A DNA stretch of 64,000 bases from a virus, in IMG/VR virus record IMGVR_UViG_3300031251_000003, positions 1 through 64,000 of that record; one strand, given 5' to 3'. The position numbers were made by a program, and so were the translations under genes. Positions 1-64,000 of the stretch are shown here, in pieces; the first letter of the stretch is position 1; every line of letters begins with the position of its first letter. The notes beneath the pieces were generated by a model. It saw only the letters and a list, made by a program, of their open reading frames with translations. It did not search any database and was not told where the DNA came from.

Positions 1-1
1 C

Positions 2-325
2 TCCCCCTTCTTACCTCCTAAGGGTGAAGCTGAAGAGGACAAGTTCACGGCTCTAACTGAACGTATCGAACGACTTGAGATCGATCTCTCTAAAGCTGAA
101 GAGATTATCAATAAGTTGCTCGAAAATGAGTTCAGGGTAATTCAGGGTGGTGGAACAGGTAACCTAGACGATGATTATAACGAACGCTATTTAGCTTGGT
201 GCGAGAGAGAAGGATATAAACCAGGAAAAGGATTGGTTGTTCATCCTAAAGATCAAGAAGCGTATGATTATGAAGAGATTGTGTATGATTATGATGATAA
301 TATTACTTATGATCTATTATCATGA
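2..325 (+). CDS. hypothetical protein, 5'-truncated by window edge
   Basis: Frame is open from position 2 (SPFLPPKGEAEEDKFTALTERIERLE...) into the listed 116..325 ORF. Confidence 0.7.
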   Translation, partial: SPFLPPKGEAEEDKFTALTERIERLEIDLSKAEEIINKLLENEFRVIQGGGTGNLDDDYNERYLAWCEREGYKPGKGLVVHPKDQEAYDYEEIVYDYDDNITYDLLS

Positions 326-549
326 TCGAGCGCGGTAGAGCTAGTAAAGGGCGTCGTAAGAACGAACAAAGTCACCCCGCATGGGCTGGCGACGATGATA
401 TTTGGGAGTATCTAGAATTTCTCGAAGACACCATTATTGCCCAGGATGAACGTCTAGAGCGTCTTGAAGAAGATCTATATGCGGCTTTTGATAGGATAAA
501 CCGAAAACCTGTAACCTACGAGGATAAGGATGATCAACGAAGAAATTAG
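322..549 (+). CDS. hypothetical protein (coiled-coil-like)
   Basis: ATGA overlap with upstream stop; overlaps thyX start. Confidence 0.65.
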   Translation: MIERGRASKGRRKNEQSHPAWAGDDDIWEYLEFLEDTIIAQDERLERLEEDLYAAFDRINRKPVTYEDKDDQRRN

Positions 550-1210
550 AGTATTAGACCATGGTTTTATACGGTTAGATGGATTGATGGCCGATGATCT
601 CAGTGTAGTGAATTCGGCCCGTGTGTCGTTTGGTTCAAGGCATACAGAGATTGAAGAGGGTGACGAGAAACTTATTCAGTTTCTACTTCGGGAACGGCAC
701 GGAACCCCCGTAGAACACAATGCGTTCAGGTTCCACGTCAAGGCTCCTATCTTCGTGTTTCGTGAATGGCAGCGCCATAGGATTTCGAGCTACAACGAAC
801 TGAGCGGTCGTTACAAGGTCTTCGAGAACCCGGATTTCTATATTCCCAAGGAGTTCCGTACTCAAGTGGGTAAGCCGGGTCAGTATACGTTCGAGAAGTG
901 GCAGGGGAATACGCAGATGGCTCAGACTGTCTTTCTACGTCATTGTCAGGACGCCTACGACCTTTATAAGTGGGCAGTGGATTCAGGGATGGCCAAAGAA
1001 CAGGCACGTCTTGTACTGCCTCTGAACCTCTACAGTGAGATGTATTGGACAACGAACTTGCGATCAATCATGAACTTCCTGAGTCTTCGTAACGATAAGA
1101 ATGCTCAGTGGGAGATTCGTGAATATGCTAGAATAGTTGAAGAGATCGTAACCGAGCATATGCCTCTAACAATGGAGGCATTCCAGTTAGGAGGTAGAGT
1201 TGCTCCGTAA
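530..1210 (+). CDS. thyX: FAD-dependent thymidylate synthase ThyX
   Basis: VNSARVS, HGTPVEH, REWQRHR..SYNELSGRY, EQARLVLP, LRNDKNAQWEIR motifs; SD GAGG upstream. Confidence 0.97.
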   Translation: MINEEIRVLDHGFIRLDGLMADDLSVVNSARVSFGSRHTEIEEGDEKLIQFLLRERHGTPVEHNAFRFHVKAPIFVFREWQRHRISSYNELSGRYKVFENPDFYIPKEFRTQVGKPGQYTFEKWQGNTQMAQTVFLRHCQDAYDLYKWAVDSGMAKEQARLVLPLNLYSEMYWTTNLRSIMNFLSLRNDKNAQWEIREYARIVEEIVTEHMPLTMEAFQLGGRVAP

Positions 1211-1472
1211 ACCTCCTGTAGGGATCCGTCTTGCTGAAGATGAACTAGTGTATTTCGACGCCCCTACTAACTTTTCAAGTACACAGAGAAACAATAGTTA
1301 TGTTTCGGGATATCGGGATGGTAAAGGTAATATCGTAAAGGATCCAGAAGGTTATATTCGAAACGGGTGGAGTATTTATGATTATCTTTTGGGTTTTGAA
1401 GATGGTCAGGGAGATCGACTCAATATTAGACCAGATCCACCCCGAATCACTGGTAATAAAAGAAGTATATAG
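1200..1472 (+). CDS. small YxxGYxDG-repeat (RMF-like) family protein
   Basis: YVSGYRDGKG...YLLGFEDGQGDR; GGAGG upstream. Confidence 0.7.
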   Translation: MLRKPPVGIRLAEDELVYFDAPTNFSSTQRNNSYVSGYRDGKGNIVKDPEGYIRNGWSIYDYLLGFEDGQGDRLNIRPDPPRITGNKRSI

Positions 1473-1486
1473 ATGGGAGGTAAAAA

Positions 1487-1582
1487 TTGATTCTTAGACT
1501 TTTAGTATTGTGGTATAGGCTTAACTATTGGTGGTTACGCCAACGCCAACAGGCAAAATTTAACTGGACGCAACGTGGGTAA
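1487..1582 (+). CDS. Trp/Arg-rich micro-ORF (31 aa)
   Basis: TTG start after GGAGGT; MILRLLVLWYRLNYWWLRQRQQAKFNWTQRG; overlaps tdk start. Confidence 0.5.
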   Translation: MILRLLVLWYRLNYWWLRQRQQAKFNWTQRG

Positions 1583-2144
1583 GTTAACTGTTATCTGTGG
1601 CCCTATGTATTCGGGTAAGTCAGAAGAGCTTATGCGTCTGTTACGTCGATCCGAAATTGGTGGTAAATCCACCATTTTGTTACGTCCAGACTTCGATGAT
1701 CGATATGACAAGGAGAAACTTGTCTCTCATGCTGGTGCTGTCTATCGTTCTTTCTCGGTTGCGCCGATAGCTCCCAAGATCTGGGCCAATGGTCAGTTCT
1801 TTGATGTTGTGGGGATCGATGAAGTTCAATTCTTCAATAGAACAGATGATGGTACGACTGTCGAAGAGGTAATAGGTTGGCTCGTTGATAGAGGAAAGGA
1901 TGTAATTGTTTCTGGATTAGATATGACCTATCGCCGTGAACCATTCGGTTGTGTCCCTAATCTTATGGCTATGGCCGATACGGTGATCAAGCTCGATGCT
2001 GTATGCCATAAGTGTGGTGGAACTGCTACACTAACTCAGAGGCTCATCGATGACCAACCTGCACCGTTCACCGGGCCAACTGTGCAGGTTGGCGGTTTAG
2101 ATACCTACGAGGCTCGTTGTAAAGAGTGTTGGGAGAAAGGATGA
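1575..2144 (+). CDS. tdk: thymidine kinase
   Basis: GPMYSGKSEEL P-loop, GIDEVQFF, SGLDMTYRREPFG, C-terminal CHKC...YEARCKEC zinc site. Confidence 0.97.
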   Translation: MGKLTVICGPMYSGKSEELMRLLRRSEIGGKSTILLRPDFDDRYDKEKLVSHAGAVYRSFSVAPIAPKIWANGQFFDVVGIDEVQFFNRTDDGTTVEEVIGWLVDRGKDVIVSGLDMTYRREPFGCVPNLMAMADTVIKLDAVCHKCGGTATLTQRLIDDQPAPFTGPTVQVGGLDTYEARCKECWEKG

Positions 2145-2380
2145 AATCAGAGAGTCTAAGAGTAAAAGTAGTTAGCAATCCAGCTATTGAAAAACGGCTA
2201 GATTGGATTACCAATATAATGCTTAATCTAGATGGTGATGATCTTGATTACTTCATCGGTTATTGGGATGGATTCGCCGGAAAGAGTAAAGATACCGATT
2301 GGAACAACATGGCCCCATATGAAATGGGTTATTTAGATGGGAAGGGAGATCGTGAAAACTACAAAGGTTTGGTTCCCTAG
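2141..2380 (+). CDS. small YxxGYxDG-repeat (RMF-like) family protein
   Basis: YFIGYWDGFAG...YEMGYLDGKGDRE; ATG 2141 overlaps tdk stop. Confidence 0.7.
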   Translation: MKSESLRVKVVSNPAIEKRLDWITNIMLNLDGDDLDYFIGYWDGFAGKSKDTDWNNMAPYEMGYLDGKGDRENYKGLVP

Positions 2381-2384
2381 CCCT

Positions 2385-2393
2385 TAATAGATG
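2385..2393 (+). promoter_or_regulatory. candidate phage late-promoter motif TAATAGATG
   Basis: Intergenic; ATG 2 nt downstream; same 9-mer at 41070(-), 46622 and 61836. Confidence 0.5.
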
Positions 2394-2395
2394 AA

Positions 2396-2587
2396 ATGAC
2401 GACACGGTTGCCATATCCATTGTGTAATATCAACCCCGCAACGGAGAAGCCATACCGCACCCATAAGTGGGTAGTATCGCCAGGAACAGACTATGTGGTT
2501 AAGAAATCTCCAACTGGCCCAATCACCTATTACCGCATTCGATGTTCTAGATGCGGAGTTAACGATCCTAATCCACCCCTACACTAA
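2396..2587 (+). CDS. hypothetical protein with C/H zinc-ribbon-like residues
   Basis: C..HKW...CSRCG. Confidence 0.6.
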   Translation: MTTRLPYPLCNINPATEKPYRTHKWVVSPGTDYVVKKSPTGPITYYRIRCSRCGVNDPNPPLH

Positions 2588-2766
2588 TGCCAGCAGCAGA
2601 AGCACCAGAATGTAATTGTTGTATTGAGAAGCGGCTCAAGGGTGGCCTAGAACCTCTACAGATGATGACCTTGCCGGACAAAACTACTAAGCGCGACTTA
2701 GAGGTTTTTGTTTGTCCTGCCTGTGATGCTCCCGTTTTGGAACTGTTAAACAGGAGGCAAGGTTAA
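2587..2766 (+). CDS. small zinc-finger protein (59 aa, below ORF-track cutoff)
   Basis: MPAAEAPECNCC...VCPACD; TAATG coupling at both ends. Confidence 0.65.
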   Translation: MPAAEAPECNCCIEKRLKGGLEPLQMMTLPDKTTKRDLEVFVCPACDAPVLELLNRRQG

Positions 2767-3107
2767 TGAGTAGAAGTACCGGTACTTTCCCGAGTTACAC
2801 CAGGATAGATCTAGATCCTGAACACTGGCCCGCCGACTATTGGGGATCGAGCCTAGTCTGTCAAGCTTGTGAGACTCGTTGGCCCTCACACGATCTATTT
2901 AAGAGATCTCCGTGTTGCGATATCGGAACACAGTTAGACGAGAACAATGCTCCTGATATGAGATGGCCTGATGCAATCAAGGCTCATTTGACTAGATCGT
3001 TTGAACAGTTCTACGAACAATACAACGAGGGGACTACAGACCAAGAGCTTTCTGTTTCAGACTTTGACTTTGAGATAACAGAGATCAAGGAGCCAGTAGC
3101 GCACTAA
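2766..3107 (+). CDS. hypothetical protein (CxxC...PCC)
   Basis: Coupled start; AGGAGG upstream. Confidence 0.7.
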   Translation: MSRSTGTFPSYTRIDLDPEHWPADYWGSSLVCQACETRWPSHDLFKRSPCCDIGTQLDENNAPDMRWPDAIKAHLTRSFEQFYEQYNEGTTDQELSVSDFDFEITEIKEPVAH

Positions 3108-3163
3108 ACTCTCAATTTCCTATCTCCTAAATAGATGAGAAGATCTTTTCAAGGAGGTAAGAA

Positions 3164-4087
3164 ATGCCAGAGTCCATCGGCCCACATTTGCTTGGTAGAA
3201 TACCAAGCCCACCTGACGAGCGCGATTTCCGCGCTGAACATTTCGTAGGATTAGGTCAAGAGCAAACGGGTATAGATCCTGTTGCACTGGCCAAAACTGC
3301 AATGTCAGAGCTAGCTCTGACAAATTCTGTTTCTTATTCCAGATGGGCATCGACTAAGTATAAGGATGTAACATCAACGCACTGGTGGAAGGCTCTTGCG
3401 GCTCTTTCGCAGATTGCTTATCCTGCACCAAATCCTACCCCCACTCCTAGTCCTACGCCAAACCCTAGTCCAGCCCCCAGCGGCACGGATGTAGTTTGGT
3501 CAGATAAGGGCCAATTGGATCAGGGGCAATTCGGTACCTGTACCGGAAATGGCTGGGCACAATGGGGTAATACAGATCCTATTAATGATACCTTCACTGA
3601 AGGAATAGGGCAGCCCGCCACTAAGGGTGGCCCTTATGCTAGAGCAATCTATTATGAAGCTACAGTAATCGATGGTAAGCCGGATGATCCTGACGCGCCT
3701 GGTGGGGGACAGCAGGGCGCTACAGTGAGATCAGCAGCAAAGGCTATGCAGGCTCGTAATCGTCTCAGTTCTTATGCTAAGGCATCGGATATTGCCACCA
3801 TCAAGCAGTGGTTGCAGACCAAGGGGAGTGTTGTAGTCGGTACTAACTGGACAAAGGATATGTTCACCCCAGATAGCAAGGGGTATATTGCTCCCACAGG
3901 AGCAGTCGAAGGTGGACATTGTTACCTTTTGCTTGGAGATCTAGAGTCAGAAGGTGCATTCTATTTCCAGAATTCGTGGGGTAATGGATGGGGTTTGAAT
4001 GGCTACTTCAAGATGAAGTATGCAGATTTCGAGTCTCTTTTAAACAATGGTGGAGAGGCTTGGGTAGCGGTCGAGCTACCTATCTAA
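3164..4087 (+). CDS. papain-family (C1A-like) cysteine peptidase with Pro/Thr linker
   Basis: DQGQFGTCTG (Gln/Cys), GGHC (His), QNSWGNGWGLNGYF (Asn); AAGGAGGT SD. Confidence 0.9.
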   Translation: MPESIGPHLLGRIPSPPDERDFRAEHFVGLGQEQTGIDPVALAKTAMSELALTNSVSYSRWASTKYKDVTSTHWWKALAALSQIAYPAPNPTPTPSPTPNPSPAPSGTDVVWSDKGQLDQGQFGTCTGNGWAQWGNTDPINDTFTEGIGQPATKGGPYARAIYYEATVIDGKPDDPDAPGGGQQGATVRSAAKAMQARNRLSSYAKASDIATIKQWLQTKGSVVVGTNWTKDMFTPDSKGYIAPTGAVEGGHCYLLLGDLESEGAFYFQNSWGNGWGLNGYFKMKYADFESLLNNGGEAWVAVELPI

Positions 4088-4104
4088 TTTCAAAAGGTGA
4101 ATAA

Positions 4105-4557
4105 ATGACAAACGGCAGTGAAGGATTAAGACGTGGAAGTCCAGTTAGTTTCTGGGGAACGATGTCGGGTGCAAACCCGCCAGTTCCTGTGGTAGAAGCA
4201 GTAGTGGCAGGAGCGGCATCTAGAGCAGTTCAGACAGGAAGAGGAACCAATATGTTCAGCTTCTTTATTAACTCAAGTGGTGCATCGACGTTCCAGTTGC
4301 AGGCGGCTCATGTGGGTCAGTTTACCACGCAGGGAGTTCTACCAGATCCAGACGATCAGACCTTTGCTTGGTATGATCTTTGGTATCTTGGTAATAGCGG
4401 TCTAGGTAACTCTACTCCCATTACTTTGACATTTACAGTCGCTGGAACTTTCGCCAGCATTGTACCTGATTTTGAAGTTGATTGGGTCAGACTAAAGAGA
4501 ACTGATGGTGGAACTTCCGTAAACGTCATTGCAGGCTTTGAAGCTTGGGGCGACTAA
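4105..4557 (+). CDS. putative virion structural protein (beta-rich)
   Basis: Composition and position at the start of the fibre module. Confidence 0.55.
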   Translation: MTNGSEGLRRGSPVSFWGTMSGANPPVPVVEAVVAGAASRAVQTGRGTNMFSFFINSSGASTFQLQAAHVGQFTTQGVLPDPDDQTFAWYDLWYLGNSGLGNSTPITLTFTVAGTFASIVPDFEVDWVRLKRTDGGTSVNVIAGFEAWGD

Positions 4558-4572
4558 TTTAGGGTGGTCTAA

Positions 4573-5340
4573 ATGGCAAGTACTTATCCCACCACATTAG
4601 ATTCTCTAAGCACGGCTCACGTCGATAATGTATCAGAAGTCGTTCACGCCGCAAGCGTGAACGACTTAGCTGATGCTGTGAATAAGATTGAAGCAGAATT
4701 GGGCACACTACCTAAAGGTAACTTTGCGACAGTCAAAGCTAAGTTACTTCAGCTTTATTATGGAAATGTAACTACTACTCAACGAAACGCTATTGCTTCA
4801 GGTCAGGCACCTAACGGCGTCTTGGTCTTCAATACAGATACGAATCAGTTTGAGTGGAACCAAGGTAACGATGGTGCTCGCAACTGGTTAGCTCTCGTGC
4901 CCACGATTGACCTAAGCCCCTATGCTCCATTGGCATCCCCGGCATTAACGGGTAACCCGACCGCTTCTACTCAGACGGCCGGTAACTCGACCACACGATT
5001 AGCTACAACAGCATTTGTGCAGGGAGAGAAGGTCACGGTCATCAATAACCAGACGGCTTCTTACACCGCTGTCCTCGGTGATGCGTTCAAGCTTGTTGAA
5101 ATGAACGTGGCGAGTGCGAATAACTTCACCGTACCACCTAATTCCAGTGTAGCTTTCGCTATAGGTACTAGTGTTTCTATTGGCCAGCTTGGAGCCGGTC
5201 AAACAACTATCGTAGCTGGTGGTGGAGTTACACTCAGATCCTACAACTCAAACCTAAAGCTAGCAGGCCAGTATGCCGTTGCTTCTATCATGAAGAGAGC
5301 AACGGATGAATGGTGGGTTGCTGGAAACCTTGTTCCATAA
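4573..5340 (+). CDS. tail fibre / minor tail protein
   Basis: YAPLASPALTGNPTA...LATTAFVQ tail-fibre repeat and common C-terminal phage fibre domain (NNQTASYT...WWVAGNL). Confidence 0.8.
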   Translation: MASTYPTTLDSLSTAHVDNVSEVVHAASVNDLADAVNKIEAELGTLPKGNFATVKAKLLQLYYGNVTTTQRNAIASGQAPNGVLVFNTDTNQFEWNQGNDGARNWLALVPTIDLSPYAPLASPALTGNPTASTQTAGNSTTRLATTAFVQGEKVTVINNQTASYTAVLGDAFKLVEMNVASANNFTVPPNSSVAFAIGTSVSIGQLGAGQTTIVAGGGVTLRSYNSNLKLAGQYAVASIMKRATDEWWVAGNLVP

Positions 5341-6110
5341 TGTTACCTATTGGATTCTTCGCCACAACTGATCACATTCCTCCTTCGGGATCTCTCACTC
5401 CTACAGGGACTGCTTCGGCTACGATTACAATGGTCGCTACGGTGACGGATAACGACAAGGTAGCAGGAGTCCAGTTCAAGATTGATGGATCAAACTTTGG
5501 TGCAGAGGTAACTTCTTTCCCATTTCAGAGTTCTAGCTATGACACACACCTTCTCACGAATGCATCACACACATTTGCGGCTGTTGTCCGGGATCGTGTA
5601 GGAAATACTGTGACTCTAAGTAACTCTGTCACAATAGCTAACACTACTCCCGCCGCAGGAGATCTAACTTTTGATGAATATTTAGTCTCTGACGGTGGCG
5701 GTGGGTATGTTGGTGGCCGAACGATTGGCCCAGCCTTTAGTGATAGGTATACTAATGATTTCATTTGGGCATCTCACGGTGACAAGAATCCTAGAAACCT
5801 GCCCACTAATCCAGATCCAACACATTATCAAATGTCAGTTCAAATGGGCGTAAATTCTTCTGGTCGTATTGAAGGTGGTACAGCGGGGAATGTAATCCAC
5901 GTCATGATGACCGTAGATGGTACAGAGTACGACTCCTGGGCTAACGGCAGCGTGTTCACTCCGTCTCTCGACGGCCCTGTAGTGAACGTTGCTGGTGGGA
6001 ATGCTATTGATTTTTACAAATGGGAAACTATCCCTGGAACAAATACGAGCTTTACAGCGGGAGTTATCGCTCACTATACATTCTCAATCAAAGCGGGATA
6101 TCTTTCGTAG
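5340..6110 (+). CDS. Ig-like (Big) domain virion protein
   Basis: ATVTDNDKVAGVQFKIDG...HTFAAVVRDRVGN Ig-like pattern; start moved to coupled ATG 5340. Confidence 0.75.
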   Translation: MLPIGFFATTDHIPPSGSLTPTGTASATITMVATVTDNDKVAGVQFKIDGSNFGAEVTSFPFQSSSYDTHLLTNASHTFAAVVRDRVGNTVTLSNSVTIANTTPAAGDLTFDEYLVSDGGGGYVGGRTIGPAFSDRYTNDFIWASHGDKNPRNLPTNPDPTHYQMSVQMGVNSSGRIEGGTAGNVIHVMMTVDGTEYDSWANGSVFTPSLDGPVVNVAGGNAIDFYKWETIPGTNTSFTAGVIAHYTFSIKAGYLS

Positions 6111-6118
6111 GAGAAATT

Positions 6119-6682
6119 ATGTGGACTCTAACAGCACAACTCGTTTCTGGTACTTACGTGGTTCAGGCCACCGATCAAATTTGGTGGACTTCTGGCGTCG
6201 ATAATTCGGCTCAGAACTACGTTGTGGTTAACAGTTACCAGGATAAGACCTTGGTGTATGATTCTGATGGTACGACACTCCAAACTGGATCACCTGTACA
6301 TAATACAAAATATCTATCATCTTCTACAGTGAGCCTAGACGGTGGAGGATCCGTAGCCCTTTCGACTTTAACTAATTCCAATGTAAGTTTCAAGTTCACA
6401 TTCGATACCAGTGACTTGGGTGGAGCGAGTGTTGCAACCTCTGGGGCGAAGTTCTACGCCTATGACGGTACAACAGACGTAAACCCCATGGCCGGGATCA
6501 ACTTCCAGGCTGCTATACCGGGTCAGTCTACTTGGGTAGCAGCAAACGGACTCAATGCTGCTTTGAATCTTGATCCTCAGAGCGCAGCCACGACTCATAA
6601 CTTCTATATAGCTACAAGCTCTAGCCCAACCAGTACAGGTGTGAAGTCAGGTAAGTTGAAGTTCTCATTAGCATATGTCTAA
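6119..6682 (+). CDS. putative structural protein
   Basis: AGGAG SD before ATG 6119; S/T/G-rich beta composition. Confidence 0.65.
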   Translation: MWTLTAQLVSGTYVVQATDQIWWTSGVDNSAQNYVVVNSYQDKTLVYDSDGTTLQTGSPVHNTKYLSSSTVSLDGGGSVALSTLTNSNVSFKFTFDTSDLGGASVATSGAKFYAYDGTTDVNPMAGINFQAAIPGQSTWVAANGLNAALNLDPQSAATTHNFYIATSSSPTSTGVKSGKLKFSLAYV

Positions 6683-7136
6683 GACAGTCGTTTGGGCCGC
6701 TACGTTGAGTAGCGGAGAAGAGGCAGTAGAAGAGATAGGGGAGTGGACGGTTCGACCAAATGAGAGATCTCCTTGGGTTAGATTGACTCAGTTTACTGCT
6801 CAAGAAGGATTGCATCTCGTTTCACTGAGAGTTAAGGTAGGGAATCGGATTGTTAATATGCCGTCCTTGAAGCCAGATAAGTTCCCTTATCTTAAGGATA
6901 TCAAACCTCTTTTCTATTCTCTGAATTACTATTTAGAGGTCGATGAGGTATTTGGTGCCAATAAAGAGAGCCATTACGTAGATCTGGTATCTCATTACCA
7001 GGACTTTGTTGTACATTTTATCCAGAATACCAACACTGAGGAAGAAGGCTGGATAGTCATAACGGATACGGCAGAGCCACCGTTGGCACCTTCACCCCTC
7101 AACCCTCAAAAAAATGGGCAAACAATACCCGAATAG
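6675..7136 (+). CDS. hypothetical protein
   Basis: Overlapping start in the operon. Confidence 0.65.
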   Translation: MSKTVVWAATLSSGEEAVEEIGEWTVRPNERSPWVRLTQFTAQEGLHLVSLRVKVGNRIVNMPSLKPDKFPYLKDIKPLFYSLNYYLEVDEVFGANKESHYVDLVSHYQDFVVHFIQNTNTEEEGWIVITDTAEPPLAPSPLNPQKNGQTIPE

Positions 7137-7193
7137 ATGAGGATAATTATCTACCCTTCCTGCCCAGGAAGAAAGAGAGAGTGAAAATAAATA

Positions 7194-7595
7194 ATGGCAA
7201 ATCAAGAACAGAGTTTTTATAGAGGCCGTTTGGCTAGTGATGGAGACGGGAATCTTCTGGCAGATGAAGGTGAGTACCAGGGTTATCCTGTAGCCTACCA
7301 TGAAGGTAATTTTGTCTTCGTACAACCAGGCGAGCTTTCTCACAATCAGCGCCACCACAAGAATTACGTACAGCCGAACCCGACAGTAGATACAAGTATG
7401 ACTGACGATGCTTCGTTAGTTAACGCTGATGAAAGTACCAATGCACATCACTTCGGTATCCAGTCCGATGATCTGCATTATGAGGAAGGAGCAACAGATT
7501 CACAGGGACGGGTCACTAATACTCGTATTCAGAATATACCTGATGCAATTGCTCCACGAGCTACAGGGCACACTGATGCCTACGTAGGAGACTAA
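7194..7595 (+). CDS. hypothetical protein
   Basis: ORF in structural cluster. Confidence 0.65.
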   Translation: MANQEQSFYRGRLASDGDGNLLADEGEYQGYPVAYHEGNFVFVQPGELSHNQRHHKNYVQPNPTVDTSMTDDASLVNADESTNAHHFGIQSDDLHYEEGATDSQGRVTNTRIQNIPDAIAPRATGHTDAYVGD

Positions 7596-7596
7596 C

Positions 7597-8214
7597 ATGA
7601 ATAACGCTATGGCATTCAGCCCACGACTAATTGTTCCCAATAGCCCTATTGTACCTTGTCCGGCTATTGAAGAAATCTTTCCTGATTTTGTAGATCAGGG
7701 CGCAAAGAGACTCAAGGAGTATTTTGGTGCATTGATCAACCAGCCTCTCCGCGAGCGCATTGGTGTTTTGATGTCGGGTTCTTTAGCTAACTCGCTCAGT
7801 AAGGCTATCGCAGATCTTCCGTTTGGAGCTACTGCATTCGGTCTTACCAATACGACCCTTTACTTCGGTTTGTGGGCGGCAACACTGGATGATACTCTTG
7901 CCGGTAATACTGGTTCCGAGAGCGCTTATACCAGCTATGCTCGATTGGCTCTAACGAATAATACTACAATCTTTGCTACTGGTTCAGGTACCACCACGTA
8001 CACCAAGACATTCCCATCGGATGCAACAAAGTCTTGGGCAACGAGTACAGGTACAGGAACGAACAACACTATCACCTTCCTTGGTATCCTTAACGGAAAT
8101 GCAGGTACTTCAGCAGACAAGGGTTACGCTTGGTGTTCGGTTACTTCGACTACGATCAACAACGGTGATACTCCGCAGCTTGCACAGAACGCCGTTACAC
8201 TCGTTCAGGATTAG
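7597..8214 (+). CDS. phage fibre/minor tail subunit
   Basis: LYFGLW...ESAYTSYARLAL...FP...W...ITFLGI...TINNGDTPQL pattern typical of small phage fibre subunits. Confidence 0.7.
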   Translation: MNNAMAFSPRLIVPNSPIVPCPAIEEIFPDFVDQGAKRLKEYFGALINQPLRERIGVLMSGSLANSLSKAIADLPFGATAFGLTNTTLYFGLWAATLDDTLAGNTGSESAYTSYARLALTNNTTIFATGSGTTTYTKTFPSDATKSWATSTGTGTNNTITFLGILNGNAGTSADKGYAWCSVTSTTINNGDTPQLAQNAVTLVQD

Positions 8215-8216
8215 TC

Positions 8217-8468
8217 ATGGGTATCGAATCAGAATCCACTGCTACTTGCGATAATCCGTCTTGCACTAGAGGTGATGGTGGTGTCCCAGCACAAGATAAA
8301 GTTGCAGGGTCTTCTACCCCCGGAGGGTGGGTTCAGTTCTCCGGTGCTGCTACCGTGAATTCATCTTCAGTGTCATCAGTACAGACCTTTTGCTCAGTAA
8401 AGTGTACCACGTCGTTCTTCGAGAACGTCACCGCACATGTTCTTACTGAGATGGGTGCTAGGGAGTAA
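8217..8468 (+). CDS. small zinc-binding protein (CDxxxC...FCSxxC)
   Basis: TCDNPSC...GW...FCSVKC. Confidence 0.65.
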   Translation: MGIESESTATCDNPSCTRGDGGVPAQDKVAGSSTPGGWVQFSGAATVNSSSVSSVQTFCSVKCTTSFFENVTAHVLTEMGARE

Positions 8469-8473
8469 AATCG

Positions 8474-9370
8474 ATGACGCTTTTAGCGTCAGTACAATAT
8501 GATCCGTCAGTAGCGGTAACTAAGAACACTACCGCTGCATTGGCGATGACGGCGTTAGACACGACGAACCTTCGCCTTACTTTCACTGCTCCCGCTTCTG
8601 GAAACGTGTTGGCAAGGGTGAGGGGGACTGTCCACGGAGCCACTACATTCCCTCAGATCCTTCTTGGGGTTCTTGATGGTTCAACGGTGATGATGCGTCA
8701 AGTTCCGATGGGTTCTCTAAAGACAACTGCTCTTGCAACATCGCAGTTGACACAGGAAGCTCTTGGCGTCATTTCCGGGCTAACACCAGGCAACTCCTAT
8801 ACGTGGGATGCTGCGTACGGTGTCGAGACTTTGATTGCAGCGACAGGTATCAAGTACGGAGGGCCGAATAACACAACGACGAATGATGCCTTTGGCGCGT
8901 TTGATTTCGAGATCTGGGACGCACCAACACTTCTCGATAATGCAAGCTACGATCCGTCAGTGGCAGTATCAAAGTCAACAGCGTCGCTCCTTGCTATGAC
9001 AGCACTGGATACAACTAATCTTAGAGCGTCATTCACTGCTCCTGTATCAGGCAATGTTCTTGTTCGTCTTCGCTGTTCAATCGAAGGTGCAACAACGATG
9101 CCGGGTATCCTCTTGGGAGTATTGAATGGAGCTTCAGTTGTGTTCCGTCAATCCCCTATTGGAGGTATTCTAGGAACGGCTGTGGCAACCACTAGAATCT
9201 GTCACGAAGCATCAGGGATAATCACAGGTCTTAGCGGATCAATTAACCTCGATGCGGCATATGGAGTTGAGATCGTCCTCGCGTCTACGAACATCAAATA
9301 TGGTGGCCCGAACAATTCCACTGCCGACGATGCGTGGGGCGCGTTTACCTTTGAGGCATACGCGGTCTAA
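8474..9370 (+). CDS. structural protein made of two ~148-aa tandem repeats
   Basis: YDPSVAV...AMTALDTTNLR..FTAP.SGNVL.R...KYGGPNN...DA.GAF.FE occurs twice. Confidence 0.8.
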   Translation: MTLLASVQYDPSVAVTKNTTAALAMTALDTTNLRLTFTAPASGNVLARVRGTVHGATTFPQILLGVLDGSTVMMRQVPMGSLKTTALATSQLTQEALGVISGLTPGNSYTWDAAYGVETLIAATGIKYGGPNNTTTNDAFGAFDFEIWDAPTLLDNASYDPSVAVSKSTASLLAMTALDTTNLRASFTAPVSGNVLVRLRCSIEGATTMPGILLGVLNGASVVFRQSPIGGILGTAVATTRICHEASGIITGLSGSINLDAAYGVEIVLASTNIKYGGPNNSTADDAWGAFTFEAYAV

Positions 9371-12300
9371 TGCCAGCTTCGATTCTTCCTATCCTTGTTC
9401 AAGATCGAAGACCAAGGATAGTTCCCGCAACCATCAACGCGACAAGCACTCTTTCGGGTGCTGTTACTAAAGCGCTATTCTTCCCCAAGACTTCTGTTCT
9501 AGATCCATTCAACAGAACTGAAAACCCATTGACCGATGCAGGCCAATGGACAGTCGATATCGGAGGAATTGCTGGTGGTACCCCTCAGTGTGCCTCTGGC
9601 GTGGGTTGGAATGGTTCAGCAAAATGGAATCCGACTCAATGGCAGGCTGTCGAAGCATGGTCTAAAACTATTCCAGGGATGAGTAGTTTTACAAACACTA
9701 TCTATGCACGAATGTCGGGATCAAATAATTCCAATCTATGCGGATATGCTGTTCGTTATTCCGGGAATGGGTCACTTGTCCTTCTGCGTACTGACAACGG
9801 TACAGACACAACTCTTGCTTCTCTCCCTGCCGCAACATTTACATGGGGAACTGATGGTCTTAATGGTGTTGGTATTCGAGTCTATGGTTCAAATATTGAA
9901 GCATGGGTTGATGGAGTAAAGAAACTTTCGGCCACTGATAGCACATACTCTGCCGCTGGGTACGTTGCTTTTGATACCAATGGAACAGGAACCAGTAATG
10001 GTCTGAATACCTTTGGTGGTGGAGAATATATTGGTTCTATTCCCATCCCTGGTGCTTCGAACATCGCGGCTACTAGCACCCTTTCGGGTACGGTTGTAAG
10101 ACCACGTACATTCCCGACTGTTAGCGTTGTTGACATCTTTCATGATACTTCATCTCCAAGGAATCTGTCAACCTATGATGGTACCAATTGGGGTGCACTG
10201 CCGGGTGAGTTTAATGAAGCTCAGACGACTAGTGGCGTGGATTCAGCAGGAGCTACCAGTCCTAACTCCGGTGGTAACTACCGTAAGATTCTCTCTGCTG
10301 CTGATCTTGAAGTGTATGCGACTATGGCAGCCGCAAATACAAGTGGTGCTAATTATCTCTTTGCCCGACTCACTAATCCATCAGGGGCAATAACTGCATA
10401 TAGATTGCGTATTCTCGGTGGATCAACATGGGATTTATACGCAGAAGTTGCTGGAACTATAGGTAGCTCAATTGCAAATGTATCACAATCTGTTGCGGCA
10501 GGCGATGCAATTGGTATGTCTGTCATCGGCTCGTTGATCTCTCTCTATTACAAGTCATCGGGTGGATCTTGGACTCTGCTTACGTCAGTGATAAACACGA
10601 CAATCACAGGCGCTGGAACCACTGGTATTGGTTTCAATTCAAGCACAGCCGGTAAATACACAAGTTTTGGTACAGGACAGTCAGTAGCAATAGCTTCGAT
10701 TATTCCGAGCACGATCAGTGCTACTGGTACAGTTTCAGGTAAAGTAACTAAGCTTGCTAGAGTCGCTCCTGCTACAATTTCTGCAACCTCTACGATGTCC
10801 GGTACAGTTACTGCACAGAAGAGGATAGTACCAGCCCAGATAAGTGCTACGAGTACCATCAGCGGGCTTGTAACCGCTTCCAGAGCTATCAGACCGACTA
10901 CCATCAATGCGACAAGTACTGTTTCGGGTAGGGTTAACAAACTTGCCCGAATTTCAGGTAGTATTTCTGCTACTTCGACAGTTAGTGGCAGCGTCGTCGC
11001 TCTTAGACGGATTGCACCGGGAACGATCAACGCGACTTCTACAGTAAGCGGCTATGTTGGCAGGATATTCAAGTTCATTGGCATCGGGACGATCAATGCG
11101 ACCTCTACGGTAACAGGCTATGTTAGTAAGATTTTCAAGTTTACTGGCGTTGGTTCTATAGGAGCAACCTCCATCGTCTCAGGTAGAGTTAACAGGCTCG
11201 CGAAGATAACCGGTTCAATTTCTGCAACTTCTACCGTGACAGGTAGTATCGTTGCAGGACGAGCTATCCGATCTGGGCAAATCAATGCTACAAGCACTGT
11301 AACGGGTAATGTCGTTGTGCTCAAGCTTATAAAGCCTGCCGCAACTGTAAATGCTACTTCTACTCTTTCAGGTCTGGTCACGTCACTACGAGCGATCAGA
11401 CCTACGACTATCTCGGCTACATCTACTGTGTCAGGATCAATTGGTCGCCTACGACCAATAGTTCCTACTCAGATCTCAGCTACATCGACTGTATCGGGTA
11501 AGGTTGTAGCTCTTCGAAGAGTTCTTCCTACTCAAATTTCAGCTACTTCGACAGTATCAGGCTCAGTTGTAGCTTTCAGAAGGATTCTTCCGGCCCAGGT
11601 CAGTGCTACAAGCACGGTTAGTGGTTATGTTGGCAGGATTTTCAAGTTCGTCGTAGCACAGATCTCAGCGACTTCTACGGTCAGTGGTAAGGTGATTGTA
11701 TTCCACCTTATCAGTCCAATCTCTAGTATCTCGGCTACCTCCACTTTGAGCGGTAAGGTTATAACCCTGCACCGCATCGGTGGTACGATCAATGCCACAG
11801 CTACAGTCAGCGGTAATGTAACCAAGCTAGCTCATATTACTTCTGGGACTATCAGCGCAACAAGCACTGTTAGCGGTACAGTAACAACCCATCCAGTAGT
11901 TATCTTCACCGCACTCAACATTGCTGCTACTTCAACTCTCAGTGGTGCAATTCGGGTAGCTAGGACTATTGTACCGACGACGATCAATGCTGCTGCGACT
12001 GTAAGCGGGAAGGTGACTGCTCTTCGAGCTATCTTCTTTCAGCAGATTTCTGCAATCTCTACTCTTTCAGGAGCTATCAGAGTATTCCGAGCCATACTAC
12101 CGACAAACATCTCAGCTACTTCTACGGTGAGTGGTAAGATCCAGGCTCTTCGAAGATTGGTTATAGCCCAGATCAGTGCATTTGCTACAGTGAGCGGAGC
12201 TTTAACGGCTCTACGTCGTATCATACCTACTCAGATCTCTGCAACCTCGACTGTTTCGGGTAAGGTCGTAGCGATCAGAGCAATCAAGCCGACCACCATC

Positions 12301-12726
12301 TCGGCTACTTCAACGGTCGGCGGCTCGATCAAGATGAGTAGAGGAATTCTACCTACTCAGATCTCTGCAACAGCTAGTGTTTCGGGTAGAGTAGCAGTAC
12401 GTCGAGCTATCTTCCCGGCTATCATTCAAGCATTCAGTACCTTAGCCGGTGTCGTTCGTCGTCCTATTGCTGGGCATATCCAGGCTATCAGTACAATCTC
12501 AGGTCAGGTTTCAAGACTCGTTATTACCTCAGTGGCACAAGCCGTATTCATCGGTGGTACCATTACTGTACATACAGAAATTACACGAGGGATCAATATG
12601 GGTGGTAGAAAGGGTGGGTACCTCATCGATCATGTTCTCTACCCAATTAAGAAGATTGGTATCAAACAGTATCAATCCAGAACTAGCCTTGATCTTCCAT
12701 TGAGTGACACTCACATTAAGAAGTAG
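9370..12726 (+). CDS. long fibre protein: two lectin-like beta domains plus ~31 copies of a ~21-aa ISATSTVSG repeat
   Basis: Repeats counted directly; N-terminal domains have a ConA-like pattern (GIRVYGSNIEAWVDG...DSTYSAAGYVAF). Confidence 0.8.
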   Translation: MPASILPILVQDRRPRIVPATINATSTLSGAVTKALFFPKTSVLDPFNRTENPLTDAGQWTVDIGGIAGGTPQCASGVGWNGSAKWNPTQWQAVEAWSKTIPGMSSFTNTIYARMSGSNNSNLCGYAVRYSGNGSLVLLRTDNGTDTTLASLPAATFTWGTDGLNGVGIRVYGSNIEAWVDGVKKLSATDSTYSAAGYVAFDTNGTGTSNGLNTFGGGEYIGSIPIPGASNIAATSTLSGTVVRPRTFPTVSVVDIFHDTSSPRNLSTYDGTNWGALPGEFNEAQTTSGVDSAGATSPNSGGNYRKILSAADLEVYATMAAANTSGANYLFARLTNPSGAITAYRLRILGGSTWDLYAEVAGTIGSSIANVSQSVAAGDAIGMSVIGSLISLYYKSSGGSWTLLTSVINTTITGAGTTGIGFNSSTAGKYTSFGTGQSVAIASIIPSTISATGTVSGKVTKLARVAPATISATSTMSGTVTAQKRIVPAQISATSTISGLVTASRAIRPTTINATSTVSGRVNKLARISGSISATSTVSGSVVALRRIAPGTINATSTVSGYVGRIFKFIGIGTINATSTVTGYVSKIFKFTGVGSIGATSIVSGRVNRLAKITGSISATSTVTGSIVAGRAIRSGQINATSTVTGNVVVLKLIKPAATVNATSTLSGLVTSLRAIRPTTISATSTVSGSIGRLRPIVPTQISATSTVSGKVVALRRVLPTQISATSTVSGSVVAFRRILPAQVSATSTVSGYVGRIFKFVVAQISATSTVSGKVIVFHLISPISSISATSTLSGKVITLHRIGGTINATATVSGNVTKLAHITSGTISATSTVSGTVTTHPVVIFTALNIAATSTLSGAIRVARTIVPTTINAAATVSGKVTALRAIFFQQISAISTLSGAIRVFRAILPTNISATSTVSGKIQALRRLVIAQISAFATVSGALTALRRIIPTQISATSTVSGKVVAIRAIKPTTISATSTVGGSIKMSRGILPTQISATASVSGRVAVRRAIFPAIIQAFSTLAGVVRRPIAGHIQAISTISGQVSRLVITSVAQAVFIGGTITVHTEITRGINMGGRKGGYLIDHVLYPIKKIGIKQYQSRTSLDLPLSDTHIKK
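10714..12510 (+). repeat. coding tandem repeat, ~29 x ~63 bp (I-S/N-A-T-S-T-V-S-G-x-V...)
   Basis: Protein-level repeat, degenerate at DNA level. Confidence 0.9.
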
Positions 12727-12777
12727 TAAGAAACTCTCTACTAATAGATAGAGTGTTCTAACATATAGGAGAGAAAG

Positions 12778-12984
12778 TTGAGTAATAACAGAAGTGAACG
12801 TTTAGGGATGCGGGTTAACCCGGAAGATAAGAAACGATGGAAGCAAGCAGCTTCGCATCAGAATTCTTCCCTATCGATGTGGATCGAGACAGTGTTGAAT
12901 ATCCTGTCAGATCAGATCCTTGGCCCACGTCCACCACAGGCTCCTAAGGGTCAGCTACAGATAGGTGAAAATGAAAATGACTAG
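12778..12984 (+). CDS. ribbon-helix-helix DNA-binding protein
   Basis: RSERLGMRVNPEDKKRWKQAA...SLSMWI pattern; AGGAG SD before TTG. Confidence 0.7.
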   Translation: MSNNRSERLGMRVNPEDKKRWKQAASHQNSSLSMWIETVLNILSDQILGPRPPQAPKGQLQIGENEND

Positions 12985-13162
12985 ATCAATTGAGTTTGAG
13001 TGTGATTGGTGTCACGCTACGATCCATATGGATGAAGCCGTCAATGAGGATCCGTTAGAGATGGGGTGGATTTCTGTTGAGATGTATGATACAATAAAGG
13101 ACGAGCCGGTTACTTACGACTTTTGCTCACGAGATTGTGTCCTATCACACTTCATGGAATAG
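12965..13162 (+). CDS. small zinc-binding protein (CDxC...DFCSxxC)
   Basis: ECDWC...GW...DFCSRDC; true start may be a few codons downstream. Confidence 0.65.
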   Translation: MKMKMTRSIEFECDWCHATIHMDEAVNEDPLEMGWISVEMYDTIKDEPVTYDFCSRDCVLSHFME

Positions 13163-13208
13163 TCTTCAATCGAAGTTAGGTGTTGAGGTAGATTATAACG
13201 ATATTACC

Positions 13209-13237
13209 TCGACACACGACGCAATTTCTGCTATACT
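13209..13237 (+). promoter_or_regulatory. sigma-A-type promoter TCGACA-N17-TATACT (TG-extended -10)
   Basis: Followed by GGAAGGAG SD and ATG 13260. Confidence 0.6.
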
Positions 13238-13406
13238 TACAAAAACGGGAAGGAGCAACATGAACGACCAGGAGATTGGAGCTAAGGGGAATGAGCGGAT
13301 TGGGTCGATCAAGAACGTCATCGATGCCCAAGGCAATACCTCGATCTTCCGTAAGCAGAACAATGGTCGTTGGGCGCTCCTGGATAGCATGGCTGACAAA
13401 TACGAC

Positions 13407-13435
13407 TTGACAGACACTGAGAAAGGTGATATACT
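13407..13435 (+). promoter_or_regulatory. sigma-A-type promoter TTGACA-N17-TATACT, leaderless
   Basis: Consensus -35, TG-extended -10, ATG 7 nt downstream at 13443. Confidence 0.8.
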
Positions 13436-13442
13436 TAGTCCT

Positions 13443-14699
13443 ATGGAAACCGAGAAGAACACTTCAACCACTTCACTCATCCCGAACGCTGAGGCGTATC
13501 TGGATAACAACCTGAATGTCCTTCTTGTCGCCCTTCACGGTGTCGGCAAGACCGTCTCTATCGTTGAGCTTGCTCGCCAGCGTGGGATGAACTTCAAGTA
13601 CTACTCCTGTTCAACCCTCGACCCGTACACCGACCTTGTTGGTGTGCCTACGCCTCGTGACTACTGCCCCGAGTGCAAGCTGTACTTCAAGGATCAGGTC
13701 AAGTGCCCCGACTGTGGTGGCAAGACCGTCGAGTCCCTGAAGATGGTTCGCCCGCGTGAGGTCGATGAGGCTGAGATCATCTTCTTCGATGAGTTCAACC
13801 GCGCAGACTCGAAGACCCAGAACGCTCTCTTCGAGATCATGCAGTTCAAGTCGATCAACGGCGACCCGCTTCCGAATCTCAAGGCTTGCTGGGCAGCAAT
13901 CAACCCGCAGGACGATGAGCAGAACTATCAGGTCGAGCCGATGGATCCGGCTCTGCTTGACCGGTTTGATCTCTACATCGAGATCACTCCGAAGCCGTCT
14001 GTCGCTTACATGGCGACTCATATGCCCCGGCCTATCGCTGCTGCCCTCAAGGTCTTCTGGGATCAGCATCAGGAGGCAATCAAGTCGGGTGCAAAGGATT
14101 CGCACTCGGATTACATCTCTCCGCGTCGTCTTGAGAAGATCGGCCTGGTGTGGTGCGCGACCAAGAACACTCGTTCAGTCAGTGCAGCACTGCCGATGGG
14201 TGGTAACTTCGAGAAGCGCAAGCTGATCGACCTTCTCAAGCAGGCTCAGAAGGAAGTCGATAAGGATAACGGTCTGATCGATCCGACTCCTTACGACGAC
14301 GAAGACGAGATCACGCCTGACGGATCTGGCCTGGGTGATCGCCCTGCATCGCAGTTCACCTACCGGCTCGCCAACATGAGGCTTCAGCAGAACGAGCTTG
14401 CTGATTACCTTGAGCAGAATCCGCTTCACGCACCGACTCACGAGAAGGTCGTAGAGCAGCTTCGCCAGGGTGTCGGTGGAGAGGAAATGGTTCTCAAGTA
14501 TGGCAAGATCCTCAATGCTCTGAACCCTGCAAGCCTAGAGGCACTGGTTGTCGGATTCCCGCAGGCCAAGGTCAACGAGATGAGGAAGGGCTTCATTCGC
14601 CTCAACACCGATGATCAGCCGCTCGCTAAGGGTCTGAAGCGTCTCCACAAGGTTCTGGACAATGGGAACCAGCTTCCTAACTGGCCCAGCACGATCTAA
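13443..14699 (+). CDS. MoxR-like AAA+ ATPase with zinc-ribbon insertion (alternative in-frame start 13260)
   Basis: Walker A ALHGVGKT, Walker B IIFFDEFNRA, AINP, DPALLDRF; CPEC...CPDC insert. Confidence 0.88.
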   Translation: METEKNTSTTSLIPNAEAYLDNNLNVLLVALHGVGKTVSIVELARQRGMNFKYYSCSTLDPYTDLVGVPTPRDYCPECKLYFKDQVKCPDCGGKTVESLKMVRPREVDEAEIIFFDEFNRADSKTQNALFEIMQFKSINGDPLPNLKACWAAINPQDDEQNYQVEPMDPALLDRFDLYIEITPKPSVAYMATHMPRPIAAALKVFWDQHQEAIKSGAKDSHSDYISPRRLEKIGLVWCATKNTRSVSAALPMGGNFEKRKLIDLLKQAQKEVDKDNGLIDPTPYDDEDEITPDGSGLGDRPASQFTYRLANMRLQQNELADYLEQNPLHAPTHEKVVEQLRQGVGGEEMVLKYGKILNALNPASLEALVVGFPQAKVNEMRKGFIRLNTDDQPLAKGLKRLHKVLDNGNQLPNWPSTI

Positions 14700-14713
14700 G
14701 AACCCCTCCGGAT

Positions 14714-14750
14714 GGGGAGGTAGGGAAACCTACCTCCCCCTTCTTGATTT
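14714..14750 (+). terminator. intrinsic terminator hairpin GGGGAGGTAGG-GAAA-CCTACCTCCCC
   Basis: Perfect 11-bp stem, GAAA loop, pyrimidine/T-rich tail, just after the AAA stop. Confidence 0.75.
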
Positions 14751-14772
14751 CTCTCTGTACTTCTGATATAAT
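14744..14772 (+). promoter_or_regulatory. sigma-A-type promoter TTGATT-N17-TATAAT
   Basis: TG-extended -10; ATG 6 nt downstream. Confidence 0.7.
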
Positions 14773-14778
14773 AGGAGC

Positions 14779-16299
14779 ATGATGAAAAACCAGGATCTCA
14801 CGAAGCATTACAAGTCGGCCATGGATTACCTTGACCGGAACTATGCTTACTTCCTCACAAACGTCATTCGGATCGGTCATCCTAAGTGGACAAAGGCGAT
14901 CCCCACCGCAGCCGTTGCGCTACTTCAGGAGCAGGGTAAGCTCCCGCAGGCACAGGTGAGTGACCAGATCGATTTCGAGTTCATCTTCAACCCCGATTTC
15001 GCTGAGTCTCTTGATGTCAAGTCGATGGGCTTCGTTCTTGCTCACGAGACGATGCACATCGTTCTCAACCATCTCAAGCTCGTCAGCAACTTCATCGACA
15101 AGGATCGCTACAACGAGATCCGTGCTAAGATCGAGAAGGGCGAGCGCCTGACTAAGGGCGAGATTCGCGACTCAATCAAGATGCAGCAGACAGCCGCTAA
15201 ATTCAACATCGCGGCAGACTGTGTTATCAACGACTACCTGGCTCAGGCCGGTCTGGATGTCTGGAAGGATGCTTGCCGTGGACAGATGTTCATCGGTGAG
15301 GATGCCGCATTCCTGACCGTCACTGATGTCTTCGAGCGGCTTCCTGATAAGCCGCAGCAGGATCAGGATGACGACGATGGCGATGAAGTTGCTGACGGGG
15401 ATAGTGATGGAGAGGGCAAGGCTCGTGGTCTTGGCTCAGAGGATGGTCGTGGATCCGGTGCTGTCGATGGTCACGGCTGGATGTTCGATCCTGACTTCGC
15501 AGACAAGATCGCTGACGCCATCGACAAGATGAACGATGAGATCGAGAAGAAGGATAGCATCCCGGCTGACCTTCAGGATAAGCGTGTGGAAGAGAACGGT
15601 GGACAGACCGCCGCTCAGCAGGCTCTCAACCAGTCCATGCGGGCAGGTTCCGAAGAGGGTAACATGCGCCAGTTCACCGAAGTCAATGGACTGAATCTCG
15701 CTTGGGTCAAGCTGCTCAAGGAAGTCGATCCCAATATGTTTAAGGAGCCGGGTCTTGCACCACCGCCTCGTCCTGCTTGGCACAAGCGGCCTCGCAAGCT
15801 TGGAGCAGCAGCATTCGGTGACCTGAACCTCCCGGTCTACCAGAAGGATGTTCGCCGTGAGAAGCGGTCGAACGAGAAGCCCGCAATCGTGATGGCCCTC
15901 GACTACTCCGGTAGCATCGGCCCGCATGACGCCGATAGGTTCGCTACTCTGGCACGGTCGATCCCCACGGAGCGGATCAAGCTCTTCTGCTGCACCTTCA
16001 CCACCAGCTATAAGGTCTTCGATCCCGAGAACCCGCATGGTGGCGGTGGAGGCGGAACCAACTTCGATCCTATTGCAGACTTCATCAGTAAGGAAGTCGA
16101 GCCGCAACTCAAGGGTAAGTACCCCACCGCTGTCATCGTCATCACCGATGGTGAGGCACCGATGAGTAAGACCCCGACTGAGGATCAGGCTAAGGGTTGG
16201 CTGTGGCTCATCTCTCCGGTCGATAGAGCAGGTTCGTACTACCCCGCTTCTAAGAACATCGGGCGTCGGGCAATGCTGACCGAGTACATCGCTTCGTGA
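14779..16299 (+). CDS. HExxH metallopeptidase-like + VWA domain protein (DUF2201-type MoxR partner)
   Basis: LAHETMH, NIAADCVIN, acidic linker, MIDAS DYSGS, GGGTNF, VITDG. Confidence 0.88.
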   Translation: MMKNQDLTKHYKSAMDYLDRNYAYFLTNVIRIGHPKWTKAIPTAAVALLQEQGKLPQAQVSDQIDFEFIFNPDFAESLDVKSMGFVLAHETMHIVLNHLKLVSNFIDKDRYNEIRAKIEKGERLTKGEIRDSIKMQQTAAKFNIAADCVINDYLAQAGLDVWKDACRGQMFIGEDAAFLTVTDVFERLPDKPQQDQDDDDGDEVADGDSDGEGKARGLGSEDGRGSGAVDGHGWMFDPDFADKIADAIDKMNDEIEKKDSIPADLQDKRVEENGGQTAAQQALNQSMRAGSEEGNMRQFTEVNGLNLAWVKLLKEVDPNMFKEPGLAPPPRPAWHKRPRKLGAAAFGDLNLPVYQKDVRREKRSNEKPAIVMALDYSGSIGPHDADRFATLARSIPTERIKLFCCTFTTSYKVFDPENPHGGGGGGTNFDPIADFISKEVEPQLKGKYPTAVIVITDGEAPMSKTPTEDQAKGWLWLISPVDRAGSYYPASKNIGRRAMLTEYIAS

Positions 16300-16322
16300 G
16301 ATGACTTACCTGGGCCTAGAAC

Positions 16323-16520
16323 ATGCATTGCGGCAGGAGATTGGTTCTATCAAACATGATATCGAGCATGTGGAAGATTACTCTTGAGAAGTGTCAGACT
16401 GAAAGAGAAAATCTTGACAACAAAGAACACGCTCACCTGAAGAATCTGCTAGATTTAGAGTCTGCTCTAGCTGAATGTGAAGAGGCGCTAGAACCATTCA
16501 AAGATAAGGAAGAGAATTAA
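16323..16520 (+). CDS. hypothetical protein (start uncertain)
   Basis: ORF track only. Confidence 0.4.
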   Translation: MHCGRRLVLSNMISSMWKITLEKCQTERENLDNKEHAHLKNLLDLESALAECEEALEPFKDKEEN

Positions 16521-16546
16521 ATAAAACTGAACACGGAGAGGTTGAT

Positions 16547-16798
16547 ATGTCAGAGACAGAGATCAGAAAGATAGCCAATGTAGAGTTCGACGCTGAAGAG
16601 CAGAAAGCCAACAGTGCGCTCATTGAAGCGATGCAGATCATCATCCATGATTGGAACCTCTACGAGGGTAATCGTTCCGAAGTAGCGGCGGCTATTCATA
16701 CTCTTCAGTTGTTCATCATCCAGCACATGCTACAGCGGGTTGGAGCCAACGGCTTCAACCCTTGGTATGGAAGGGATGCTGAGGATGTTCAAACGTAA
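16547..16798 (+). CDS. hypothetical helical protein
   Basis: GAGG SD. Confidence 0.7.
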   Translation: MSETEIRKIANVEFDAEEQKANSALIEAMQIIIHDWNLYEGNRSEVAAAIHTLQLFIIQHMLQRVGANGFNPWYGRDAEDVQT

Positions 16799-17048
16799 GA
16801 AAAGATGTAGTGTCTGTGGAAATTCAAATTCTTACATCTTTAGCCCTAATGATGATGTTTGCCATCAATGCAAGTGGAATAAGATAGAATCATCTCTATT
16901 TGACGACCAGAATCAAGATTACTTCTATAACATGGGATATAAAGTTGGTCGTGGAGAACATCTTCCGATGATTAACGTTCCGACCCCTTTCAAGTCTCAG
17001 TATGAGATGGGGTTGAAGGACGGCGAAGGAGATCTATATAGCTTATGA
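16785..17048 (+). CDS. zinc ribbon + YxxGYxDG-repeat (RMF-like) protein
   Basis: CSVC...CHQC; YNMGYKVGRG...YEMGLKDGEGD. Confidence 0.7.
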   Translation: MFKRKKRCSVCGNSNSYIFSPNDDVCHQCKWNKIESSLFDDQNQDYFYNMGYKVGRGEHLPMINVPTPFKSQYEMGLKDGEGDLYSL

Positions 17049-17758
17049 GAGAACTAACACCATATGAGAAAGAGAAGTGGTTCGATGAGTACAAACGGTT
17101 TAAGATGGAGTCCTCCGATGGTGCTCCGTGGTTCCTGGGTTATGGGGACGAGCTAGGCGAAGCATTTGACGGTGCGTTGTATTGCACCGATAAAGAATCG
17201 TATGGGCTATCGGAAGAGTTCGTACTAGCGGCCCAGATCGAAGTACTGGATATGTACTATTACCAGATTCATTATTACACAGGCGAGTACGGTGGCTATG
17301 AGACACCCGAGACTCTAGGACTTCCGCCTGTGGATGACTTTATCGCCAAGGCTAAAGAATTGGGATGTGAGGATTTACGTCCTTGGGTTGAGTTCAGTGA
17401 TAACAATCGACGCTTGTGGGATTGGGCGATGGACTGGCGGGGTGAGCAGTGGCAGCGGATCGAGTCGCTGCTCGATGGCGCGAGTCTGATCGCGTCCGAG
17501 CGTCTGCGCCAGATCGAGGTCGAAGATTGGTCATCCGACCACGACGACGAACACAACGACGGTGACCTGTCGCGGGCTGCCGCCTGTTATGCCCTCGAAG
17601 AAGTTGATCGGGACGGCTTCCTTGATCTCGATGACGTGTGGCCCTGGGCGGCGAAGTGGTGGAAGCCGACCCCAGAGGATCGCGTGCGCGAACTAGTGAA
17701 GGCCGGGGCGCTGATCGCTGCCGAGATCGACCGCTTGCAGAGGAATCCCGGTGCCTGA
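17045..17758 (+). CDS. two-domain protein; C-terminal widespread phage all-alpha domain (possibly MazG-like)
   Basis: ERLRQIEVEDWSSDHDD...AAACYA...WPW...RELVKAGALIAAEIDRL. Confidence 0.7.
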   Translation: MRELTPYEKEKWFDEYKRFKMESSDGAPWFLGYGDELGEAFDGALYCTDKESYGLSEEFVLAAQIEVLDMYYYQIHYYTGEYGGYETPETLGLPPVDDFIAKAKELGCEDLRPWVEFSDNNRRLWDWAMDWRGEQWQRIESLLDGASLIASERLRQIEVEDWSSDHDDEHNDGDLSRAAACYALEEVDRDGFLDLDDVWPWAAKWWKPTPEDRVRELVKAGALIAAEIDRLQRNPGA

Positions 17759-17942
17759 CTTCTCCCGCCGAGCAACGCCCGGGGAGTCGCCGCTTATGCT
17801 CAAGTGGACATGCCAGGCGTGCGGCTGGACGACGACGGTGGCCGCACCTGGATTCGCTGGTGACGGCCGCGACCACTTTCCCGACGGTCGAACGCCTTGC
17901 GGGCCTCTGACCGCTCAGCGTGACGTGAGGTATCCGTCGTGA
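17751..17942 (+). CDS. hypothetical small protein (CxxC...H...C)
   Basis: GTG overlapping upstream stop, inside high-GC segment. Confidence 0.45.
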   Translation: MPDFSRRATPGESPLMLKWTCQACGWTTTVAAPGFAGDGRDHFPDGRTPCGPLTAQRDVRYPS

Positions 17943-18015
17943 CCGGGCTGCCCAAGAATGGCACCCCAGGGCGCGTAGACGGATGGAGAACGCGGCAACG
18001 ATCTCGCAGGATTTG

Positions 18016-18024
18016 TGGTATAAT
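18016..18024 (+). promoter_or_regulatory. extended -10 promoter TGGTATAAT, leaderless
   Basis: ATG 6 nt downstream at 18031; no SD. Confidence 0.65.
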
Positions 18025-18030
18025 AGTACA

Positions 18031-18762
18031 ATGAAGATAATTGCAACCTCTGATTTCCACGGTACTCTCCCCGAGATCCCTGAGTGTGATCTCCTGTTGA
18101 TCGGTGGAGATGTTTGTCCTGTGTGGGATCATGATCGTCAGTTCCAGGCCGATTGGCTTAGGTCTACATTCACAGAATGGATGCGGAACCAGCCTGCAAG
18201 GATGACGGTATGGATTGGAGGCAACCACGACTTCGTTCTACAGGACTGGCGGAACAATCCACGGAAGATCAAAGAACTTCCAGGGATTTACCTGGATAAC
18301 TCAATGGTTGAGATCCCTACGATCATCGACGGTGAACCCGATTACGGAAGAATGTTGAAGATCTGGGGTTCACCATATTCAAATCAGTTCGGTAATTGGG
18401 CATTTATGAAAAAGGAGCACGATCTTAGCTCTATATGGCGTAAGATCCCTCGTGACATCGATATCCTGATGGTTCACGGCCCGATGCATGGGTTGGGTGA
18501 CTTCGTTGGTGCGATGACGTGGAGTGCCGAGAAGCGTGGATGGGACAACATGGAAACCTCCGGGGTTCATACTGGCTCAACCTCCTTGTACAACCAACTC
18601 AACTATGATGAGTGGCCGAATCTGAAGCTGTTCGTCTCTGGTCATATCCATGGTGCTCACGGTAAGTATCGTCTCAAGGAAATAGACGTGCATAGCGTGG
18701 CCCACCTTGACGATCAGTACAACCCTACGAATCCATTGGTGGAGATTGACTATGCCGTTTAA
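18031..18762 (+). CDS. calcineurin-like metallophosphoesterase
   Basis: SDFHG, GGD, GNHD, VHGP, SGHIH motifs. Confidence 0.92.
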   Translation: MKIIATSDFHGTLPEIPECDLLLIGGDVCPVWDHDRQFQADWLRSTFTEWMRNQPARMTVWIGGNHDFVLQDWRNNPRKIKELPGIYLDNSMVEIPTIIDGEPDYGRMLKIWGSPYSNQFGNWAFMKKEHDLSSIWRKIPRDIDILMVHGPMHGLGDFVGAMTWSAEKRGWDNMETSGVHTGSTSLYNQLNYDEWPNLKLFVSGHIHGAHGKYRLKEIDVHSVAHLDDQYNPTNPLVEIDYAV

Positions 18763-18913
18763 AGGTTTATTCATAGGGGCAGCACTGGTCGGTGTATTAT
18801 CCGCTCTAATGGCACTAGCTCTTGGATTCAACGTCTGGTCTTGGCAGTGGTGGCTCATCTGGTTTGTTTCGACCGCGTTTTATGAACTTGGTTACTTCAT
18901 CGACAGGGACTAA
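18752..18913 (+). CDS. small membrane protein (2 TM)
   Basis: Hydrophobic MPFKGLFIGAALVG...WWLIWFV; GGAG SD. Confidence 0.65.
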   Translation: MPFKGLFIGAALVGVLSALMALALGFNVWSWQWWLIWFVSTAFYELGYFIDRD

Positions 18914-19137
18914 TGCATTCCATAGAGTGGATCTCACGTCCTGCGTTTCCTTCTGGTAAAAGATCTTGGAAGCAAGATCTTAAAGATGATATCTATGTTG
19001 CGGGGTATAACGACGGTCGTAATGGAATTGATATGAGGCAGGATTATTACAAGTACCCTGTTATTCAAGCTATTTTTGAAATGGGATGGGAAGATGGTTG
19101 TGGTGATCTTGAGCTTTACAGAGATATCGATATGTGA
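18913..19137 (+). CDS. small YxxGYxDG-repeat (RMF-like) family protein
   Basis: YVAGYNDGRNG...FEMGWEDGCGD. Confidence 0.7.
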   Translation: MHSIEWISRPAFPSGKRSWKQDLKDDIYVAGYNDGRNGIDMRQDYYKYPVIQAIFEMGWEDGCGDLELYRDIDM

Positions 19138-19143
19138 TATAAT
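19115..19143 (+). promoter_or_regulatory. sigma-A-type promoter TTTACA-N17-TATAAT, leaderless
   Basis: TG-extended -10; GTG start 6 nt downstream. Confidence 0.75.
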
Positions 19144-19149
19144 ACATCT

Positions 19150-20022
19150 GTGAGCGACGAAAGGACAGAGATGAGCACCACCGCCGTTTATACCCATGAC
19201 TCCAAGGGTCACCGTGTTGATGTCCATGCCCCGAGCAATATCGTTCCGGGTGACTACGAGTATCGTGGCGTCAAGGTCAACCGCAAGGATCCCGTCAAGG
19301 GTGGCCCTGCTGGTACCTGCCATCATTGTGGCAAGGCCATCGTGTGGGAAGTCCTCTGGCTTCATCGTCCCTCTGGCAATCTCGTCACCTTCGGAGAGAT
19401 TTGCACCCAGATCCTGGGCATGAGTGACAGCCGTATCGAACACGAGATGGTGCTTCTGAAGCGCCGTGCCGAGAACGAGCGGGCTGCTGAGCGGGCCAAG
19501 ATGGAGAAGCAGGAGAAGATTGACGCATTCAAGGCTGAGCAGCCTGAGGTTGTCAAGTTCCTGACTGACCTGGACGCCAACGATAGCTTCTACTTCCTGG
19601 TTGAGATGAAGCGCTCGCTGGATCATTGGGGTGGGCTGACTGAGCGCCAGGTTGCTTCTGTCAAGAAGTGCATGGTTGCTCGTGAGTCCTACAATGCCCG
19701 CAAGATTCAGGAGGCTATCGATCAGAGCATCGCTGGCCCTACTCCTGAGCTTCAGGAGGGTCGCCGGGTAATCGAGGGCGAGGTTGCCTCTCACAAGTGG
19801 CAGGAGAGCATGTACGGCGACACCCACAAGATGCTGGTCAAGCAGGATGACGGCAACAAGGTGTGGGTCACGGTTCCTCGTGAGATCAGTGACTACGTTC
19901 ATGAGAACGATGTCGAGCTTAAGGGTCTTCGCGTCCGCTTCACCGCTACGGTTGAGCGCAGCAAGACCGATGACAACTTCGGATTCGGCTCGCGGCCCAG
20001 CAAGGCATCGGTGGTCGTATGA
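19150..20022 (+). CDS. early protein with zinc site and C-terminal OB-fold-like domain
   Basis: CHHCG...G..C; IEGEV...KMLVKQDDG..VW...VRFTATV...FGFGSRP; strongly C/G-ending codons. Confidence 0.75.
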   Translation: MSDERTEMSTTAVYTHDSKGHRVDVHAPSNIVPGDYEYRGVKVNRKDPVKGGPAGTCHHCGKAIVWEVLWLHRPSGNLVTFGEICTQILGMSDSRIEHEMVLLKRRAENERAAERAKMEKQEKIDAFKAEQPEVVKFLTDLDANDSFYFLVEMKRSLDHWGGLTERQVASVKKCMVARESYNARKIQEAIDQSIAGPTPELQEGRRVIEGEVASHKWQESMYGDTHKMLVKQDDGNKVWVTVPREISDYVHENDVELKGLRVRFTATVERSKTDDNFGFGSRPSKASVVV

Positions 20023-20157
20023 GTGATCAAGAACTAGAACGTCTTAGAGCACAGCGCGATTACTATCGCCGCCGTTGGATCATTCATGGACTTCACTATC
20101 GCCTTTCAAGTAATTGGCGAGCAGAGAGAATAGCTAGGCTCAAAGCTAGGCAGAAGG

Positions 20158-20364
20158 ATGATGATGAAACAAGTTCTTAAGGGAATATGGGAAGGGTATT
20201 TTGTGACATTTCTCCATCTCTGGCCACTATTCTGTATCCTTCTACTCGTAATCCAGACTCCTGTTCCTATACTTGGTAAGGAGTGGTGGCCGTTATGGTT
20301 TATAAGTCTAGGTCTTAGTATCTTTTGTCTATACGGATATTGGAAAGAGAGGAAGAGTAAATGA
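20158..20364 (+). CDS. small membrane protein
   Basis: Two hydrophobic segments. Confidence 0.6.
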   Translation: MMMKQVLKGIWEGYFVTFLHLWPLFCILLLVIQTPVPILGKEWWPLWFISLGLSIFCLYGYWKERKSK

Positions 20365-20449
20365 AACGTTTCTTGCGATTTCTACTGCGTCGTCCAAAGC
20401 CAGTTCCCTATCCAGAGAAGTTCTGGCCAGATAGCTTCGGGGATCTCTA

Positions 20450-20848
20450 GTGATCATCTACCAACACAGAATCTACCGGGTTGATCTACAGAACAACCCC
20501 GATGTTCTCTATCTCTTCGGTGATAACCTGGATAGAGTAGGGCTAGGTGGTCAGGCTGGGGAGATGAGAGGCGAACCTAATGCTATCGGAATTGCAACTA
20601 AGATTCATCCTGGAATGAGTGAGGATGACTTCTTCACCGATGATGCGTTCGCATACAACATGAATAGCATCAGGACGGATCTTAAGCCCGTAGGCGAGCA
20701 CATCATTGGTGGCGGGATCGTAGTGATTCCCTCTGATGGACTTGGAACCGGTTTGTCTCAACTACCCGAACGAGCACCACGTACCTATGCGTTCCTGGAA
20801 GAGGCATTGAGGATTCTCAAAGGAGAGCCTAAGACAGATCTTCTATAA
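20450..20848 (+). CDS. conserved phage protein, possibly macrodomain-like
   Basis: LYLFGDN...GGQA...PNAIGIATK...DGLGTGL. Confidence 0.65.
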   Translation: MIIYQHRIYRVDLQNNPDVLYLFGDNLDRVGLGGQAGEMRGEPNAIGIATKIHPGMSEDDFFTDDAFAYNMNSIRTDLKPVGEHIIGGGIVVIPSDGLGTGLSQLPERAPRTYAFLEEALRILKGEPKTDLL

Positions 20849-21142
20849 TGAAAATGCGAAAGTATAGACCCACGATGAAGTTAGCTGAACGTTCTTGTGT
20901 GGGCAGAAGAAAAGCAATATAGTCTTAGGATTCACAATGGTACCTTACAGATGTACATCAACGATGGTTGGTATTATCTAGCAGGGCCACAAATGAGAGA
21001 GGATTATGATGAGAAGACGTAAGAGACGTTTATCCGACAAACTAAGAACACTAGCGGACAAAGCGTGGGCGCGTGGCAGCAGAGAGGTATCCACAAGCAT
21101 CCACGAGGCCGCGAGAAGGGCTGAGACGGAGAGGGCAAGGTA

Positions 21143-21474
21143 TGAAGGTTAAGACACAGTACGAGTACTCTCACAAGGTTCCGTACGAGTTTGAGAAGTT
21201 CTGTCTAGAGAATGGGATCACTATCAGTGTTAAGACAAGACCCAAGAAGTACGGATTGCCTAGATGGTACGCTTCGTCTGATAACTTGGTTGAGGTTGTA
21301 GGCAATGGTGTTCTCACTAGCGTTCGTGGCGATGGTGACACCAGAGAAGAGGCTATCGACAACTATGTCAAGGCGCTCGCTGGTCAGATTGTTAGGTTCC
21401 TCTTGAATGGATCAGAGAAGAGAGTCCAAACACCCAGAGTGTGGGGAGATAAAGAAGATGAGTGGGAAGACTAA
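21143..21474 (+). CDS. HicB-like fold protein
   Basis: GDGDTREEAIDNY motif; start moved to the internal Met (MKVK). Confidence 0.5.
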
Positions 21475-21895
21475 TATCCAAGAGATACGAGATTGGATCA
21501 ATTGGGCTTGTGAGGCTGTAGAGACTTATGGCCAAACAGGTGTTGAACCAGTTCTTGAAGCTCTTACCGAAGTTGAGACTCAACTCAGAGAGTATGAACA
21601 CGCTCTCGGTACAAGGTCGCACTTGCTTCCCGATGATATGGTCTGTGAATGTTTTGACCTAACGGGTAGCCGTCAGGTTCGTGTCTACGAGATGTGTACA
21701 AGATGCCAAGCTCTAATGCTATCAGATGATAGCCTAGAACTGCGTACAAGGCTGTCTAACGCCGCCCAAGATTCTTTCCATAAGATGACTCAATCAAAGG
21801 GGAATCAAGAGTATCAGGCCCGCCATTGGGGACGTTACCATGCATTCCATGATGCTATCAGAATGTTGGATGGCAACGAGGTAGAGAATGTCTGA
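21458..21895 (+). CDS. hypothetical protein
   Basis: Operon-coupled ORF; CEC...CTRC. Confidence 0.6.
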   Translation: MSGKTNIQEIRDWINWACEAVETYGQTGVEPVLEALTEVETQLREYEHALGTRSHLLPDDMVCECFDLTGSRQVRVYEMCTRCQALMLSDDSLELRTRLSNAAQDSFHKMTQSKGNQEYQARHWGRYHAFHDAIRMLDGNEVENV

Positions 21896-22229
21896 TAACT
21901 GGCCCATCCAAAGTATAGGTGGAGAGCGCCTGCCTTTGAATGTACCCGAGTACTGGACTCCAGATGGTCTATATCAACAGGGGTATCTTGAGGGCAAGAA
22001 GGGCCGTTTCGCTGGTGCTACAGATCTTCGGGGTGTACCCGAGGAATTCCTCATGGGACTCGAAGATGGTCATGGTGATTGGCTCGCAGAGTTTGATGGA
22101 ACAGTAAATGTAAATGACAATCAATTGCAATCCAAACGTGTAGAGAACTTCATGGCCAAGTGTAATCCTGGTCAGCACAGCTACGATGCTAAAGACACCT
22201 GTACTAAATGCGGCTGGGAGTTTAGATGA
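21888..22229 (+). CDS. YxxGYxDG-repeat (RMF-like) protein with C-terminal zinc ribbon
   Basis: YQQGYLEGKKG...FLMGLEDGHGD; C...H...CTKC. Confidence 0.7.
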   Translation: MSDNWPIQSIGGERLPLNVPEYWTPDGLYQQGYLEGKKGRFAGATDLRGVPEEFLMGLEDGHGDWLAEFDGTVNVNDNQLQSKRVENFMAKCNPGQHSYDAKDTCTKCGWEFR

Positions 22230-22471
22230 TCGAGGATTATAGCCGCAGTACAGTTCTATTAGTGGCTGACGCTCTTAGGTTTACCAAGAGGATAACTACC
22301 AAACGTCGGGATATTATGGCCGACATATTGACAGATGTAGTACGTGGCCCGATAACGCTGGAACAGTCTAGACAACATCTCAAGACAATGTTAGAGGCAG
22401 GTTGTAGTATCACTGCTCCATTTGTATGGGATAGATGGCTGGATAACTTTATAAAGGAGGAAGATGGATAA
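22226..22471 (+). CDS. hypothetical protein
   Basis: ATGA coupling. Confidence 0.6.
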   Translation: MIEDYSRSTVLLVADALRFTKRITTKRRDIMADILTDVVRGPITLEQSRQHLKTMLEAGCSITAPFVWDRWLDNFIKEEDG

Positions 22472-22844
22472 GATACCAGAAATGGCACCACCGGGTTGTA
22501 CGTGTGGATACCCACGGTTCGAGAATGGAAGAGTTCGATTCCACACATTTGAGTGTCAGCTTCGTACTGGTATGAATACAGGTCAAGCTATTGCGTGGGT
22601 ACTAAGAGAGATCGACTTCGCTACTCGTAAGTTTGGGGAATATCGTTCTGTTCACGAAGGTTATGCTATAATTCGTGAAGAACTAGAACATGAATTGTGG
22701 GAACACGTATGTAAGAACACCGGCACTACCGATGCAGCTTTCGAGGAAGCTATTCAGGTAGCTGCCACTGCTCTGAAGTACGTAATCAATCTCAGTGAGG
22801 GTCGGCCTGTACATGCTGGTCGTCCTGTACCTCTAAAGGACTAA
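22464..22844 (+). CDS. MazG-like all-alpha nucleotide pyrophosphohydrolase
   Basis: SVHEGYAIIREELEHELW...EEAIQVAATA acidic helical pattern; AGGAGG SD. Confidence 0.65.
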   Translation: MDKIPEMAPPGCTCGYPRFENGRVRFHTFECQLRTGMNTGQAIAWVLREIDFATRKFGEYRSVHEGYAIIREELEHELWEHVCKNTGTTDAAFEEAIQVAATALKYVINLSEGRPVHAGRPVPLKD

Positions 22845-22847
22845 TCT

Positions 22848-23180
22848 ATGTGGGATGACGAATTCAGAGACATCGTGTACAATTTCATTGTGGCCCTAGA
22901 GAATGGGGAGATGGTTACCCTCGTCCAGGGTTCTGATGATGAAGAGTTCACTTACGGTGCGCTCTGTGTTGCTTTGAATGAACTTCGTCGTCTCAGTATC
23001 GAGAGGCGTAAAACCACGCACTTCTCTACGTATATTGAACGTCAGACTAGTTACTTTAGGTACCAAGCTAATCTAGACAAGTGGCGAGAGTGTAACTGGA
23101 TTTTGTCTTGTGCATTCGGCACTTCGTACGTGGTCAGACACATCGATAACGCGCTCTCTACGGGCGACTATGTTGTATAA
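22848..23180 (+). CDS. hypothetical protein
   Basis: AAGGA SD. Confidence 0.6.
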   Translation: MWDDEFRDIVYNFIVALENGEMVTLVQGSDDEEFTYGALCVALNELRRLSIERRKTTHFSTYIERQTSYFRYQANLDKWRECNWILSCAFGTSYVVRHIDNALSTGDYVV

Positions 23181-23205
23181 AACTAATAGAATTGGAGACT
23201 AGAGT

Positions 23206-23490
23206 ATGAAGGTGAGGCTTGATCTATTCCCGCAGGTTTTGATCTCCTGGGTAGCAATTGTTTACTTGCTGCTTCAGGATAATATCGGCTGGCTTCTTTG
23301 GATCCTGGTGGCCTTCGTCATCCTTGAGCGCATTCTGGTCAAGCTCATGGTCACGATCCAGCAAATGTACATCCAGGCCATGGCCAAGAAAGCTTACGAA
23401 GAACTAGGTAAGCAGATGAAACAGGAGAAGGAAGTTCCGAATCCTTTTTCTGATACATCACCATTCGAAGATCCCTTTCCCGACGCTTAA
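23206..23490 (+). CDS. membrane protein
   Basis: Two N-terminal hydrophobic helices; GGAG SD. Confidence 0.65.
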   Translation: MKVRLDLFPQVLISWVAIVYLLLQDNIGWLLWILVAFVILERILVKLMVTIQQMYIQAMAKKAYEELGKQMKQEKEVPNPFSDTSPFEDPFPDA

Positions 23491-23500
23491 TATATAGACC

Positions 23501-23947
23501 ATGACACTAATCATCATATTGTGGATTGCAGTTTTGGTTGTTCATACAATCCCTAAATATCTTAGCTTCAAAGACTTCCCCCTCGATCACTTTATCGAGC
23601 TACCGAAGTCTACTAAACCAGTCGAGACTAAGAAGACCGTCATCCATCTCTACAGTGGCCCTAATGATGGTGAAGTACACGAGGTACCGTCTGCACCTGA
23701 AGACCTTCCTCACTTCTTCATTACTCCTTACATGCCGAAGGATGAGAATGGGATGCCAGATCCAAGCGAAGAGAATATCGTTCAGGCTGGTGGCATGATC
23801 TATGTCAGACCTAACCTGGCTTATTACCAACAGATCACTGAAGAGGATTACTTCTATGTTCGTGATGTAGATCACACTGAAGTACAGAAGATCCAACTTA
23901 CAGGCGAGCTACCGTCTATGCAGAAGAAAGATAAGGGCGAAGAGTAA
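23501..23947 (+). CDS. N-terminally membrane-anchored protein
   Basis: MTLIIILWIAVLVV then LYSGPNDG domain. Confidence 0.65.
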   Translation: MTLIIILWIAVLVVHTIPKYLSFKDFPLDHFIELPKSTKPVETKKTVIHLYSGPNDGEVHEVPSAPEDLPHFFITPYMPKDENGMPDPSEENIVQAGGMIYVRPNLAYYQQITEEDYFYVRDVDHTEVQKIQLTGELPSMQKKDKGEE

Positions 23948-23967
23948 TACTATCGAAGGGAGTTCTA

Positions 23968-24276
23968 ATGCGCTACAGCTTTGTGGAGTTGGAGTCTGGT
24001 GATCAAGAATATTTCGATGATGCCTACTCAGCATTTAGATTCGCCAAGGATCAAGAGCATAAGAAGAGAAACTCTGTATCATTGGTCGCTGTTGGGAAAG
24101 AGTATGACCCCGACACTATCGATGAATCTGAGTGGATTAACCTAGCAAGCGATATGACTGTCTATAGGGGTCAGATGCTTCGTCATATGATCCGCAGTTT
24201 AGACAACACAGTGGCTTGGCTAAGAACACAAATTGAAGAGCAGAGAAATGCAGCAGAAGAAGCAGGCGATTCATGA
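23968..24276 (+). CDS. hypothetical protein
   Basis: GGGAG SD. Confidence 0.65.
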   Translation: MRYSFVELESGDQEYFDDAYSAFRFAKDQEHKKRNSVSLVAVGKEYDPDTIDESEWINLASDMTVYRGQMLRHMIRSLDNTVAWLRTQIEEQRNAAEEAGDS

Positions 24277-27200
24277 AGATCTAATCAATCAGATACGAGA
24301 TAATCTCACTCCTGATTTACTAAAACCTGAGTTTCGTGACCAACCTTTCCCGGTTGGTCATTGCTATGTTAGCAGTGAAGCACTTTACCACCTACTTGGT
24401 GGCAGAGAGAGCGGCTTACGTCCAATGCGATTGCGTATGCCTGATGGTGTTGTACACTGGTGGTTGGAGACTCCCGAGGGTGAAGTAATCGATCCTACCC
24501 ATGATCAGTTCGGTGAGTCAGTCCCTTATGAGCAAGGTAAGAGCGGTGGCTTTCTAACAAGAGAGCCATCTCGTCGTGCTACGGAGCTAATGAATCGAAT
24601 TAGCTCTACTGAGTCTGATGAGCTAGCTCATAATCTCATGGACGAATTAGCCTGGGTTTCTAAAGAACGTGGTGGTCTAGATAAGTCTAACTTCTTGGGT
24701 GATGATTCTCCTGAAAGAGCAACTCCTTATGTAATTCTAAACAATCAAATGTATGTAGCTCCTAGACAATATCATTATGATCTTGCGGATTATTTAGAGA
24801 AGAAGAATGGATTTACTAGAGAACAATTGAGAGATGGCTATTGGGGATGGATTAGACCAAATGAAAATACATCTTTTGAACATTCAGATATGCTCAAGGA
24901 TAATAACTGGCATGATCCTGAGATGGTCAAGCGACTATACCCGAGTGCTATAGATATCACCAAGGCTCCGGTCGATGATGCTCCTTCCGATCCTCTAAAG
25001 GGATATGAGCAGCGTCGTAGCTCTTCCTGGAAGGAATCAGTGAATGCTCAAGGATGGATCTATGATCCGGCCACAGATAAGTTCATAACCGGTAACACAT
25101 GGCATGGTGGGCTATTAGAACAACTATTCGATAAGCCTTGGCCCTATATAGACAGAAGCGAACTAGACAAATTAGTTTATGGCTGGTTCGGACATCCGGC
25201 TAGTGGTAAAGACCCTGTAGCTATCTATTCCGATAACTTTGGATCCACTGCGACCGAAGAACAAAAACAGAGAGGATTGCAGCTAGCTAAAGAGTATTAC
25301 GAAGAAAATGCCGCTCAAAATATAGAATCTAAGGTAGCCTTCGAGACAGAACCAGATCCTCCCGATCCTGGTCATTACGTAGTGACATTCGTATACTATG
25401 CCGATGGTACACTGGAAACGGAAGTAGATCGTAGTCATGCTCACATGATCAATGAGTACATTGCACAACATGGATATGATCGTCGGGAGTTCATGTTGAA
25501 CATGATGCCCGTACTTGGATGGGTATTCTCCATAGACAACCAACTTTATGCCGTTTTCGCCTCTCAGGGATACAATGTCCAGAATAATACTCTTGAATCA
25601 GAGAGGGAAGAGACGCTAGTAGCATTGTCAAAGAGGTTCGATAAGCCTGTTCGTGAGACTGACTATCAAGAATGGATGGCTAACCAACAATGGGAAGCTA
25701 TTGTTGGTGAGTCTAGCGTTCAGAAGACGGCATTCGATCAGGCTTTCGTGTATGCTAACGATCATCTCTACGTGGCTAATAAGCCTCATCCAGCTATCAT
25801 GCGAGCTAACGGGATCGATCCAAGCACACCATTGGTAGCTGGTATCATTAAGGATACTCCAACTGGCGATGGCCCGCTCTGGATGACATTCTTCTCATGG
25901 TCACAGAACTTTGATGACCCTGAATTACAGGATCGTGCTCGTCAGGCTATAGAACATGAGTATGGTAAATTCCCCACAGAGGTAAGTTACGACGATATGG
26001 TGAAGATCGACAACGAGATCGGCCAACATCGTAATGAGATGCGTCCTCAGGCAGATAATCGTATGAATGAACGCTGGGATGACCATGAAAAAGCTTGTCC
26101 TTTCGTGTGGATGAATGGTATGGTATGGATTGGTGATGAGTTATCAGGTCATAATGGATTCGCTACAGATAGACCAGATATGTATGCCGAATGGTCAAGA
26201 CTAATGAATGAATCCGAACACACAACTTGGAGCAGGGATCAACGAGACGCTTTAATGTGGTTTGGTCGTGTCTTCCCCGATGGTGAGGTCGTAGCATGGA
26301 ATGACCAGCCGGTACCCGAAAACATACAGAATGATATTAGAAATGAAGCTCAGAAGCAAGGATTCGAGATGATGTCGGCAGCGCTTCCACACATCTATGT
26401 TGTGAATACGGGTGACAGCTACCATCAGTCTGGATTGCCCTTCATCTATGTGCCAGATAACGATGCAATTTACCTGGGCGAAACCATGGCTCCGCATATA
26501 GAGTTGATCAAGAACAATGAAGATCTCAATGGTTATGTGCGTCCTGAGGAATACACAACAGGCAACGGATACCTAGCCGGTCGAATAGATCGTAACGGTG
26601 ATGTATTGTTCTTCAACGTTCCTGGTTCGGTGTATAATCCTCAGACTGAACAGACAGTTTTGACTACACTCAAGAGTCAGTGGCCCGCGATTCAGGATCT
26701 AGATGGATTACAAGAAGAGGATGACGATCCGATCAATAACTGGCCCGGTTCTCATACATATCCAGTTCATAGTATCATCTCTAAGCTTGCTAATGAGGAA
26801 CCCGAGATCATTGTAGATCCAAGTGTGAATAATTCACATATCCCTGACTTCAATCAGATGGAAGTGATCTACATCTATGATCCGGGAACCAACAAGCTTG
26901 TCATTAGTCGTGGTCTTCATGCCGCCGCTATCCAGCAGTACTTTGGTGGGCCACGACCAGAGGATCGACAGTACGGCAACATGATAGCGGGTTACGGATC
27001 CTTGGATGCTGGTTGGGTATGTGTAACCGGCGATCTCTTGCGTAACGATTGGGTAACTGAACAGGTTGACAGAGTATTGGAGAACATAAGTTCTTCTGAT
27101 CATGTTGCCTCTGTACGGCTCATTGATATCCCTGTGACTGGACAGCAGTACGATTGGGCATGGAACAATGGTCAGCGTCCAATCCTATACCATGCACCAT

Positions 27201-30200
27201 CCGACACGCTCTACGTAGGGACACGCAATAGACACCATGGAGAGCTAATCCGTCAGATCTACAATCAAGGGCAGGCCGAGGCAGACGATTGGGATACGTT
27301 ACAGAATAACAAGGATTACCTTCTCGGCTCTGGATTGCCTTCGGGTGAAACCAAGTGGTTCACTATGAGAGATAGCGAACGCAATGCTCTGATCCCACAG
27401 GCTAACCAACAGTGGCAGGACTATTTCACTCACAGAACGGCAGAAGTTCAAGTACAAAACCCTGTGTCATACAATTACGTTCCTCTTACACCGAACGAAC
27501 TTACGGCTTTTGATTCATTGGACGAACGAAAACAAACGACATACTATCGACAGGCTCAAAGACTTAACGCTAGAGCAGAGAAAGCAGGAGTACCTGGCAA
27601 GATAAGGGGTAGAGATCTTGCGGCCCTTATGTATCGATACGATGGTCGTTGTGCTTATGATGGCACTCCTGGCGCAGATAGCTTTGATCATGTAATCCCA
27701 TTGAGCCGTGGCGGTTCTAATACAGTAGATAACCTCTTGCCTGCTCATACTCAGTGTAATGCCGAGCTAAACGATTGGGATCAGAAACTCACACCTATTC
27801 CTACAGCAATAACTCTGTCACCTGACTGGTTGAATGTACCCGCTGTAGCCAAGGTAGCTACTGTAGTTAAGGAACTGTTGTTCACTGACGATGATGTTGA
27901 CGAACGGGACGGGGACAGACATTGGGCTAAATGGTTCTACTACGCTCCAACCGATACATTGTACTGGTGGCCCACAACGAGTGAGAACGATGGTATGCCA
28001 AGTCATGCACAAGGTATTAAAGAGGCGTTCCCAGAGGAAGATTGGCTTGAGATGTGGGATTCAGGAGATCTTACCTTCGGTTACAAGACGCCAGATCAAT
28101 TATATGCATATGATTTCAATGATAGATACCCAGAGAAAGATATCCACGCTGCACAAATAGCATCAGAGTTCTTTGATATGCCCACTAATCTATCCCCAGA
28201 GAGATTCGCAAGCTCCAATAACATTCAGTTCGTTGATACCGAGGGTGGAATGTATCATGGAATGGGTTTCCCATTCCTTTACGATATTCGGGATGATATC
28301 CTCTACTTTGGTACCACTTCAACTTATCATGTACAATTGCTACAGGATATGCAAGCAAACGACCAAGATTATTACGATGATTACAAGGGGAATACTAAGC
28401 CATTGGTGGGTGGTCGCTACAATCCCGAAGAGAATCCACCAGACAGGATATATCTCTACAATTACCGCAATGATCCGATAGTATCTAATAGAATTCGTGA
28501 ATTGGTCAATGAGGCTATTCAGACTCCTGAATTTCAGCAAATCTATGAAAATGACTCCCATCATATGTCAGCTTGGAATCCTGGTGATACAGCTTGGGTA
28601 TACGATCCTGAGACAAAGCAGCTTCACTCTGGTCAATACCACGGAGAAATCATCCGTTCGATGAACCTACCGAGAGATTACAATTGGGATCAGTTTGTGT
28701 ATGGTTGGTATCCACGTACCGATGAAGAGTTTACTGACAGCTACATCGCACCTGAGTCTGTTGATCATCCTGATGAGCAGGAAGCACTCGTTGCTGCTCA
28801 AAGAGAATTCGCTAATAGAACAGCAAGGACGGCTGGTGTAGTGTATCTTGATGTACCGAGTACAGGCTTCGGTGGTATGAACCCAGAAGATACTTATCCC
28901 GCAATATATGATCCTGAGGTTGATACTTTGTATGTCGGTACTCTACCCGAGACTTCTCACGCCGAGTTGATCAGGAATAGTCCATTGGGTCACATGATGA
29001 ATGATAAGGGACACGGGTACAATATGGATCATCTAGGATTTGCATGGATCTATCCGACACAGGATCCACATGATCCTGGTTATGAGGCTGTATCATGGAC
29101 AGCAGCAATCCCGAGTAAACTATTACAAGAAGCCGTTAAAGGACTCAGAACAGGCAAGACATCTGAACGAAAGGAGGATGAAGCTCATGAACAACTACAG
29201 TTGGATACCAAGGTAGCTGAATCACAGTGGATTATGAGTGGATTCTACTGGCCCGATAACAATGCGGTTGATATATCGATGCCTGGTCAGGGTCATACTG
29301 GACTGATGGCAGAACAAGAATATACCTCCGAGTTTATGAGAAAGCAGAATTGGGTTCCGTTCCAGGTGTTCCACGATTCTCGTGACAAGTTTTACTATGT
29401 GGTCGTTGGTTCTGATTGGGTCAACGGTGGTAGTTATGATCTACCACCCGAGGGCGAAGAAGCTATCCGTGAACAGATACAGGTGAACACAGATGAACCT
29501 GTGTACTTCGAAGGAGATATGGTAACGAGCAAGGTAGCTTCTAGTGTCGAGTATGTTCATGTTCCTGAGGATCTACGTCGAGAGTGGGAACCAGATAGTA
29601 TCCGAGGAAATGCTCGTCCTTGGTTGTTAGTCAATGATACATACTATATAGGATCATTAGGAACTGGCCATGCTGAATTAGTTTATGCGGGTAATCTTCG
29701 AGATGAATCTATTGACTATAGTGACACCGGTGTTATTACAGACGCTTCTGAGCTTCTAGATATCTATGGTTATCGAAGCTATCCGATTCAAGGATCAAAG
29801 TTCTTCGTGATTCCTTTCAATGATGAAGCCCTAGCAGAAGAGTTAGCCCGACTTATGATTGACCACACAGATGAGATGATCAAGAGCACCAAGACCGCAT
29901 TACAAAATCATATTCCAAATCCCGGTTACACCGAATGGGATTCTCGTGCTGGTCGTTATGCTTGGGTTCTTCTATCTGATGGTCGAATCCTCTTTAGCAA
30001 GGAGGGTGGAAGTCATCAGTCTATTGCTGTTGATCATGAATTTGGTCGAGAATACGATTCATTTGGAAAGGGAACTACTTATGGTCAATTATTCGACAAG
30101 AATGGAGAAATTGAGGTTGAGATATTTACATTCACAGGCGGCGGGAGTAATCAGCCACCTGAAGAAATTAAGGAGAAAGTCAAAGCAGCATTCATGGATC

Positions 30201-33200
30201 ACAAGGACGACTCGTGGTATGGTAAAGTAGCTATGCCAGGTGGAGGCTATTGTTATCTCTGTTACAATGATCCAAAGATAAAGAATAAGCAAGGTATGCA
30301 TCCCGTCACTCATTGGGATTGGGTCATCGATGAACTTCACCCAGATCCTAAGCCGTCTCAGATCGGTCTATGTGATATGCATCACTGGATTCTACAGACC
30401 GAAGGTATCGATGGGTGGAAGCAGATCTTCCCTCTACGTAGACAGCCTGTTATGTCGAGCACTATCGTTGAGGTTCGCACATTAGGTAGTGCCGAGGAAG
30501 ATGTAGCTGATTCGCGGCCTATCATCTACGATCCAGAGACTGACACAATCTACATCGGCGGATATGGTGGCTATCATAGCGAACTAATGGATAGTGAAGA
30601 GATGGGCGGCAAGAACTGGCGAGGTATGGCCTTTGGTAGATTCTCTGGGTTTGATCATTTCAAGTGGTACATGAATCAGGATAGAATTCCTGATCTAGCT
30701 AACGTTGAGGAACAGATCCAGGCAGAGGCTCGTGTTCATTCTAATCTAGCGGAACAAATGGGATGGACGATTGAGGATTTAGGGCCAAGCGACCATAGCC
30801 ACGAATTACTACAATGGGATGTCGATCAAGACAGACTGGCTTGGGTCGCAGATCTAACTACCAAAACGATCTATATCGGTGAAGGTTGGATGCACCGGGA
30901 GATCTTCAAGCGAATGCTTAACATGAATATTGAACACGCCGGTGATATGAGTTTCAGCGGACTTGATGTGGATGATATCGCCGCTGGTTCCACAATGGAA
31001 GACGATCCTTCTAAGATGGAGTTCTATGAATGGGGAAAGAATTGGGATCAGTATGAACTCAATGAATTACGTGAGATCCTTCAAGATTACATAACTGATG
31101 ATCATATCAAGACAGCCGTGGAATTAGACAAGACTGAAGCTGGATGGCCCTCTGGATATGAGTGGTACACTAGCTGGTTGTATGTTCCCGATACTGGTCA
31201 GCTACTCATTAAGAACAAGCGTGATGTCAATCACACTATGTTGATTGTAGAAGAACCACAGTTAATGCAGGAGATTCGCGAAGGAGTGGAGATTGTACCT
31301 GGCTTGATTCTTAAAAACAATCATAATCAGTATGGGATACTATCGATGTACTCGGATAAATGGGATGGAAGTAATATCTTACATCCTGGGGCCAATGAGG
31401 AAGCAGTCAAGGCTGTTCAGGATTGGGCAGCAGCGAATACTCATTGGGGTGATTTACCTGTCGTAAACACCGAGGATTCACGCATTAGCTCATTCAATCA
31501 TATCAACTATGTCAATGTACCAGAATTCAATTACCACGGTGATGGAGTCCCCTGGATTCTATTGAATAATGGTGATATCTACATGGCTACCGAATCATGT
31601 TTTCACAGAGAATTGATTTGGGCAATAGACCCAGATGATAACTATAAAAATATAAGTTCAAATATAGCAGCGGCTGGTCGTGTAGAGAATGGGGTAGTGA
31701 AGACCTATTGGGGGCCGGATAGAGCCAATGTAAGTAATGAGGTATTACGTGCGCTCAAAGAAGGAGCATTGAATGAAGATGAACGAGGTAAGATAGCTAC
31801 AGTGGTAGATGACTTGAGTAGTCAATTCCCGGCGTCGGCATCAGAAGCTGAAGAACCATGGTCATACTGGAAGTATATTTATGACAATGATACAGATACC
31901 CTGCACGTATGGAAAACCAAGTATGAGGATGGTGATCCTATACATGCGGCAGCCTTCCGTGAGATCTTTGGCCCGGATACTTACAATCATAATTTCAGAA
32001 ATAGTGAAGCACGCTTTGCATGGGGGCATGGTTATGAAAATGGTTATGAGCTTTATGGTCATCACAGTACTCCCGATGTAAACGCTCATGCTGAAGCAGC
32101 CCTAGCTTACTTCATCAATAGTTTTCAGCAAGAGACTAGCAAGACGGCTGGTGAGTATACTCCCATGGTCAAGGGTATCCGTGGTCGATGGATCTTACTC
32201 CACGATGGAACTGTGTTGAGTGACGATGATCCAGGGACGATACACGCTCAGATTCTATTAGACAATGGAGCAACACCGGATCAGATAAAGGATATTGGAT
32301 TCGATGATGTCAGTCTGCGGAAGTACATTGATAACTATTACACATTCTATAACAATGTAAAGCAGGATCAAGAGCGCCAGCGTAATAGCTCAACTGATCA
32401 GTGGGACAACATCCAGCCTGTCGATGATTCTTGTTACCTCGTTGCTGCTGATCTCTCTCATGAGTACCCAGAATTGCATTATGAAGCTGGTCAATATGGT
32501 GATCAGGGCGAACATGCGTGGCTACGAATGGATGATGGAACAATCATTGATCCTACTCACGGTCAGTATGATGAGAGCAAGCCGATGAATATTGTCAAGC
32601 CCAATGATCCAGCCCAGAAACTGTATAAGTCGTGGGCTACTAATCCTAACATGACTACTGATTGGAATAATTACCCAGAAGAGTTTATGGATGATCCCGA
32701 TGATCCATTACACTGGTTATTTAGAGGAAAGCCAGGTCATCCTCATTCTGGCCCCGATGAGTTTGATGGAGCAATGGCTCCCAAGACGGCAGGCTGGGAA
32801 CAACAGCAGCTTAACCCCGACGCTCAGTATATATGGGTAAGAGGTAATAAAACCACAGTAGCGGCACCAACATGGTACTCTCATGGCTCATTGATCCAGT
32901 GGCTTCGAGATCATAATGAAGAACCATTATCCACGGGCAATATGTCATTGGGTAAGGACTTACCCGCTAATACTGTCGTGCTTCTATGGGAGGATGATGA
33001 GACAGGTGATAAATACTCAAAGGCAAGCTCAACTGTCACGGTACGAGATGATCCTCATCCCAAGAGCTTTATCTGGACATACGATGTGAACAAGGATCAT
33101 TTCACGGTAGGCAATCGTGACTGGTATCACACACGCTACTGGCCATCTACTGATGGTGGTGTAGTGTGCGGTGGTGTGAATCCCGATGGAGTGTGGAGCT

Positions 33201-36200
33201 ATGATGACTCCACCAATAAGACTACACCATCCGAAGCGAAAGCATTGATGCAGAATCTATTGGATCAAGGACTTCAAGAACAACTAACCAACAAAACGAG
33301 CGCTGTGGTTCCCAATCCTACAGAACCGTGGAATGATCCAGCATGGTTGAAGCAATGGCAGGATAGAGAGGACGAAGGAGGATTCTATGGTGATCATCGT
33401 GAGATCGCTAATCCTTATATCCCGTTCTTGGTCATGGAAGATGGCAGAACCTGGATAGGCTGGGACTATGCTTCACATGCATATGAATGGATGGTCGATG
33501 AAGCAGAAGAAGAGTTGAATATTGATTACAATGCAATGAAGGATTCACAAGGATCTATCAACTTCGCGGATCAAGAGTATGAAGTTCACTGGCCCAATCA
33601 TGGATTGCATAGAGAGCTAGAACAACAGATCGTAACCGAGATAGTCAATGATGTAGAGGATGAACGCAAGCGGGCATTCGAACGGGGTAGATTGGATGAC
33701 AAGACAGCATGGGTAAAGACGGCGACACGAGTGGACGTATCTAATCCCGAGGATCTAACACAATGGCGCTGTGGTTTATGGGTATACGATGAGAAACAGG
33801 ATCACTTGGTCTTGGCCCCGTATTTCTCACACTATCCGTTTCATGCCAAGCTGATCCGAGACTACATGTGGGACTTCGAACCCAATGATCGAGACTATGA
33901 GGCTCTAGTAGCTGGACAATGGTGGCTCAGAAACAACGACTTGGTTGTGGCCGAAATATACCCGGATGATAATGAAATTGAAGGGCCAATGAAAGATATG
34001 ATCGAGGGCTACATTAGTGAACATCTACAGACAGAGACAACGGCTGGATTGAATGGTGATCTACCCGACAACCTGCGGAACATTCCTTTAACAGAGAACG
34101 AAGGATGGTGGGGAACATACATCACCGATGTACCCGTGAGTACCGATAGACTGAGTAGAGATGTACTAACGACTTCCCCCACTCCACTCTCCAGACGTGA
34201 TGAGCAACTGACTCACAGGAATTCGGCATATATAAACACACATGAAAGTCAAGGCTTGACATACACTTCAAGTTATGCATCGGATCCAACAACCCCGCAT
34301 GAATACACAAGTAATATAACATCTGCCCTAGGGCTAGACACCATGCGGCACACTAACACCCCTATAGGCAAGTACCCCCACCAAGGTTGCCCCTCTAGGG
34401 TACCCCCGTGGCATAAAAGAGAGTACCTTTCCGCAAATGGAGAGGTTCCAGAGGTCGAGGACACAGGGGCAAGAACCGCAAGTGATACCCCTTGGTGGGT
34501 AGTGGCAGAGCCAGGGGAGGAACCGAACCAAATAGCATGGGTGGCGGATCTGAACACAAGAACGGTCTATGTAGGCGAATGGCATGGAGAGATCTTCAAG
34601 TCCCTCATGGGCCTCAACTACGATCACACAACGGATGAACAAGCGGAAGAAACACCCAATCTTGCCACGGGAAGAAGCTGGACACAGTTCTACGGAACCG
34701 AAATGAGCAGGGAACAAATAAAAGAGATGCTTCAAGCCATCCACGATTACTACGAACAAAGAGCCTACCATTTTTCTACAGATATTTTCCCCAGGGTTGA
34801 GGACATCCAGGCTTCCCCTAACAGCAAGTTAACGGCTCTATTCGAGGATATCAACGGTACGACGGCCTTTGCATGGAGTCCCGAACAACTCATTCAGGGC
34901 CACAATCATCGTTTCATTATCATGAAGATCCGAGATCAGGGGCTGGATCCCAATGACTTCACCTACGGATGGAAGAATGGAGATCACTTCTATATCCATT
35001 CATGGGATCATCAGGACTTCCAGGCCGAACATCAGATACTTGAGTGCAAGAAGGCTTTAGAGGCGATGGGACTCCACGATGAGGATGGGCCTTCCTTCCA
35101 GGACACTGGTAAGGTCACCGGTACACTTGAGCAACAGATTCACCCAGGTTGGGGAGGACAATCGCTTATCTATTTCCGGGGAAAACAGTATAGCGCCCCG
35201 ACTCATGCCCAGAATTTCAGAAAGCTTATTGGCGATGGAGCCTCATCGGAAGAGATCCTCCATGAAGGTATCCCCGGTGCCCGTTACTTGGATCCAGGTG
35301 CACAGAGACGTATAGGGAAAGTGGCGGCAATAAACGAAATTCCAGTAGAAACAGCGGGGATGCATCCATGGGGAGATGAACCCTTTATCTACTATGCACC
35401 GACCAATACTGTGTATGTTGCAACAAAATCGGGAAGGCATGGAGACATCATGCGCTGGATACAGGATCACGACCCGGAAACGTTCGCCCTGATTACCGAT
35501 AGGAGCACGGGATTGGACGCTTTCAAGAATATCTTCTATGGAGAATTCGTTCCTTTACATGAATGGAGGGGAGAAGTGGAGTCCGGGGAGATAGATTACT
35601 TCACCGCGAGCGGTTCAAGGTTGACATCCGATGAGGTACCGGAGGAACTCAAGCAATGGGCCGAAGCCCGTTGGGGCAATGTCACATCCAAAGTAATAGA
35701 GTCTCATCCGAGTCTCCATATCGTGGACGTAGATAACTACAGTAGTAGGATTGAAGGGCTTGAGCGTCCTGTATTACAACGGGAAGGCGATTCTAATCTC
35801 TATGTTGGACTGTATGGTGGAGGGCATTGGGATCTAGCTAGTGTCGCTGGTATTCCTTTTGATAATATTTTAACACAAGGATGGATCGATGAAAGTGGAG
35901 AGTTTAACGCTTATTCGATAACCACAGAGGCTTACGATACACTGGAAAATGCAGGATATAACCCAGTCAGTAAAAATTGGGAAAGAACAATCGAAGATAA
36001 AGTAGAGTCTCATTTATCGGGTATCCAACTCACCCAACCCAATGAACCAAGGGATATTGATAATCCCGGTGTTAGGTGGATAAAGACCCAGGATGGAACC
36101 TACTACACCGATGAAGAGGAACCGGTCATGACTCATGCCCATCTAGTTCACCGCTACAAGATTCCCTTGGATAAGATAGTCGATGTAGGCGTGGACGATG

Positions 36201-38386
36201 ATAGCCTCTGGAAATACTATAGCGGTTGGTATCAGAACCATCTACCCACAGACTTTATAGAGTCTCATAAAACAGCTACTCAACTAATACCCATTGATTT
36301 GGACGATTCATCTTGGCATTCCGAACCCGCTTGGATCTATGATCCTAATAAGGATCTTCTTTACGTTTCTACCGGAGCCAGTCACCACGCAAGACTTTTC
36401 CATAGTATCCTTGGAGATGACTACGGAGACACAGATGCGATGAAGACCGGTTGGATCGATCTGGATAACAACTATGTAGCCTTTGTTGACGAGGATGAAG
36501 AATCGGCATTCGCGAACAATATCACGGCCATATTCTCTCGTTATTACGATAGGGAAATGAAGCCCATTGATGGAAATACTTGGATGGCCAAGTATGGATC
36601 AATAGAGTCTCATAAACAGGGTGCCAACATAGGGGAACCTGACCCGAACAATCAAGGGAAGTTCATGGAAGGCAGTCAGCCATTTATTTACTACAATGGC
36701 GATTTCTATTGGGGTAAGGGCGCTGAACACCATCCCGATATTCTACGAACTAACATGCTTTATGGTAAGACTCCATTATTAGCTGGTTGGGTTAACTTTC
36801 GCAAGAAAGAAATCGGTCTATGGTCGGGGAACGTTACACAGGATCGTACCATCGAAGATGAGGTAGCCCGACAACTACAAGAGCAGTTCCCGGATTTCGC
36901 TATAGATAAAGGCTTTCGTTTAGGGGCGGTAACCTCTTGGAAGATCGAGGTTCTCCCCGAATCGACTGGACGGAGAATAGATGACAGAGTAGCCTGGGTA
37001 GCAGATCAGGATTCTCATACAATCTATATCGGGGATGGTTGGTTCCATGGAGATATCTTCAAGCAGATTGGAGAATTAAATGTTGATCATGCCGGAGATT
37101 TACATTGGAGACAAGACAAAACATCAGCATTATTGGCAGGAAGTATCTGGAAGAATAACATCTTACTCTACGGAAAATCGGGTGAATGGAACCCGTCTGA
37201 TGAGGCAGAAGTCTACGACACTATAAAGGACTGGTATCGGGAAGAAAGGAGCGAAGATGTGTCCACCCATCAGCTTCCAAATGTCCACGCAATGTACCAA
37301 CAAAGTCGAGTGATGGATATCGATGATCCGATCAACGGTAGACCACAAGAAAAGCCCTTCAGTTTCATCTACTACAACGGCGATGTATTCGTTGGATACC
37401 TCCACACTCACCCGATGCTTGTCTCCGATATGGCGGGTATGGGAATTAAGATATTAGATAAAGCCAACACAGCGGCGGGTTGGGTAGATACAGCTAATCG
37501 AGTAGGTATGTTCTACTCCTTTGAACAGCAATGGCTAAATCGTAGTAGTGAAGAAATCCAGCAGATTCAAGCCAACGAAGAAGATGCCAAGAGGCAGTTG
37601 GAGTCATGGGTACCGGGATTGGAATGGGTAAACCCCAATGATTATCTCAGACGAACCACAGCAACAGAGTGGAACTACCAGAGTGCTTTCTGGTATAGCC
37701 CTAGAACGGGACTACTCACAGGTAAAGCTGCCCACTGGCAGCTAATCGGGGATGCTCTAGCTAATCTCCCCTACGAAGAACGAGAAACTATAATGCAGCA
37801 TTCTTACTTGGGTTGGATCTTCGAGTCCGAGGGAGGCAAAGAGAAGGTAGCCGTTCCTGCATCAGTGGAACACAACCTTGACCCTACTCTTGAAGAAGAG
37901 GCTAGAGAGGCTTTGAAACAAGAGGGAATCACCCTAGGTGATCCACAACCGGGGATGTTCCAGTTCGATAGCGAAGATTATCCCGCTGAAGACTATCATC
38001 TTGGACGTTTAGCAACTGAAGTAGTCGATATTCCCGAAGTTGAAGAGGAAGACTATCAAGAAAGAACCCGTAGGAAGCCTTTTGTCTACAGTCCGAGGGA
38101 AGATAAGCTCTATATTGGCCCTTATGGGAGTCATCATGTGGAATTAATCTGGAAAGCATTCGGAATGAATGATGATCCTTCGACCCCTGGTTTCGACGCC
38201 AGAGAGGAAATAGCGATGAATATCGAGGACGATCCGGGCAATCTTGGGGTTATTTTGGTAGATCAGGTCACAAATGCACCATATTTAGTACATTGTTTCG
38301 GTGATCCGAGCGATAAATGCCTCGAAGCCTTGCGTTCTACCTTCCCCGGTGTTAGAATAGAAGACGAGAACTGTGAGGTTATCTAA
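24248..38386 (+). CDS. giant (~4,700 aa) modular polyprotein: ~37 His-containing repeat modules, 2 transglutaminase/papain-like domains, HNH nuclease, zinc finger
   Basis: Uninterrupted 14-kb ORF (ATG 24248; TTG 24233 alternative); repeated (P)F/W-I-Y-x-P-x-x-D-x-L-Y-I/V-G...H-x-x-L/I...G-W/R-I modules separated mostly by K/R-x-A. Confidence 0.9.
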   Translation: MQQKKQAIHEDLINQIRDNLTPDLLKPEFRDQPFPVGHCYVSSEALYHLLGGRESGLRPMRLRMPDGVVHWWLETPEGEVIDPTHDQFGESVPYEQGKSGGFLTREPSRRATELMNRISSTESDELAHNLMDELAWVSKERGGLDKSNFLGDDSPERATPYVILNNQMYVAPRQYHYDLADYLEKKNGFTREQLRDGYWGWIRPNENTSFEHSDMLKDNNWHDPEMVKRLYPSAIDITKAPVDDAPSDPLKGYEQRRSSSWKESVNAQGWIYDPATDKFITGNTWHGGLLEQLFDKPWPYIDRSELDKLVYGWFGHPASGKDPVAIYSDNFGSTATEEQKQRGLQLAKEYYEENAAQNIESKVAFETEPDPPDPGHYVVTFVYYADGTLETEVDRSHAHMINEYIAQHGYDRREFMLNMMPVLGWVFSIDNQLYAVFASQGYNVQNNTLESEREETLVALSKRFDKPVRETDYQEWMANQQWEAIVGESSVQKTAFDQAFVYANDHLYVANKPHPAIMRANGIDPSTPLVAGIIKDTPTGDGPLWMTFFSWSQNFDDPELQDRARQAIEHEYGKFPTEVSYDDMVKIDNEIGQHRNEMRPQADNRMNERWDDHEKACPFVWMNGMVWIGDELSGHNGFATDRPDMYAEWSRLMNESEHTTWSRDQRDALMWFGRVFPDGEVVAWNDQPVPENIQNDIRNEAQKQGFEMMSAALPHIYVVNTGDSYHQSGLPFIYVPDNDAIYLGETMAPHIELIKNNEDLNGYVRPEEYTTGNGYLAGRIDRNGDVLFFNVPGSVYNPQTEQTVLTTLKSQWPAIQDLDGLQEEDDDPINNWPGSHTYPVHSIISKLANEEPEIIVDPSVNNSHIPDFNQMEVIYIYDPGTNKLVISRGLHAAAIQQYFGGPRPEDRQYGNMIAGYGSLDAGWVCVTGDLLRNDWVTEQVDRVLENISSSDHVASVRLIDIPVTGQQYDWAWNNGQRPILYHAPSDTLYVGTRNRHHGELIRQIYNQGQAEADDWDTLQNNKDYLLGSGLPSGETKWFTMRDSERNALIPQANQQWQDYFTHRTAEVQVQNPVSYNYVPLTPNELTAFDSLDERKQTTYYRQAQRLNARAEKAGVPGKIRGRDLAALMYRYDGRCAYDGTPGADSFDHVIPLSRGGSNTVDNLLPAHTQCNAELNDWDQKLTPIPTAITLSPDWLNVPAVAKVATVVKELLFTDDDVDERDGDRHWAKWFYYAPTDTLYWWPTTSENDGMPSHAQGIKEAFPEEDWLEMWDSGDLTFGYKTPDQLYAYDFNDRYPEKDIHAAQIASEFFDMPTNLSPERFASSNNIQFVDTEGGMYHGMGFPFLYDIRDDILYFGTTSTYHVQLLQDMQANDQDYYDDYKGNTKPLVGGRYNPEENPPDRIYLYNYRNDPIVSNRIRELVNEAIQTPEFQQIYENDSHHMSAWNPGDTAWVYDPETKQLHSGQYHGEIIRSMNLPRDYNWDQFVYGWYPRTDEEFTDSYIAPESVDHPDEQEALVAAQREFANRTARTAGVVYLDVPSTGFGGMNPEDTYPAIYDPEVDTLYVGTLPETSHAELIRNSPLGHMMNDKGHGYNMDHLGFAWIYPTQDPHDPGYEAVSWTAAIPSKLLQEAVKGLRTGKTSERKEDEAHEQLQLDTKVAESQWIMSGFYWPDNNAVDISMPGQGHTGLMAEQEYTSEFMRKQNWVPFQVFHDSRDKFYYVVVGSDWVNGGSYDLPPEGEEAIREQIQVNTDEPVYFEGDMVTSKVASSVEYVHVPEDLRREWEPDSIRGNARPWLLVNDTYYIGSLGTGHAELVYAGNLRDESIDYSDTGVITDASELLDIYGYRSYPIQGSKFFVIPFNDEALAEELARLMIDHTDEMIKSTKTALQNHIPNPGYTEWDSRAGRYAWVLLSDGRILFSKEGGSHQSIAVDHEFGREYDSFGKGTTYGQLFDKNGEIEVEIFTFTGGGSNQPPEEIKEKVKAAFMDHKDDSWYGKVAMPGGGYCYLCYNDPKIKNKQGMHPVTHWDWVIDELHPDPKPSQIGLCDMHHWILQTEGIDGWKQIFPLRRQPVMSSTIVEVRTLGSAEEDVADSRPIIYDPETDTIYIGGYGGYHSELMDSEEMGGKNWRGMAFGRFSGFDHFKWYMNQDRIPDLANVEEQIQAEARVHSNLAEQMGWTIEDLGPSDHSHELLQWDVDQDRLAWVADLTTKTIYIGEGWMHREIFKRMLNMNIEHAGDMSFSGLDVDDIAAGSTMEDDPSKMEFYEWGKNWDQYELNELREILQDYITDDHIKTAVELDKTEAGWPSGYEWYTSWLYVPDTGQLLIKNKRDVNHTMLIVEEPQLMQEIREGVEIVPGLILKNNHNQYGILSMYSDKWDGSNILHPGANEEAVKAVQDWAAANTHWGDLPVVNTEDSRISSFNHINYVNVPEFNYHGDGVPWILLNNGDIYMATESCFHRELIWAIDPDDNYKNISSNIAAAGRVENGVVKTYWGPDRANVSNEVLRALKEGALNEDERGKIATVVDDLSSQFPASASEAEEPWSYWKYIYDNDTDTLHVWKTKYEDGDPIHAAAFREIFGPDTYNHNFRNSEARFAWGHGYENGYELYGHHSTPDVNAHAEAALAYFINSFQQETSKTAGEYTPMVKGIRGRWILLHDGTVLSDDDPGTIHAQILLDNGATPDQIKDIGFDDVSLRKYIDNYYTFYNNVKQDQERQRNSSTDQWDNIQPVDDSCYLVAADLSHEYPELHYEAGQYGDQGEHAWLRMDDGTIIDPTHGQYDESKPMNIVKPNDPAQKLYKSWATNPNMTTDWNNYPEEFMDDPDDPLHWLFRGKPGHPHSGPDEFDGAMAPKTAGWEQQQLNPDAQYIWVRGNKTTVAAPTWYSHGSLIQWLRDHNEEPLSTGNMSLGKDLPANTVVLLWEDDETGDKYSKASSTVTVRDDPHPKSFIWTYDVNKDHFTVGNRDWYHTRYWPSTDGGVVCGGVNPDGVWSYDDSTNKTTPSEAKALMQNLLDQGLQEQLTNKTSAVVPNPTEPWNDPAWLKQWQDREDEGGFYGDHREIANPYIPFLVMEDGRTWIGWDYASHAYEWMVDEAEEELNIDYNAMKDSQGSINFADQEYEVHWPNHGLHRELEQQIVTEIVNDVEDERKRAFERGRLDDKTAWVKTATRVDVSNPEDLTQWRCGLWVYDEKQDHLVLAPYFSHYPFHAKLIRDYMWDFEPNDRDYEALVAGQWWLRNNDLVVAEIYPDDNEIEGPMKDMIEGYISEHLQTETTAGLNGDLPDNLRNIPLTENEGWWGTYITDVPVSTDRLSRDVLTTSPTPLSRRDEQLTHRNSAYINTHESQGLTYTSSYASDPTTPHEYTSNITSALGLDTMRHTNTPIGKYPHQGCPSRVPPWHKREYLSANGEVPEVEDTGARTASDTPWWVVAEPGEEPNQIAWVADLNTRTVYVGEWHGEIFKSLMGLNYDHTTDEQAEETPNLATGRSWTQFYGTEMSREQIKEMLQAIHDYYEQRAYHFSTDIFPRVEDIQASPNSKLTALFEDINGTTAFAWSPEQLIQGHNHRFIIMKIRDQGLDPNDFTYGWKNGDHFYIHSWDHQDFQAEHQILECKKALEAMGLHDEDGPSFQDTGKVTGTLEQQIHPGWGGQSLIYFRGKQYSAPTHAQNFRKLIGDGASSEEILHEGIPGARYLDPGAQRRIGKVAAINEIPVETAGMHPWGDEPFIYYAPTNTVYVATKSGRHGDIMRWIQDHDPETFALITDRSTGLDAFKNIFYGEFVPLHEWRGEVESGEIDYFTASGSRLTSDEVPEELKQWAEARWGNVTSKVIESHPSLHIVDVDNYSSRIEGLERPVLQREGDSNLYVGLYGGGHWDLASVAGIPFDNILTQGWIDESGEFNAYSITTEAYDTLENAGYNPVSKNWERTIEDKVESHLSGIQLTQPNEPRDIDNPGVRWIKTQDGTYYTDEEEPVMTHAHLVHRYKIPLDKIVDVGVDDDSLWKYYSGWYQNHLPTDFIESHKTATQLIPIDLDDSSWHSEPAWIYDPNKDLLYVSTGASHHARLFHSILGDDYGDTDAMKTGWIDLDNNYVAFVDEDEESAFANNITAIFSRYYDREMKPIDGNTWMAKYGSIESHKQGANIGEPDPNNQGKFMEGSQPFIYYNGDFYWGKGAEHHPDILRTNMLYGKTPLLAGWVNFRKKEIGLWSGNVTQDRTIEDEVARQLQEQFPDFAIDKGFRLGAVTSWKIEVLPESTGRRIDDRVAWVADQDSHTIYIGDGWFHGDIFKQIGELNVDHAGDLHWRQDKTSALLAGSIWKNNILLYGKSGEWNPSDEAEVYDTIKDWYREERSEDVSTHQLPNVHAMYQQSRVMDIDDPINGRPQEKPFSFIYYNGDVFVGYLHTHPMLVSDMAGMGIKILDKANTAAGWVDTANRVGMFYSFEQQWLNRSSEEIQQIQANEEDAKRQLESWVPGLEWVNPNDYLRRTTATEWNYQSAFWYSPRTGLLTGKAAHWQLIGDALANLPYEERETIMQHSYLGWIFESEGGKEKVAVPASVEHNLDPTLEEEAREALKQEGITLGDPQPGMFQFDSEDYPAEDYHLGRLATEVVDIPEVEEEDYQERTRRKPFVYSPREDKLYIGPYGSHHVELIWKAFGMNDDPSTPGFDAREEIAMNIEDDPGNLGVILVDQVTNAPYLVHCFGDPSDKCLEALRSTFPGVRIEDENCEVI
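35697..36613 (+). repeat. four identical 11-bp repeats TAGAGTCTCAT (35697, 36003, 36258, 36603) at module junctions
   Basis: Read directly; encode I/V-E-S-H. Confidence 0.8.
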
Positions 38387-40233
38387 TGTTGACGACACGT
38401 AGGCCAGTAATCCCACCTAAAGGCGGTGTAGCTTATTGCTACCTCGATGGGAACATTTACTATGAGACAGAAGGATCTCATATGGAACTCGTACGACAGA
38501 TGCTTGACCAGGGGATTCCTAGATCAGCACTCGATGCATACGATCCGGGGTACAGCGCCATCTTTGGTTATATCTGGAATACAAGTGATACAGAAGAACC
38601 AAAATATGTAAATGATCAATACTCTGATATCTACTCTAACACGAAGGATCCACAGAAGACAGCGGAACTGAATTCTAAGTTACGTGCTTTATTTCCAGAC
38701 ATCACAACAGACACCAGTGGCCCTTACTTCGAGCCAGTAAAATGGACATTGAGCCACATTTCTGATACAATAGATCCAATGTCCGATATGACACCTATTG
38801 AGACGGCTATCCAAGGAGAACCTGCGGCTTCCATGGCTATTCGTGCGCTGAATCAAGCAGGCGGACGGGTATTTGTCGTTGGTGGTGCAGTTCGCGATGC
38901 CATCCTGGGTCACGCACCCAAGGACGTAGATCTCATGGTTCAAGGTCTGGATGGCGATGCTATCGAGAATGCGCTTAAGGGTCTGGGTAGACTGGACTTT
39001 ACGGGCAAGCAGTTCGGTGTGTATCGCTTCAAGAGTGGAACCTCTGAGGTAGAGATTGCTCTGCCCAGGACTGAGGTTTCTACTGGCCCTGGCCACCAGG
39101 ATTTTCAGGTTACCACAGATCCTAACTTGGATCCCGAGCAGGATCTGGCCAGGAGAGATTTCACCGGTAACGCTATGGCATATGAGCCTGCAACCGGTCA
39201 ACTCATCGACCCTTACGGCGGTGCAGAGGATCTTAAGAATGGTACTTTGTCACTTGTAAATGACAAGGCATTCGAGGATGACCCTCTCCGTGTCGTTCGT
39301 GCATTGGTTGCTAATGCGCGGTTCGGCCTTGAGCCGGATGAGCAGCTTAAGCAATCACTGGCCGATAACGCTCAGAAGATCAAGCATCTTCCGGGTGAGA
39401 GAATTCAGGCAGAGCTTGATAAGCTCCTGTCTGCCCCTGACCCTGCTAAGACGATCAGCCTTGCGGAGCAGAGTGGTCTGATCCCGTATCTGTTCCCTGA
39501 GCTAGAGGCGGCTGTTGGATTCGATCAGCACAATCCTCACCACGATATGAACGTCTTCGATCACACTTTGTCGGTGCTGAAGAAGATGTCTACACTTAGC
39601 AACGATCCTGATATGAGACTCGCTGCGCTGTTCCACGACTCCGGTAAGCCCGAGTCGTACTGGAATGACGAAAATCACGGTGGCAACGGTGGTGGCCACT
39701 TCTACAAGAAGGTACTCCACGACGGAACTGTCATTGGTGCCGACCACGAGGATGTGGGCGCACGTAACGTTCGGGCATTCATGACGAGGATGCGTTACCC
39801 TAAGGATCGTATCGACCGTGTAGAGAAGCTGATCAAGTTCCATATGTGGAACTACTTCAACTCCGAGAAGGGAGCGAGGAAGTTCCTCCGTGCTCTGGAC
39901 GGCGATACCAAGATGGCCTTTGATCTTCTGGCTATCCGCGAAGCCGATTCAAGTGGTAAAAGAGACGGAGAGCCGAACAACTACGATAGAGAGATGATCG
40001 ACAAGGATCGTCAACTACTCCAAGATGTAATTGCTGGTCATGATGCCGGTGAACAGCACGCATTCACGATTAAAGATCTGGCCGTCAATGGTCACGATCT
40101 GATCTCTCTTGGTCTAAAAGGCCCGGAAATTGGTAAAACTCTGAACTATCTGCTCGATCTGGTCATTGATCATCCTGCTCTGAATGAGAAGGAAACACTC
40201 ATGAAAGTAGTCGATGAGGGTGTCCGGGTATAA
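38386..40233 (+). CDS. cca: CCA-adding tRNA nucleotidyltransferase with HD domain and N-terminal His-module
   Basis: VGGAVRD...KDVDL, DLARRDFT.NAMA, EDDPLRVVRA, ERIQAEL, HT...LFHDSGK. Confidence 0.92.
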   Translation: MLTTRRPVIPPKGGVAYCYLDGNIYYETEGSHMELVRQMLDQGIPRSALDAYDPGYSAIFGYIWNTSDTEEPKYVNDQYSDIYSNTKDPQKTAELNSKLRALFPDITTDTSGPYFEPVKWTLSHISDTIDPMSDMTPIETAIQGEPAASMAIRALNQAGGRVFVVGGAVRDAILGHAPKDVDLMVQGLDGDAIENALKGLGRLDFTGKQFGVYRFKSGTSEVEIALPRTEVSTGPGHQDFQVTTDPNLDPEQDLARRDFTGNAMAYEPATGQLIDPYGGAEDLKNGTLSLVNDKAFEDDPLRVVRALVANARFGLEPDEQLKQSLADNAQKIKHLPGERIQAELDKLLSAPDPAKTISLAEQSGLIPYLFPELEAAVGFDQHNPHHDMNVFDHTLSVLKKMSTLSNDPDMRLAALFHDSGKPESYWNDENHGGNGGGHFYKKVLHDGTVIGADHEDVGARNVRAFMTRMRYPKDRIDRVEKLIKFHMWNYFNSEKGARKFLRALDGDTKMAFDLLAIREADSSGKRDGEPNNYDREMIDKDRQLLQDVIAGHDAGEQHAFTIKDLAVNGHDLISLGLKGPEIGKTLNYLLDLVIDHPALNEKETLMKVVDEGVRV

Positions 40234-40417
40234 TATACACGACATTTTAGTTCGCCGTGGTGCTCACTTTGCAAATCCAGAGGACTGGTGGTATTGGGCC
40301 GGATGGCTCGATGTTCTCTATGGTAAATGTACAATCAATTACCCAAAGCAACTATCCTACGCCAGGGCATATGAAATGGGTATGGCTGATGCTAAAGGTG
40401 AATTATGTATAACTTAG
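40214..40417 (+). CDS. small YxxGYxDG-repeat (RMF-like) family protein
   Basis: YWAGWLD...YEMGMADAKGE. Confidence 0.7.
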   Translation: MRVSGYNIHDILVRRGAHFANPEDWWYWAGWLDVLYGKCTINYPKQLSYARAYEMGMADAKGELCIT

Positions 40418-40590
40418 ATCAAGTTTCCATGTTTAGACAACTTTACACAGGCCCAGACTTCTGGTATTGGACTGGTTGGATGGACTATATTAGTTATGGG
40501 AATGTTCATCGACCCAAAGAACCTGAGAATCTTACGGCTTATCTGATGGGATATGCCGACGCGAAGGGTGAAGACTATGGCTGCACCTAA
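40405..40590 (+). CDS. small YxxGYxDG-repeat (RMF-like) family protein
   Basis: YWTGWMD...YLMGYADAKGE. Confidence 0.7.
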   Translation: MYNLDQVSMFRQLYTGPDFWYWTGWMDYISYGNVHRPKEPENLTAYLMGYADAKGEDYGCT

Positions 40591-40846
40591 TCCATGGCGG
40601 AAGAGTCTCGAAGAGATTGGTCAACTTCAACCTATAACCACAAACAAAGACCCTAATCTGCTGAATGATTGGTGGTATTGGGAGGGGTGGAAAGATGTTC
40701 TTAACGGAAGGAAGGATTGGTTTACCAGTCCTCAGAACAAGGGGGACTATAAGGCTTACGATGATATCTTGGTTAGCTATCGATTAGGTCGCGCTGATGC
40801 TTCAAGAGACGAGCTATGTGAAGCAGACGATGCTAACTACACTTAA
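40577..40846 (+). CDS. small YxxGYxDG-repeat (RMF-like) family protein
   Basis: YWEGWKD...YRLGRADA. Confidence 0.65.
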   Translation: MAAPNPWRKSLEEIGQLQPITTNKDPNLLNDWWYWEGWKDVLNGRKDWFTSPQNKGDYKAYDDILVSYRLGRADASRDELCEADDANYT

Positions 40847-41067
40847 GGTCGAGGATCGACTAGATATGTCTTCATATATGCACCATGATCAAATCCATCA
40901 TCATACGCTTGCTGAAAGACATCCCACGGTGCTGGGAGTGCTCTCTTCACGAATCCTTCTTGACCGTCCGTGACTCCGTAGTTATACCATGTTGAAGGTA
41001 ATGGCATCGGTGTGTCGGCGGCGAATTCTAAGTCTGAAGTGTTCGGATCGAATAGAGGTTGTCCCAT
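40843..41067 (-). CDS. small YxxGYxDG-repeat family protein (minus strand)
   Basis: YNYGVTDGQEG...YDDGFDHG; preceded by TAATAGATG-AT-ATG. Confidence 0.65.
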   Translation of the reverse strand: MGQPLFDPNTSDLEFAADTPMPLPSTWYNYGVTDGQEGFVKRALPAPWDVFQQAYDDGFDHGAYMKTYLVDPRP

Positions 41068-41069
41068 AT

Positions 41070-41078
41070 CATCTATTA
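41070..41078 (-). promoter_or_regulatory. candidate late-promoter motif TAATAGATG
   Basis: Identical context TAATAGATGATATGG to 46622. Confidence 0.5.
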
Positions 41079-41091
41079 GGGTGCGGTAGAG

Positions 41092-41526
41092 ATGCTTAAC
41101 ATGGAAACTCCCGAAGAAAGATATGACAGAATGACTCAGGGAATCGATTTTGACCCCGCAGATCCATCAAATGATGCTTTTTATGTTGGTGGGTATTACA
41201 TAGGATACCGAAGAACTGATTGGCATCCTTCATGGGATACGTCGCCATCTCTTCCCCAATATAGGGCTGCGTGGGAAATGGGGCAAGAAGACGGGAAGGG
41301 AGATAGGCAGCTTGCGGAAGAGGAAGAGTTGTGTTATACTGTGGAGAGATATGCAACGGATGACGAAATGAAGGAAGGTCTTCCTTTGGGGTACCATATC
41401 GTAGATTGGGGCACCGGTACACATGGACTCTACATGAATGGGTTCACAAACCCTAAAACCGGTTCGTCTCTAGCTGCTACTGGTGATAAAAATGCACTTG
41501 AAGCTCTGGTGAGGAAGTTTTCATGA
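41092..41526 (+). CDS. YxxGYxDG-repeat (RMF-like) protein with C-terminal extra domain
   Basis: YVGGYYIGY...WEMGQEDGKGDR. Confidence 0.65.
   Translation: MLNMETPEERYDRMTQGIDFDPADPSNDAFYVGGYYIGYRRTDWHPSWDTSPSLPQYRAAWEMGQEDGKGDRQLAEEEELCYTVERYATDDEMKEGLPLGYHIVDWGTGTHGLYMNGFTNPKTGSSLAATGDKNALEALVRKFS
41312..41340 (+). promoter_or_regulatory. possible intragenic sigma-A promoter TTGCGG-N17-TATACT
   Basis: 17-nt spacer and TG extension, but inside a CDS with no leaderless in-frame start. Confidence 0.35.
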
Positions 41527-41747
41527 GTAAGAATAAGAAATTAAAGAAAGCTCGCATCGAGGAAGCCAAGATCGTCATTGAATTACTCAATGAGATTAGA
41601 TACGATCTTTCTCGATGCAAAGGATATATCTCAGCCGTCGCTAAAGGACGGCAGGATGGTCACCATATCCTACTTGAAGATATACAGAGTGATATAGATT
41701 GCCTTTATGCGCTAAAAGAGCGGCTGCTAAGGGGTATTCGTGATTAA
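41523..41747 (+). CDS. hypothetical protein
   Basis: ATGA coupling, GAGG SD. Confidence 0.6.
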   Translation: MSKNKKLKKARIEEAKIVIELLNEIRYDLSRCKGYISAVAKGRQDGHHILLEDIQSDIDCLYALKERLLRGIRD

Positions 41748-41997
41748 GCAGATCATCATTATCGATGAAGACGATAGAGCCAAGATCATTCAGGGTGATG
41801 ATCTAATCACTGGTGGCTTCAGAATCACCGATGTCAACCAAATATCTTCCATTGTCACGCTCGAAGATGACTATGAATCTCCCCTGAGTGACGGTAGTAC
41901 CGATTGTACAGTTACGATGATTTGGGAATATAGATCATCGATGAAAATTGGAGATGAAGTTGGCACTTCGTTCAACATGATCATGTGGGAGGACTAA
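41740..41997 (+). CDS. hypothetical protein
   Basis: Overlapping GTG start. Confidence 0.55.
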   Translation: MIKQIIIIDEDDRAKIIQGDDLITGGFRITDVNQISSIVTLEDDYESPLSDGSTDCTVTMIWEYRSSMKIGDEVGTSFNMIMWED

Positions 41998-42723
41998 ATG
42001 GGTATTAGAGTAACCAAGGTTCTAGGTTATGGACTCACTGATGTAAAGATCCGAAAGTACAATATCGCTGACGGGCGCATCAATACAAAGAGTCCACTCT
42101 TAGACTACAGTAGCAAGAAAACTCTTGATGACTACATCGATTGGCTCAATACCAAACAACAACAGGATCAAGAAAAATTCTATTTCAACATGGATGGATA
42201 TCTATTCAAGGAACGAGAAGAAGAGGGATTCAAGTGGAACGATAGAACAGGTGCCTTTAGCCCTCAAGATCTCTGCCATCATGGAATCGAGTACATGATG
42301 AAGAATGTACTGCTAATTCGTCCTCTTTCATGTAAGGATTGGAATAGACACGACGATATCATGGATTATATAGAGGAAACCTCTTTTAAGGACGTTGGTG
42401 ATACCGATTACAGTGCCAATTGGGTTAAAGAGATCCCCGGTGGTATCTTTCCTTATAGCGGCTCATTCATGGATGCTAGAACGGGTGAGAGAGTCAAAGA
42501 CGGTATCACACTCTATAGGTATCTAACCTGGCCCTCATATAGTTCTTATCTCCGAGATGAAGCCTGTCAAGAGTATGGATTCAACGATATCGCTGACGCT
42601 TATAAGAATCTAGTTCCCATCGTCCCCGATGAGGTTCGGGATCTATGTGAATGGGGTAAACTGTTCATCGATGATGATGTCTGGAAGCAGCTTCGCCCAC
42701 TATTGTACTGCTACTGGTCATAA
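41998..42723 (+). CDS. hypothetical phage protein
   Basis: GGAGG SD; MGIRVTKVLGYG...LRPLLYCYWS. Confidence 0.75.
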   Translation: MGIRVTKVLGYGLTDVKIRKYNIADGRINTKSPLLDYSSKKTLDDYIDWLNTKQQQDQEKFYFNMDGYLFKEREEEGFKWNDRTGAFSPQDLCHHGIEYMMKNVLLIRPLSCKDWNRHDDIMDYIEETSFKDVGDTDYSANWVKEIPGGIFPYSGSFMDARTGERVKDGITLYRYLTWPSYSSYLRDEACQEYGFNDIADAYKNLVPIVPDEVRDLCEWGKLFIDDDVWKQLRPLLYCYWS

Positions 42724-42980
42724 TGGGTACGACTTATAGCGAAGTTCTACAGACTTTGACCGATACGTCTCTTAGAGATGCTGACTCAAGGTACTATCTC
42801 CATGGATATATCCGTGGTAGATGGGGAGATGTTCAGATTGTGATGTTCCCGCCAGATAATCATAAAGCTGCATGGGAAATGGGCTTGAAAGATGGCGAAG
42901 CTGATGCCCATCCTATATACGAATACATTGCTATATATGAAGATAATGAAGCTTACTCACATACACAGAGGATAGGATAG
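42723..42980 (+). CDS. small YxxGYxDG-repeat (RMF-like) family protein
   Basis: YLHGYIRGRWG...WEMGLKDGEAD. Confidence 0.7.
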   Translation: MGTTYSEVLQTLTDTSLRDADSRYYLHGYIRGRWGDVQIVMFPPDNHKAAWEMGLKDGEADAHPIYEYIAIYEDNEAYSHTQRIG

Positions 42981-43262
42981 ATGCGTAGATTCAGAGAAAT
43001 CAAGATCTGGAAGTTCCATATCCGTCATTGGTATTCTATATGTTCCAGGCACTACCATGGAAAGGACGATTGCCCTGCATGTAATACAGGGTCTAGTCGT
43101 TGGTTCTTCAGTGTGTGGATTTCTAGATTCTTCTATGGGCCAAGTCCTAGTAAGGGTGGCCCATTAGGTAAGACTGGACGAGAGATCTGGCTATGGTATG
43201 TAAACAGGCCGAATAGCAAGGCTAAGCGGGAGTTGAAGAAGTGGTTCCCAAGACTAAAATAA
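42981..43262 (+). CDS. basic Trp-rich protein with CxxH...CxxC
   Basis: CSRH...CPAC. Confidence 0.6.
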   Translation: MRRFREIKIWKFHIRHWYSICSRHYHGKDDCPACNTGSSRWFFSVWISRFFYGPSPSKGGPLGKTGREIWLWYVNRPNSKAKRELKKWFPRLK

Positions 43263-43372
43263 TGTGGAGATACAGGTTGGCGATGCTGCCGCCTCAATGG
43301 TTATTGAGGCGTTTACCTATGAAGCTTCGCCTATGGTTCTATTGGTGGGCAATACAGGATCTGCTTAGATGA
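43262..43372 (+). CDS. Trp/Arg-rich micro-ORF (36 aa)
   Basis: TAATG coupling; MWRYRLAMLPPQWLLRRLPMKLRLWFYWWAIQDLLR. Confidence 0.45.
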   Translation: MWRYRLAMLPPQWLLRRLPMKLRLWFYWWAIQDLLR

Positions 43373-43395
43373 GATGCAGTTCCGCATGGTAATAT

Positions 43396-45546
43396 GTGAT
43401 GAATTCAGTAAAGAGCAACGTCTTTGATCCCATCCAACCTAACTTAGATCAAGTTATATTTAATGGCACGGATCTTAGGCCAAGTGTAAACAAATTTGTC
43501 CAAAAGATCTACTATCATGCCCTGAATCGTAAGCTTGGTGTGACGGGTAGGGATTGGGCACACCTGTATCTCACTGGCAGCCTAACAACTTACCAGTATT
43601 CGGCTACTTCTGATGCCGACCATAGTGTTTTCCCTGACTATGACAGAATTTGGAAGCATCTCAATATAGATCCGCATGATGCTCGTGTCATGTTGGTAGA
43701 GATGTCTATCGATTACCTAGATGGTATCTTCATTCCCGGAACCCTTCATCCTATCCAGTTCTTTGTCGAGAGTCCAGGGGTTGTACCGACTGATAAGTTT
43801 CGCCCAGGACTCAGATCTGCATATGATCTTTTGGATCGAGAGTGGTTTGTAAAACCAGAAAAGGAACGAGCACACAGCGTACAGGATGAATGGCCGGATG
43901 TCTATGAACGAGCTTCAGAGATAGCCGACAAGATGACTACTATGCTTGATTCTGGTAACTACGATGCGGCTCAGAACCTGTGGATTACAGTACACAAGAA
44001 GCGACAATTGGATCAGCAGGCCGATCTAGGAGATTTCTCTGAAGGCAACATCACCCTCAAGCTACTCTTGAATCGTGGCCTTATTGATCGTCTCAGAAAT
44101 GAAGTTGGATTGAAAATCCAGACTAAGGTAGGAACTCTCTATAATCCTTTGGATTCAAATAGGTTTAAGGCGGTGTTTGCCTTTGGTTATGATCCTGAGT
44201 CTGATACATTAGTGGCTGACAGAACTCATTACAGTGTCGTAAAAGAACTTATAGGGAAACTTGGTGCTCCCAAAGAAGATACTCGTGGTTTTGCAATGAG
44301 GATAAAACCCGTGCTAGGCTGGGTCTATCAGGACTACAATACAGGAGATCATGCACCAGATTGGAAAGTTGAGTTTGCCTCAGATCTCTATGACCAACAG
44401 GCTGGCTGGTCTGAAGCAAGGAATCAGCAGGCTCTAGAAGCCCTCCAACGAGAGAACCCTAACGCTAACATCACGTATGCGGGCCAGAGCGATTACAAGA
44501 ACCCAGATGATACCTATGAGTATCACGAAGCTACTCTCCACACAAGTATGCCGCCGTGTTGGCAGGCACCACAGTTCTTCGAGGATTATCAGAAGAGCTA
44601 TACACCTGAAGTAGGGGAAACTACAGAGGTTAGAGGCTATGATTGGGAAGTTGATTATGCCCGACTCTTCAAGCTTATTCACATGAAGACCTGGCCGCTA
44701 AAGAACATCGACGTAAGATTACTAACCCCGGAACACAAGGACTGGAACCAAATTTATGGGTATTACGAAAACGGCAAGATCTGGATCCATCCGTTCCTAA
44801 CTGCTGCTGAGGCTAGTGAAACTCTCTGGCACGAGATCCAGCATCAGTATCAGGATCAAGAAAAACGAAGACAATACTACAACTACAACGTCCCAAGGCG
44901 TAATTTCGATTATGATGTATCTGAGGAAGAACATGATCCTAGTCAATATGAAGAGCATCCCGACGAGATAGACGCAAATATGTTTGCTCAATTCATGAAT
45001 ATGGGAGAGCAAGCTTCTACGTTCTTGGTTGTGCCTATGCCGCCCAAGTACGATCCAACCTGGGTTCCCAGAGAACTACACCTGGATCGAGGCGAGTGGG
45101 ATGAACAGAACGAACTCTATGCCTTAACCCCGGAACAACTCAAGTCCGAAGAAGACGCACAGGTAAAGCTCTTCCGTACCGACTACAGTTTTTGGCAAGA
45201 GACTTGGGTTTCCGAAGAGAACTTTAGATGGAGTATCGTTGCTGCATTACCAGAGCTTTGGGAAGATCGAGTAACGACCAAGGTTATCTGGGATTGGGAC
45301 AAGGATCGTATCATCCTTGGGACAATGGCTTCATTGCCACAACTGCCTAACTCCAAGATAGTAGGAGAATACCATGACGGCAGGGTCACCTTGTTTGAAG
45401 CCGAGAAGCAATGGATCTCTCCTGTGTATTTCCGACGGCTCTGGCATAGTTCTTATCCTGATAAGGAACTGAAGGATGTTTACTTCCGTCGAGGTACGGG
45501 AGATGAGTATAAGTTGAGAAGTCTACCAAGGAAGCGAAATGTCTAA
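43396..45546 (+). CDS. multidomain protein: Pol-beta-type nucleotidyltransferase + His-module + HExxH zincin-like domain
   Basis: LYLTGSLTTYQYSATSDAD (hG[S]x9DxD); FGYDPESDTLV...THY...LGWV; LWHEIQH...E. Confidence 0.8.
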   Translation: MMNSVKSNVFDPIQPNLDQVIFNGTDLRPSVNKFVQKIYYHALNRKLGVTGRDWAHLYLTGSLTTYQYSATSDADHSVFPDYDRIWKHLNIDPHDARVMLVEMSIDYLDGIFIPGTLHPIQFFVESPGVVPTDKFRPGLRSAYDLLDREWFVKPEKERAHSVQDEWPDVYERASEIADKMTTMLDSGNYDAAQNLWITVHKKRQLDQQADLGDFSEGNITLKLLLNRGLIDRLRNEVGLKIQTKVGTLYNPLDSNRFKAVFAFGYDPESDTLVADRTHYSVVKELIGKLGAPKEDTRGFAMRIKPVLGWVYQDYNTGDHAPDWKVEFASDLYDQQAGWSEARNQQALEALQRENPNANITYAGQSDYKNPDDTYEYHEATLHTSMPPCWQAPQFFEDYQKSYTPEVGETTEVRGYDWEVDYARLFKLIHMKTWPLKNIDVRLLTPEHKDWNQIYGYYENGKIWIHPFLTAAEASETLWHEIQHQYQDQEKRRQYYNYNVPRRNFDYDVSEEEHDPSQYEEHPDEIDANMFAQFMNMGEQASTFLVVPMPPKYDPTWVPRELHLDRGEWDEQNELYALTPEQLKSEEDAQVKLFRTDYSFWQETWVSEENFRWSIVAALPELWEDRVTTKVIWDWDKDRIILGTMASLPQLPNSKIVGEYHDGRVTLFEAEKQWISPVYFRRLWHSSYPDKELKDVYFRRGTGDEYKLRSLPRKRNV

Positions 45547-45724
45547 AGTACCAGACATTCTGGCTCAGGATACTAGATCTTATCATTATGCGGTAGGCTA
45601 TTCTTGGGGTTATGGGAATGACCATACTTCTGAGATGTTGGTAAGCTACTTACAGACAGCAACTAAAGATTGGTTAATGGGTTACGCAGATGGGAAGGGG
45701 GATCGTGAAAACTCCCAATTTTAA
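45539..45724 (+). CDS. small YxxGYxDG-repeat (RMF-like) family protein
   Basis: YAVGYSWGYG...WLMGYADGKGDRE. Confidence 0.7.
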   Translation: MSKVPDILAQDTRSYHYAVGYSWGYGNDHTSEMLVSYLQTATKDWLMGYADGKGDRENSQF

Positions 45725-45896
45725 CCTAGATTACTATTGGACAGTCAAAGGAGATTTCTATTCGACTAGTTACGTTGCAGGATATATGAGGGGTCGTTGG
45801 GACTGCGCACTTCCTGATGAAATTGAACCGCTGATACATAGTCCTTTTGGAGTGATGGGTCTTGCCGATGGACGTGGAGATAAAGAATATGACTAG
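45705..45896 (+). CDS. small YxxGYxDG-repeat (RMF-like) family protein
   Basis: YVAGYMRGRWD...VMGLADGRGDKE. Confidence 0.65.
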   Translation: MKTPNFNLDYYWTVKGDFYSTSYVAGYMRGRWDCALPDEIEPLIHSPFGVMGLADGRGDKEYD

Positions 45897-46611
45897 TGGG
45901 ATATGGACATTCTCAGTAGGTGATAACCGAGGCCAGTTCAATCGTGCCCAGGCTTTCATGGCCATGCAGTATCCGAACGAGGTTCATGGCCTTGGTGGTC
46001 ATTGCATCAATCCAAAGTGTGATCACGTATGGGACGCTAACGATGAGAAGGAGATATCCCAGAACGACGGCTACATCGAGTGCCCAAATTGTGGATGGTC
46101 ACAGAACGTGTACGCTGAGGGTGTGAATCGTGTTGGTCTAACTAATGATCAGATGGGTCAAATAGGAGAGGATATCGTCTCAGGAATGAAGAACATTCCT
46201 TATCTAGGCGAGATCACCTGGGTATCGGGCTACAAGAACTTCCCCATAGACCTGATAGCTGGCCCCTTTGGTGTAGAAGTAAAGACAAATCATTCAGAAT
46301 CGCAACCCCGATTCAAACTTGGGGGTGGTAATAACCCCCAAGGTGGAGCATACACTCTTAAATCAAAATTGCAATATGTTCAGAGCGAGAACCTACGTCC
46401 TGCTCTGGTAGGTGTTCGACTCAACTTCTACACTGATAAGGCTGATGTGTTCGTTCGGCCAGATAGTTTCTCAGATACCTGGATCGGAGCGCCATCCCTG
46501 AATCACATAGCCACGATAGACTTCTCTAACCTGAATCCCTTTAAGGATCCGTCTCAAGTGCCGCCGCCAAGTCAGTTACCTGACGACGATGACTCAGATA
46601 TTCCGTTCTAA
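45889..46611 (+). CDS. zinc-ribbon + PD-(D/E)xK nuclease-like protein
   Basis: CINPKC...CPNC; GQIGEDIV...PIDLI...VEVKT; acidic DDIPF tail. Confidence 0.7.
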   Translation: MTSGIWTFSVGDNRGQFNRAQAFMAMQYPNEVHGLGGHCINPKCDHVWDANDEKEISQNDGYIECPNCGWSQNVYAEGVNRVGLTNDQMGQIGEDIVSGMKNIPYLGEITWVSGYKNFPIDLIAGPFGVEVKTNHSESQPRFKLGGGNNPQGGAYTLKSKLQYVQSENLRPALVGVRLNFYTDKADVFVRPDSFSDTWIGAPSLNHIATIDFSNLNPFKDPSQVPPPSQLPDDDDSDIPF

Positions 46612-46621
46612 ACCTAACACG

Positions 46622-46630
46622 TAATAGATG
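46622..46630 (+). promoter_or_regulatory. candidate late-promoter motif TAATAGATG
   Basis: Intergenic, ATG 2 nt downstream, no SD. Confidence 0.5.
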
Positions 46631-46632
46631 AT

Positions 46633-49614
46633 ATGGATCTAAAGTTCGTGTGGGCCGATGGAAAGCTAGGGTTTGGTAGTGCATACAGCAAGGTTCACCA
46701 TAAAGACATTCTTCAGCAGATGATCGACAATGGACAGGTTCAATTTCCTGTCCAAAACTACGTTGCAGGCCAGTTCATCCAGGACGATTTTCATGGGCCA
46801 CAATTAGATCAGATCCGCATAGTATGGCAGGGTGGTAAGCATCCTACAACAGGAGAGCTACGTTATCAGATTCAACAAGAGTTGAATCGAACTAGCCGGT
46901 TGTCCATGTACTCTAAGGTATCTTACACTTCAGAGTTAGAGAAGTGGGTTTACGTTCGTGGTTATGGTGGAAATGTGTGGGAAGATTTGGAGTTTAGCCA
47001 GAGCGCACAAGACGACTGGTATAGAGAGAATTGGGCAGAGGATGAAGAAGATCCTCCTGATTACAGTGACGCCCTTGTGTCCCATCTTGAAACGCTTGGT
47101 TCACTTGTAGGTTTAAATTTGGATTACAAAAAGCCAGAAGATTGGCAGAAGTTAAAGGCCATGTTAGCAACTACTCCTTATGCGATGGGGTTATATGATT
47201 CGTATAAAAAGGTATTCAGTGGTGACTACTTTAATGGATGTACTCCACAAGAGGTTAACGAAGAATTGTTCTATGACGAAGCAACACCCGAAGGTGGCGA
47301 CCTAAGAGATTCTTATGGGAAGGTGGGTGCTGATGTAGAAGATACCGAACCCGCTGGCGTCAATGTAGGATTCTTACACGATCCTCACAAGGAACTCTAT
47401 CCTAATCTATTTCGTGGTGGAAAGGTGATCCCCAAGGATGTCCGTGATATCCTAAAGAACCATGTATTAGAGCCACTTTCACAGGAATTCGATAACCCGG
47501 ATAGCTTCATCTACTTTACCATCTATGGTTCAGGGATCTCGTACAATTGGGATGAGAGTGGAGACTTGGATCTTCAGTTATGGGTTGACCTTGAGAAATA
47601 TAGCGCGACTGCTAACGATCCTCTCCCGGTCGATGATCTCTTAGCAGATATCCGCCGCATCGTTCAAATGGTCAACTTCCCATCCTTCAATGAACTAGGA
47701 TTGACCGATACAGGAACGGCTACTGAGGATACAACGGGAGTAATGTTGATCCAATACTATCCGAAGCCCGGTAAAGGAACCAAAGAAGAGAACCTAGCCT
47801 CACAACCGTACGCTTGTTACGATCTAGAGACAGACAAGTGGCTCGTGAAGCCAAAGCCCATTAGACCTAAGTTCTATGGCGAAAACTTCCTACTCCTAAT
47901 GCCCAAGGCTAAAGATATCGCTCTACAGACCGAGGCACTTCTAGGAGAGTACCAGCGTAATATCCTTAACTGGCAGTTTTGGTACGCGATGTGGTCGAGG
48001 TACAAGAAGAAGGAATACAAGGATCAGTACAAAGAGGCCATGGATGATGCCACGCAAGAGAAGGAAGGGATCAAAGTTCTTTTCCAGGGTGTCTTCGGTG
48101 GACGTGCTGAAGCATATTCTCCTGAAGGTCAGGGGATCATGGACGAACGTGATATGCTACAGAAGCTTTTAGAAGTCTGGGGAATCTTCCAGGATCTTAA
48201 GCATTTCGCTCGTGCTCCGTTGCCTTGGGAAGAGCAAGATATGCCGTTACCTACATCCTCAGTCAATTTGCAATTGATCCCCGGTGGTGGAGATTCAGAC
48301 CGGCCCAGATTCAAGAAAGACGACCAAGTTACTGGTGCTCCTGGGTCTGATCGAGAAGGTATTCGAGGCTACATCATCTATGGCCCTGACGAGGATGGGA
48401 GTTATGGAGTCCAATGGTATCCTATAGATTCAGATATGGAGTTACGTAGAGATAACGAATTGATACCTTACGGTTATACAGGGCCAAGGAGAATGGCCGC
48501 TACTCATGAGGATATCCTCTATCACGGCGGCGGTACCTTCTATGGAGTCTTCGACCCTGATCTCAAACCTTCCACGAAGGATCATGGATATTGGGTTTCA
48601 GTACAGGGCCAAGAGTACATCATTCCCAAGGATGATCTCAATATGGATGTCGTTCTCAACTATGCTGATCATGCTATTACAGAAGTTGGAGAATACATCG
48701 GGGCCTGGATTGATCAGGCTAAAGTATACCTGGACGTAACGAAATGGTTCCCTGATTTACAGGAAGCAATACAGTTTGGGGAACAGAACCATCAGCTAGC
48801 CATCTGGGATATTGCTAACCAAACAGAGATTCCTTTGGCCACAACACCACGCACAGCGGCGTTACGCAAGCTTGCGGTATGGTCTGACATCATGGAAAAG
48901 GCTAAGAGACTCCGAGATACCGGTAAAGTACAGATTACTAACAACCTTTCCAACCATGTTGTAGGTCAGGTCGAAGGAGATCATGGAACCTACAACACAG
49001 AGATATGGCGAGATGATCCTAATAGTGGTACCATTAGTCTGTGGAATTGTGATTGTCCATGGAGTCAATACTCTTGGGGTAGAACGAGACAATGGAAGAA
49101 GTACGAAGGTAGACCTTGCGCTCACACTCTAGCCCTTTATTGGACAGCGTTGGCGACACCAGTTGCCGATGAGAACCAGCAGACTCTTCCTGGAACCACA
49201 GCACCAGGGCAGTCACCGCAACAGCCCAGCCCATTGGATCTTCCAAATGCTCTTCAACAGACCATTCCTCCACAGATGCCTCAATCCCAGCCTGTGGTTC
49301 CGAGCAAGGAGAACGAACAGCTAACTATTTCATTCCCCGGTGCTCTATCGAAGTGGAGAAAGGAAGGTGCATTTATGAACGGAGATATCGTTAGGGTCAA
49401 CCAGAAAGTTGAAGGTTGGGATGATCGAGAAACGATGCATTCTATTCAAAGGAACACCATTGGTGAAGTTATCTGGTCTGACGATGAGGAAACAATTTGT
49501 ATCTTCTCACTCAATTCTGGGATGCTTGGGCCACATAATGTACGAGTCACAGCACCAACTTCGGCATTTACTCTGATGCCCCGAACTAGAGGGGTTGCAC
49601 CACGGAGACAATAG
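46633..49614 (+). CDS. multidomain protein: His-module(s), Pol-beta nucleotidyltransferase, SH3-like, SAM-lyase-like (tentative), SWIM zinc finger, SH3-like
   Basis: IYGSGISYNWDESGDLDL; GYWVSV...YIGAWID...YLDV...QLAIWD; CDC...CAH SWIM; domains separated by KVS/KVG/RMA/RTA/KLA. Confidence 0.8.
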   Translation: MDLKFVWADGKLGFGSAYSKVHHKDILQQMIDNGQVQFPVQNYVAGQFIQDDFHGPQLDQIRIVWQGGKHPTTGELRYQIQQELNRTSRLSMYSKVSYTSELEKWVYVRGYGGNVWEDLEFSQSAQDDWYRENWAEDEEDPPDYSDALVSHLETLGSLVGLNLDYKKPEDWQKLKAMLATTPYAMGLYDSYKKVFSGDYFNGCTPQEVNEELFYDEATPEGGDLRDSYGKVGADVEDTEPAGVNVGFLHDPHKELYPNLFRGGKVIPKDVRDILKNHVLEPLSQEFDNPDSFIYFTIYGSGISYNWDESGDLDLQLWVDLEKYSATANDPLPVDDLLADIRRIVQMVNFPSFNELGLTDTGTATEDTTGVMLIQYYPKPGKGTKEENLASQPYACYDLETDKWLVKPKPIRPKFYGENFLLLMPKAKDIALQTEALLGEYQRNILNWQFWYAMWSRYKKKEYKDQYKEAMDDATQEKEGIKVLFQGVFGGRAEAYSPEGQGIMDERDMLQKLLEVWGIFQDLKHFARAPLPWEEQDMPLPTSSVNLQLIPGGGDSDRPRFKKDDQVTGAPGSDREGIRGYIIYGPDEDGSYGVQWYPIDSDMELRRDNELIPYGYTGPRRMAATHEDILYHGGGTFYGVFDPDLKPSTKDHGYWVSVQGQEYIIPKDDLNMDVVLNYADHAITEVGEYIGAWIDQAKVYLDVTKWFPDLQEAIQFGEQNHQLAIWDIANQTEIPLATTPRTAALRKLAVWSDIMEKAKRLRDTGKVQITNNLSNHVVGQVEGDHGTYNTEIWRDDPNSGTISLWNCDCPWSQYSWGRTRQWKKYEGRPCAHTLALYWTALATPVADENQQTLPGTTAPGQSPQQPSPLDLPNALQQTIPPQMPQSQPVVPSKENEQLTISFPGALSKWRKEGAFMNGDIVRVNQKVEGWDDRETMHSIQRNTIGEVIWSDDEETICIFSLNSGMLGPHNVRVTAPTSAFTLMPRTRGVAPRRQ

Positions 49615-49866
49615 ATGAAGAAGCAGCACAAGGAGTCTAAATGGTGGAGAGCTTGTCCATCTTGTCATCAATTAGTCTATACAACAGGGTTTGGAATAGG
49701 GAACCATGCTTGTCCTCCCAAGGCTGTAGCGAAGCGAGATGCTGAGCTAGATATGGTTGTTGAGGAAGAACTCTCCACTTGGAATGCTGACCTAGAAAGG
49801 TTTTGGAATTCTTCGGATGTAAAATTTATGGAATATATAATTCAGGAAAAGAAAGATGGCAATTAA
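49615..49866 (+). CDS. hypothetical protein (CxxC...HxC)
   Basis: Adjacent start. Confidence 0.6.
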   Translation: MKKQHKESKWWRACPSCHQLVYTTGFGIGNHACPPKAVAKRDAELDMVVEEELSTWNADLERFWNSSDVKFMEYIIQEKKDGN

Positions 49867-52096
49867 TCTTCCCGACTTCGGTGGGGCACAGCAGTATGAT
49901 CTCATGGCCGCTCATATCATGGAAACCTTCCCTGAATCCGAGTGGCCATTGTGGGTTAAGAACCGTTCTCGTGCCAAGCAATCAGAGCCATTAGACCAGG
50001 GAACCACCCCGTTTCAACCTGAATGGTTGACCAACGAAGGTAAGTGGAAGATTGCGGCAATGAATCTGGGTATCCCAGCCGACTACACGCCTGCTGATCC
50101 TTATGATATCCACGGTAAGATGCCGTTGATCAATGCTATGGAAGTCAAGTGGTGGGAGATGCCACCCGATCAGGCCAAGCAGGTTATTGTCAATGCGTTC
50201 CGAGCCACGATGTTGAGTCCTCGAATGAACCTCAAGAGTAACGCGATCCTGTATCAGTCTCTCATGGATATCCCAGCAGACGAATCTGACCCAACTGTAT
50301 TTGAAAATCGTATTAGAGATCTAAAGGCTAAGTGGGATACGCAGGGTCAGATGGAACTTGGTCAGCAGCCCGATACTGTAATAGATCCTAATGAGATTTT
50401 ACCCGGCAAATTAATGCCTGGGTTCTGGGGTAACCTACGAAGGCTAGCAGGGCTAGGGCCGTTTGTCAATGATCTCTATCGTGCTGCTATGGATGACATA
50501 GAACACGGCGGCAAGGGTCAGATCTTCCGCAACGAGATTCTACACTTAGATATTCCCGGTGTTCAGTCCAAGGTTGCGTCTTTCGCTTGGTTGGCGTTAT
50601 CGCCAAACACGTCCGAATTAGCAACTCTTGATGTTCACATGATGCGTCATCTCAATGAGGCAGACGAGTCACCCAAGAACGCTAAGCATTATCTTGATCT
50701 AGAGGATCGACTAAGGAATGAACGGGATGAAATCTACGGAACAGAGGTTCCGCTCAGTCATTATCAGTGGGGAGTCTGGGATTCACGACGTACACCGGGA
50801 TACCATCAGGATCATACGCCGCTCAGAGCTTACCAACCTACACCATTCACAGATATAGCGTGGCCTAATACATATAGGCCACCAAGACCACAGAGGTTAG
50901 AAGAGATGCACCCGGAACAACAGAGTTTATTAGGTAAATGGAACAAGTTGCCACGGTGGTCAATGGTCAAACTAGCAGATAGTTACTCTCTTCAGGGAGA
51001 GACTATCGCCGGATTACCTAACTTGCAGGGTCAGGGAATCGCAGTCAGACCAGACCGTCAAAGTCAAGCAGAGATTGAATCGATCATCGAAGGACTTTCG
51101 ACACACAAGGATGATCAGCTAAAGCAGAAGAAGTTGATTCCTGATTGGGCTATCAATCGTGGTGGGAAGGTTGCTATGCGTGGATATCCTGATAAACAGA
51201 CTGCATTTGAGATATTTGTGAGAGACATTCTGAATGCAGCCGGTATTACACGCTTGAATGAATCAACCAATGTCTTCATTTACAATTGGGTTCTGGAACA
51301 AACACAAGGCGTAATCCCTAAGTATCCAGGGATAGATTACAATAGTACAAGACAATATCAAAACACTGTTCAAGACTTGGCTAAGAAGTTAGAGAATACC
51401 TCATTAGCTCTTCAGAATAAGATACCCGGAAAAGATTATCGACAAGACCAAGTTGATCGATATTTCAATGGTATCGTTCCTAAGCAAGCTCTTGACAATC
51501 CTCCAACTGCTCCGAGTGGGTTCACCTTAGGGCCAGATTCTGGATTCACTTATGCGCCAGGAGTTATCTGTGTAGCTGAGTGGGTTACTACAGATTTGGC
51601 ATGGTTATTACTCAATGATGCTTGTCTTGGAATTGTCGCAGAAAAGGGTGGGGCGGCTAGTCACGCCGTTGTCGTTGCCCGTACTCGAAATATACCGGTA
51701 ATTGTCAATGTACCCGAGGCTTCCAGAATTCAGCCTGGGGATCATTTGCAAATAGATTCTGGGCGTGCTATAATAGATGTTAATGGTGGACAGGTAGGAG
51801 ATTTTGGTGAAGCCAAGCAAGCCGAACTTCCCATCATCCGATTTGTTTGGTCGAATGGCCAGGGTAAGTCAACACCAGTTCCACAAGATGACCCCGAAAG
51901 TGGGGTTCTGCATCAGCATATCATCATGGAAATGATGCAGGCAGGGCAGTTTGACAGAAACAACTTTGCTATGGGCGTAATCTACCCGGACGGAAAGGTT
52001 CAGATGACAGGCAATCCAACCGACGAACCGCAGATGGAGCAATGGCTACAGACGATTCACCCGATTCAGGGCATTCAGCACGGCTTCGAGCTATAG
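49856..52096 (+). CDS. multidomain protein: HhH DNA-glycosylase-like domain + PEP-utilizing mobile (phospho-His) domain + His-module
   Basis: IPGVQSKVASF...LATLDVHMMR (HhH Lys and catalytic Asp); GIVAEKGGAASHAVVVARTRNIPVIV...GD.LQIDSGRAII; C-terminal RFVWSNG...HQHI...MGVIYPDG. Confidence 0.8.
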   Translation: MAINLPDFGGAQQYDLMAAHIMETFPESEWPLWVKNRSRAKQSEPLDQGTTPFQPEWLTNEGKWKIAAMNLGIPADYTPADPYDIHGKMPLINAMEVKWWEMPPDQAKQVIVNAFRATMLSPRMNLKSNAILYQSLMDIPADESDPTVFENRIRDLKAKWDTQGQMELGQQPDTVIDPNEILPGKLMPGFWGNLRRLAGLGPFVNDLYRAAMDDIEHGGKGQIFRNEILHLDIPGVQSKVASFAWLALSPNTSELATLDVHMMRHLNEADESPKNAKHYLDLEDRLRNERDEIYGTEVPLSHYQWGVWDSRRTPGYHQDHTPLRAYQPTPFTDIAWPNTYRPPRPQRLEEMHPEQQSLLGKWNKLPRWSMVKLADSYSLQGETIAGLPNLQGQGIAVRPDRQSQAEIESIIEGLSTHKDDQLKQKKLIPDWAINRGGKVAMRGYPDKQTAFEIFVRDILNAAGITRLNESTNVFIYNWVLEQTQGVIPKYPGIDYNSTRQYQNTVQDLAKKLENTSLALQNKIPGKDYRQDQVDRYFNGIVPKQALDNPPTAPSGFTLGPDSGFTYAPGVICVAEWVTTDLAWLLLNDACLGIVAEKGGAASHAVVVARTRNIPVIVNVPEASRIQPGDHLQIDSGRAIIDVNGGQVGDFGEAKQAELPIIRFVWSNGQGKSTPVPQDDPESGVLHQHIIMEMMQAGQFDRNNFAMGVIYPDGKVQMTGNPTDEPQMEQWLQTIHPIQGIQHGFEL

Positions 52097-52234
52097 AGAG
52101 ACTATTAGAGAAGGAGCGAAGCGGTCTTATTACGCATCGTCCATATCCGACTCATGCCGAACGTGTTGCCAAAATTAGACTCAAGGAACAACTCGAAGTC
52201 CAAAGAAAGATTGAAGAGTTGCGTGAAGCTGAGT

Positions 52235-52426
52235 CTAAAACAGAGTAAGCTGGTTCCAGACTTCGAAGTCCTTATTGGTCGCCCAAACCTGGGTACCATC
52301 TTCGAATTCTAGAATATAGATCTCAAAATGATTCTGGGGAGGTAAGGCGAGAGTCTTCACGACATCTGCCTTTTGACCTTTCTTCCAGTCATTGTGACGA
52401 GAATCTGATAGGAACCGTACTCTCAT
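52235..52426 (-). CDS. small SH3-like protein, leaderless
   Basis: MRVRFLSD...WKKGQKADVV...YILEFEDGTQVWA; promoter directly upstream. Confidence 0.7.
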   Translation of the reverse strand: MRVRFLSDSRHNDWKKGQKADVVKTLALPPQNHFEIYILEFEDGTQVWATNKDFEVWNQLTLF

Positions 52427-52432
52427 CTCATA

Positions 52433-52461
52433 AGTGTAGCACAAATAAGTATATTCTGCAA
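52433..52461 (-). promoter_or_regulatory. sigma-A-type promoter TTGCAG-N17-TACACT, leaderless
   Basis: TG-extended -10; ATG 6 nt downstream at 52426. Confidence 0.65.
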
Positions 52462-52522
52462 GCTTCCTAGCTCTAATAAGTAGAGTACTTCAACTAGAGG
52501 TTTAACGGAGTAGGAATAACTG

Positions 52523-55045
52523 ATGACACAGTTTGCATACGGGCAGCTTGAGAGCGCCTATCTTAATGTTAAGGAAGCAGCAAATGAACCATGGAGAGGA
52601 ATCACAGCTTGGGTTCAGGGAATGCCTTATCTCATCATCGACAAGAACGGTGAGAGTTTCGTATTAGAGGGCGAAGATGGTAACACCATCGAGCTAGAAA
52701 GATTTGAGAGTTGGGAACCCGCGACTGACGAGAGTAGTCTAGTCGCAGCAAGTCGTCTTGAAGGTTCTCCGTTTACTCGTGGAGTGAAGGTCGGTACGTT
52801 CACCGTAGGAAACCTTGTTTACTTTGAAAAAGAGTGGCAGGTTCGTGTGGGCGATACTGGTTTTACATTGCCACTTGAGAGATTAGTATCCAGATATGAT
52901 CAGGCACGGTGGGACAAGAGCGCCGATCTAATGCCCGCAATGGATTATCATTGCCCTGAATGCAAATCTCAAGACGTTATCCCTGATGCGGGAATGATGG
53001 TCTGTAAAGATTGTGGTTACTCTGGCCCAGAACAAGACTTTGAAAATGAACAACCTGATTATGATCCCACATTCGATGATCGAGCATGGTACGAAGATTG
53101 GAGTGGCCCGGAAGATCACGATGGTTACACTACTTCGGTAAAGCAGGCAGACTTTGAAGACGAACATCTATCACCTTCAGTACCTACGGGTGACGGTGGA
53201 GAGAACTGGAACACATTCGAGTACAATCTCCCGCCTCATGGTATCCACTTCAGAACCCACGCAGCTATGCAGGCCGCAAACATGCAGGCTAGAGTCCATT
53301 ATCCTCCTGGGGTAACAGATCATCATCCTGAAGGATTCACTAGCACCGTTCCTGGCCCTACGGCTATGGACGATATGATGATCCCAATGGATTATACGAT
53401 GAAGCACGGTGGTAGTCCTGAGGATATCGTTGTTCAGGTCGAGACTCCTAATGATCCAGAGCAGGTAAGACAGCTTATGGATCAGGTTGGTGGCCGTAGG
53501 AGTGCTAAAACAGCGGAAGTTGAAGAACCGATGAACGATCCTACCGTCGATACCCAGAAGGGATTGAAGTGCCCGAAGTGTGGATCCCATACTTTGCGAG
53601 CTTATTCACCCGAAGGTAACGAGGCAACTATCGTATGTCTGACTTGTGGTAATGAGTTCAAGAGAGACGTTCATTTTAATCCACAGTCATCCGTACGTCA
53701 GGCAACAATGCCCGTAGATCCTAACCTACACGCTCAGATTCTAGGACTCACTCAGCAGATACAGCAGGCTTATGAGCAGGGGAATACATCCCTGGCTCAG
53801 CAGTTGAATGCACAGCTTCAGCAGTTGCTCAATAACCCCAACGCGCCTATCAATCCTAATCAGTCTGTCATGACTTCTGGATGGAAGGTTGCTAATCAGT
53901 GGATTAGAAAGCGAGGGGATCAATGGTGCATCATTCAGAAGGGCACGGGTAAGGAACTATCTTGCCACGACTCCGAAGAGAAAGCTAACGCATCCTTCCG
54001 TGCTATGGAAATGCATAAGCATATGGGCGGTGAGTTCAAACCGGGTTGCTCTTGTGGTGGTAACTGTGGTTGTGGCAAAGGTGACAAGAAAACAGCAGTA
54101 GTCGATAATAGTCAATTGACTGACACTACTGAGAGGTTCTTCCTCGAATCTATGACTTTTGAAGCGACTGGTTTAGAAGAAGGAGATCGCTCAATTTGTC
54201 CGAGATGCAATGGACAATTAGCTCTTGATCCTTCTAGTCAGACTTTGAAGTGTCAGAATTGTGGTTATAATGGTGGCCCTTCGGGACAAAGGAATATGGA
54301 TTATGGCCCATTGAATCACACACAAATTCAGAGTTGGTACGATGGTGCCGATGATCCGTATCCTCCTGGCCCGGATCAAGTGAATCTAGATGACTATCAG
54401 GCCGAAGATCCTCAGGACTTCGATGATCGCAACATCGACTTCGCTCATTGCCCTGCTTGTGATGGCCCTGGTGTATTACTAGGCCAGCTTGGTTCTAGAA
54501 TTCATTACCGATGTCGTAACTGTGGTGTAGATTTTAGCCACAACACCGAGGGTAGTGATCATCAGACTCCTGGATTCACTAACGAAGCACCAGATCAATC
54601 ACCTGGAACCACCTACATGGGTAGTTACGAGGAAGTCAAAGAGGTTAACCAGAACACTCTAAAGGCATTCAAAGACTCAAGTGGAAATCCTTTGGAAGCT
54701 GGGAGACTCTACGTGCTCCATCATCCAGAATACAAGGTTCCCGATATTGTAAAGATCCTTAATCTAGAGGACAATCGTATCGAGGCAGCCATTGCATCGG
54801 ATGAGCATGGTTCATTCCCAATTCATATTACGCATGATGATGTTTTCACCCTAGATCCTTACGAGGATAAGAAGACGAGTAGCTGGAAGATCTCCCGCAA
54901 CAACATCAGTGCTCAGGAACAGGAAGACTTGATCAAAGAGAACATGGAAGGTAAGGCTCGCAACTTTGACAAGTTGAATCTAAGCAACACTCACTACCAA
55001 GTGAAAGAAGAATCAACTGATCCTTATTTCCTCCTAGGTATTTAA
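52523..55045 (+). CDS. head-associated multidomain protein with four zinc ribbons
   Basis: CPEC/CKDC, CPKC/CLTC, CPRC/CQNC, CPAC/CRNC; IRKRGDQWCI...CHDSEEKA; C-terminal EQEDLIKE...ARNFDKLNLSNTHY; K/R-x-A linkers. Confidence 0.75.
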   Translation: MTQFAYGQLESAYLNVKEAANEPWRGITAWVQGMPYLIIDKNGESFVLEGEDGNTIELERFESWEPATDESSLVAASRLEGSPFTRGVKVGTFTVGNLVYFEKEWQVRVGDTGFTLPLERLVSRYDQARWDKSADLMPAMDYHCPECKSQDVIPDAGMMVCKDCGYSGPEQDFENEQPDYDPTFDDRAWYEDWSGPEDHDGYTTSVKQADFEDEHLSPSVPTGDGGENWNTFEYNLPPHGIHFRTHAAMQAANMQARVHYPPGVTDHHPEGFTSTVPGPTAMDDMMIPMDYTMKHGGSPEDIVVQVETPNDPEQVRQLMDQVGGRRSAKTAEVEEPMNDPTVDTQKGLKCPKCGSHTLRAYSPEGNEATIVCLTCGNEFKRDVHFNPQSSVRQATMPVDPNLHAQILGLTQQIQQAYEQGNTSLAQQLNAQLQQLLNNPNAPINPNQSVMTSGWKVANQWIRKRGDQWCIIQKGTGKELSCHDSEEKANASFRAMEMHKHMGGEFKPGCSCGGNCGCGKGDKKTAVVDNSQLTDTTERFFLESMTFEATGLEEGDRSICPRCNGQLALDPSSQTLKCQNCGYNGGPSGQRNMDYGPLNHTQIQSWYDGADDPYPPGPDQVNLDDYQAEDPQDFDDRNIDFAHCPACDGPGVLLGQLGSRIHYRCRNCGVDFSHNTEGSDHQTPGFTNEAPDQSPGTTYMGSYEEVKEVNQNTLKAFKDSSGNPLEAGRLYVLHHPEYKVPDIVKILNLEDNRIEAAIASDEHGSFPIHITHDDVFTLDPYEDKKTSSWKISRNNISAQEQEDLIKENMEGKARNFDKLNLSNTHYQVKEESTDPYFLLGI

Positions 55046-55057
55046 GAGGTTTAGTCT

Positions 55058-55627
55058 ATGCGTACCACGACTAATATCGGATTAACGGTATGGAATTTAT
55101 CCACGGATGCATTTGATCATACAATGCTTTCGGGCAATTGGGATCTTATTGATGCAATCGCCAATGCACCAGCGAATTCAATTTATCAGAGTTTAACTCT
55201 ACCAGTAAGTAGTAACTTCGTAGGGCGTATGGTTCTTCTTACTGGTGTCGATGGTGGATTTCAGCCCGGTACATTAGTCCGTTACGACGGAGCCAATTGG
55301 CAACCCGTTAATCGTATGGAAATCCAGCCTGCTATTCCTACTTTGGGAAACTTTCCAGGCCGTGTAATTATCTTATCGGCAACAAATGGTGGGTTCGCTG
55401 CTTGGTCTGTTATTAGATACGATGGAACTGCATGGAACATCGTTGGTGGATGGAATACCGTCAACACTGGTGCCGGAAGTACTAATATCAAAGGACTCAA
55501 GGTTGATAGCAGTGATGTCTATATCACAGATATCAACAGAGGATTAGTTCTATCTGATAGAACTAATGGTAACTTCTACCGCTTGTTTTTCACAGGCGGT
55601 AATCTAGTATTTGAACAGGTGACATAA
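55058..55627 (+). CDS. minor virion protein with internal GRxxxL...RYDGxxW duplication
   Basis: TTNIGL...NWDLID N-terminus typical of fibre proteins. Confidence 0.65.
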   Translation: MRTTTNIGLTVWNLSTDAFDHTMLSGNWDLIDAIANAPANSIYQSLTLPVSSNFVGRMVLLTGVDGGFQPGTLVRYDGANWQPVNRMEIQPAIPTLGNFPGRVIILSATNGGFAAWSVIRYDGTAWNIVGGWNTVNTGAGSTNIKGLKVDSSDVYITDINRGLVLSDRTNGNFYRLFFTGGNLVFEQVT

Positions 55628-56191
55628 ATGGCTACATTCATTGGGGATCCTCCCGGAACAGTTAAGCAGTTTGCAGGTTCAGTAGCCCCTACGGGCTATC
55701 TGATTTGTGATGGATCTACAGTTTCAAGAGCAACCTACGCTGCTTTGTTCACTGCTATCGGAATAGCCTATGGTGCTGGTGATGGATCAACAACCTTTGG
55801 CCTTCCAGATGGTCGTGGTCGAGTGTTAGTAGGTTTAGGTACTCATGCCGACGTGGGAACATTAGCCAATAACGAAGGTGCTTCATTAGGTGCTCGCCGC
55901 GTTAAGCACAAGCATACTAGTTCGTTCAGTGTCAATGATCCTGGACATAACCATGGTGGTGTCACGAGTGGCCCTAGTATTGGTATCCAGGAGCACAGTG
56001 TAGGTAACAACTCAACTTGGGGTGTATACTCTGGTGGGAATTGGGATCCTACACCGACATCTGCTCACACTCACACGATACCTTCTTCGGGAACATCGAT
56101 CAGTGTAACGGGGAATGTTGGGCCGCAAACTGGTAACGAACCAACCGATAGCGCAGCCTATTTGGTTATAACCCATATTATCAAAACGTAA
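55628..56191 (+). CDS. phage tail-collar domain protein
   Basis: PGTVKQFAGSVAPTGYLICDGSTVSRATYAALF..IG..YGAGDGSTTFGLPD.RGR; HxH motifs; IIKT end. Confidence 0.92.
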   Translation: MATFIGDPPGTVKQFAGSVAPTGYLICDGSTVSRATYAALFTAIGIAYGAGDGSTTFGLPDGRGRVLVGLGTHADVGTLANNEGASLGARRVKHKHTSSFSVNDPGHNHGGVTSGPSIGIQEHSVGNNSTWGVYSGGNWDPTPTSAHTHTIPSSGTSISVTGNVGPQTGNEPTDSAAYLVITHIIKT

Positions 56192-56242
56192 AACTACTAG
56201 CAAGCGCGTGATAACTCAATAAGGAATTAATAGGAGAATAAA

Positions 56243-57016
56243 ATGATTTTTGAAATAGTCTCAGCACCTAAGTCCGATCTTCCAACTGAAGAGGCTCTAA
56301 TTGCAGCCCTAAGCAGAGAGAAGAAGGGATTTAAGGTCGAAAATATACATAGTGAGGGAGATAATTGGGTTGTACGCCTTGCGGCAGATGACAATCTACC
56401 TCCGTTTATGAAGAAGGATGAAGAGGATGAAAGCAAGGACGAAGCAGACGCGGACGATCCTGATGCAGATTCCGATGATGATTCCGAAGATAGCAAGGAT
56501 GACACAGACGACGACAAGGGTGGGGATAAGGGCGACAAACCTGCTAAGAATCCTGCCGCTGAAGTCAAGGGTGTTATCGACCAGCTAACAAAGCTATTCA
56601 CCGATCTTGGTGGTAAGGTTGACGAGCTACAGGCAGCACACGATGAGAAGGCAGATAAGCTCAAGGATATCGGTGACACCGTTGGCCCGGATGGTCATGA
56701 TGGCCCGCCTCCTGGTGACGTAGCTGACATTGGCCCGACTCCTGGTGGCCCTCCTGCACCGCCAATGCCCGACAAGGGATTTGACGGACGCAAGAAGCCA
56801 ATTCCTGGCTCGCCCGGTGGTGGACTTCCTACATTCACGAACTATCAGGTAGCTACTCATCCTGGCGTGGATGTTAATGGGAATAAGCTCACCCTCGTAG
56901 CTGCTTCTTCAGCACTTCAGGAAGATCCTGAGTTCGTCAACTACGATGTAGTTGGTGTTACTGAGAATTCTGATGGTACTTTCAGTGCCAAGCTTAAGCT
57001 GAAGACAACGGAGTAA
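56243..57016 (+). CDS. acidic, Pro-rich head-region protein (scaffold-like)
   Basis: LPPFMKKDEEDE acidic tract; AGGAG SD. Confidence 0.7.
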   Translation: MIFEIVSAPKSDLPTEEALIAALSREKKGFKVENIHSEGDNWVVRLAADDNLPPFMKKDEEDESKDEADADDPDADSDDDSEDSKDDTDDDKGGDKGDKPAKNPAAEVKGVIDQLTKLFTDLGGKVDELQAAHDEKADKLKDIGDTVGPDGHDGPPPGDVADIGPTPGGPPAPPMPDKGFDGRKKPIPGSPGGGLPTFTNYQVATHPGVDVNGNKLTLVAASSALQEDPEFVNYDVVGVTENSDGTFSAKLKLKTTE

Positions 57017-57018
57017 GT

Positions 57019-57294
57019 ATGGAAGCTCTGGAAGCCAGAGAGATTGCTATTAGAGAATTGAACAGTTTGAGGGGAAGACTCTGCACGGTCATTGAATCGG
57101 CAGGGCTTCCCCAAAAACAAGAGAGAGCGATAGTTACATTGATCAAAAATGCTAGCTACCAGTCTCAAGCAGTGATTAGCGAGCTATTAGAAAAGCTCGA
57201 CAGTGGAGATATCAAATTCACTTACACAGAAAAATTGGATGGCCCATTAAATGATAACGAAATACGCGAACCTCGAACGTATATTAGAAGTTAG
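57019..57294 (+). CDS. hypothetical helical protein
   Basis: GGAG SD. Confidence 0.65.
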   Translation: MEALEAREIAIRELNSLRGRLCTVIESAGLPQKQERAIVTLIKNASYQSQAVISELLEKLDSGDIKFTYTEKLDGPLNDNEIREPRTYIRS

Positions 57295-59539
57295 AAGCAG
57301 TAAGAGCCGATTAGGTTTTACCGAATCTGAATCTGATAACCAGCGATTTGCAAAGTTCGCTGGATTGAATAAGGGAATTCGTGAAGAGGATGGTTATCTC
57401 TACGTTAGATGTCGGGCTATCTCATCTCGTGTAAACAAGAACAACGACGGATGGCCGTCCGAAGAACTATCGAAGTCGTATAAGACCTTTGAGAATCGTC
57501 CTATCTTTGTCGATCACAATAATGACAATCCGAATAGGACTCGTGGGATCATTGTAGCATCCGATCTACACGTAGAAGACAAGGAGAAGGTGTCTGCACT
57601 TGACCAGTATTACTCAAGTGCTCCTGATAACCATCTACCTCCTACTTGGATCGAATTACTTCTAGAAGTAGATGCTAAAACATTCCCGAAGTTGGCCAAG
57701 GCTGTCAAGGAGAAGCGAGTAGATGCTGTGTCGATGGGTGCTAATATCGATACGAGTATTTGTTCTGTATGTGCCCATGAAGCAGCTACTCCTTCGGAGT
57801 ATTGTTCTCACGTAAAGAAGAAGGGATCTACCTTCGAGATTACATCCGACAATGGAGAGAAGGTACACAAAAAAGCATACGAAGATTGTTATGGGATTAA
57901 CTTCTTTGAAATCTCATTCGTCTTCGATCCGGCTGATCCTACCGCTGACGTTCTAGACAAGCAGGCCACAACTAAATCTAGTTCTGAAGAATGTGAGCAC
58001 TGTAGCCATTCTAAATATGATCATCAAGACGGAAGAGGCCCCTGTGAAGAGGCAGGCTGCCACTGTGAAAGATTCAGTGAGTCCCGAGAATCTAGTTTTC
58101 AATTGGCAGAAATGGTGGGTCAAACTCTTTCACCTGAGCGTCTAGCTCAACTAAAGCAGTCTATTCCTTCAGCAGAGCAGTTCATGGCACCGAAGGGACA
58201 AGGACAGAATGATCAACCGAAGAATCGTAACTACATTCCTCAAGAAGATCTAGTAACTGCACCCCAGCATGTGGATACACTTCGCAACGATGAAGTGTGT
58301 CCAGTTTGTCATGCTTCCGAAATGGAAACAGGGGCAGATGGAATTATGACGTGCCCTATTTGTGGTCACGTACAAGAACCAGAACCTCTTAATAACCCTG
58401 ATCTTTCCTTAGCTCAAGACAATCAATTGCGCGAAGATCAGGCACAACCAGGCCAGCCTGTCACTCCTGTCAATGCAGATCCATTGGATGCTGTTGAATT
58501 CGATCATGAACAAAGTCAGATAAGCCAGCCTACTAGTACTACTAAAAGAAAGTATACTCCAAAGGGAATAAGTGATAACGCTATGTTTGAAACCAAATTA
58601 CGAACCACATCAAAAGAGGAAGCTGATAAGATGTTACCCGCAAAGGTAGCTCGAATCGAAACCAAATTAGGTAGTGGTATCCATCGTGGAATTTATGACG
58701 CTGCTCGTGAGGCTGGACTTAAGGTTAAGGTTGCTTATCCTGCGGTTAAATCATCCTCTGAAAATACAGTTGAAGTCCCTGGCGACAACGGAATCTTCAA
58801 CTTGTTTTATGCAGAAGAGTCTGCGATGAATCTAAATGTACCGATGAAGGATGTGCCTGTAGTAATTGAGGCCGCTTCAGAGAAGGATGCTCAGGCATTC
58901 TTGAAGATTTTGACTGAGACTGCATTACCGACTCGGAAGGTTCGTGCTGGTAATGACAAGCAGCCAATTCTACCGGGATCCAAGCCGACCGATGAGCCTA
59001 AGAAGGAGAAGATCATCTCTAATCCGACTCAGCCCGTCGAGGCAGCACTCAAGGAAGCTATTGAGCTTTCTGATGGTGTAGTTGAGATCGATGGTAATAA
59101 GTACAAGTTGAATCTAGTCACTGACGAGGTTGAGGACGATGAGGTCAAGGAAGTAGAGGCCGACGAGTCCAAGGAAGATGAGAAGGAAGATACCTCCAAG
59201 GAAGTAGAGGATACCAAGGAAGAAGAGAAGGATGACGAAGACCGCGAAAGCCGACTGTTGGCAGCATTCAAGCTTGCTGATATGTCAGTCGAGATGGGAC
59301 TAGTTACTCCTGAAAACAAGATGACATTGATTGCTGAACTTGAAGATGAAAATCTGGGTCAGCTAGATGTTCGTGAGAAGACTTTGATCGCTGTAAAGAA
59401 TGCTGGTCTATCCAAGCGCACAGCATCATCGGTACATGGCATTAAGCGAGTTCCAAGATTAAGTCACGCTGTTCCAGCGCTAAATGGCAGTACGAGTACG
59501 CCGAAGGAAGATGTCCCCTTAGAGGCGCTTTTCCTCTAA
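57251..59539 (+). CDS. prohead (capsid maturation) protease fused to scaffold region
   Basis: RAISSRVNKNNDG, IFVDHNN (His), AVSMG (Ser), CSVC..YCSH, FFEISFVFDPADPTA; acidic coiled C-terminus; directly upstream of capsid genes. Confidence 0.85.
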   Translation: MITKYANLERILEVRSSKSRLGFTESESDNQRFAKFAGLNKGIREEDGYLYVRCRAISSRVNKNNDGWPSEELSKSYKTFENRPIFVDHNNDNPNRTRGIIVASDLHVEDKEKVSALDQYYSSAPDNHLPPTWIELLLEVDAKTFPKLAKAVKEKRVDAVSMGANIDTSICSVCAHEAATPSEYCSHVKKKGSTFEITSDNGEKVHKKAYEDCYGINFFEISFVFDPADPTADVLDKQATTKSSSEECEHCSHSKYDHQDGRGPCEEAGCHCERFSESRESSFQLAEMVGQTLSPERLAQLKQSIPSAEQFMAPKGQGQNDQPKNRNYIPQEDLVTAPQHVDTLRNDEVCPVCHASEMETGADGIMTCPICGHVQEPEPLNNPDLSLAQDNQLREDQAQPGQPVTPVNADPLDAVEFDHEQSQISQPTSTTKRKYTPKGISDNAMFETKLRTTSKEEADKMLPAKVARIETKLGSGIHRGIYDAAREAGLKVKVAYPAVKSSSENTVEVPGDNGIFNLFYAEESAMNLNVPMKDVPVVIEAASEKDAQAFLKILTETALPTRKVRAGNDKQPILPGSKPTDEPKKEKIISNPTQPVEAALKEAIELSDGVVEIDGNKYKLNLVTDEVEDDEVKEVEADESKEDEKEDTSKEVEDTKEEEKDDEDRESRLLAAFKLADMSVEMGLVTPENKMTLIAELEDENLGQLDVREKTLIAVKNAGLSKRTASSVHGIKRVPRLSHAVPALNGSTSTPKEDVPLEALFL

Positions 59540-59602
59540 AGGACAGATAATACTAATATTTATTATTCTACATAAGGGATAATGATTGAGGGAGAAATTT
59601 AA

Positions 59603-60157
59603 ATGATTAGAGCTAATAACGCAACCAGGGCATTCCAGAAGCGAACCATTCGCCCGCTATACGCATGGCACAGTGCTGTTCCTTATGCAGCCTTCCTTGA
59701 TACGGCAGCAGTTGGAACCGCAATCGTTTACCCTGGTCAAGTAGCAGTAAAGACCACAGGAGAGCAGATGACCGTTGCTAACGCAAAGGCCGCTGGTCTA
59801 TCTGGACTAGGATCTGATGCACCGAACTACGCAGATGTTCCGTTCGGTCTGTTTAACAACTTTATCAATGGTACCATGGATGAACTTCACGGTGGTACTG
59901 AAATTGGTGTCTGGGTTGGTGCCCGAGACGCAGTATTCGAAATTCTCGCTGGGTACAGTTCTACTGAGACTCCGCTTGATTCCGCTGTAACATGGACTTC
60001 ACTTAATGCTACTCGTGGTGGTGTCGCACTTTACGCAGGACAGGATACAGGTCGTCTTTCTAACACGCAGCCCGCAAGCGGTATCCAGGTCGCTCGATTG
60101 ATCGAAGCCGTCAGTAACACCAAGATTGTCGTCCAGCTTGTTCTCGCGGTAGCATAA
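59603..60157 (+). CDS. capsid decoration / minor capsid protein
   Basis: Located between protease and MCP; IVYPGQV...PFGL...LYAG pattern. Confidence 0.7.
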   Translation: MIRANNATRAFQKRTIRPLYAWHSAVPYAAFLDTAAVGTAIVYPGQVAVKTTGEQMTVANAKAAGLSGLGSDAPNYADVPFGLFNNFINGTMDELHGGTEIGVWVGARDAVFEILAGYSSTETPLDSAVTWTSLNATRGGVALYAGQDTGRLSNTQPASGIQVARLIEAVSNTKIVVQLVLAVA

Positions 60158-60170
60158 GGAGATTTGAATA

Positions 60171-61139
60171 ATGTTTAATCCAAATAGAAAAGCCGTCAAG
60201 AGTGAAGACTTTGCAGCAAAGCTAGCAGGAATTCCTAAGCTATCTGACGAGCAGAAGACAAGTAAGTTACAGCAGGTTTGGGCAGCAGATACCGACCCCG
60301 GTAAGCGTGGAGCATTCCAGCGTATCGGTGAGGGTATGATTGGGCCTATCCAGATCAAGCTGAAGTATGAAGGTATCGGTCGTAACGTCCTAGTGGAAGA
60401 CCCCCTAGAGAAGGGTTACCCGACACCATATGAGGTATTCGATGATCTTGGTCAGGCTTACGTCCTTAACCAGACTGACGCCGAAGTCAAGACCACACCG
60501 TTTGAAGGTAAGTGGGTTCCGCCCACACTATTCCGTATCGCTTCATTCCCGTTCGTGCGAAAGGAAGATCAGTACTTCCTCAAGGCTAACCTTGTAGAGC
60601 ACGCACAGAACATGACGCGAGAGGCAATCATGAAGCAGGAAGATGGTCGTCTTCTAACCCTTCTAGCTTCTGCAATTACCGATTACGCAGCAAACCCGGA
60701 TCACACGATTACTCCTGACCACATCGTTGAGATTGGTGCAGGTAACCCGCTTGATCTTGTAGACTTCTACGATGCAGTCAGCCGAGTTCAGCTTCACGAA
60801 CTTGCAGTCAACAGAGTTCTACTTAACCCGGTAGATCTTCGAGATCTCTACCTCTGGGATGTTAACCAGACAGGTTGGGGCTTCAAGGATCGAGTGGTTC
60901 AGGGTGATACGATTACTGAGTTCGGTGAGTTCTCATTCCAGACTTCGATTATGGTTCCGCAGGGAACGATCTTCCTAGTCCCGGATGCCACCTTCCTCGG
61001 TGTCATGCCTATCATGTATAGTCTTGATGTCGAAGAGAACAACCAGATCGAGCAGTTCAGACGAGGTTGGGTATTCGATGAGCTTATCGGAATGATGGTT
61101 CTAAACCCCCGTGGTCTAGCAGCAATCAAGAAGGTATAG
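60171..61139 (+). CDS. major capsid protein (HK97 fold)
   Basis: PIQIKLKYEGIGRNVL, FRIAS.P, AIMKQED, GWVFDELIGMMVLNPRGL; AAGGAG SD; strong terminator downstream. Confidence 0.88.
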   Translation: MFNPNRKAVKSEDFAAKLAGIPKLSDEQKTSKLQQVWAADTDPGKRGAFQRIGEGMIGPIQIKLKYEGIGRNVLVEDPLEKGYPTPYEVFDDLGQAYVLNQTDAEVKTTPFEGKWVPPTLFRIASFPFVRKEDQYFLKANLVEHAQNMTREAIMKQEDGRLLTLLASAITDYAANPDHTITPDHIVEIGAGNPLDLVDFYDAVSRVQLHELAVNRVLLNPVDLRDLYLWDVNQTGWGFKDRVVQGDTITEFGEFSFQTSIMVPQGTIFLVPDATFLGVMPIMYSLDVEENNQIEQFRRGWVFDELIGMMVLNPRGLAAIKKV

Positions 61140-61160
61140 TTACCGCACATCTTAGGATGG

Positions 61161-61192
61161 AGAAAAGGCCCAGGATATCCTGGGCCTTTTCT
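61161..61192. terminator. bidirectional intrinsic terminator
   Basis: Perfect 32-bp palindrome AGAAAAGGCCCAGGATATCCTGGGCCTTTTCT between convergent genes. Confidence 0.9.
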
Positions 61193-61215
61193 GTTTGTGG
61201 ATCTATTGGTTTGAT

Positions 61216-61422
61216 TTAGATATTTTCGTCGTAGTACGGATAAAGATCCGCAGCTACTTCGATCAACTTCTTGACCTGAGCGAGAGTCACATCAGCCTCT
61301 CCTTCAATGTCTGGGCCGAAATTGATGACGTGATGGAAGGTACGAATCTCTTCTTCGAGTTCTACCAACTTACGGCCCAATTCAGCACCACGTAGGTCTA
61401 GAGCTTCTGCTTCTATTGTCAT
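61216..61422 (-). CDS. hypothetical protein
   Basis: ATGA-coupled to HNH gene, GAGG SD. Confidence 0.65.
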   Translation of the reverse strand: MTIEAEALDLRGAELGRKLVELEEEIRTFHHVINFGPDIEGEADVTLAQVKKLIEVAADLYPYYDENI

Positions 61423-61790
61423 TTTCCTCTTTTCTTCTTTCGGGTTTCTTTGCCTTTTTCGAGAGCCTCAAGAGAATTCTCAAGCTGAGTTACCCAAGCG
61501 ATATTATCGAGTAGGTATCCTCTTGAAGAATCAATGCGGTGAACCGAAGGAGCACTACGACGAGCGTAGTTATCTGTCTCCCACTGTCTGAAAAGACGCA
61601 GGTAGTCAGGATGGTTGGTAGCCCATTTCAAGAATGAATCTCTGTCGAGACAAGGCAAACCCAACCAGGGGCAGGTCTTTCGATCTCCCGAGAGTTTACC
61701 TCGTACGCGCCTGGACATATCATCGTATCTCTTACTGAGTAGCCCCTTCGGAGTACGATAATGTGCCTTAGCCCTGTCTTGAGTTGTCAT
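61419..61790 (-). CDS. free-standing HNH-type endonuclease
   Basis: PSVHRIDSSRGYLLDNIAWVTQLEN; start set by the leaderless promoter. Confidence 0.75.
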   Translation of the reverse strand: MTTQDRAKAHYRTPKGLLSKRYDDMSRRVRGKLSGDRKTCPWLGLPCLDRDSFLKWATNHPDYLRLFRQWETDNYARRSAPSVHRIDSSRGYLLDNIAWVTQLENSLEALEKGKETRKKKRGK

Positions 61791-61797
61791 GAGTAGA

Positions 61798-61826
61798 AGT
61801 ATAGCAAACACTACAAAGGATGTCAA
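61798..61826 (-). promoter_or_regulatory. sigma-A-type promoter TTGACA-N17-TATACT, leaderless
   Basis: Consensus -35, TG-extended -10, ATG 7 nt downstream. Confidence 0.8.
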
Positions 61827-61835
61827 CACACGGCC

Positions 61836-61844
61836 TAATAGATG
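61836..61844 (+). promoter_or_regulatory. candidate late-promoter motif TAATAGATG
   Basis: Positioned where + strand transcription must restart after the terminator and inverted HNH cassette. Confidence 0.55.
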
Positions 61845-61874
61845 AATCGATTCACTAATTTAGAGGTAAAACCA

Positions 61875-62114
61875 ATGGCAGATACAAGAAGTGGTGTAGG
61901 TGATGCAGGTACACGAGACACTCGTGTAGACCGTCCTGATGAGGGACTTCCTGGTATCGCAACAGTTGAAAACCCAACGGCTAACCCGCCTTCCCGTGGT
62001 ACGTTTGACACCAACAAGGCTACAGGGTTTAGACTTGCTCCGAAGCCTGGTGTCATTGACACTACTTGGACGCAGGGTGGCCCAACTGACGCTGAAGTAG
62101 CAAAGCGTAGTTAA
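61875..62114 (+). CDS. hypothetical small virion-region protein
   Basis: GAGGT SD before ATG 61875. Confidence 0.65.
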   Translation: MADTRSGVGDAGTRDTRVDRPDEGLPGIATVENPTANPPSRGTFDTNKATGFRLAPKPGVIDTTWTQGGPTDAEVAKRS

Positions 62115-62136
62115 GTAAGAATAAAAGGAGGAAATT

Positions 62137-62673
62137 ATGAGTGATGTAAATCTAGAGGACAAGAACAAGGAAGAGCTACTTGAGATTGCTCGTGAACAGG
62201 ATCTAGAAGGTCGTTCCAGCATGAACAAGGCAGATCTTGTCGAAGCACTTGGTAATCAAGGAGATGGGAGTGTAAGTGAAGGCGGCACCGAAGTACGTGA
62301 TGCCGAAGATCTTCTTACTCCTACTGGCCCTGGAACGGAAAATGATCAAGCAGAAAGCGAAGGTGCTCAAGAACGATTAGACACTGTTAAAGAAGTTTCG
62401 CCTGTAGCTGCCGATTTAGTGGCAGAAGAATTAGATTTCCAAGGCCCACTTCATATCCAGGATCCTCGTGAAAGAGTTATGACCGGCGCTGTTAGCGAAG
62501 AGCAGGCTAAGGAACAGGAAGAGTTGCTAGCTAACAAACCCGATGATTTTATTGGTGATACCACTGAGGCTGGTTTCGATACCGAGGGGAATCACATTAC
62601 AGCAAAGCGTTTGCCTGAAGTTGTTTCTGAAGAGTCTGATGAAGACTCAGTTGACTCAGAAGATCAGGACTAA
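62137..62673 (+). CDS. Rho-termination-factor N-terminal-like domain + acidic tail
   Basis: KNKEELLEIAREQDLEGRSSMNKADLVEAL; AGGAGG SD. Confidence 0.8.
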   Translation: MSDVNLEDKNKEELLEIAREQDLEGRSSMNKADLVEALGNQGDGSVSEGGTEVRDAEDLLTPTGPGTENDQAESEGAQERLDTVKEVSPVAADLVAEELDFQGPLHIQDPRERVMTGAVSEEQAKEQEELLANKPDDFIGDTTEAGFDTEGNHITAKRLPEVVSEESDEDSVDSEDQD

Positions 62674-62699
62674 AACCGCCTAACAAACACGGGTGTTCT

Positions 62700-62796
62700 T
62701 CTAAACGAAACCTCCCCTTTAGGGAGGTTTCGTCTTTCTGTTAGTTTGTTTTGTACCCCGGCTCGGCCAGCAGGTACCTATCTCACTTCATCATAT
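62700..62796 (-). ncRNA. candidate ~95-nt small RNA
   Basis: Own promoter (62803-62830), internal hairpin, terminal hairpin, only a 3-codon ORF. Confidence 0.4.
62705..62750 (+). terminator. intrinsic terminator ACGAAACCTCCC-CTTTA-GGGAGGTTTCGT (possibly bidirectional)
   Basis: 12-bp perfect stem plus T-rich tail. Confidence 0.8.
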
Positions 62797-62802
62797 GGTG
62801 AT

Positions 62803-62830
62803 AGTATAGCAGATCCTCATAAAGTGTCAA
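62803..62830 (-). promoter_or_regulatory. sigma-A-type promoter TTGACA-N16-TATACT
   Basis: Consensus -35 and TG-extended -10. Confidence 0.65.
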
Positions 62831-62901
62831 GACCGATGAGGTAATCATTGAAGGATACCACCGCCCTTCTTTTACAACAGGTGGAGTCAGGGAAACAAAT
62901 A

Positions 62902-63414
62902 ATGAGCAATGCAAGTACAGCGTATTTAAGAAACGGTCGTCCTAACTCAGTCGTATTCCATTTTCAGGGGGTACGTTATAAGCTTGAGCATCGTGGGCAC
63001 CGACAAGATTCCGTAGCAGTACCCGCTGAGGCACTGAACGATGGTAACATTTCTCGCTGGATCAAGATTGGCCAGCTTGAGAAGATCACTCGTGATTCCT
63101 TTATGACATTGGGAGCACGTACAGTTGATATTTTGCCGAATGAGTTCTTGGCCCAGCCGATGCGAACCAGTCGTAACGGTGGCGCAGGCGCAGTTCCGAT
63201 GGAAAAGGCTGAAGCAGATACAGCCGGTACTTTGACACAGATCAAGGATGCCGACGTATTCAAGACTGTTCGTGAAGGAGTTTCGCCCAAGTGGGGTGGA
63301 GATCTACTTTCCACTGAAGAGGAACTTGAATCTTCCGAATTCGTCAATGCACAGACGACAACAAACAACTATCCTTCCAAGAACCGAGAAGATACTCGTG
63401 AGAGGGGATTCTAA
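62902..63414 (+). CDS. hypothetical virion-region protein
   Basis: ATG 62902 (MSNAST) preferred over TTG 62848. Confidence 0.7.
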   Translation: MSNASTAYLRNGRPNSVVFHFQGVRYKLEHRGHRQDSVAVPAEALNDGNISRWIKIGQLEKITRDSFMTLGARTVDILPNEFLAQPMRTSRNGGAGAVPMEKAEADTAGTLTQIKDADVFKTVREGVSPKWGGDLLSTEEELESSEFVNAQTTTNNYPSKNREDTRERGF

Positions 63415-63957
63415 ATGTCAGAAGAGAACCTATTAGATATGAGCCGTGCAGAGCTAGTACATATTGCGGCTGAACAAAAGATTGACGGCGCTAACAAGAT
63501 GAACAAGGTAGAACTTCTTGCCGCTCTAACGCCCTCTACCACAGAGGCTGAAGCAGTAGCAACTCAGGTTGCGGAAGACGTAGCTGAGGCTCCTGAGGCT
63601 CCTGTGGAGCCTACAGAGGCATCTCAGGAACCATGGATCCCTTCTCCTGAAGAGGTTCAGGCTGCTCGCGATTCTGTTGAGGCTGATGAAGAAGAGAAGG
63701 ATGAGCCTTTGCCCGCTGTTTTCTATGGCGCTCCAACAGGTCGCTGGGTACAGCAGAAAGCAGTCCTCTATACAGATGGTGTATCTGGGGTCGCTGATCT
63801 CAATCATGAAAGGGCTTATGAGTACAACGAGCGCTTTCAGTCTAGCGATTCCAACGAGCGTATCACCGGGGATGTTTCTTTAAGTGAAGCAGCTAAAGAA
63901 CAGAAGGAAGATATTGATCGACGTAGAGCAGAATACGTCAAAAGACAGAATAACTAA
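63415..63957 (+). CDS. second Rho-N-like domain + acidic tail protein
   Basis: MSRAELVHIAAEQKIDGANKMNKVELLAAL. Confidence 0.75.
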   Translation: MSEENLLDMSRAELVHIAAEQKIDGANKMNKVELLAALTPSTTEAEAVATQVAEDVAEAPEAPVEPTEASQEPWIPSPEEVQAARDSVEADEEEKDEPLPAVFYGAPTGRWVQQKAVLYTDGVSGVADLNHERAYEYNERFQSSDSNERITGDVSLSEAAKEQKEDIDRRRAEYVKRQNN

Positions 63958-64000
63958 CAAAGAATAACTAGAAGTGGATATCCGGCCAATAACGGAGACG

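Follow-up and report, generated by a model that had tools for sequence, protein, structure and literature searches.

A sixteen-copy family of small acidic phage proteins with a predicted helical hairpin resembling ribosome modulation factor

Members and neighboring genes

An ORF check was carried out on the window, meaning the whole stretch of 64,000 nt that was analyzed, within a phage genome of 158,106 bp. The first-pass annotation had named 13 small paralogues sharing a doubled motif. All 13 ORFs open where it had placed them, and the start codons that it assigned are those of independent gene calls in the protein database. Three further members lie outside the window, giving a family of 16 copies, or about 7% of the phage gene count. 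The members and the context gene cca are listed here, with E-values from the leave-one-out searches described below.

1200-1472, plus strand: member, 90 aa; starts at TTG, preceded by a GGAGG-like site, 11-nt overlap with the ThyX stop; E 3.9e-5
2141-2380, plus strand: member, 79 aa; ATG overlaps the thymidine kinase stop; E 1.8e-7
16785-17048, plus strand: member, 87 aa; N-terminal CxxC...CxxC zinc-ribbon-like stretch; E 1.2e-7
18913-19137, plus strand: member P0002, 74 aa, modeled with AlphaFold2; also abuts a 68-aa ORF upstream; E 8.9e-12
21888-22229, plus strand: member, 113 aa; Cys-rich C-terminal tail, 8-nt overlap with the upstream stop; E 4.4e-3
38386-40233, plus strand: cca, context gene (CCA-adding enzyme / poly(A) polymerase family); 62% identity to the gene of related phage contig L009
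40214-40417, plus strand: member, Trp-rich subfamily (WWYWAGW); 65-67 aa, the copy nearest to cca on its downstream side; E 8.4e-12
40405-40590, plus strand: member, Trp-rich subfamily; 53-61 aa, with 40429 as an alternative start
40577-40846, plus strand: member, Trp-rich subfamily; 89 aa, longest loop (29 aa); E 6.3e-4
40843-41067, minus strand: divergent member, 74 aa; conserved in L009
41092-41526, plus strand: member, 141-144 aa; hairpin at about aa 30-77 plus a C-terminal module; E 3.1e-8
42723-42980, plus strand: member, 85 aa; start abuts the stop of an upstream 241-aa gene; E 7.8e-9
45539-45724, plus strand: member, 61 aa; overlaps the stop of a 716-aa gene (43396-45546); L009 has a member at the same position
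45705-45896, plus strand: member, 63 aa; GTG start, tandem to the 45539 copy; E 1.6e-4
67563-67931, minus strand: member outside the window, core-profile match; Cys/His tail
128765-128971, plus strand: member outside the window, core-profile match
156754-156993, plus strand: member outside the window, core-profile match

The product of 38386-40233 contains PolyA_pol, RNA-binding, HD and tRNA_NucTran2_2 domains, which confirms both the identity of cca and the earlier observation that five members cluster directly after it. The two zinc ribbons noted at the same time are visible in the translations, one as CxxC...CxxC in 16740-17048 and the other as C...CxxC in 21888-22229, with Pfam support that is sub-threshold. 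Translational coupling to upstream genes had also been proposed, and in agreement with this the upstream stop lies within 10 nt of the start in 11 of the 14 plus-strand copies, compared with 40% of other genes, in a count that uses the starts of the longest ORFs and so inflates overlaps.

Definition, statistical support and expansion of the family

Alignment of the 13 ORFs showed a shared core of approximately 42 residues, consisting of Y-x-x-G-[YW]-x-D-G-x-x-G, a loop of 18-29 residues, and [YWF]-x-M-G-x-x-D-G-x-G-D. In the full-length alignment conservation is confined to this core, in which a Tyr and two Gly are invariant and an Asp nearly so; the N-termini are unrelated, as first described. 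Outside the D-G-x-G-D tip, the paralogues are only 20-40% identical to each other. We defined a member as having both motifs in order, a loop of 18-29 residues between them, and a significant match to the core profile. On this definition there are 16 copies: the core profile gave 16 matches in the six frames of the genome, with E-values of 8e-18 to 7e-8, and the best match to a non-member had E=1.3, leaving a clean gap. When each copy in turn was left out of the profile, 15 of the 16 still outranked all non-members (E 9e-12 to 4e-3). The second motif occurs 12 times against 0.1 expected from residue-shuffled six-frame translations, and the double motif in 15 segments against 0.24 expected, such that the motif is roughly 100-fold enriched relative to the shuffles. 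Two orthologous pairs show purifying selection in their differences by codon position, indicating that the family is real and coding.

The single exception in the leave-one-out analysis is the minus-strand copy at 40843-41067 (E=2.3). A profile made from 54 sequences without this copy matches it with E=0.014 and its orthologue with E=0.007, and BLASTP links it to the 67563 copy (E=3e-4). The orthologue is an ORF of L009 that matches this copy in position and orientation and aligns with it at 60% identity without a gap; the two genes differ at 19/19/41 sites by codon position, with dN/dS of about 0.2. On the basis of these four lines of sequence evidence we regard this copy as a divergent member and as a genuine gene subject to purifying selection.

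The family belongs to an uncultured clade of myoviruses of roughly 150-160 kb, distantly related to Ceeclamvirinae. No match was found in 50,697 GenBank phage genomes, while about 40 foreign representatives were found among 1.84 billion proteins. Related metagenomic phage contigs carry 1-6 copies each, and on one such contig of 1.8 kb there are six consecutive members in tandem. A further 14 orthologues belong to the 67563 subfamily, and a C-terminal domain is conserved in one of the subfamilies.

Comparison with L009 shows copies at conserved positions together with turnover in number. The arrangement after cca is conserved, with five copies in this genome and three in L009. Here it begins with the Trp-rich tandem trio (40214, 40405 and 40577), in which the 40405 copy is a tandem duplicate of the 40214 copy (51% identity over 41 aa). 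Similarly, the 45539/45705 pair corresponds to one copy at that site in L009, and the C-terminal module fused to the 41092 copy has in L009 a gene of its own downstream. These comparisons of sequence and gene order indicate that tandem duplication followed by divergence, at a small number of fixed sites in the genome, is how the family expands. The first-pass annotation had offered a mobile mini-gene as one possibility and suggested looking for shared insertion signatures in the flanks. None were found: the flanking DNA has no shared repeats or motif beyond a null of random small genes, and DNA similarity among the copies is limited to the motif-coding stretch. Together with the syntenic positions of the copies, this speaks against mobility.

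Predicted fold and relation to ribosome modulation factor

The structures of P0002 and of the 67563 copy were predicted using AlphaFold2, with pLDDT of 85 and 86.5 respectively. Both are predicted to be helix-loop-helix proteins, as had been guessed from the sequence; in P0002 the predicted helices span residues 19-36, 43-47 and 49-73. We note that a two-helix hairpin is a simple and common arrangement.

The closest known fold and motif pattern is that of ribosome modulation factor (RMF), and the likeness seen on first reading is therefore upheld. The only PDB sequence match of the family profile is RMF (2jrm_A), which is in register but marginal (E=0.04), and an hhalign comparison of the family with 104 RMFs gave the same register, again at a marginal P=0.009. 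Using Foldseek with both models, the only well-superposed matches were RMF chains, with probabilities of 0.4-0.9, and the nearest named ESM Atlas cluster is RMF (TM 0.68/0.79). An exhaustive structural search with the 67563-copy model returned generic hairpins only, with RMF absent from the top 50, and a narrow RMF profile found no family member above noise in the genome. Overall, the family appears from the models to reuse the two-helix fold of RMF, and the sequence evidence for a link to RMF is weak.

In RMF, the two-helix hairpin is held by G16, G23 and G43 and by the stacked W40 and W44 (PMC8126665). G16 and G43 align with glycines that are 100% conserved in the family, and G23 with a glycine present in only 48%; W40 aligns with Y/W/F (95%), and W44 with an aromatic residue or Leu. 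The family has conserved glycines and aromatic positions of an RMF-type hairpin, and its loop contains Pro in 14 of the 16 copies but has no conserved Cys in place of the Cys-Pro loop of RMF.

The charge, however, is reversed. RMF is strongly basic, and its residues R3, K5, R11 and R45 contact 16S rRNA (PMC8126665); the 104 RMFs have a median charge of +6 and a pI of 10.5. The family has a median pI of 4.8 and a core net charge of -1 to -7, and the residues aligned with K5 are D/E/K/P, with R11 W/Y/D/R, and with R45 A/E. The RMF models PF04957 and NF011162 match nothing in the six frames of the genome at E≤10 and E≤1 respectively. Among 54 family proteins, PF04957 is matched by five (best E 0.025) and NF011162 by eight (best E 0.0012), in all cases below cut-off. 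Identity as RMF is rejected on these grounds, and the original suggestion of ribosome modulators finds no support as far as modulators of the RMF type are concerned. Being acidic and lacking the basic rRNA-binding residues, the proteins probably have a job other than that of RMF, and automatic labels of "ribosome modulation factor" on such genes deserve distrust.

Possible roles and relation to other families

The cut-offs of the Pfam, NCBIfam and PHROG models are not reached by any member. This is an undescribed family of small acidic phage proteins, and the new points are the sequence family itself and its 16-fold expansion. We consider that it is a lineage-specific multigene family of accessory binding proteins built on an acidic RMF-type hairpin scaffold, with 16 copies per genome, and give this reading a probability of roughly 0.55. 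On this reading, the two motifs would each contribute a Gly-x-x-x-Gly and aromatic face, and through these paired faces the helices would pack against each other, joined by the Pro-containing loop. The residues conserved across paralogues would be mostly this structural core, plus the acidic D-G-x-G-D tip of helix 2, which is absent from RMF. Paralogues differ from each other in their loops, N-termini and added modules, all of which appear to be kept within orthologous groups; the putative modules include zinc ribbons, a β-rich Cys/His domain and the small C-terminal module found as a separate gene in a relative. The hairpin may therefore be a stable mini-scaffold or shared docking unit that presents variable surfaces. 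As to targets and role in infection, we infer a set of accessory binders of protein or other positively charged partners, acting otherwise than by RMF-like binding to 16S rRNA. If this holds, a family without a Pfam, PHROG or NCBIfam model would show a phage lineage reversing the charge of a minimal RMF-type hairpin, multiplying it into about 7% of its genes, and fusing it to small modules, zinc ribbons among them; as a scaffold, the hairpin would be compact and evolvable.

The phage is rich in tRNAs, and the conserved linkage of family members to its CCA-adding enzyme locus hints at a connection to translation. The family might act on the translation machinery, its members being relatives of RMF with reversed charge that would bind ribosomal proteins, act as competitors of hibernation factors or adjust ribosomes to the translation kit of the phage. 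In favor of this, the closest fold is that of RMF, five copies directly follow the CCA-adding enzyme gene in an arrangement conserved in L009, the genome carries 46 tRNAs and a tmRNA, and a neighboring 81-aa gene in a related contig has a weak precomputed Pfam match to RMF. Nevertheless, we regard this as unlikely, given the acidic proteins with replaced rRNA-contact residues, the failure to reach any RMF model cut-off, and the absence of an HPF partner gene from the genome. Moreover, the nearest cultured relatives of the capsid infect Actinobacteria, and other copies adjoin ThyX, thymidine kinase and phosphoesterase rather than translation genes. Actinobacteria use long HPF and are not known to have RMF. 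A more elaborate version is somewhat less likely still: the hairpins would be a charge-reversed RMF toolkit with the host ribosome, ribosomal proteins or hibernation proteins as docking partners, and would together with the CCA enzyme, the 46 tRNAs and the tmRNA reprogram or wake ribosomes, with paralogues specialized by state or partner.

The strongly conserved tip, D-G-K-G-D, may be a functional site common to the members and not part of the scaffold, which would favor a common ligand over diversified targets. It might then hold a metal ion or a small signaling molecule, and the copies would be sponges or anti-defence proteins. The tip is conserved across paralogues of such low identity, and small acidic proteins present in many copies in accessory regions are a typical feature of phage counter-defence. 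We nevertheless find this improbable, because there is no similarity to known sponge or anti-defence families in Pfam, PHROGs or NCBIfam, AlphaFold2 predicts the tip with high confidence to be helical rather than a binding loop, and by direct reading it is unlike the canonical DxDxDG calcium motif.

Eight copies lie between a 4,717-aa ORF and the head genes (protease domain 57251-59539, major head protein 60171-61139), a position that would suit internal or assembly proteins packaged in the head or chaperoning it; however, other copies have genes of nucleotide metabolism as neighbors or are located close to the end of the genome, and no structural-protein family is matched, which makes a place in the virion more improbable again. 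Finally, the notion that these are chance motif ORFs or a selfish mobile mini-gene, prompted by their very short length, frequent overlap with the upstream gene end and unrelated N-termini, is largely refuted already by the eight orders of magnitude that part members from noise in the profile search, the roughly 100-fold excess over shuffles, the third-position differences with dN/dS of about 0.2, the orthologues kept on several related contigs, and flanks no different from those of random small genes.

The preferred reading, accessory binders on an acidic RMF-type hairpin, can be set against other known systems. RMF (PF04957, NF011162; PDB 4V8G, 6H4N, 9IOT, 2JRM; Gammaproteobacteria) and the family share a helix-loop-helix of about 50 residues, a doubled aromatic-x-x-Gly-aromatic motif and a Pro in the loop, whereas the family is acidic rather than basic, is phage-encoded in 16 copies, and has the extra conserved tip and variable N- and C-terminal additions. 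The Rmf_CrpP/CrpP-related small proteins of phages and mobile elements in NCBIfam likewise have an RMF-like hairpin without the basic residues of RMF, but the family is distinguished from them by its signature Y-E-M-G-x-x-D-G-K-G-D and its 16 copies per genome. Among the 54 members, one matches NF041856 (E=0.07) and none matches the other Rmf_CrpP models at E≤1; ten window members scanned singly against the Rmf_CrpP/CrpP models gave no match at E≤10.

A single-helix motif like the Y-x-x-G-Y-x-D-G of the family occurs in Alvin_2107 (NF049856, from sulfur oxidisers) and in DUF2799 (PF10973) repeat lipoproteins. NF049856 has sub-threshold matches in 16 of the 54 members, the best at E=2.5e-5 and all far under the 60-bit cut-off; in this genome the best match is 12 bits and covers only model positions 39-56 of 59. 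No member shows the full-length match of >60 bits expected of an Alvin_2107 protein. Also in this genome, the two halves of one member map onto a single segment of NF049856. The bacterial repeat proteins retrieved by the family profile are sub-threshold DUF2799 matches, and a DUF2799 cluster is also present among the ESM Atlas shape matches.

A family of predicted hairpin proteins with a common core

The first-pass annotation had listed 13 small ORFs in the window as paralogues sharing a doubled motif. All of them are real: every one is open, and the starts assigned there are those of independent gene calls. The shared motif was confirmed by alignment, which shows a common core of approximately 42 residues and nothing in common outside it. 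Even so, the family alignment has no run of 7–10 columns that is conserved throughout. The core consists of Y-x-x-G-[YW]-x-D-G-x-x-G, then a loop of 18–29 residues, which contains proline in 14 of the 16 copies now identified, and then [YWF]-x-M-G-x-x-D-G-x-G-D. These 16 copies are the segments found by a profile of the core in the six frames of the whole genome, with E values from 8e-18 to 7e-8, the next best segment having E=1.3. Three of them lie outside the window:

67563-67931, minus strand, additional member found with the core profile
128765-128971, plus strand, additional member found with the core profile
156754-156993, plus strand, additional member found with the core profile

In a leave-one-out analysis, 15 of the 16 copies outrank all non-members, and the pattern of the second motif occurs 12 times, compared to 0.1 in shuffled translations. 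What is new here is the sequence family, marked by its doubled motif and D-G-x-G-D tip, together with the 16-fold expansion.

The copy that fails the leave-one-out analysis is the minus-strand one at 40843-41067 (E=2.3). It is nonetheless a genuine gene, and probably a divergent member of the family. An ORF alike in place and orientation in L009, a related metagenomic phage contig, is 60% identical to it without gaps, and the differences between the two are distributed 19/19/41 over the three codon positions (dN/dS ~0.2). A profile made without 40843-41067 scores both it and this orthologue at E ~0.01, and BLASTP connects it with the copy at 67563 (E=3e-4).

We note that a 322-residue minus-strand ORF at 18934-19902, which overlaps the family member at 18913, was discounted: it is an antisense shadow of the 290-residue plus-strand gene at 19150-20022, and a gene map drawn from the longest ORFs would be misled by it.

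Predicted fold and comparison with ribosome modulation factor

Single members matched no family in Pfam, PHROGs or NCBIfam, the Pfam and NCBIfam models of ribosome modulation factor (RMF) gave no match in the genome, and no match of the Rmf/CrpP models to the 54 aligned family members reached the cut-off. The fold had been suggested to be RMF-like from the motifs alone, and this is borne out by profile searching, hhalign, AlphaFold2, Foldseek and the ESM Atlas, which converge on RMF. The core profile, searched against 177,635 PDB sequences, has one match at E<=10, which is Vibrio RMF (2jrm_A, E=0.04); the alignment keeps both motifs in register. The same register is obtained when the 54-sequence alignment is compared by hhalign with 104 RMFs, gathered starting from the E. 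coli rmf gene (P=0.009). AlphaFold2, using 54 homologues, predicts the 74-residue member at 18913-19137(+) with a pLDDT of 85 and helices at residues 19-36, 43-47 and 49-73; in Foldseek, RMF chains take ranks 2-4 for this model, with the top probabilities. In the ESM Atlas, the nearest named cluster is RMF (features 0.84, structure TM 0.68/0.79). For the copy at 67563, modelled with a pLDDT of 86.5, the sole well-fitting Foldseek match is E. coli RMF (probability 0.90, TM 0.61); an exhaustive structural search with this model gave only generic hairpins for residues 1-49. RMF models are also among the most recurrent of the sub-threshold matches of the 54 proteins (NF011162, n=8; PF04957, n=5), and an 81-residue neighbour gene in a related contig has a weak precomputed match to Pfam RMF.

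In the reverse direction, a narrow RMF profile found no member above noise in the six frames of the genome, the best member having rank 14 (E=6), and gave only a weak enrichment, with three members among the first 50 matches (P=0.0014). The sequence statistics that point to RMF are each marginal, and the link is limited by helix-loop-helix being a common arrangement. We consider it highly probable (about 0.9) that the core forms a hairpin of the RMF type, and rather likely that true homology connects it with the RMF/CrpP-fold group. A homodimer prediction (score 0.01, mark 0.42) has no bearing either way. Alvin_2107 and DUF2799 resemble the family weakly, at the level of the motif and in one helix only.

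The RMF residues dissected in PMC8126665 were transferred to the family through the hhalign register. G16 and G43 align with the two invariant glycines, W40 with a position that is Y/W/F in 95% of members, W44 with one that is aromatic or leucine, and G20 with one that is glycine in 79% of members; exactly these residues have a role in helix-helix packing in RMF (PMC8126665). In contrast, the residues that RMF uses for the ribosome, K5, R11 and R45, the last being the anti-Shine-Dalgarno contact (PMC8126665), align with mixed D/E/K, with W/Y/D and with A/E respectively. RMFs are strongly basic (median net charge +6, pI 10.5), whereas the family is acidic (median pI 4.8), every core having a net charge of -1 to -7, and the invariant acidic D-G-x-G-D tip stands where RMF has R-E-A-M-A-D-R. 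An RMF-like function is unlikely, given the acidic charge, the replacement of the ribosome-contact residues and the absence of an HPF gene from the genome.

Genomic setting and turnover of the copies

The window covers the initial 64 kb of an IMG/VR phage record 158,106 bp long, which CheckV rates as complete. The genes are tightly packed and almost all on the plus strand. The identified neighbours include a DUF2201 metallopeptidase-like protein, a calcineurin-like phosphoesterase and, downstream, a head protease domain and the major head protein, together with the following:

530-1210, ThyX
1575-2144, thymidine kinase
38386-40233, CCA-adding enzyme / poly(A) polymerase family protein (cca)
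60171-61139, plus strand, major head protein, sharing ~50% identity with its counterparts in Mycobacterium phages Myrna and Phabba (Ceeclamvirinae) and in Gordonia phage Skog

By the identity of its head protein, the phage is distantly related to those tRNA-rich myoviruses, and its GC content is lower than theirs. The GC content of the genome is 44-55%, far under that of the hosts of Myrna, Phabba and Skog. An actinobacterial host is hinted at by the Rpf-type transglycosylase and NlpC/P60 domains present in related contigs. Directly upstream of cca, a single ORF at 24233-38386(+) encodes 4,717 residues; its L009 counterpart, in the same position, has >3,162 residues and no Pfam matches on record. 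Promoter and terminator consensus sequences matched at or below chance between 38 and 46.5 kb.

The related contigs show the family to be characteristic of the clade. Of 1.84 billion representative proteins, 59 match the profile at E<=1e-3, comprising 15 from this genome, ~40 small nameless metagenomic proteins and four bacterial repeat proteins; a word-indexed profile search gave no further homologues. No match was found in GenBank phages by blastn with the cluster region or by tblastn with two members, and no member by profile in the genomes of Phabba, Skog and ScoobyDoobyDoo. A scan of IMG/VR with the back-translated second motif gave three chance matches, in unrelated proteins, and a related-locus search with the cca protein gave one weak locus, which has no members. 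In L009 (56 kb) the order is kept: giant ORF, cca (62% identical), member, minus-strand member, member, with a further member after the homologue of 43396-45546. The densest array found is contig L015:1-1820, where six consecutive ORFs are all members. L014 has two members, and L020 two and a weaker third (E=3e-4).

Positions are conserved; copy number and sequence are not. Five copies follow cca here, compared to three in L009, and the plus-strand copies there are not mutual best matches between the two. The three Trp-rich copies 40214/40405/40577 seem to have arisen by tandem triplication on the spot. Stability is seen in two lineages, that of the minus-strand copy and the 67563 subfamily. 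The latter has another 14 orthologues; these combine the hairpin with a conserved β-rich Cys/His domain and, in some cases, with extra N-terminal zinc ribbons, and one of them has a precomputed match to a topoisomerase C4 zinc finger. The Cys/His domain of the 67563 copy, at its C-terminus, is predicted with pLDDT >90 and has no match in the exhaustive structural search, and the subfamily profile has none among PDB sequences. The 144-residue protein at 41092-41526 consists of a hairpin and a module, and the module is a separate downstream gene in the corresponding L009 region (10001-10450): the C-terminal ~60 residues are 34% identical to a 65-residue L009 gene that follows a member. This represents a gene fusion or split.

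Possible roles of the hairpins

On each helix, the positions conserved among paralogues follow the spacing i, i+3/4 and i+7 and lie on a single face, the interface, as would suit a scaffold. Paralogues differ in their loops, tails and fused modules, which are kept within orthologous groups. On the most economical reading, a small stable acidic hairpin would serve as a scaffold or docking unit and would have given rise, by multiplication and diversification, to a set of accessory binding proteins. These would more probably target proteins or other cationic partners than rRNA, with the conserved D-G-x-G-D tip as a possible common site of contact.

A family directed at translation is kept, at low odds, because of the conserved linkage to cca and the phage's translation kit. 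ARAGORN finds 46 tRNA genes and a tmRNA within G000:C1:106276-124854, outside the window:

G000:C1 116052-116374, tmRNA (ARAGORN)

At 23 residues, with C-terminal LVAA, the tag of this tmRNA is unusually long, and it is not a recognised one.

A sponge or metal binders, virion proteins, and an artefact or mobile DNA are less likely readings. The idea of a mobile mini-gene was not sustained, the flanks sharing no DNA motif or repeat beyond a null of random small genes, and DNA similarity between copies is limited to the motif-coding stretch. The copies at 2141 and 45539, whose proteins have otherwise diverged, share a 38-nt stretch of 89% identity encoding the second motif (approximately 2298-2335 and 45639-45676), for which gene conversion or a strong constraint at the codon level may be responsible.

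Follow-up and report, generated by a model that had tools for sequence, protein, structure and literature searches.

A giant phage protein carrying about 30 diverged copies of a histidine-containing domain

Organization of the giant open reading frame

We analyzed a 64-kb stretch of phage DNA (the window), which opens a virus record of 158,106 bp rated complete by CheckV. The window contains a single giant ORF (24233-38386), in which about 30 copies of one small domain (the module) are combined with two YunG-family domains and an HNH nuclease. The encoded protein, computed from the translation, is acidic (pI 4.62) and has a mass of 540 kDa. The features of the ORF are as follows.

24233-38386, + strand: giant ORF, 4,717 aa from TTG 24233 or 4,712 aa from ATG 24248
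24287-24622, + strand: YunG-family N-terminal domain, aa 19-130 (phrog_12251, E 2.4e-26; motifs GHCYV, HWWLE and DPTHDQ)
24704-27484, + strand: module array part 1, 8 units, aa 158-1084 (HMM)
27530-27787, + strand: HNH endonuclease domain, aa 1100-1185 (PF01844, E 3.7e-6; several HNH PHROGs down to E 7e-10)
27914-32167, + strand: module array part 2, 10 confident units and 1 marginal unit, aa 1228-2645 (HMM)
32435-32737, + strand: second, shorter YunG-like domain (HAWL...DPTHGQY), aa ~2735-2835 (BLASTP against the N-terminal domain, E 2e-6; alignment)
32813-34057, + strand: module array part 3, 3 confident units and 1 marginal unit (HMM)
34070-34507, + strand: Ser/Thr/Pro-rich stretch without module, aa ~3280-3425 (direct reading; matches no family)
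34520-38380, + strand: module array part 4, 9 confident units and 1 marginal unit, aa 3430-4716 (HMM)
35697-36613, + strand: 11-mer TAGAGTCTCAT, four exact in-frame copies (..ESH..) at four consecutive module junctions
36248-36652, + strand: unit used for the better structural model, aa 4006-4140

The giant ORF is a genuine phage gene. An identical 4,712-aa protein is present in a public protein collection. Likeness between module copies at the DNA level was recognizable in just one pair (70% over 117 nt), which argues that the copies are old and that the array is not an assembly artefact. Megablast and tblastn comparison of the region with 50,697 phage records gave no match, and a scan of the whole giant protein against IMG/VR returned no close relative.

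In a language-model search, the N-terminal domain scored 0.96 to the YunG family, with 25 of 30 matches in YunG clusters. The Cys, His-W-W-L and D-P-T-H motifs of the YunG domain, as we read them, resemble those of transglutaminase-like Cys-His-Asp peptidases. Reading of the translation also revealed a Cys/His-rich stretch between units of array part 2 (aa ~2000-2070), and the Ser/Thr/Pro-rich stretch that precedes array part 4 is probably disordered.

Orthologous giants differ in length and in their embedded enzymes, and their interiors are shuffled. The N-terminal YunG domain is the best-conserved part (~70% identity), and the last unit of the giant has ~45% identity in the orthologues. A marginal, atypical module-like region in array part 3 (33287-33757, aa ~3019-3175) has 55% identity in two of the orthologues, far above the conservation of ordinary units.

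The module is highly diverged around one histidine and one glycine

An initial annotation of this DNA, made by eye from the reading frame, described a long chain of ~37 diverged copies of a module with an aromatic β-hairpin, a His in every copy followed by a helix, and a later G-W/R/Y-I strand. A loose regular expression for the hairpin yielded 15 usable seeds. The resulting HMM detected 26 units in a first pass (iE<0.01), 11 of them not among the seeds, and converged on 30 confident and 3 marginal units (iE 0.18-0.26) of 75-120 aa each. An HMM of the wider family, built mostly from units of other proteins, detects 27 units in the giant. The chain of His-containing copies is therefore real, and the original figure was a slight overcount for which the HMM substitutes 30-33.

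The individual elements of that description also held. An alignment of 31 rows (29 giant units and two copies from neighbouring genes) has the hairpin consensus (P)[FW][IV]Y-D-P-x-[TN]-[DN]-T-[LIV]-[YH]-[IV]-G. The His is invariant, and the motif H-x-[DE]-[LI] opens a predicted helix. The later strand holds the second conserved residue, a Gly present in more than 90% of the rows and followed by [RWY][IV]. The units are as diverged and as acidic as had been noted, with 10-24% identity to the reference unit, a median pI of 4.6 and net charges of -1 to -16.

The same pattern extends across the family. Of 825 units drawn from 150 listed family proteins, ~100% retain the His and 98% the Gly, and the remaining conserved positions are those of the hairpin, turn residues and core hydrophobics. 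Only these two polar positions are near-invariant across the module, and the rest of its surface appears essentially free to diverge. With ~100% conservation over 825 otherwise very diverged copies, the His offers a clear point of entry for experimental work.

The module defines a phage family absent from the domain databases

A unit profile searched against 1.84 billion representative proteins matched 188 at E<=1e-3 and 61 at E<=1e-10. This search, which had been proposed along with the initial annotation, thus delineates a specific family. Nearly all of the 188 proteins are multi-copy and many are giants of 2,400-4,900 aa; module arrays make some of the largest phage proteins known. As far as seen, the family is confined to phage-type contigs.

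The view that the module belongs to no named family was borne out. Among 149 units, no Pfam family was recurrent even at E<=10, and the module had no match in the annotated PHROGs or in NCBIfam; it represents a domain family missing from all three collections. Profile searches of PDB sequences gave nothing significant. The top match, the 'structural protein' of the Weissella toxin complex (NTNH-like; 8c8g_B), came up at E 0.26, and was dropped because the match looked motif-like and the protein appeared in no fold search. A language-model search with one unit returned weak matches only (scores <=0.85), mostly to zinc-peptidase clusters, which we took as noise from the H-x-E-L motif since the module lacks HExxH.

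Two further resemblances concern the hairpin region. The GIY-YIG hairpin likewise has an ..IY..x(7-8)..Y[IV]G β-hairpin followed by a helix. The Pfam GIY-YIG model, however, matched none of the 149 units, and the conserved columns of the module include no GIY-YIG-type Arg or Glu. On fold, Slx1 matched the module model at a Foldseek E of 2.5. DUF2283 gave a faint, 13-residue match to the hairpin, below the cut-off.

The module is an autonomous domain that recurs on RNA-repair enzymes

Four module-bearing genes lie downstream of the giant ORF, with other ORFs interspersed. They were detected with the family HMM, which had been built without the other genes of the window.

38431-38718, + strand: module at the N-terminus of a CCA-adding enzyme (gene 38386-40233; family HMM E 5.9e-6)
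44122-44508, + strand: module in the middle of ORF 43396-45546 (family HMM E 1.5e-8)
46639-46890, + strand: marginal module at the N-terminus of ORF 46633-49614 (iE 0.025; motifs FVWADGKLGFG, HHKDIL and VAGQFI)
51557-52054, + strand: PEP-utiliser phospho-His swivel domain (GGAASHAVVVAR; PF00391, E 1.2e-13) followed by a partial module (E 3.9e-5), in ORF 49856-52096

The partial module in the last of these spans the His helix to helix a2 of the predicted fold (see below). The protein has 746 aa, and its N-terminal 560 aa match no family.

Related contigs, which we designate by L numbers, carry the module in several further architectures. The CCA enzymes of L001 and L002 have the same N-terminal module. 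L003 has four consecutive multi-unit genes and encodes a 1,882-aa multi-unit protein with a 2',5' RNA ligase/LigT match, and multi-unit genes are also found in L004 and L009. L005, a 41-kb soil phage contig, has ~18 separate small single-module ORFs of 63-284 aa. It also carries a CCA-adding enzyme and a fusion of the module to a 2H/LigT domain. Some of the single-module genes of L005 (1-21116) look truncated after helix a1.

We surveyed 247 non-module regions of family members, which contain few named partners. These were PolyA_pol/CCA (3), LigT (2), cREC (1, plus a cREC_REC in P0003 found separately), RNA ligase (1), HNH (4), GNAT (4), YunG (4), PcfJ (3), PEP-utilisers (1) and zinc ribbons (several). 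The inter-module regions of relatives also include a Cas12f1-like TNB match (E 3.4e-7) in two members and PcfJ-like matches in three.

The CCA enzyme is linked to module genes beyond these fusions. Its gene lies directly after the giant gene or within two genes of it in the window, L001, L002 and L013, and in L005/L006 it is two genes away from a gene with 3 units. A single lineage of ~155-165-kb phages with shared neighbours (for example, a metallophosphoesterase and DUF2201) accounts for most of these contigs, so the linkage is real and its instances are not independent.

Phage CCA-adding enzymes have been considered in the context of RNA repair (PMC7824862). The recurrent partners of the module, namely CCA, RNA ligase, 2H and cREC, are those of phage tRNA/RNA-repair sets (T4 Pnkp/Rnl type; CCA enzymes), whereas none of the described repair systems has the module or a giant array. 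The module is thus used in three ways: alone, on tRNA-repair enzymes, and in arrays of up to ~30 copies. A unit matches no known structural repeat family or fold (Ig-like, Big, FN3, collagen-like and others). Single-domain proteins, attachment to unrelated enzymes and the lack of a repeat-family match bear out the earlier judgement that this is not a structural repeat, and support an autonomous functional domain instead.

Small, acidic and fast-diverging units with a conserved core and a variable surface could also be diversified protein binders. Each unit would then act, in the manner of an immunity protein, as inhibitor or adaptor of its own host target (a nuclease, toxin or defence protein), and the His and Gly would do no more than hold the scaffold together. 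The shuffled interiors of the orthologous giants fit such a role, as do paralogue arrays in early-type regions, one of them beside an Apyc1 anti-Pycsar gene. Inhibitors, however, would not need fusion to repair enzymes, and a purely structural role seldom fixes a His in ~100% of 825 units. We regard this alternative as distinctly unlikely.

The predicted fold places the histidine at a helix N-terminus

Single units were modelled and submitted to fold searches, as had been suggested for resolving the nature of the module. A model of the unit at aa 1446-1540, based on the 31-row alignment, has a pLDDT of 77 and the topology b-b-a-b-a. A better model, of the unit at aa 4006-4140, was obtained with a 149-row family alignment (pLDDT 84.4, pTM 0.77) and has the topology b0-b1-b2-a1-b3-b4-a2-b5-a3. 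Both models agree in placing the invariant His as the first residue of helix a1. The predicted domain core would accordingly comprise b0-b1-b2-a1-b3-b4-a2-b5, with the His at the a1 N-cap and the Gly in b3.

The fold searches gave no confident match. Shape searches of BFVD (Foldseek) and the ESM Atlas returned nothing convincing, the best being DUF5674 (TM 0.51) for the first model. The match that recurred as best was human phosphohistidine phosphatase PHPT1 (Foldseek rank 1, E 0.17). The PHPT1 fragment used to build an alignment for comparison is identical to 2ai6_A residues 7-84. In PHPT1/Janus (PF05005, Ocnus), the catalytic His stands at the N-terminus of helix 1, like the His of the module.

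Sequence comparison with PHPT1 gave a mixed picture. The hhalign comparison of the module with the PHPT1 alignment had a probability of 1.4% (P 0.037); the PHPT1 alignment is low in diversity, and widening the profile search added vertebrate sequences only. The best pairing aligns the Gly of LYxG with G46 and the H-x-[DE]-[LI] motif with H-A-D-I, so that the invariant His coincides with His53; the invariant Gly falls on G77, in the GGGR loop. We take His53 to be the catalytic residue of PHPT1. The PF05005 model found nothing in the genome at E<=10, and was absent among the families matched by the 149 units at that threshold.

The phosphate-binding residues are mostly not retained. Lys21, Arg45 and Arg78 are invariant in the PHPT1 alignment. 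In the 825 units, module positions 29 and 39, the counterparts of Lys21 and Arg45, are I/V/L (the pairing of position 29 with Lys21 lies outside the hhalign-aligned stretch and follows motif order), and position 70, equivalent to Arg78, is W in 23%, R in 20% and Y in 13%. PHPT1 is, moreover, a single-domain eukaryotic enzyme, whereas the module is an acidic domain carried by phages and repeated up to ~30 times in one chain.

We read the models as a PHPT1-like arrangement, with the His and Gly at an equivalent site. The odds that this likeness reflects genuine homology are roughly even, and PHPT1 chemistry in most copies is unlikely. A stronger version would make the module a genuine, if very divergent, P-N or phosphoester hydrolase of the PHPT1/Janus type. 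The giant would in that case line up ~30 erasers of phospho-His, phosphoramidate or RNA-end phosphate, each surface-tuned to its substrate. With them the phage would strip phospho-His signals of the host (two-component, PTS) or the intermediates in which defence or repair enzymes are covalently bound to a nucleotide. The module behind the phospho-His swivel domain of the phage itself (ORF 49856-52096) would be a built-in example. We consider this version improbable. The juxtaposition of a phospho-His carrier and a PHPT1-like domain in that ORF is nevertheless a lead worth testing, and our literature search found no description of a PHPT1-like domain in phages.

Linker motifs and the possibility of processing

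The junctions between units contain short recurring motifs. Within array part 4, the 11-mer TAGAGTCTCAT occurs at 35697, 36003, 36258 and 36603, at spacings of 255-345 nt (4 observed, 0.09 expected). It could be a recombination or slippage substrate for the gain and loss of modules, or a conserved linker signal. Motifs of the form [KR]-[TVIL..]-[AS] lie 9-25 residues upstream of a unit start in ~20 of 35 occurrences, and fall in the low-confidence stretch of the model before b0.

These motifs raise the possibility that the giant is processed into single units. It would be a polyprotein precursor whose exposed linkers ([ST]-K-[TV]-A and/or ..ESH..) are cut, either by the prohead protease or by the YunG-like Cys-His-Asp domains of the giant itself, to release ~30 small proteins. 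In other phages the units have genes of their own, the giant has two built-in YunG-like domains with Cys, His and Asp motifs, and a K-L-A is found at residues 17-19 of the major head protein. Yet K-V-A and the b0 strand also precede the module within the stand-alone proteins of L004 and L005, so the motif may belong to the fold. Family-wide, the linker motif is weak (K 21%, A 25%). The YunG domain matched no peptidase family, so that protease activity is solely our reading of its motifs. Such processing is a credible but unlikely reading; it is compatible with the function that we favour below.

The K-L-A of the major head protein (60171-60230), which is of the type seen in the giant's linkers, may itself be a maturation cleavage site.

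Position of the giant gene between portal and head genes

The major head protein (60171-61139) shares ~50% identity with its counterparts in Mycobacterium phages Phabba and Myrna and in Gordonia phage Skog. It is preceded by a head maturation protease fusion (57251-59539), and a portal homologue lies at 149,099-151,216 of the genome. With the contig read as circular across its ends, the portal and head genes are separated by ~69 kb, an interval filled with accessory genes, among them the giant and the CCA enzyme. The corresponding distance in Phabba is 11 kb, and ThyX and an RNA ligase are encoded there. Since accessory genes fill the portal-head interval, non-virion ones included, position alone is no proof of a virion component.

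Polyvalent proteins of phages and conjugative elements are very large chains of unrelated enzymatic domains (HNH, GNAT, 2H, nucleotidyltransferases) and uncharacterised ones, and their genes lie close to late genes (Iyer et al., 2017; PMC5512222). The giant is likewise multi-activity (YunG, HNH and the module), and its relatives add GNAT, RNA ligase, cREC, LigT and PcfJ. Polyvalent proteins, however, combine 2-15 different domains (PMC5512222), whereas the giant repeats one domain ~30 times. The module matches no Pfam family, the LPD domains included if Pfam contains them.

By this analogy, the giant and the module-tagged enzymes could be virion-delivered cargo, packed in the capsid and ejected with the DNA, with the module as a foldable bead or packaging tag for storing and threading chains, and the His structural. 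The mixture of disparate enzyme domains matches the polyvalent pattern (PMC5512222). The gene lies between the portal (149.1 kb of the genome) and the protease and major head protein (57-61 kb), and heads a run of five large module-bearing genes; a common tag on unrelated enzymes also resembles a targeting domain. Against cargo, genes that are clearly not of the virion also occur between portal and head, in this genome as in Phabba (ThyX, RNA ligase), and the neighbours of the module genes of L005 and L007 are small ORFs of early type and not virion genes. Neither a MuF or other portal-binding domain nor a zincin peptidase was found in the giant or in the non-module regions of its relatives. 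A packaging tag would also leave the ~100% conservation of one His unexplained. We therefore judge delivery as cargo unlikely, if worth keeping in view.

A proposed role in tRNA/RNA-damage counter-defence

From the repeat anatomy, family, architectures, synteny and predicted fold described above, we infer tentatively, and at somewhat less than an even chance, that the module is an autonomous domain with a His-Gly pocket, connected with tRNA/RNA-repair counter-defence and fused into a polyvalent giant. The giant joins ~30 paralogous copies of this α/β domain of ~100 aa with the two YunG-family domains and the HNH nuclease. On this proposal, the His-Gly site would form a small pocket from a helix N-terminus and a Gly loop, of the PHPT1-like kind suited to a phosphoryl group. 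All units may recognize the same phosphorylated or anionic group, or process it slowly, and the variable surface of each would set its partner. Array and enzyme fusions would act jointly in phage counter-defence against tRNA/RNA damage.

The pocket is suggested by the conservation of the His (~100%) and Gly (98%) over 825 units and by the catalytic His of PHPT1 at the aligned position. The repair role is suggested by the partners (CCA-adding enzyme, 2H/LigT, RNA ligase and cREC) and by the CCA linkage. Against the pocket and repair reading, the PHPT1 link is statistically weak. Two near-invariant polar positions are few for an enzyme, and the strong acidity of the units argues against direct RNA binding.

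The initial annotation had proposed a ligand-binding or catalytic repertoire, which fits an autonomous domain with a conserved His and Gly amid a diverging surface and PHPT1 as its best fold match. Its more specific suggestion of nucleotide-signal sponges or anti-defence decoys fared less well; nothing points specifically to them, and the identifiable partners are tRNA/RNA repair enzymes and a phospho-His domain. In a sponge array, many pocket-bearing copies would offer high capacity for sequestering immune second messengers, cyclic nucleotides or others, and the giant gene of a relative does lie near an Apyc1 gene. The module nevertheless has no similarity to known sponges or to PHROG-annotated anti-defence families, just two invariant polar positions, and an acidic surface unfavourable for anionic nucleotides, and its gene context favours RNA repair instead. 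We consider a sponge array very improbable.

If the PHPT1 link is true, the module would be the first branch of that fold in phages, and in the prokaryote world, and would suggest that phage counter-defence involves phospho-His or RNA-end chemistry. Should the link not hold, the module is still an unexplained, strongly expanded accessory component of Myrna-like phages of ~160 kb.

Other genes of the window

A MoxR-type AAA ATPase and a DUF2201 metallopeptidase/VWA-like protein are encoded in succession at 13137-16299. On the related contig L011, DUF2201 is again encoded close to the giant gene. The ORF at 52523-55045 encodes an 840-aa protein with several zinc-ribbon matches (TFIIB-type, Lar and IS1595-type) and no other recognized domain.

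Follow-up and report, generated by a model that had tools for sequence, protein, structure and literature searches.

What marks the joints of a 4,717-residue protein encoded by an uncultured 158-kb phage, and could those joints be cut? In the window (the whole stretch of DNA that was analysed, 64,000 nucleotides), the first-pass annotation had noticed short basic-x-small peptides at the protein's module boundaries, and it had proposed that a prohead protease recognizes them as a K/R-x-A/G/S code and thereby releases polyprotein head cargo. Every peptide that it listed is found in the sequence. Taking sequence, structural models and analogy together, we see about an even chance that the motif is the cleavage motif of the prohead protease and that the giant is packaged in the head as a polyvalent protein and cleaved at no fewer than 20 linkers.

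A linker motif in the giant protein

The giant and its recognizable domains are as follows.

24233..38386, + strand, giant modular protein (4717 aa from TTG 24233; 4712 aa from ATG 24248, the database start)
24332..24544, + strand, N-terminal YunG-like domain (Pfam PF24585, E 1.1e-5, 26 bits versus a cut-off of 27; Atlas 0.96)
27650..27766, + strand, HNH endonuclease domain (residues 1140-1178; PF01844, E 3.7e-6)
32396..32587, + strand, second, weaker YunG-like domain (E 0.053, a lead only)

The protein also contains at least 24 copies of a His-containing module of ~105 aa, for which a comparison with known folds gave no match. Across the three known giants (that of this phage and its homologs, P0004 and the G001 giant), the best-conserved region is the N-terminal YunG-like domain, with 65-70% identity and a Cys/His/Asp pattern.

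How strong is the motif itself? As originally written it is too loose, with [KR]-x-[AGS] barely enriched in the giant open reading frame (93 versus 74.6 expected from shuffles; z 2.4), but it contains a real core: [KR]-x-A occurs 41 times versus 24.4 expected (z 3.4), and K-[VT]-A occurs 15 times versus 1.1 (z 13.4). The reversed control A-[VT]-K (3 versus 1.2) and the control K-[VT]-non-AGS (13 versus 15.5) are flat, and K-[VT]-A reaches a density of 3.2 per 1000 aa in the giant, whereas the proteins encoded beyond 24-61 kb (36,094 aa) have 0.5 per 1000. In the giant linkers, the residues rank K 35, R 14, and H 10 at P3 and T 32, V 15, L 9, and I 3 at P2. Since 23 linker sites comprise 19 different 9-mers, selection acts on the protein and not on the DNA.

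The sites along the giant are listed below.

25331..25339, + strand, K-V-A 367-369; aligns with R-T-A in the G001 giant
25724..25732, + strand, K-T-A 498-500; P0004 ortholog K-L-G
26783..26791, + strand, K-L-A 851-853; P0004 ortholog K-V-A
27101..27109, + strand, H-V-A 957-959; module core 22 aa downstream
27434..27442, + strand, R-T-A 1068-1070; aligns with H-T-A in P0004
27851..27859, + strand, K-V-A 1207-1209; linker site
28817..28834, + strand, double R-T-A-R-T-A 1529-1534; directly precedes strand 1 in the module model
29210..29218, + strand, K-V-A 1660-1662; low-confidence tail following the modelled module
29531..29539, + strand, K-V-A 1767-1769; linker site
29891..29899, + strand, K-T-A 1887-1889; linker site
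30224..30232, + strand, K-V-A 1998-2000; linker site
31109..31117, + strand, K-T-A 2293-2295; aligns with H-T-A in P0004 and K-T-A in G001
31790..31798, + strand, K-I-A 2520-2522; linker site
32141..32149, + strand, K-T-A 2637-2639; aligns with R-T-A in G001
32783..32791, + strand, K-T-A 2851-2853; linker site
33701..33724, + strand, twin K-T-A 3157-3159 and K-T-A 3162-3164; orthologous P0004 module ends K-T-A
34472..34480, + strand, R-T-A 3414-3416; linker site
35318..35326, + strand, K-V-A 3696-3698; aligns with R-V-A in G001
36269..36277, + strand, K-T-A 4013-4015 (in E-S-H-K-T-A); aligns with K-T-A and H-T-A in P0004
38006..38014, + strand, R-L-A 4592-4594; precedes the last module; P0004 ortholog K-T-A

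The predicted enrichment at boundaries over interiors is borne out with [KR][VTIL]A. Thirteen of 24 such sites lie 15-27 aa upstream of a module core, a 13-aa zone that was chosen after the distances had been seen and that makes up 6.6% of the giant (P 5.8e-10); only 3 of the 24 fall inside modules, whose interiors account for 50% of the protein (P 1.3e-4). Boundary placement is repeated in the two homologous giants (P 4e-4 and P 7e-3), whose orthologous modules retain a site at both ends despite a shuffled module order. In a structural model of one module (pTM 0.69), R-T-A-R-T-A stops one residue ahead of strand 1, and the next K-V-A falls in the low-confidence tail past helix 2. The RLA/RVA within R-L-A-W-V-A-D was rejected as a linker, as it belongs to the module core.

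Could the motif simply be inherited with the module? This is argued against by the bracketing of unrelated domains: the HNH domain is flanked by R-T-A 1068-1070 and K-V-A 1207-1209; in P0004, a cREC_REC domain (1995-2086) lies between H-T-A 1991-1993 and K-T-A 2091-2093; and in G005, a complete relative, the CCA-adding enzyme forms part of a 1236-aa YunG-led fusion protein in which K-V-A directly precedes the enzyme domain. A YunG-like domain of the giant is bracketed as well, the second one, by K-T-A 2637-2639 and K-T-A 2851-2853. The statement that most boundaries carry the motif is nonetheless too strong: there are ~21-23 good sites for 24 HMM-detected modules, but about half of the module junctions are without a strict site, and some stretches, residues 4016-4537 among them, contain several modules and zero strict sites. 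The junctions without a strict site count against the polyprotein reading.

The same profile in the prohead protease

If the linkers are to be cut, which enzyme would do so? The candidate that had been named is indeed a prohead protease/scaffold protein.

57251..59539, + strand, prohead protease with scaffold-like tail (PHROG 18299 head maturation protease, E 5.8e-19)

Its protease domain (residues ~5-227) is followed by a tail with a zinc ribbon, an HPr-like domain, and C-terminal helices. The fold is that of T4 gp21 and herpesvirus assemblin, with structural matches to T4 gp21 (136 residues at rmsd 2.5 A, Z 11.6) and to herpesvirus proteases (Z 5-6.3), and His89 and Ser161 are invariant among 57 homologs.

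The signature was also said to occur in this protein, and here the evidence is divided. [KR]-x-A is enriched (15 versus 7.5 expected; z 2.8), but 10 of the 15 copies lie within folded elements. The 5 that are accessible in the AlphaFold model sit at the N terminus (K-Y-A 4-6), directly past the protease domain (K-Q-A 237-239), ahead of the HPr-like domain (K-V-A 465-467), within a disordered part of the tail (K-E-A 601-603), and past the C-terminal helices (R-T-A 723-725). Conserved copies in helices (K-F-A 35, K-L-A 147, K-L-A 674) mean that structural conservation accounts for some of the excess across the family; KLA147 and KLA674 were rejected as linkers for their location in helices, which with the module-core case makes at least three listed or similar peptides that are no linkers.

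The wider family sharpens the profile. All seven related IMG/VR protease-scaffold proteins carry 4-5 K[VT]A versus ~0.7 expected, at aligned domain junctions. Among 124 diverse homologs, the scaffold tails (median, 5 sites per tail) contain KTA 163 times versus 25.5 expected, which places it fourth among over-represented tripeptides. Enrichment in these tails is 4.65x for K, 4.04x for R, and 1.84x for H at P3; 5.4x for T, 3.4x for V, 3.2x for L, and 2.9x for I at P2; and 4.37x for Ala at P1, with the reversed motif at 1.04x. This is the degenerate profile of the giant's linkers (P3 K>R>H, P2 T>V>L>I, P1 Ala), as would be anticipated were one protease to process both proteins. What survives of the shared code is [KR(H)]-[TV(LI)]-A, 4.4-fold enriched in the tails, whereas G or S at P1 is unsupported (in the scaffolds, Gly is depleted to 0.42x and Ser is neutral).

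Neighboring proteins and a proposed cargo pathway

Of the neighbors listed here, the 716-, 993-, 746-, and 840-aa proteins had been assigned the same signature.

38386..40233, + strand, CCA-adding tRNA nucleotidyltransferase, 615 aa, one N-terminal His-type module; its start overlaps the stop of the giant
43396..45546, + strand, 716-aa protein, one His-type module, HExxH motif
44125-44133, + strand, candidate variant site K-V-G of the 716-aa protein; aligns with K-T-A in the G001 ortholog
46633..49614, + strand, 993-aa protein, SWIM zinc finger; related to the gp92-type protease neighbor in Bxz1-like phages
47320-47328, + strand, candidate site K-V-G of the 993-aa protein; aligns with R-V-A in a related-phage ortholog
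48850-48858, + strand, candidate site R-T-A of the 993-aa protein
48868-48876, + strand, candidate site K-L-A of the 993-aa protein; aligns with K-T-A in a related-phage ortholog
49856..52096, + strand, 746-aa protein, PEP-utilizers mobile domain and C-terminal His-type module
52523..55045, + strand, 840-aa multi-zinc-ribbon protein, strict K-T-A 329, K-V-A 455, K-T-A 523
59603..60157, + strand, capsid cement/decoration protein (Pfam PF23968, E 7.9e-19)
60171..61139, + strand, major capsid protein, 322 aa (PHROG 2522, E 4.8e-85; PDB 6wkk match)

The assignment holds in part. Strict sites are in excess in the 840-aa protein (3 versus 0.2 expected) and in the 746-aa protein (2, both K-V-A, versus 0.2), where at least one (239-241, in a conserved block) may be structural, but several of the sites listed for these four proteins are no more frequent than chance, and many of those listed for the four and for the protease reflect chance or structure. 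A search of the 716- and 993-aa proteins found no strict K-[VT]-A; in alignments, their K-V-G/K-V-S variants correspond to K-T-A or R-V-A of related-phage orthologs. The CCA enzyme and the 716-, 993-, and 746-aa proteins, through shared modules, and the 840-aa protein, through shared strict sites, probably form one cargo set with the giant.

We posit that [K/R (sometimes H)]-[T/V (sometimes L/I)]-Ala would be the recognition motif of the prohead serine protease, with cleavage presumably after the Ala, and that the protease would use such sites to release itself and dismantle the scaffold during head maturation. The giant carries the motif in exposed linkers between modules, HNH, and YunG-like domains and would thereby be a substrate. 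In this model, it would become part of the prohead as a single chain and probably be cut in place at ~20 linkers, and its fragments (~11-60 kDa) would remain in the capsid and exit with the DNA. Cleavage of the motif, the enzyme responsible, the giant's entry into the head, and the action of the pieces in the host are all steps that we infer. The dozens of small effectors once envisaged do not follow, as strict sites would give ~20 fragments and the recognizable domains besides the His modules are only the HNH and two YunG-like domains. With a net charge of -395 the giant is extremely acidic, which sits uneasily with packing alongside DNA and counts against head packaging. A further point against is that, with the genome read as circular, ~66 kb separate the portal and protease genes, so that the term "head gene block" applies only loosely. 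In the major capsid protein, the N-terminal candidate sites R-K-A 6-8 and K-L-A 17-19 are not conserved in 3 of 8 relatives, which counts against the cleavage-motif reading.

Comparison with other phages

In T4 and phiKZ, the prohead protease processes many internal head proteins. Such processing at short motifs is documented for prohead proteases, with SPN3US gp245 cleaving after A-X-E (PMC10052503). In the high-GC, Bxz1-like phage Cali, an Arg version of the motif discussed here, R-[VTIL]-A, occurs in gp92 and gp93 (z 2.6 each). Separately, phage Mx1 has a YunG-led multidomain protein among nucleotide-metabolism genes, a setting that counts against the head-cargo reading.

An experimental comparison is offered by phage G. 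Its gp19 is in the same protease family (32% identity, E 1e-31), and K-I-A, K-T-A, and K-V-A surround the protease domain of gp19. The phage G capsid protein is processed from a 282-aa precursor to 255 aa, as established by N-terminal sequencing (PMC5646251), which places the cut after G-R-V-A-L-A27, in agreement with the mass. This single sequenced site in the family matches the motif here in its P1 Ala and aliphatic P2, but P3 is Ala and not Lys/Arg; an R-V-A is located two residues upstream of the cut. The sequenced cleavage point aligns with R-I-G 51-53 of the capsid protein in our phage. The concept of polyprotein head cargo is not wholly new: it is preceded by the processing of internal head proteins and by the proposal of head-packaged multidomain "polyvalent proteins," possibly released by proteolysis (PMC5512222).

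Motif and modules of the giant protein

The 64 kb considered here open a 158,106-bp IMG/VR virus record that CheckV rates complete, and they contain the following elements:

24233-38386, + strand: the giant, a modular protein of 4,717 aa (the database version begins at the ATG at 24248)
38386-40233, + strand: a CCA-adding tRNA nucleotidyltransferase, whose start overlaps the stop of the giant, with one N-terminal His-type module (the repeated, ~105-aa His-containing domain of the giant)
Between the giant and the capsid genes, + strand, as the giant: proteins of 716 aa (43396-45546), 993 aa, 746 aa (49856-52096) and 840 aa
Same region, + strand: two tail-fibre-like proteins
57251-59539, + strand: the 762-aa protease-scaffold (a prohead protease domain plus a scaffold-like tail), then a cement protein and the major capsid protein

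On the strand that it shares with the genes for the protease, cement and capsid proteins, the giant precedes them by 19 kb; the portal (149 kb) and the large terminase (144 kb) both fall within 144-151 kb of the record. The closest capsid and 762-aa proteins are those of Bxz1-like (cluster C) mycobacteriophages, Rhodococcus phage E3 and Gordonia phages, and the order protease-scaffold, cement protein, capsid protein is common to seven relatives, Cali and phage G. Scattered among the large genes are at least six small ORFs (61-97 aa; 40214-41067, 42723-42980 and 45539-45896), which encode a family of tiny paralogs that have in common a W-[WY]-W-x-G-W ... Y-x-x-G-x-x-D-x-x-G-type pattern. In the 746-aa protein, a PEP-utilizers mobile (i.e., swivelling phosphohistidine) domain (E 1.2e-13) adjoins a C-terminal His-type module.

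A first-pass annotation of this DNA had read a basic-x-small tripeptide, [KR]-x-[AGS], as a maturation-cleavage code at the module boundaries of the giant and in several neighbouring proteins, and every peptide that it quoted is present in the sequence. Motif counts were compared with 300-500 shuffles per protein at several stringencies, as tabulated here for the giant.

Motif counts in the giant
Motif; observed; expected; outcome
K-[VT]-A (strict motif); 15; 1.1; z 13.4
[KR]-x-A; 41; 24.4; z 3.4
[KR]-x-[AGS] (first-pass definition); 93; 74.6; z 2.4
A-[VT]-K (reversed control); 3; 1.2; flat
K-[VT]-non-A/G/S (control); 13; 15.5; flat

What stands out in the giant is a well-defined motif, [K/R, sometimes H]-[T/V, sometimes L/I]-Ala, into which the wider definition mixes noise. 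The original observation is strong in the giant and mixed in the other proteins, and [KR]-x-[AGS] proved too loose; we dropped it as the working motif on account of its low z in the giant and because, in scaffolds, Gly is depleted and Ser neutral at the last position. The strict motif occurs 3.2 times per 1000 aa in the giant versus 0.5 times in the genome outside 24-61 kb. In the linkers of the giants, P3 is K (35), R (14) or H (10) and P2 is T (32), V (15), L (9) or I (3); P4 is preferentially Ser, and P1' tends to be small. Nineteen different 9-mers encode the 23 good sites, which argues that the constraint acts on the protein and not on the DNA. Near the N terminus, where a capsid-targeting propeptide might be removed, K-Q-A is found at residues 10-12 of the giant (5-7 from the ATG), and a third giant, encoded by the related phage G001, has K-L-A at 19-21; the homologous giant P0004 has no N-terminal site, and a proteome-wide look for short N-terminal K-x-A tags found them in 8 of 162 proteins only, with no pattern.

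Where do these sites fall? A module HMM, iterated from one repeat, describes a ~38-aa core (aromatic-I-Y-x-P-x-x-D-x-L-Y-V-G-x5-H-x-E-L-I) and finds 24 cores in the giant, 23 in P0004 (4,516 aa) and 17 in the 3,504-aa ORF of G001. Thirteen of the 24 [KR][VTIL]A sites of the giant lie 15-27 aa before a core, in a zone that makes up 6.6% of the protein (P 5.8e-10); the zone was set after the distances had been seen, and we judge the effect far larger than that freedom could create. Module interiors, which account for 50% of the giant, contain only 3 of the 24 sites (P 1.3e-4). This comparison of boundaries with interiors, which the first-pass annotation had suggested for its own motif, came out positive on both sides for [KR][VTIL]A, and the placement is repeated in the giants P0004 and G001 (P 4e-4 and 7e-3, respectively). 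That the sites are enriched before cores and avoid interiors is upheld; that most boundaries carry one was too strong a statement, as about half of the junctions are without a strict site. Three matches to R-[LV]-A-W-V-A-D were rejected as linkers, being part of the module core.

In an AlphaFold model of residues 1523-1672 (alignment of 41 paralogous modules, pTM 0.69), the module is compact and is predicted to comprise strand 1, two strands, a helix that begins with the sole invariant His, a further pair of strands and helix 2. In this model, R-T-A-R-T-A ends one residue ahead of strand 1, and the next K-V-A is in a low-confidence tail. The best hit of a wide VIA search with the fold was a phosphohistidine phosphatase at Z 4.4, which is not meaningful, and BFVD gave no match at E <= 0.001; as modelled, the repeated module is without a known fold match in these collections. 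Sequence comparison of the module returned only sub-threshold fungal matches in Atlas and a chance-level DUF2283 word in Pfam. A word-based search for further whole giants found P0004 only, a search for shorter forms of the giant found none, a single module used as query found no stand-alone modules, and the best-conserved module had no match among viral and metagenome contigs.

The motif beyond the repeat

The modules are paralogous, and a boundary sequence could have been copied along with them; the broad [KR]-x-[AGS], moreover, is close to chance. Is the tripeptide then without function, left over from tandem duplication or singled out by eye from chance matches? The motif is not merely copied along with the repeat, because it brackets unrelated domains, survives module shuffling, and has variants in neighbouring proteins that align with canonical sites. 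An HNH domain of the giant (residues 1140-1178) is bracketed by R-T-A 1070 and K-V-A 1207, and its second YunG-like domain by K-T-A 2639 and K-T-A 2851. In P0004, a complete cREC_REC domain (1995-2086; a weak GNAT match is present besides) sits between H-T-A 1993 and K-T-A 2091. In the related complete genome G005, K-V-A stands just ahead of the CCA-enzyme domain, which is there fused into a 1,236-aa YunG-led protein. Several unrelated effector-type domains are found on one polypeptide, namely, HNH, two YunG-like domains and His modules in the giant, and a YunG-like domain with the CCA enzyme in G005. The CCA-adding enzyme itself follows directly after the giant in the window and is the C-terminal domain of a multidomain protein in G005.

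The three giants have common modules in shuffled order, and orthologous modules keep the site at both ends with conservative changes only (K-T-S/K-T-A, R-L-A/K-T-A, K-L-A/K-V-A, K-T-A/K-L-G and K-T-A/H-T-A). Likewise, K-V-G of the 716-aa protein aligns with K-T-A of its G001 ortholog, and K-V-G and K-L-A of the 993-aa protein align with R-V-A and K-T-A of the G001 orthologs. The tripeptide persists although the modules are 6-25% identical to the reference module and share a single invariant His; codons differ between sites; and the motif flanks nonparalogous domains and occurs in unrelated proteins and phages. Given also the strict count and its flat controls, the tests run here disfavour a relic or chance pattern, and we consider it very improbable.

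The prohead protease family and its scaffolds

The 762-aa protein matches PHROG 18299, "head maturation protease" (E 5.8e-19), with no Pfam family even at E <= 10 and no match to the PDB by sequence. Residues 5-227 are modelled by AlphaFold at pLDDT >90, and the model superposes on T4 gp21 (5jbl_B) with Z 11.6 and an rmsd of 2.5 A over 136 residues (VIA-align); T4 gp21 is also the top Foldseek match, and the pseudorabies virus and HCMV proteases follow at Z 5-6.3. As modelled, then, the protease domain has an assemblin-type fold (T4 gp21 / HK97 gp4 / herpesvirus assemblin), and the candidate catalytic residues His89 and Ser161 are invariant in 57 homologs. The tail consists of a zinc ribbon, an HPr-like domain, an acidic disordered stretch and C-terminal helices. 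The four-Cys zinc ribbon (58298-58363; Cys350, 353, 368 and 371, invariant in 57 homologs) and the confidently modelled HPr-like domain (58646-58924, residues 466-558; Z 8, 75 residues) are both unusual for a scaffolding protein.

The motif recurs in this protein and throughout its family. All seven related IMG/VR protease-scaffold homologs have 4-5 K[VT]A (~0.7 expected), and these lie at aligned junctions in otherwise unalignable sequence: an N-terminal T-K-[YF]-A, the end of the protease domain, mid-scaffold, and before the C-terminal tail. A HMMER scan with the protease family gave 2,314 cluster representatives, and tripeptides were counted in the tails of the 124 proteins of at least 600 aa among the 150 best homologs. 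KTA occurs 163 times in these tails versus 25.5 expected and is the fourth most over-represented tripeptide, ranking behind only zinc-ribbon words and one conserved T-W-S; RTA, KLA and RVA are among the top 30. The tails have a median of 5 motif sites each.

Enrichment at motif positions in the 124 tails
P3: K 4.65x, R 4.04x, H 1.84x; all others <= 1.45x
P2: T 5.4x, V 3.4x, L 3.2x, I 2.9x; helix formers near 1x; P, G and D depleted
P1: A 4.37x, G 0.42x, S 1.2x
Reversed motif: 1.04x

The linkers of the giants and the scaffold tails rank residues alike at P3, P2 and P1, and the beta-branched P2 argues against a helical low-complexity artefact. The link between motif and protease, which the first-pass annotation had proposed, is well supported by computation; cleavage of the motif, packaging, ejection and an effector function of the giant are what we infer beyond it.

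It could be that the motif is a conserved but uncleaved linker feature (i.e., a docking or encapsidation tag for scaffold or protease, or a cap between helix 2 and strand 1) and that the giant works as one chain. Virion RNA polymerases of the N4 type are indeed packaged without cleavage (PMC5512222). In the protease-scaffold of the window, K-F-A 35, K-L-A 147 and K-L-A 674 lie in helices, so part of the family motif excess is structural, and probably so for such copies in conserved helices. The other sites of this protein (K-Y-A 4-6, K-Q-A 237-239, K-V-A 465-467, K-E-A 601-603 and R-T-A 723-725) lie outside folded elements. Against an uncleaved linker stand the bracketing of unrelated folds, the position of the motif in low-confidence or disordered segments, the tolerance of only K/R/H - T/V/L/I - A exchanges, which is a typical protease subsite profile, the several copies per scaffold in otherwise unalignable sequence, and the capsid protein of a family member, which is cut after x-L-A. 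On balance, we think an uncleaved linker unlikely.

The capsid protein in question is gp27 of phage G, to which the capsid protein of the window is matched in the PDB (6wkk). Phage G gp19 is a protease of the same family (32% identity, E 1e-31; a Bxz1-like homolog is 43% identical), with K-I-A, K-T-A and K-I-A before the protease domain and K-V-A and K-I-A after it, and the scaffold-like gp21 has two K-T-A. In high-GC Cali, the Arg form of the motif is found in gp92 and gp93. These four proteins, Cali gp92 and gp93 and phage G gp19 and gp21, are annotated as hypothetical proteins only. Hua et al. give gp27 as a precursor of 282 aa and, by N-terminal sequencing, a mature form of 255 aa (PMC5646251). 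These lengths place the cut after G-R-V-A-L-A27, and the computed mass of 28.17 kDa agrees with their 28.2 kDa. The gp27 cut supports P1 Ala and an aliphatic P2 for the protease family and does not support a basic P3; R-V-A lies two residues upstream of it. In the capsid protein of the window, the N-terminal R-K-A and K-L-A are absent from three of eight relatives and are equivocal as an independent check. An invariant R-I-G of this protein (residues 51-53, 60321-60329) aligns with A-L-A27 of phage G, so the maturation cut here may remove about 53 residues rather than fall at the motif-predicted K-L-A 17-19. The literature searched contained neither a published cleavage consensus for this protease family nor virion N termini of Bxz1-like phages.

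Could the linkers be cut by another peptidase? If so, head packaging would no longer follow. Candidates are the YunG-like domain (by self-processing, as RNA-virus polyproteins do), the 716-aa protein, a papain-family protein at 3164-4087 or a host enzyme. The YunG-like domain (24332-24544) leads all three giants and the G005 fusion, is the most conserved part of the giants, and has a Cys/His/Asp pattern by inspection of the translation; autoproteolysis of polyvalent proteins has, moreover, already been proposed (PMC5512222). With 26.0 bits against Pfam PF24585 (E 1.1e-5), the domain falls below the cut-off of 27, and we therefore call it YunG-like and not a YunG member; its Atlas feature score to YunG clusters is 0.96. 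A weaker second copy is present in the giant at 32396-32587. A literature search for "YunG" returned surnames only, and no peptidase family matched the giant. The 716-aa protein contains a zincin-like HExxH motif, W-H-E-I-Q-H, at residues ~455-470, after its one His-type module, with no family match for the motif. Papain-type enzymes favour a hydrophobic P2, and the phage encodes such a protein, matching Peptidase_C1 (E 6e-8) and bearing K-T-A at residues 44-46.

Several observations speak against these candidates. The motif is enriched in protease-scaffolds of the whole 2,314-cluster family, including those of Bxz1-like mycobacteriophages, which gave no YunG-like match at E <= 1e-3. At 19 of 20 other viral loci, the YunG-like sequence occupies a short open frame (about 100-215 aa) that leaves it no substrate in cis, and in phage Mx1, where it heads a 1479-aa protein with a NUDIX hydrolase annotation, that protein has no motif excess. 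The C1-like protein resembles actinophage lysins: in Arthrobacter and Gordonia phages, the annotation of its relatives reads cysteine protease or lysin, with matches in Streptomyces phages as well, and it is probably, by this resemblance, a lysis enzyme. It does not travel with the protease family, being found in 2 Mycobacterium phage records versus 209 with the prohead protease. We regard cutting by another peptidase as improbable.

A candidate polyprotein cargo and its relation to known systems

We tentatively favour, as a real possibility, a reading in which a tailed dsDNA phage uses polyprotein logic for injected cargo, with [K/R]-[T/V]-Ala as the specificity of its prohead protease family. 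In this model, one 530-kDa chain would be loaded into the prohead, and the capsid-maturation protease would cut it at 20 or more [K/R]-[T/V]-Ala linkers. The predicted products are a fixed-ratio set of small folded proteins, i.e., the His-containing fold of the modules, a nuclease and YunG-like domains, which would enter the host along with the DNA. The tripeptide would then define a specificity not described before, for a protease family that numbers over 2,300 sequence clusters and includes Bxz1-like mycobacteriophages and phage G.

The motif might instead be cleaved and the giant incorporated as an assembly component (a core, ballast or a scaffold that sets size), its acidic pieces then being expelled or filling the head and not serving as effectors. 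The scaffolding core protein gp22 of T4 is degraded and expelled, and the giant, with a net charge of -395, resembles such cores. Its repeated module matches no known fold or enzyme, and the motif has its clearest home in the scaffold. However, relatives that share this protease and capsid protein do not conserve the giant, the complete genome G005 having only the 1236-aa version. The HNH, cREC_REC and GNAT-type domains and the companion CCA-adding enzyme are typical of conflict or takeover proteins and not of scaffolds, and folded 12-kDa domains would hardly be able to exit a closed shell. An assembly component thus seems to us rather unlikely.

If the polyprotein reading is correct, a large and poorly annotated phage head protease family, whose cluster C genes are now listed as "hypothetical protein," would gain a cleavage consensus, and mature virion proteins, propeptides and head cargo would become predictable from sequence in hundreds of phages. 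Polyprotein processing, a strategy usually associated with RNA viruses, would turn out to supply many proteins at a fixed ratio by way of a phage head, and the cutting of polyvalent proteins into working parts would gain a concrete mechanism, i.e., a defined tripeptide and a defined enzyme. The protease motif is testable in culturable relatives such as phage G and the Bxz1-like phages.

How does this proposal compare with head processing as it is known? The prohead proteases of T4 (gp21) and phiKZ (gp175) process many internal head proteins, and T4 gp21 cuts after L/I-x-E. For gp245 of the phiKZ-like phage SPN3US, 14 sites cut after A-X-E have been mapped in 9 proteins (PMC10052503). The uncultured phage described here would share with these systems a serine protease of gp21/assemblin fold in capsid maturation, one short motif across scaffold, protease and a candidate packaged nonstructural protein, multiple predicted cuts per substrate and predicted cargo that leaves with the DNA. 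In contrast to them, its predicted motif has P1 Ala and a basic P3 ([KR]-[TV]-A) and not P1 Glu, and it is spread over one 4,717-aa chain with ~20 regularly placed junction sites, whereas each known substrate is a protein of its own and, in most cases, is trimmed of an N-terminal propeptide.

Herpesvirus assemblin cuts (V/L/I)-X-A↓S at its R and M sites. The fold class, the protease-scaffold fusion, a predicted self-release, P1 Ala and a favoured small P1' are common to assemblin and the phage protease. The latter differs in having its aliphatic or beta-branched preference at P2 and its basic one at P3, in being a phage enzyme, and in the zinc ribbon and HPr-like domain of its tail; we know of no polyprotein cargo for assemblin.

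Iyer et al. (2017) defined the polyvalent proteins of phages and conjugative elements, predicted their packaging in the head and proposed self-cleavage by an embedded zincin (MPTase) (PMC5512222). Like these, the giants are very large, string together unrelated conflict-type domains (HNH; cREC_REC and GNAT in P0004), shuffle domains rapidly between relatives and are predicted to be packaged, injected and released by proteolysis. Their paper defines no linker motif (PMC5512222); here, a tripeptide marks the junctions and points to a separate prohead protease. Polyvalent proteins typically have 2-15 different domains, whereas the giant is mostly at least 24 copies of one His-containing module.

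With the polyproteins of positive-strand RNA viruses and retroviruses, the proposed system has in common a long product, a short junction consensus, a virus-encoded protease and, if cleavage occurs as predicted, fixed-ratio products. It differs in that the protease is a separate gene product that would act inside a capsid precursor, in the dsDNA genome with its gene-by-gene expression, and in products that would be cargo and not replication or structural proteins. Phage G and the Bxz1-like phages have homologous protease, cement and capsid proteins and the motif around the protease domain and in scaffold-like neighbours; unlike the phage of the window, the Bxz1-like mycobacteriophages are without a YunG-like match, and their protease is annotated as a hypothetical protein. 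Relative to known head processing and to polyvalent proteins, what differs here is the motif, with P1 Ala as in assemblin, and its apparent use as a regular junction code on one 4,717-aa chain, which points to the separate head protease.
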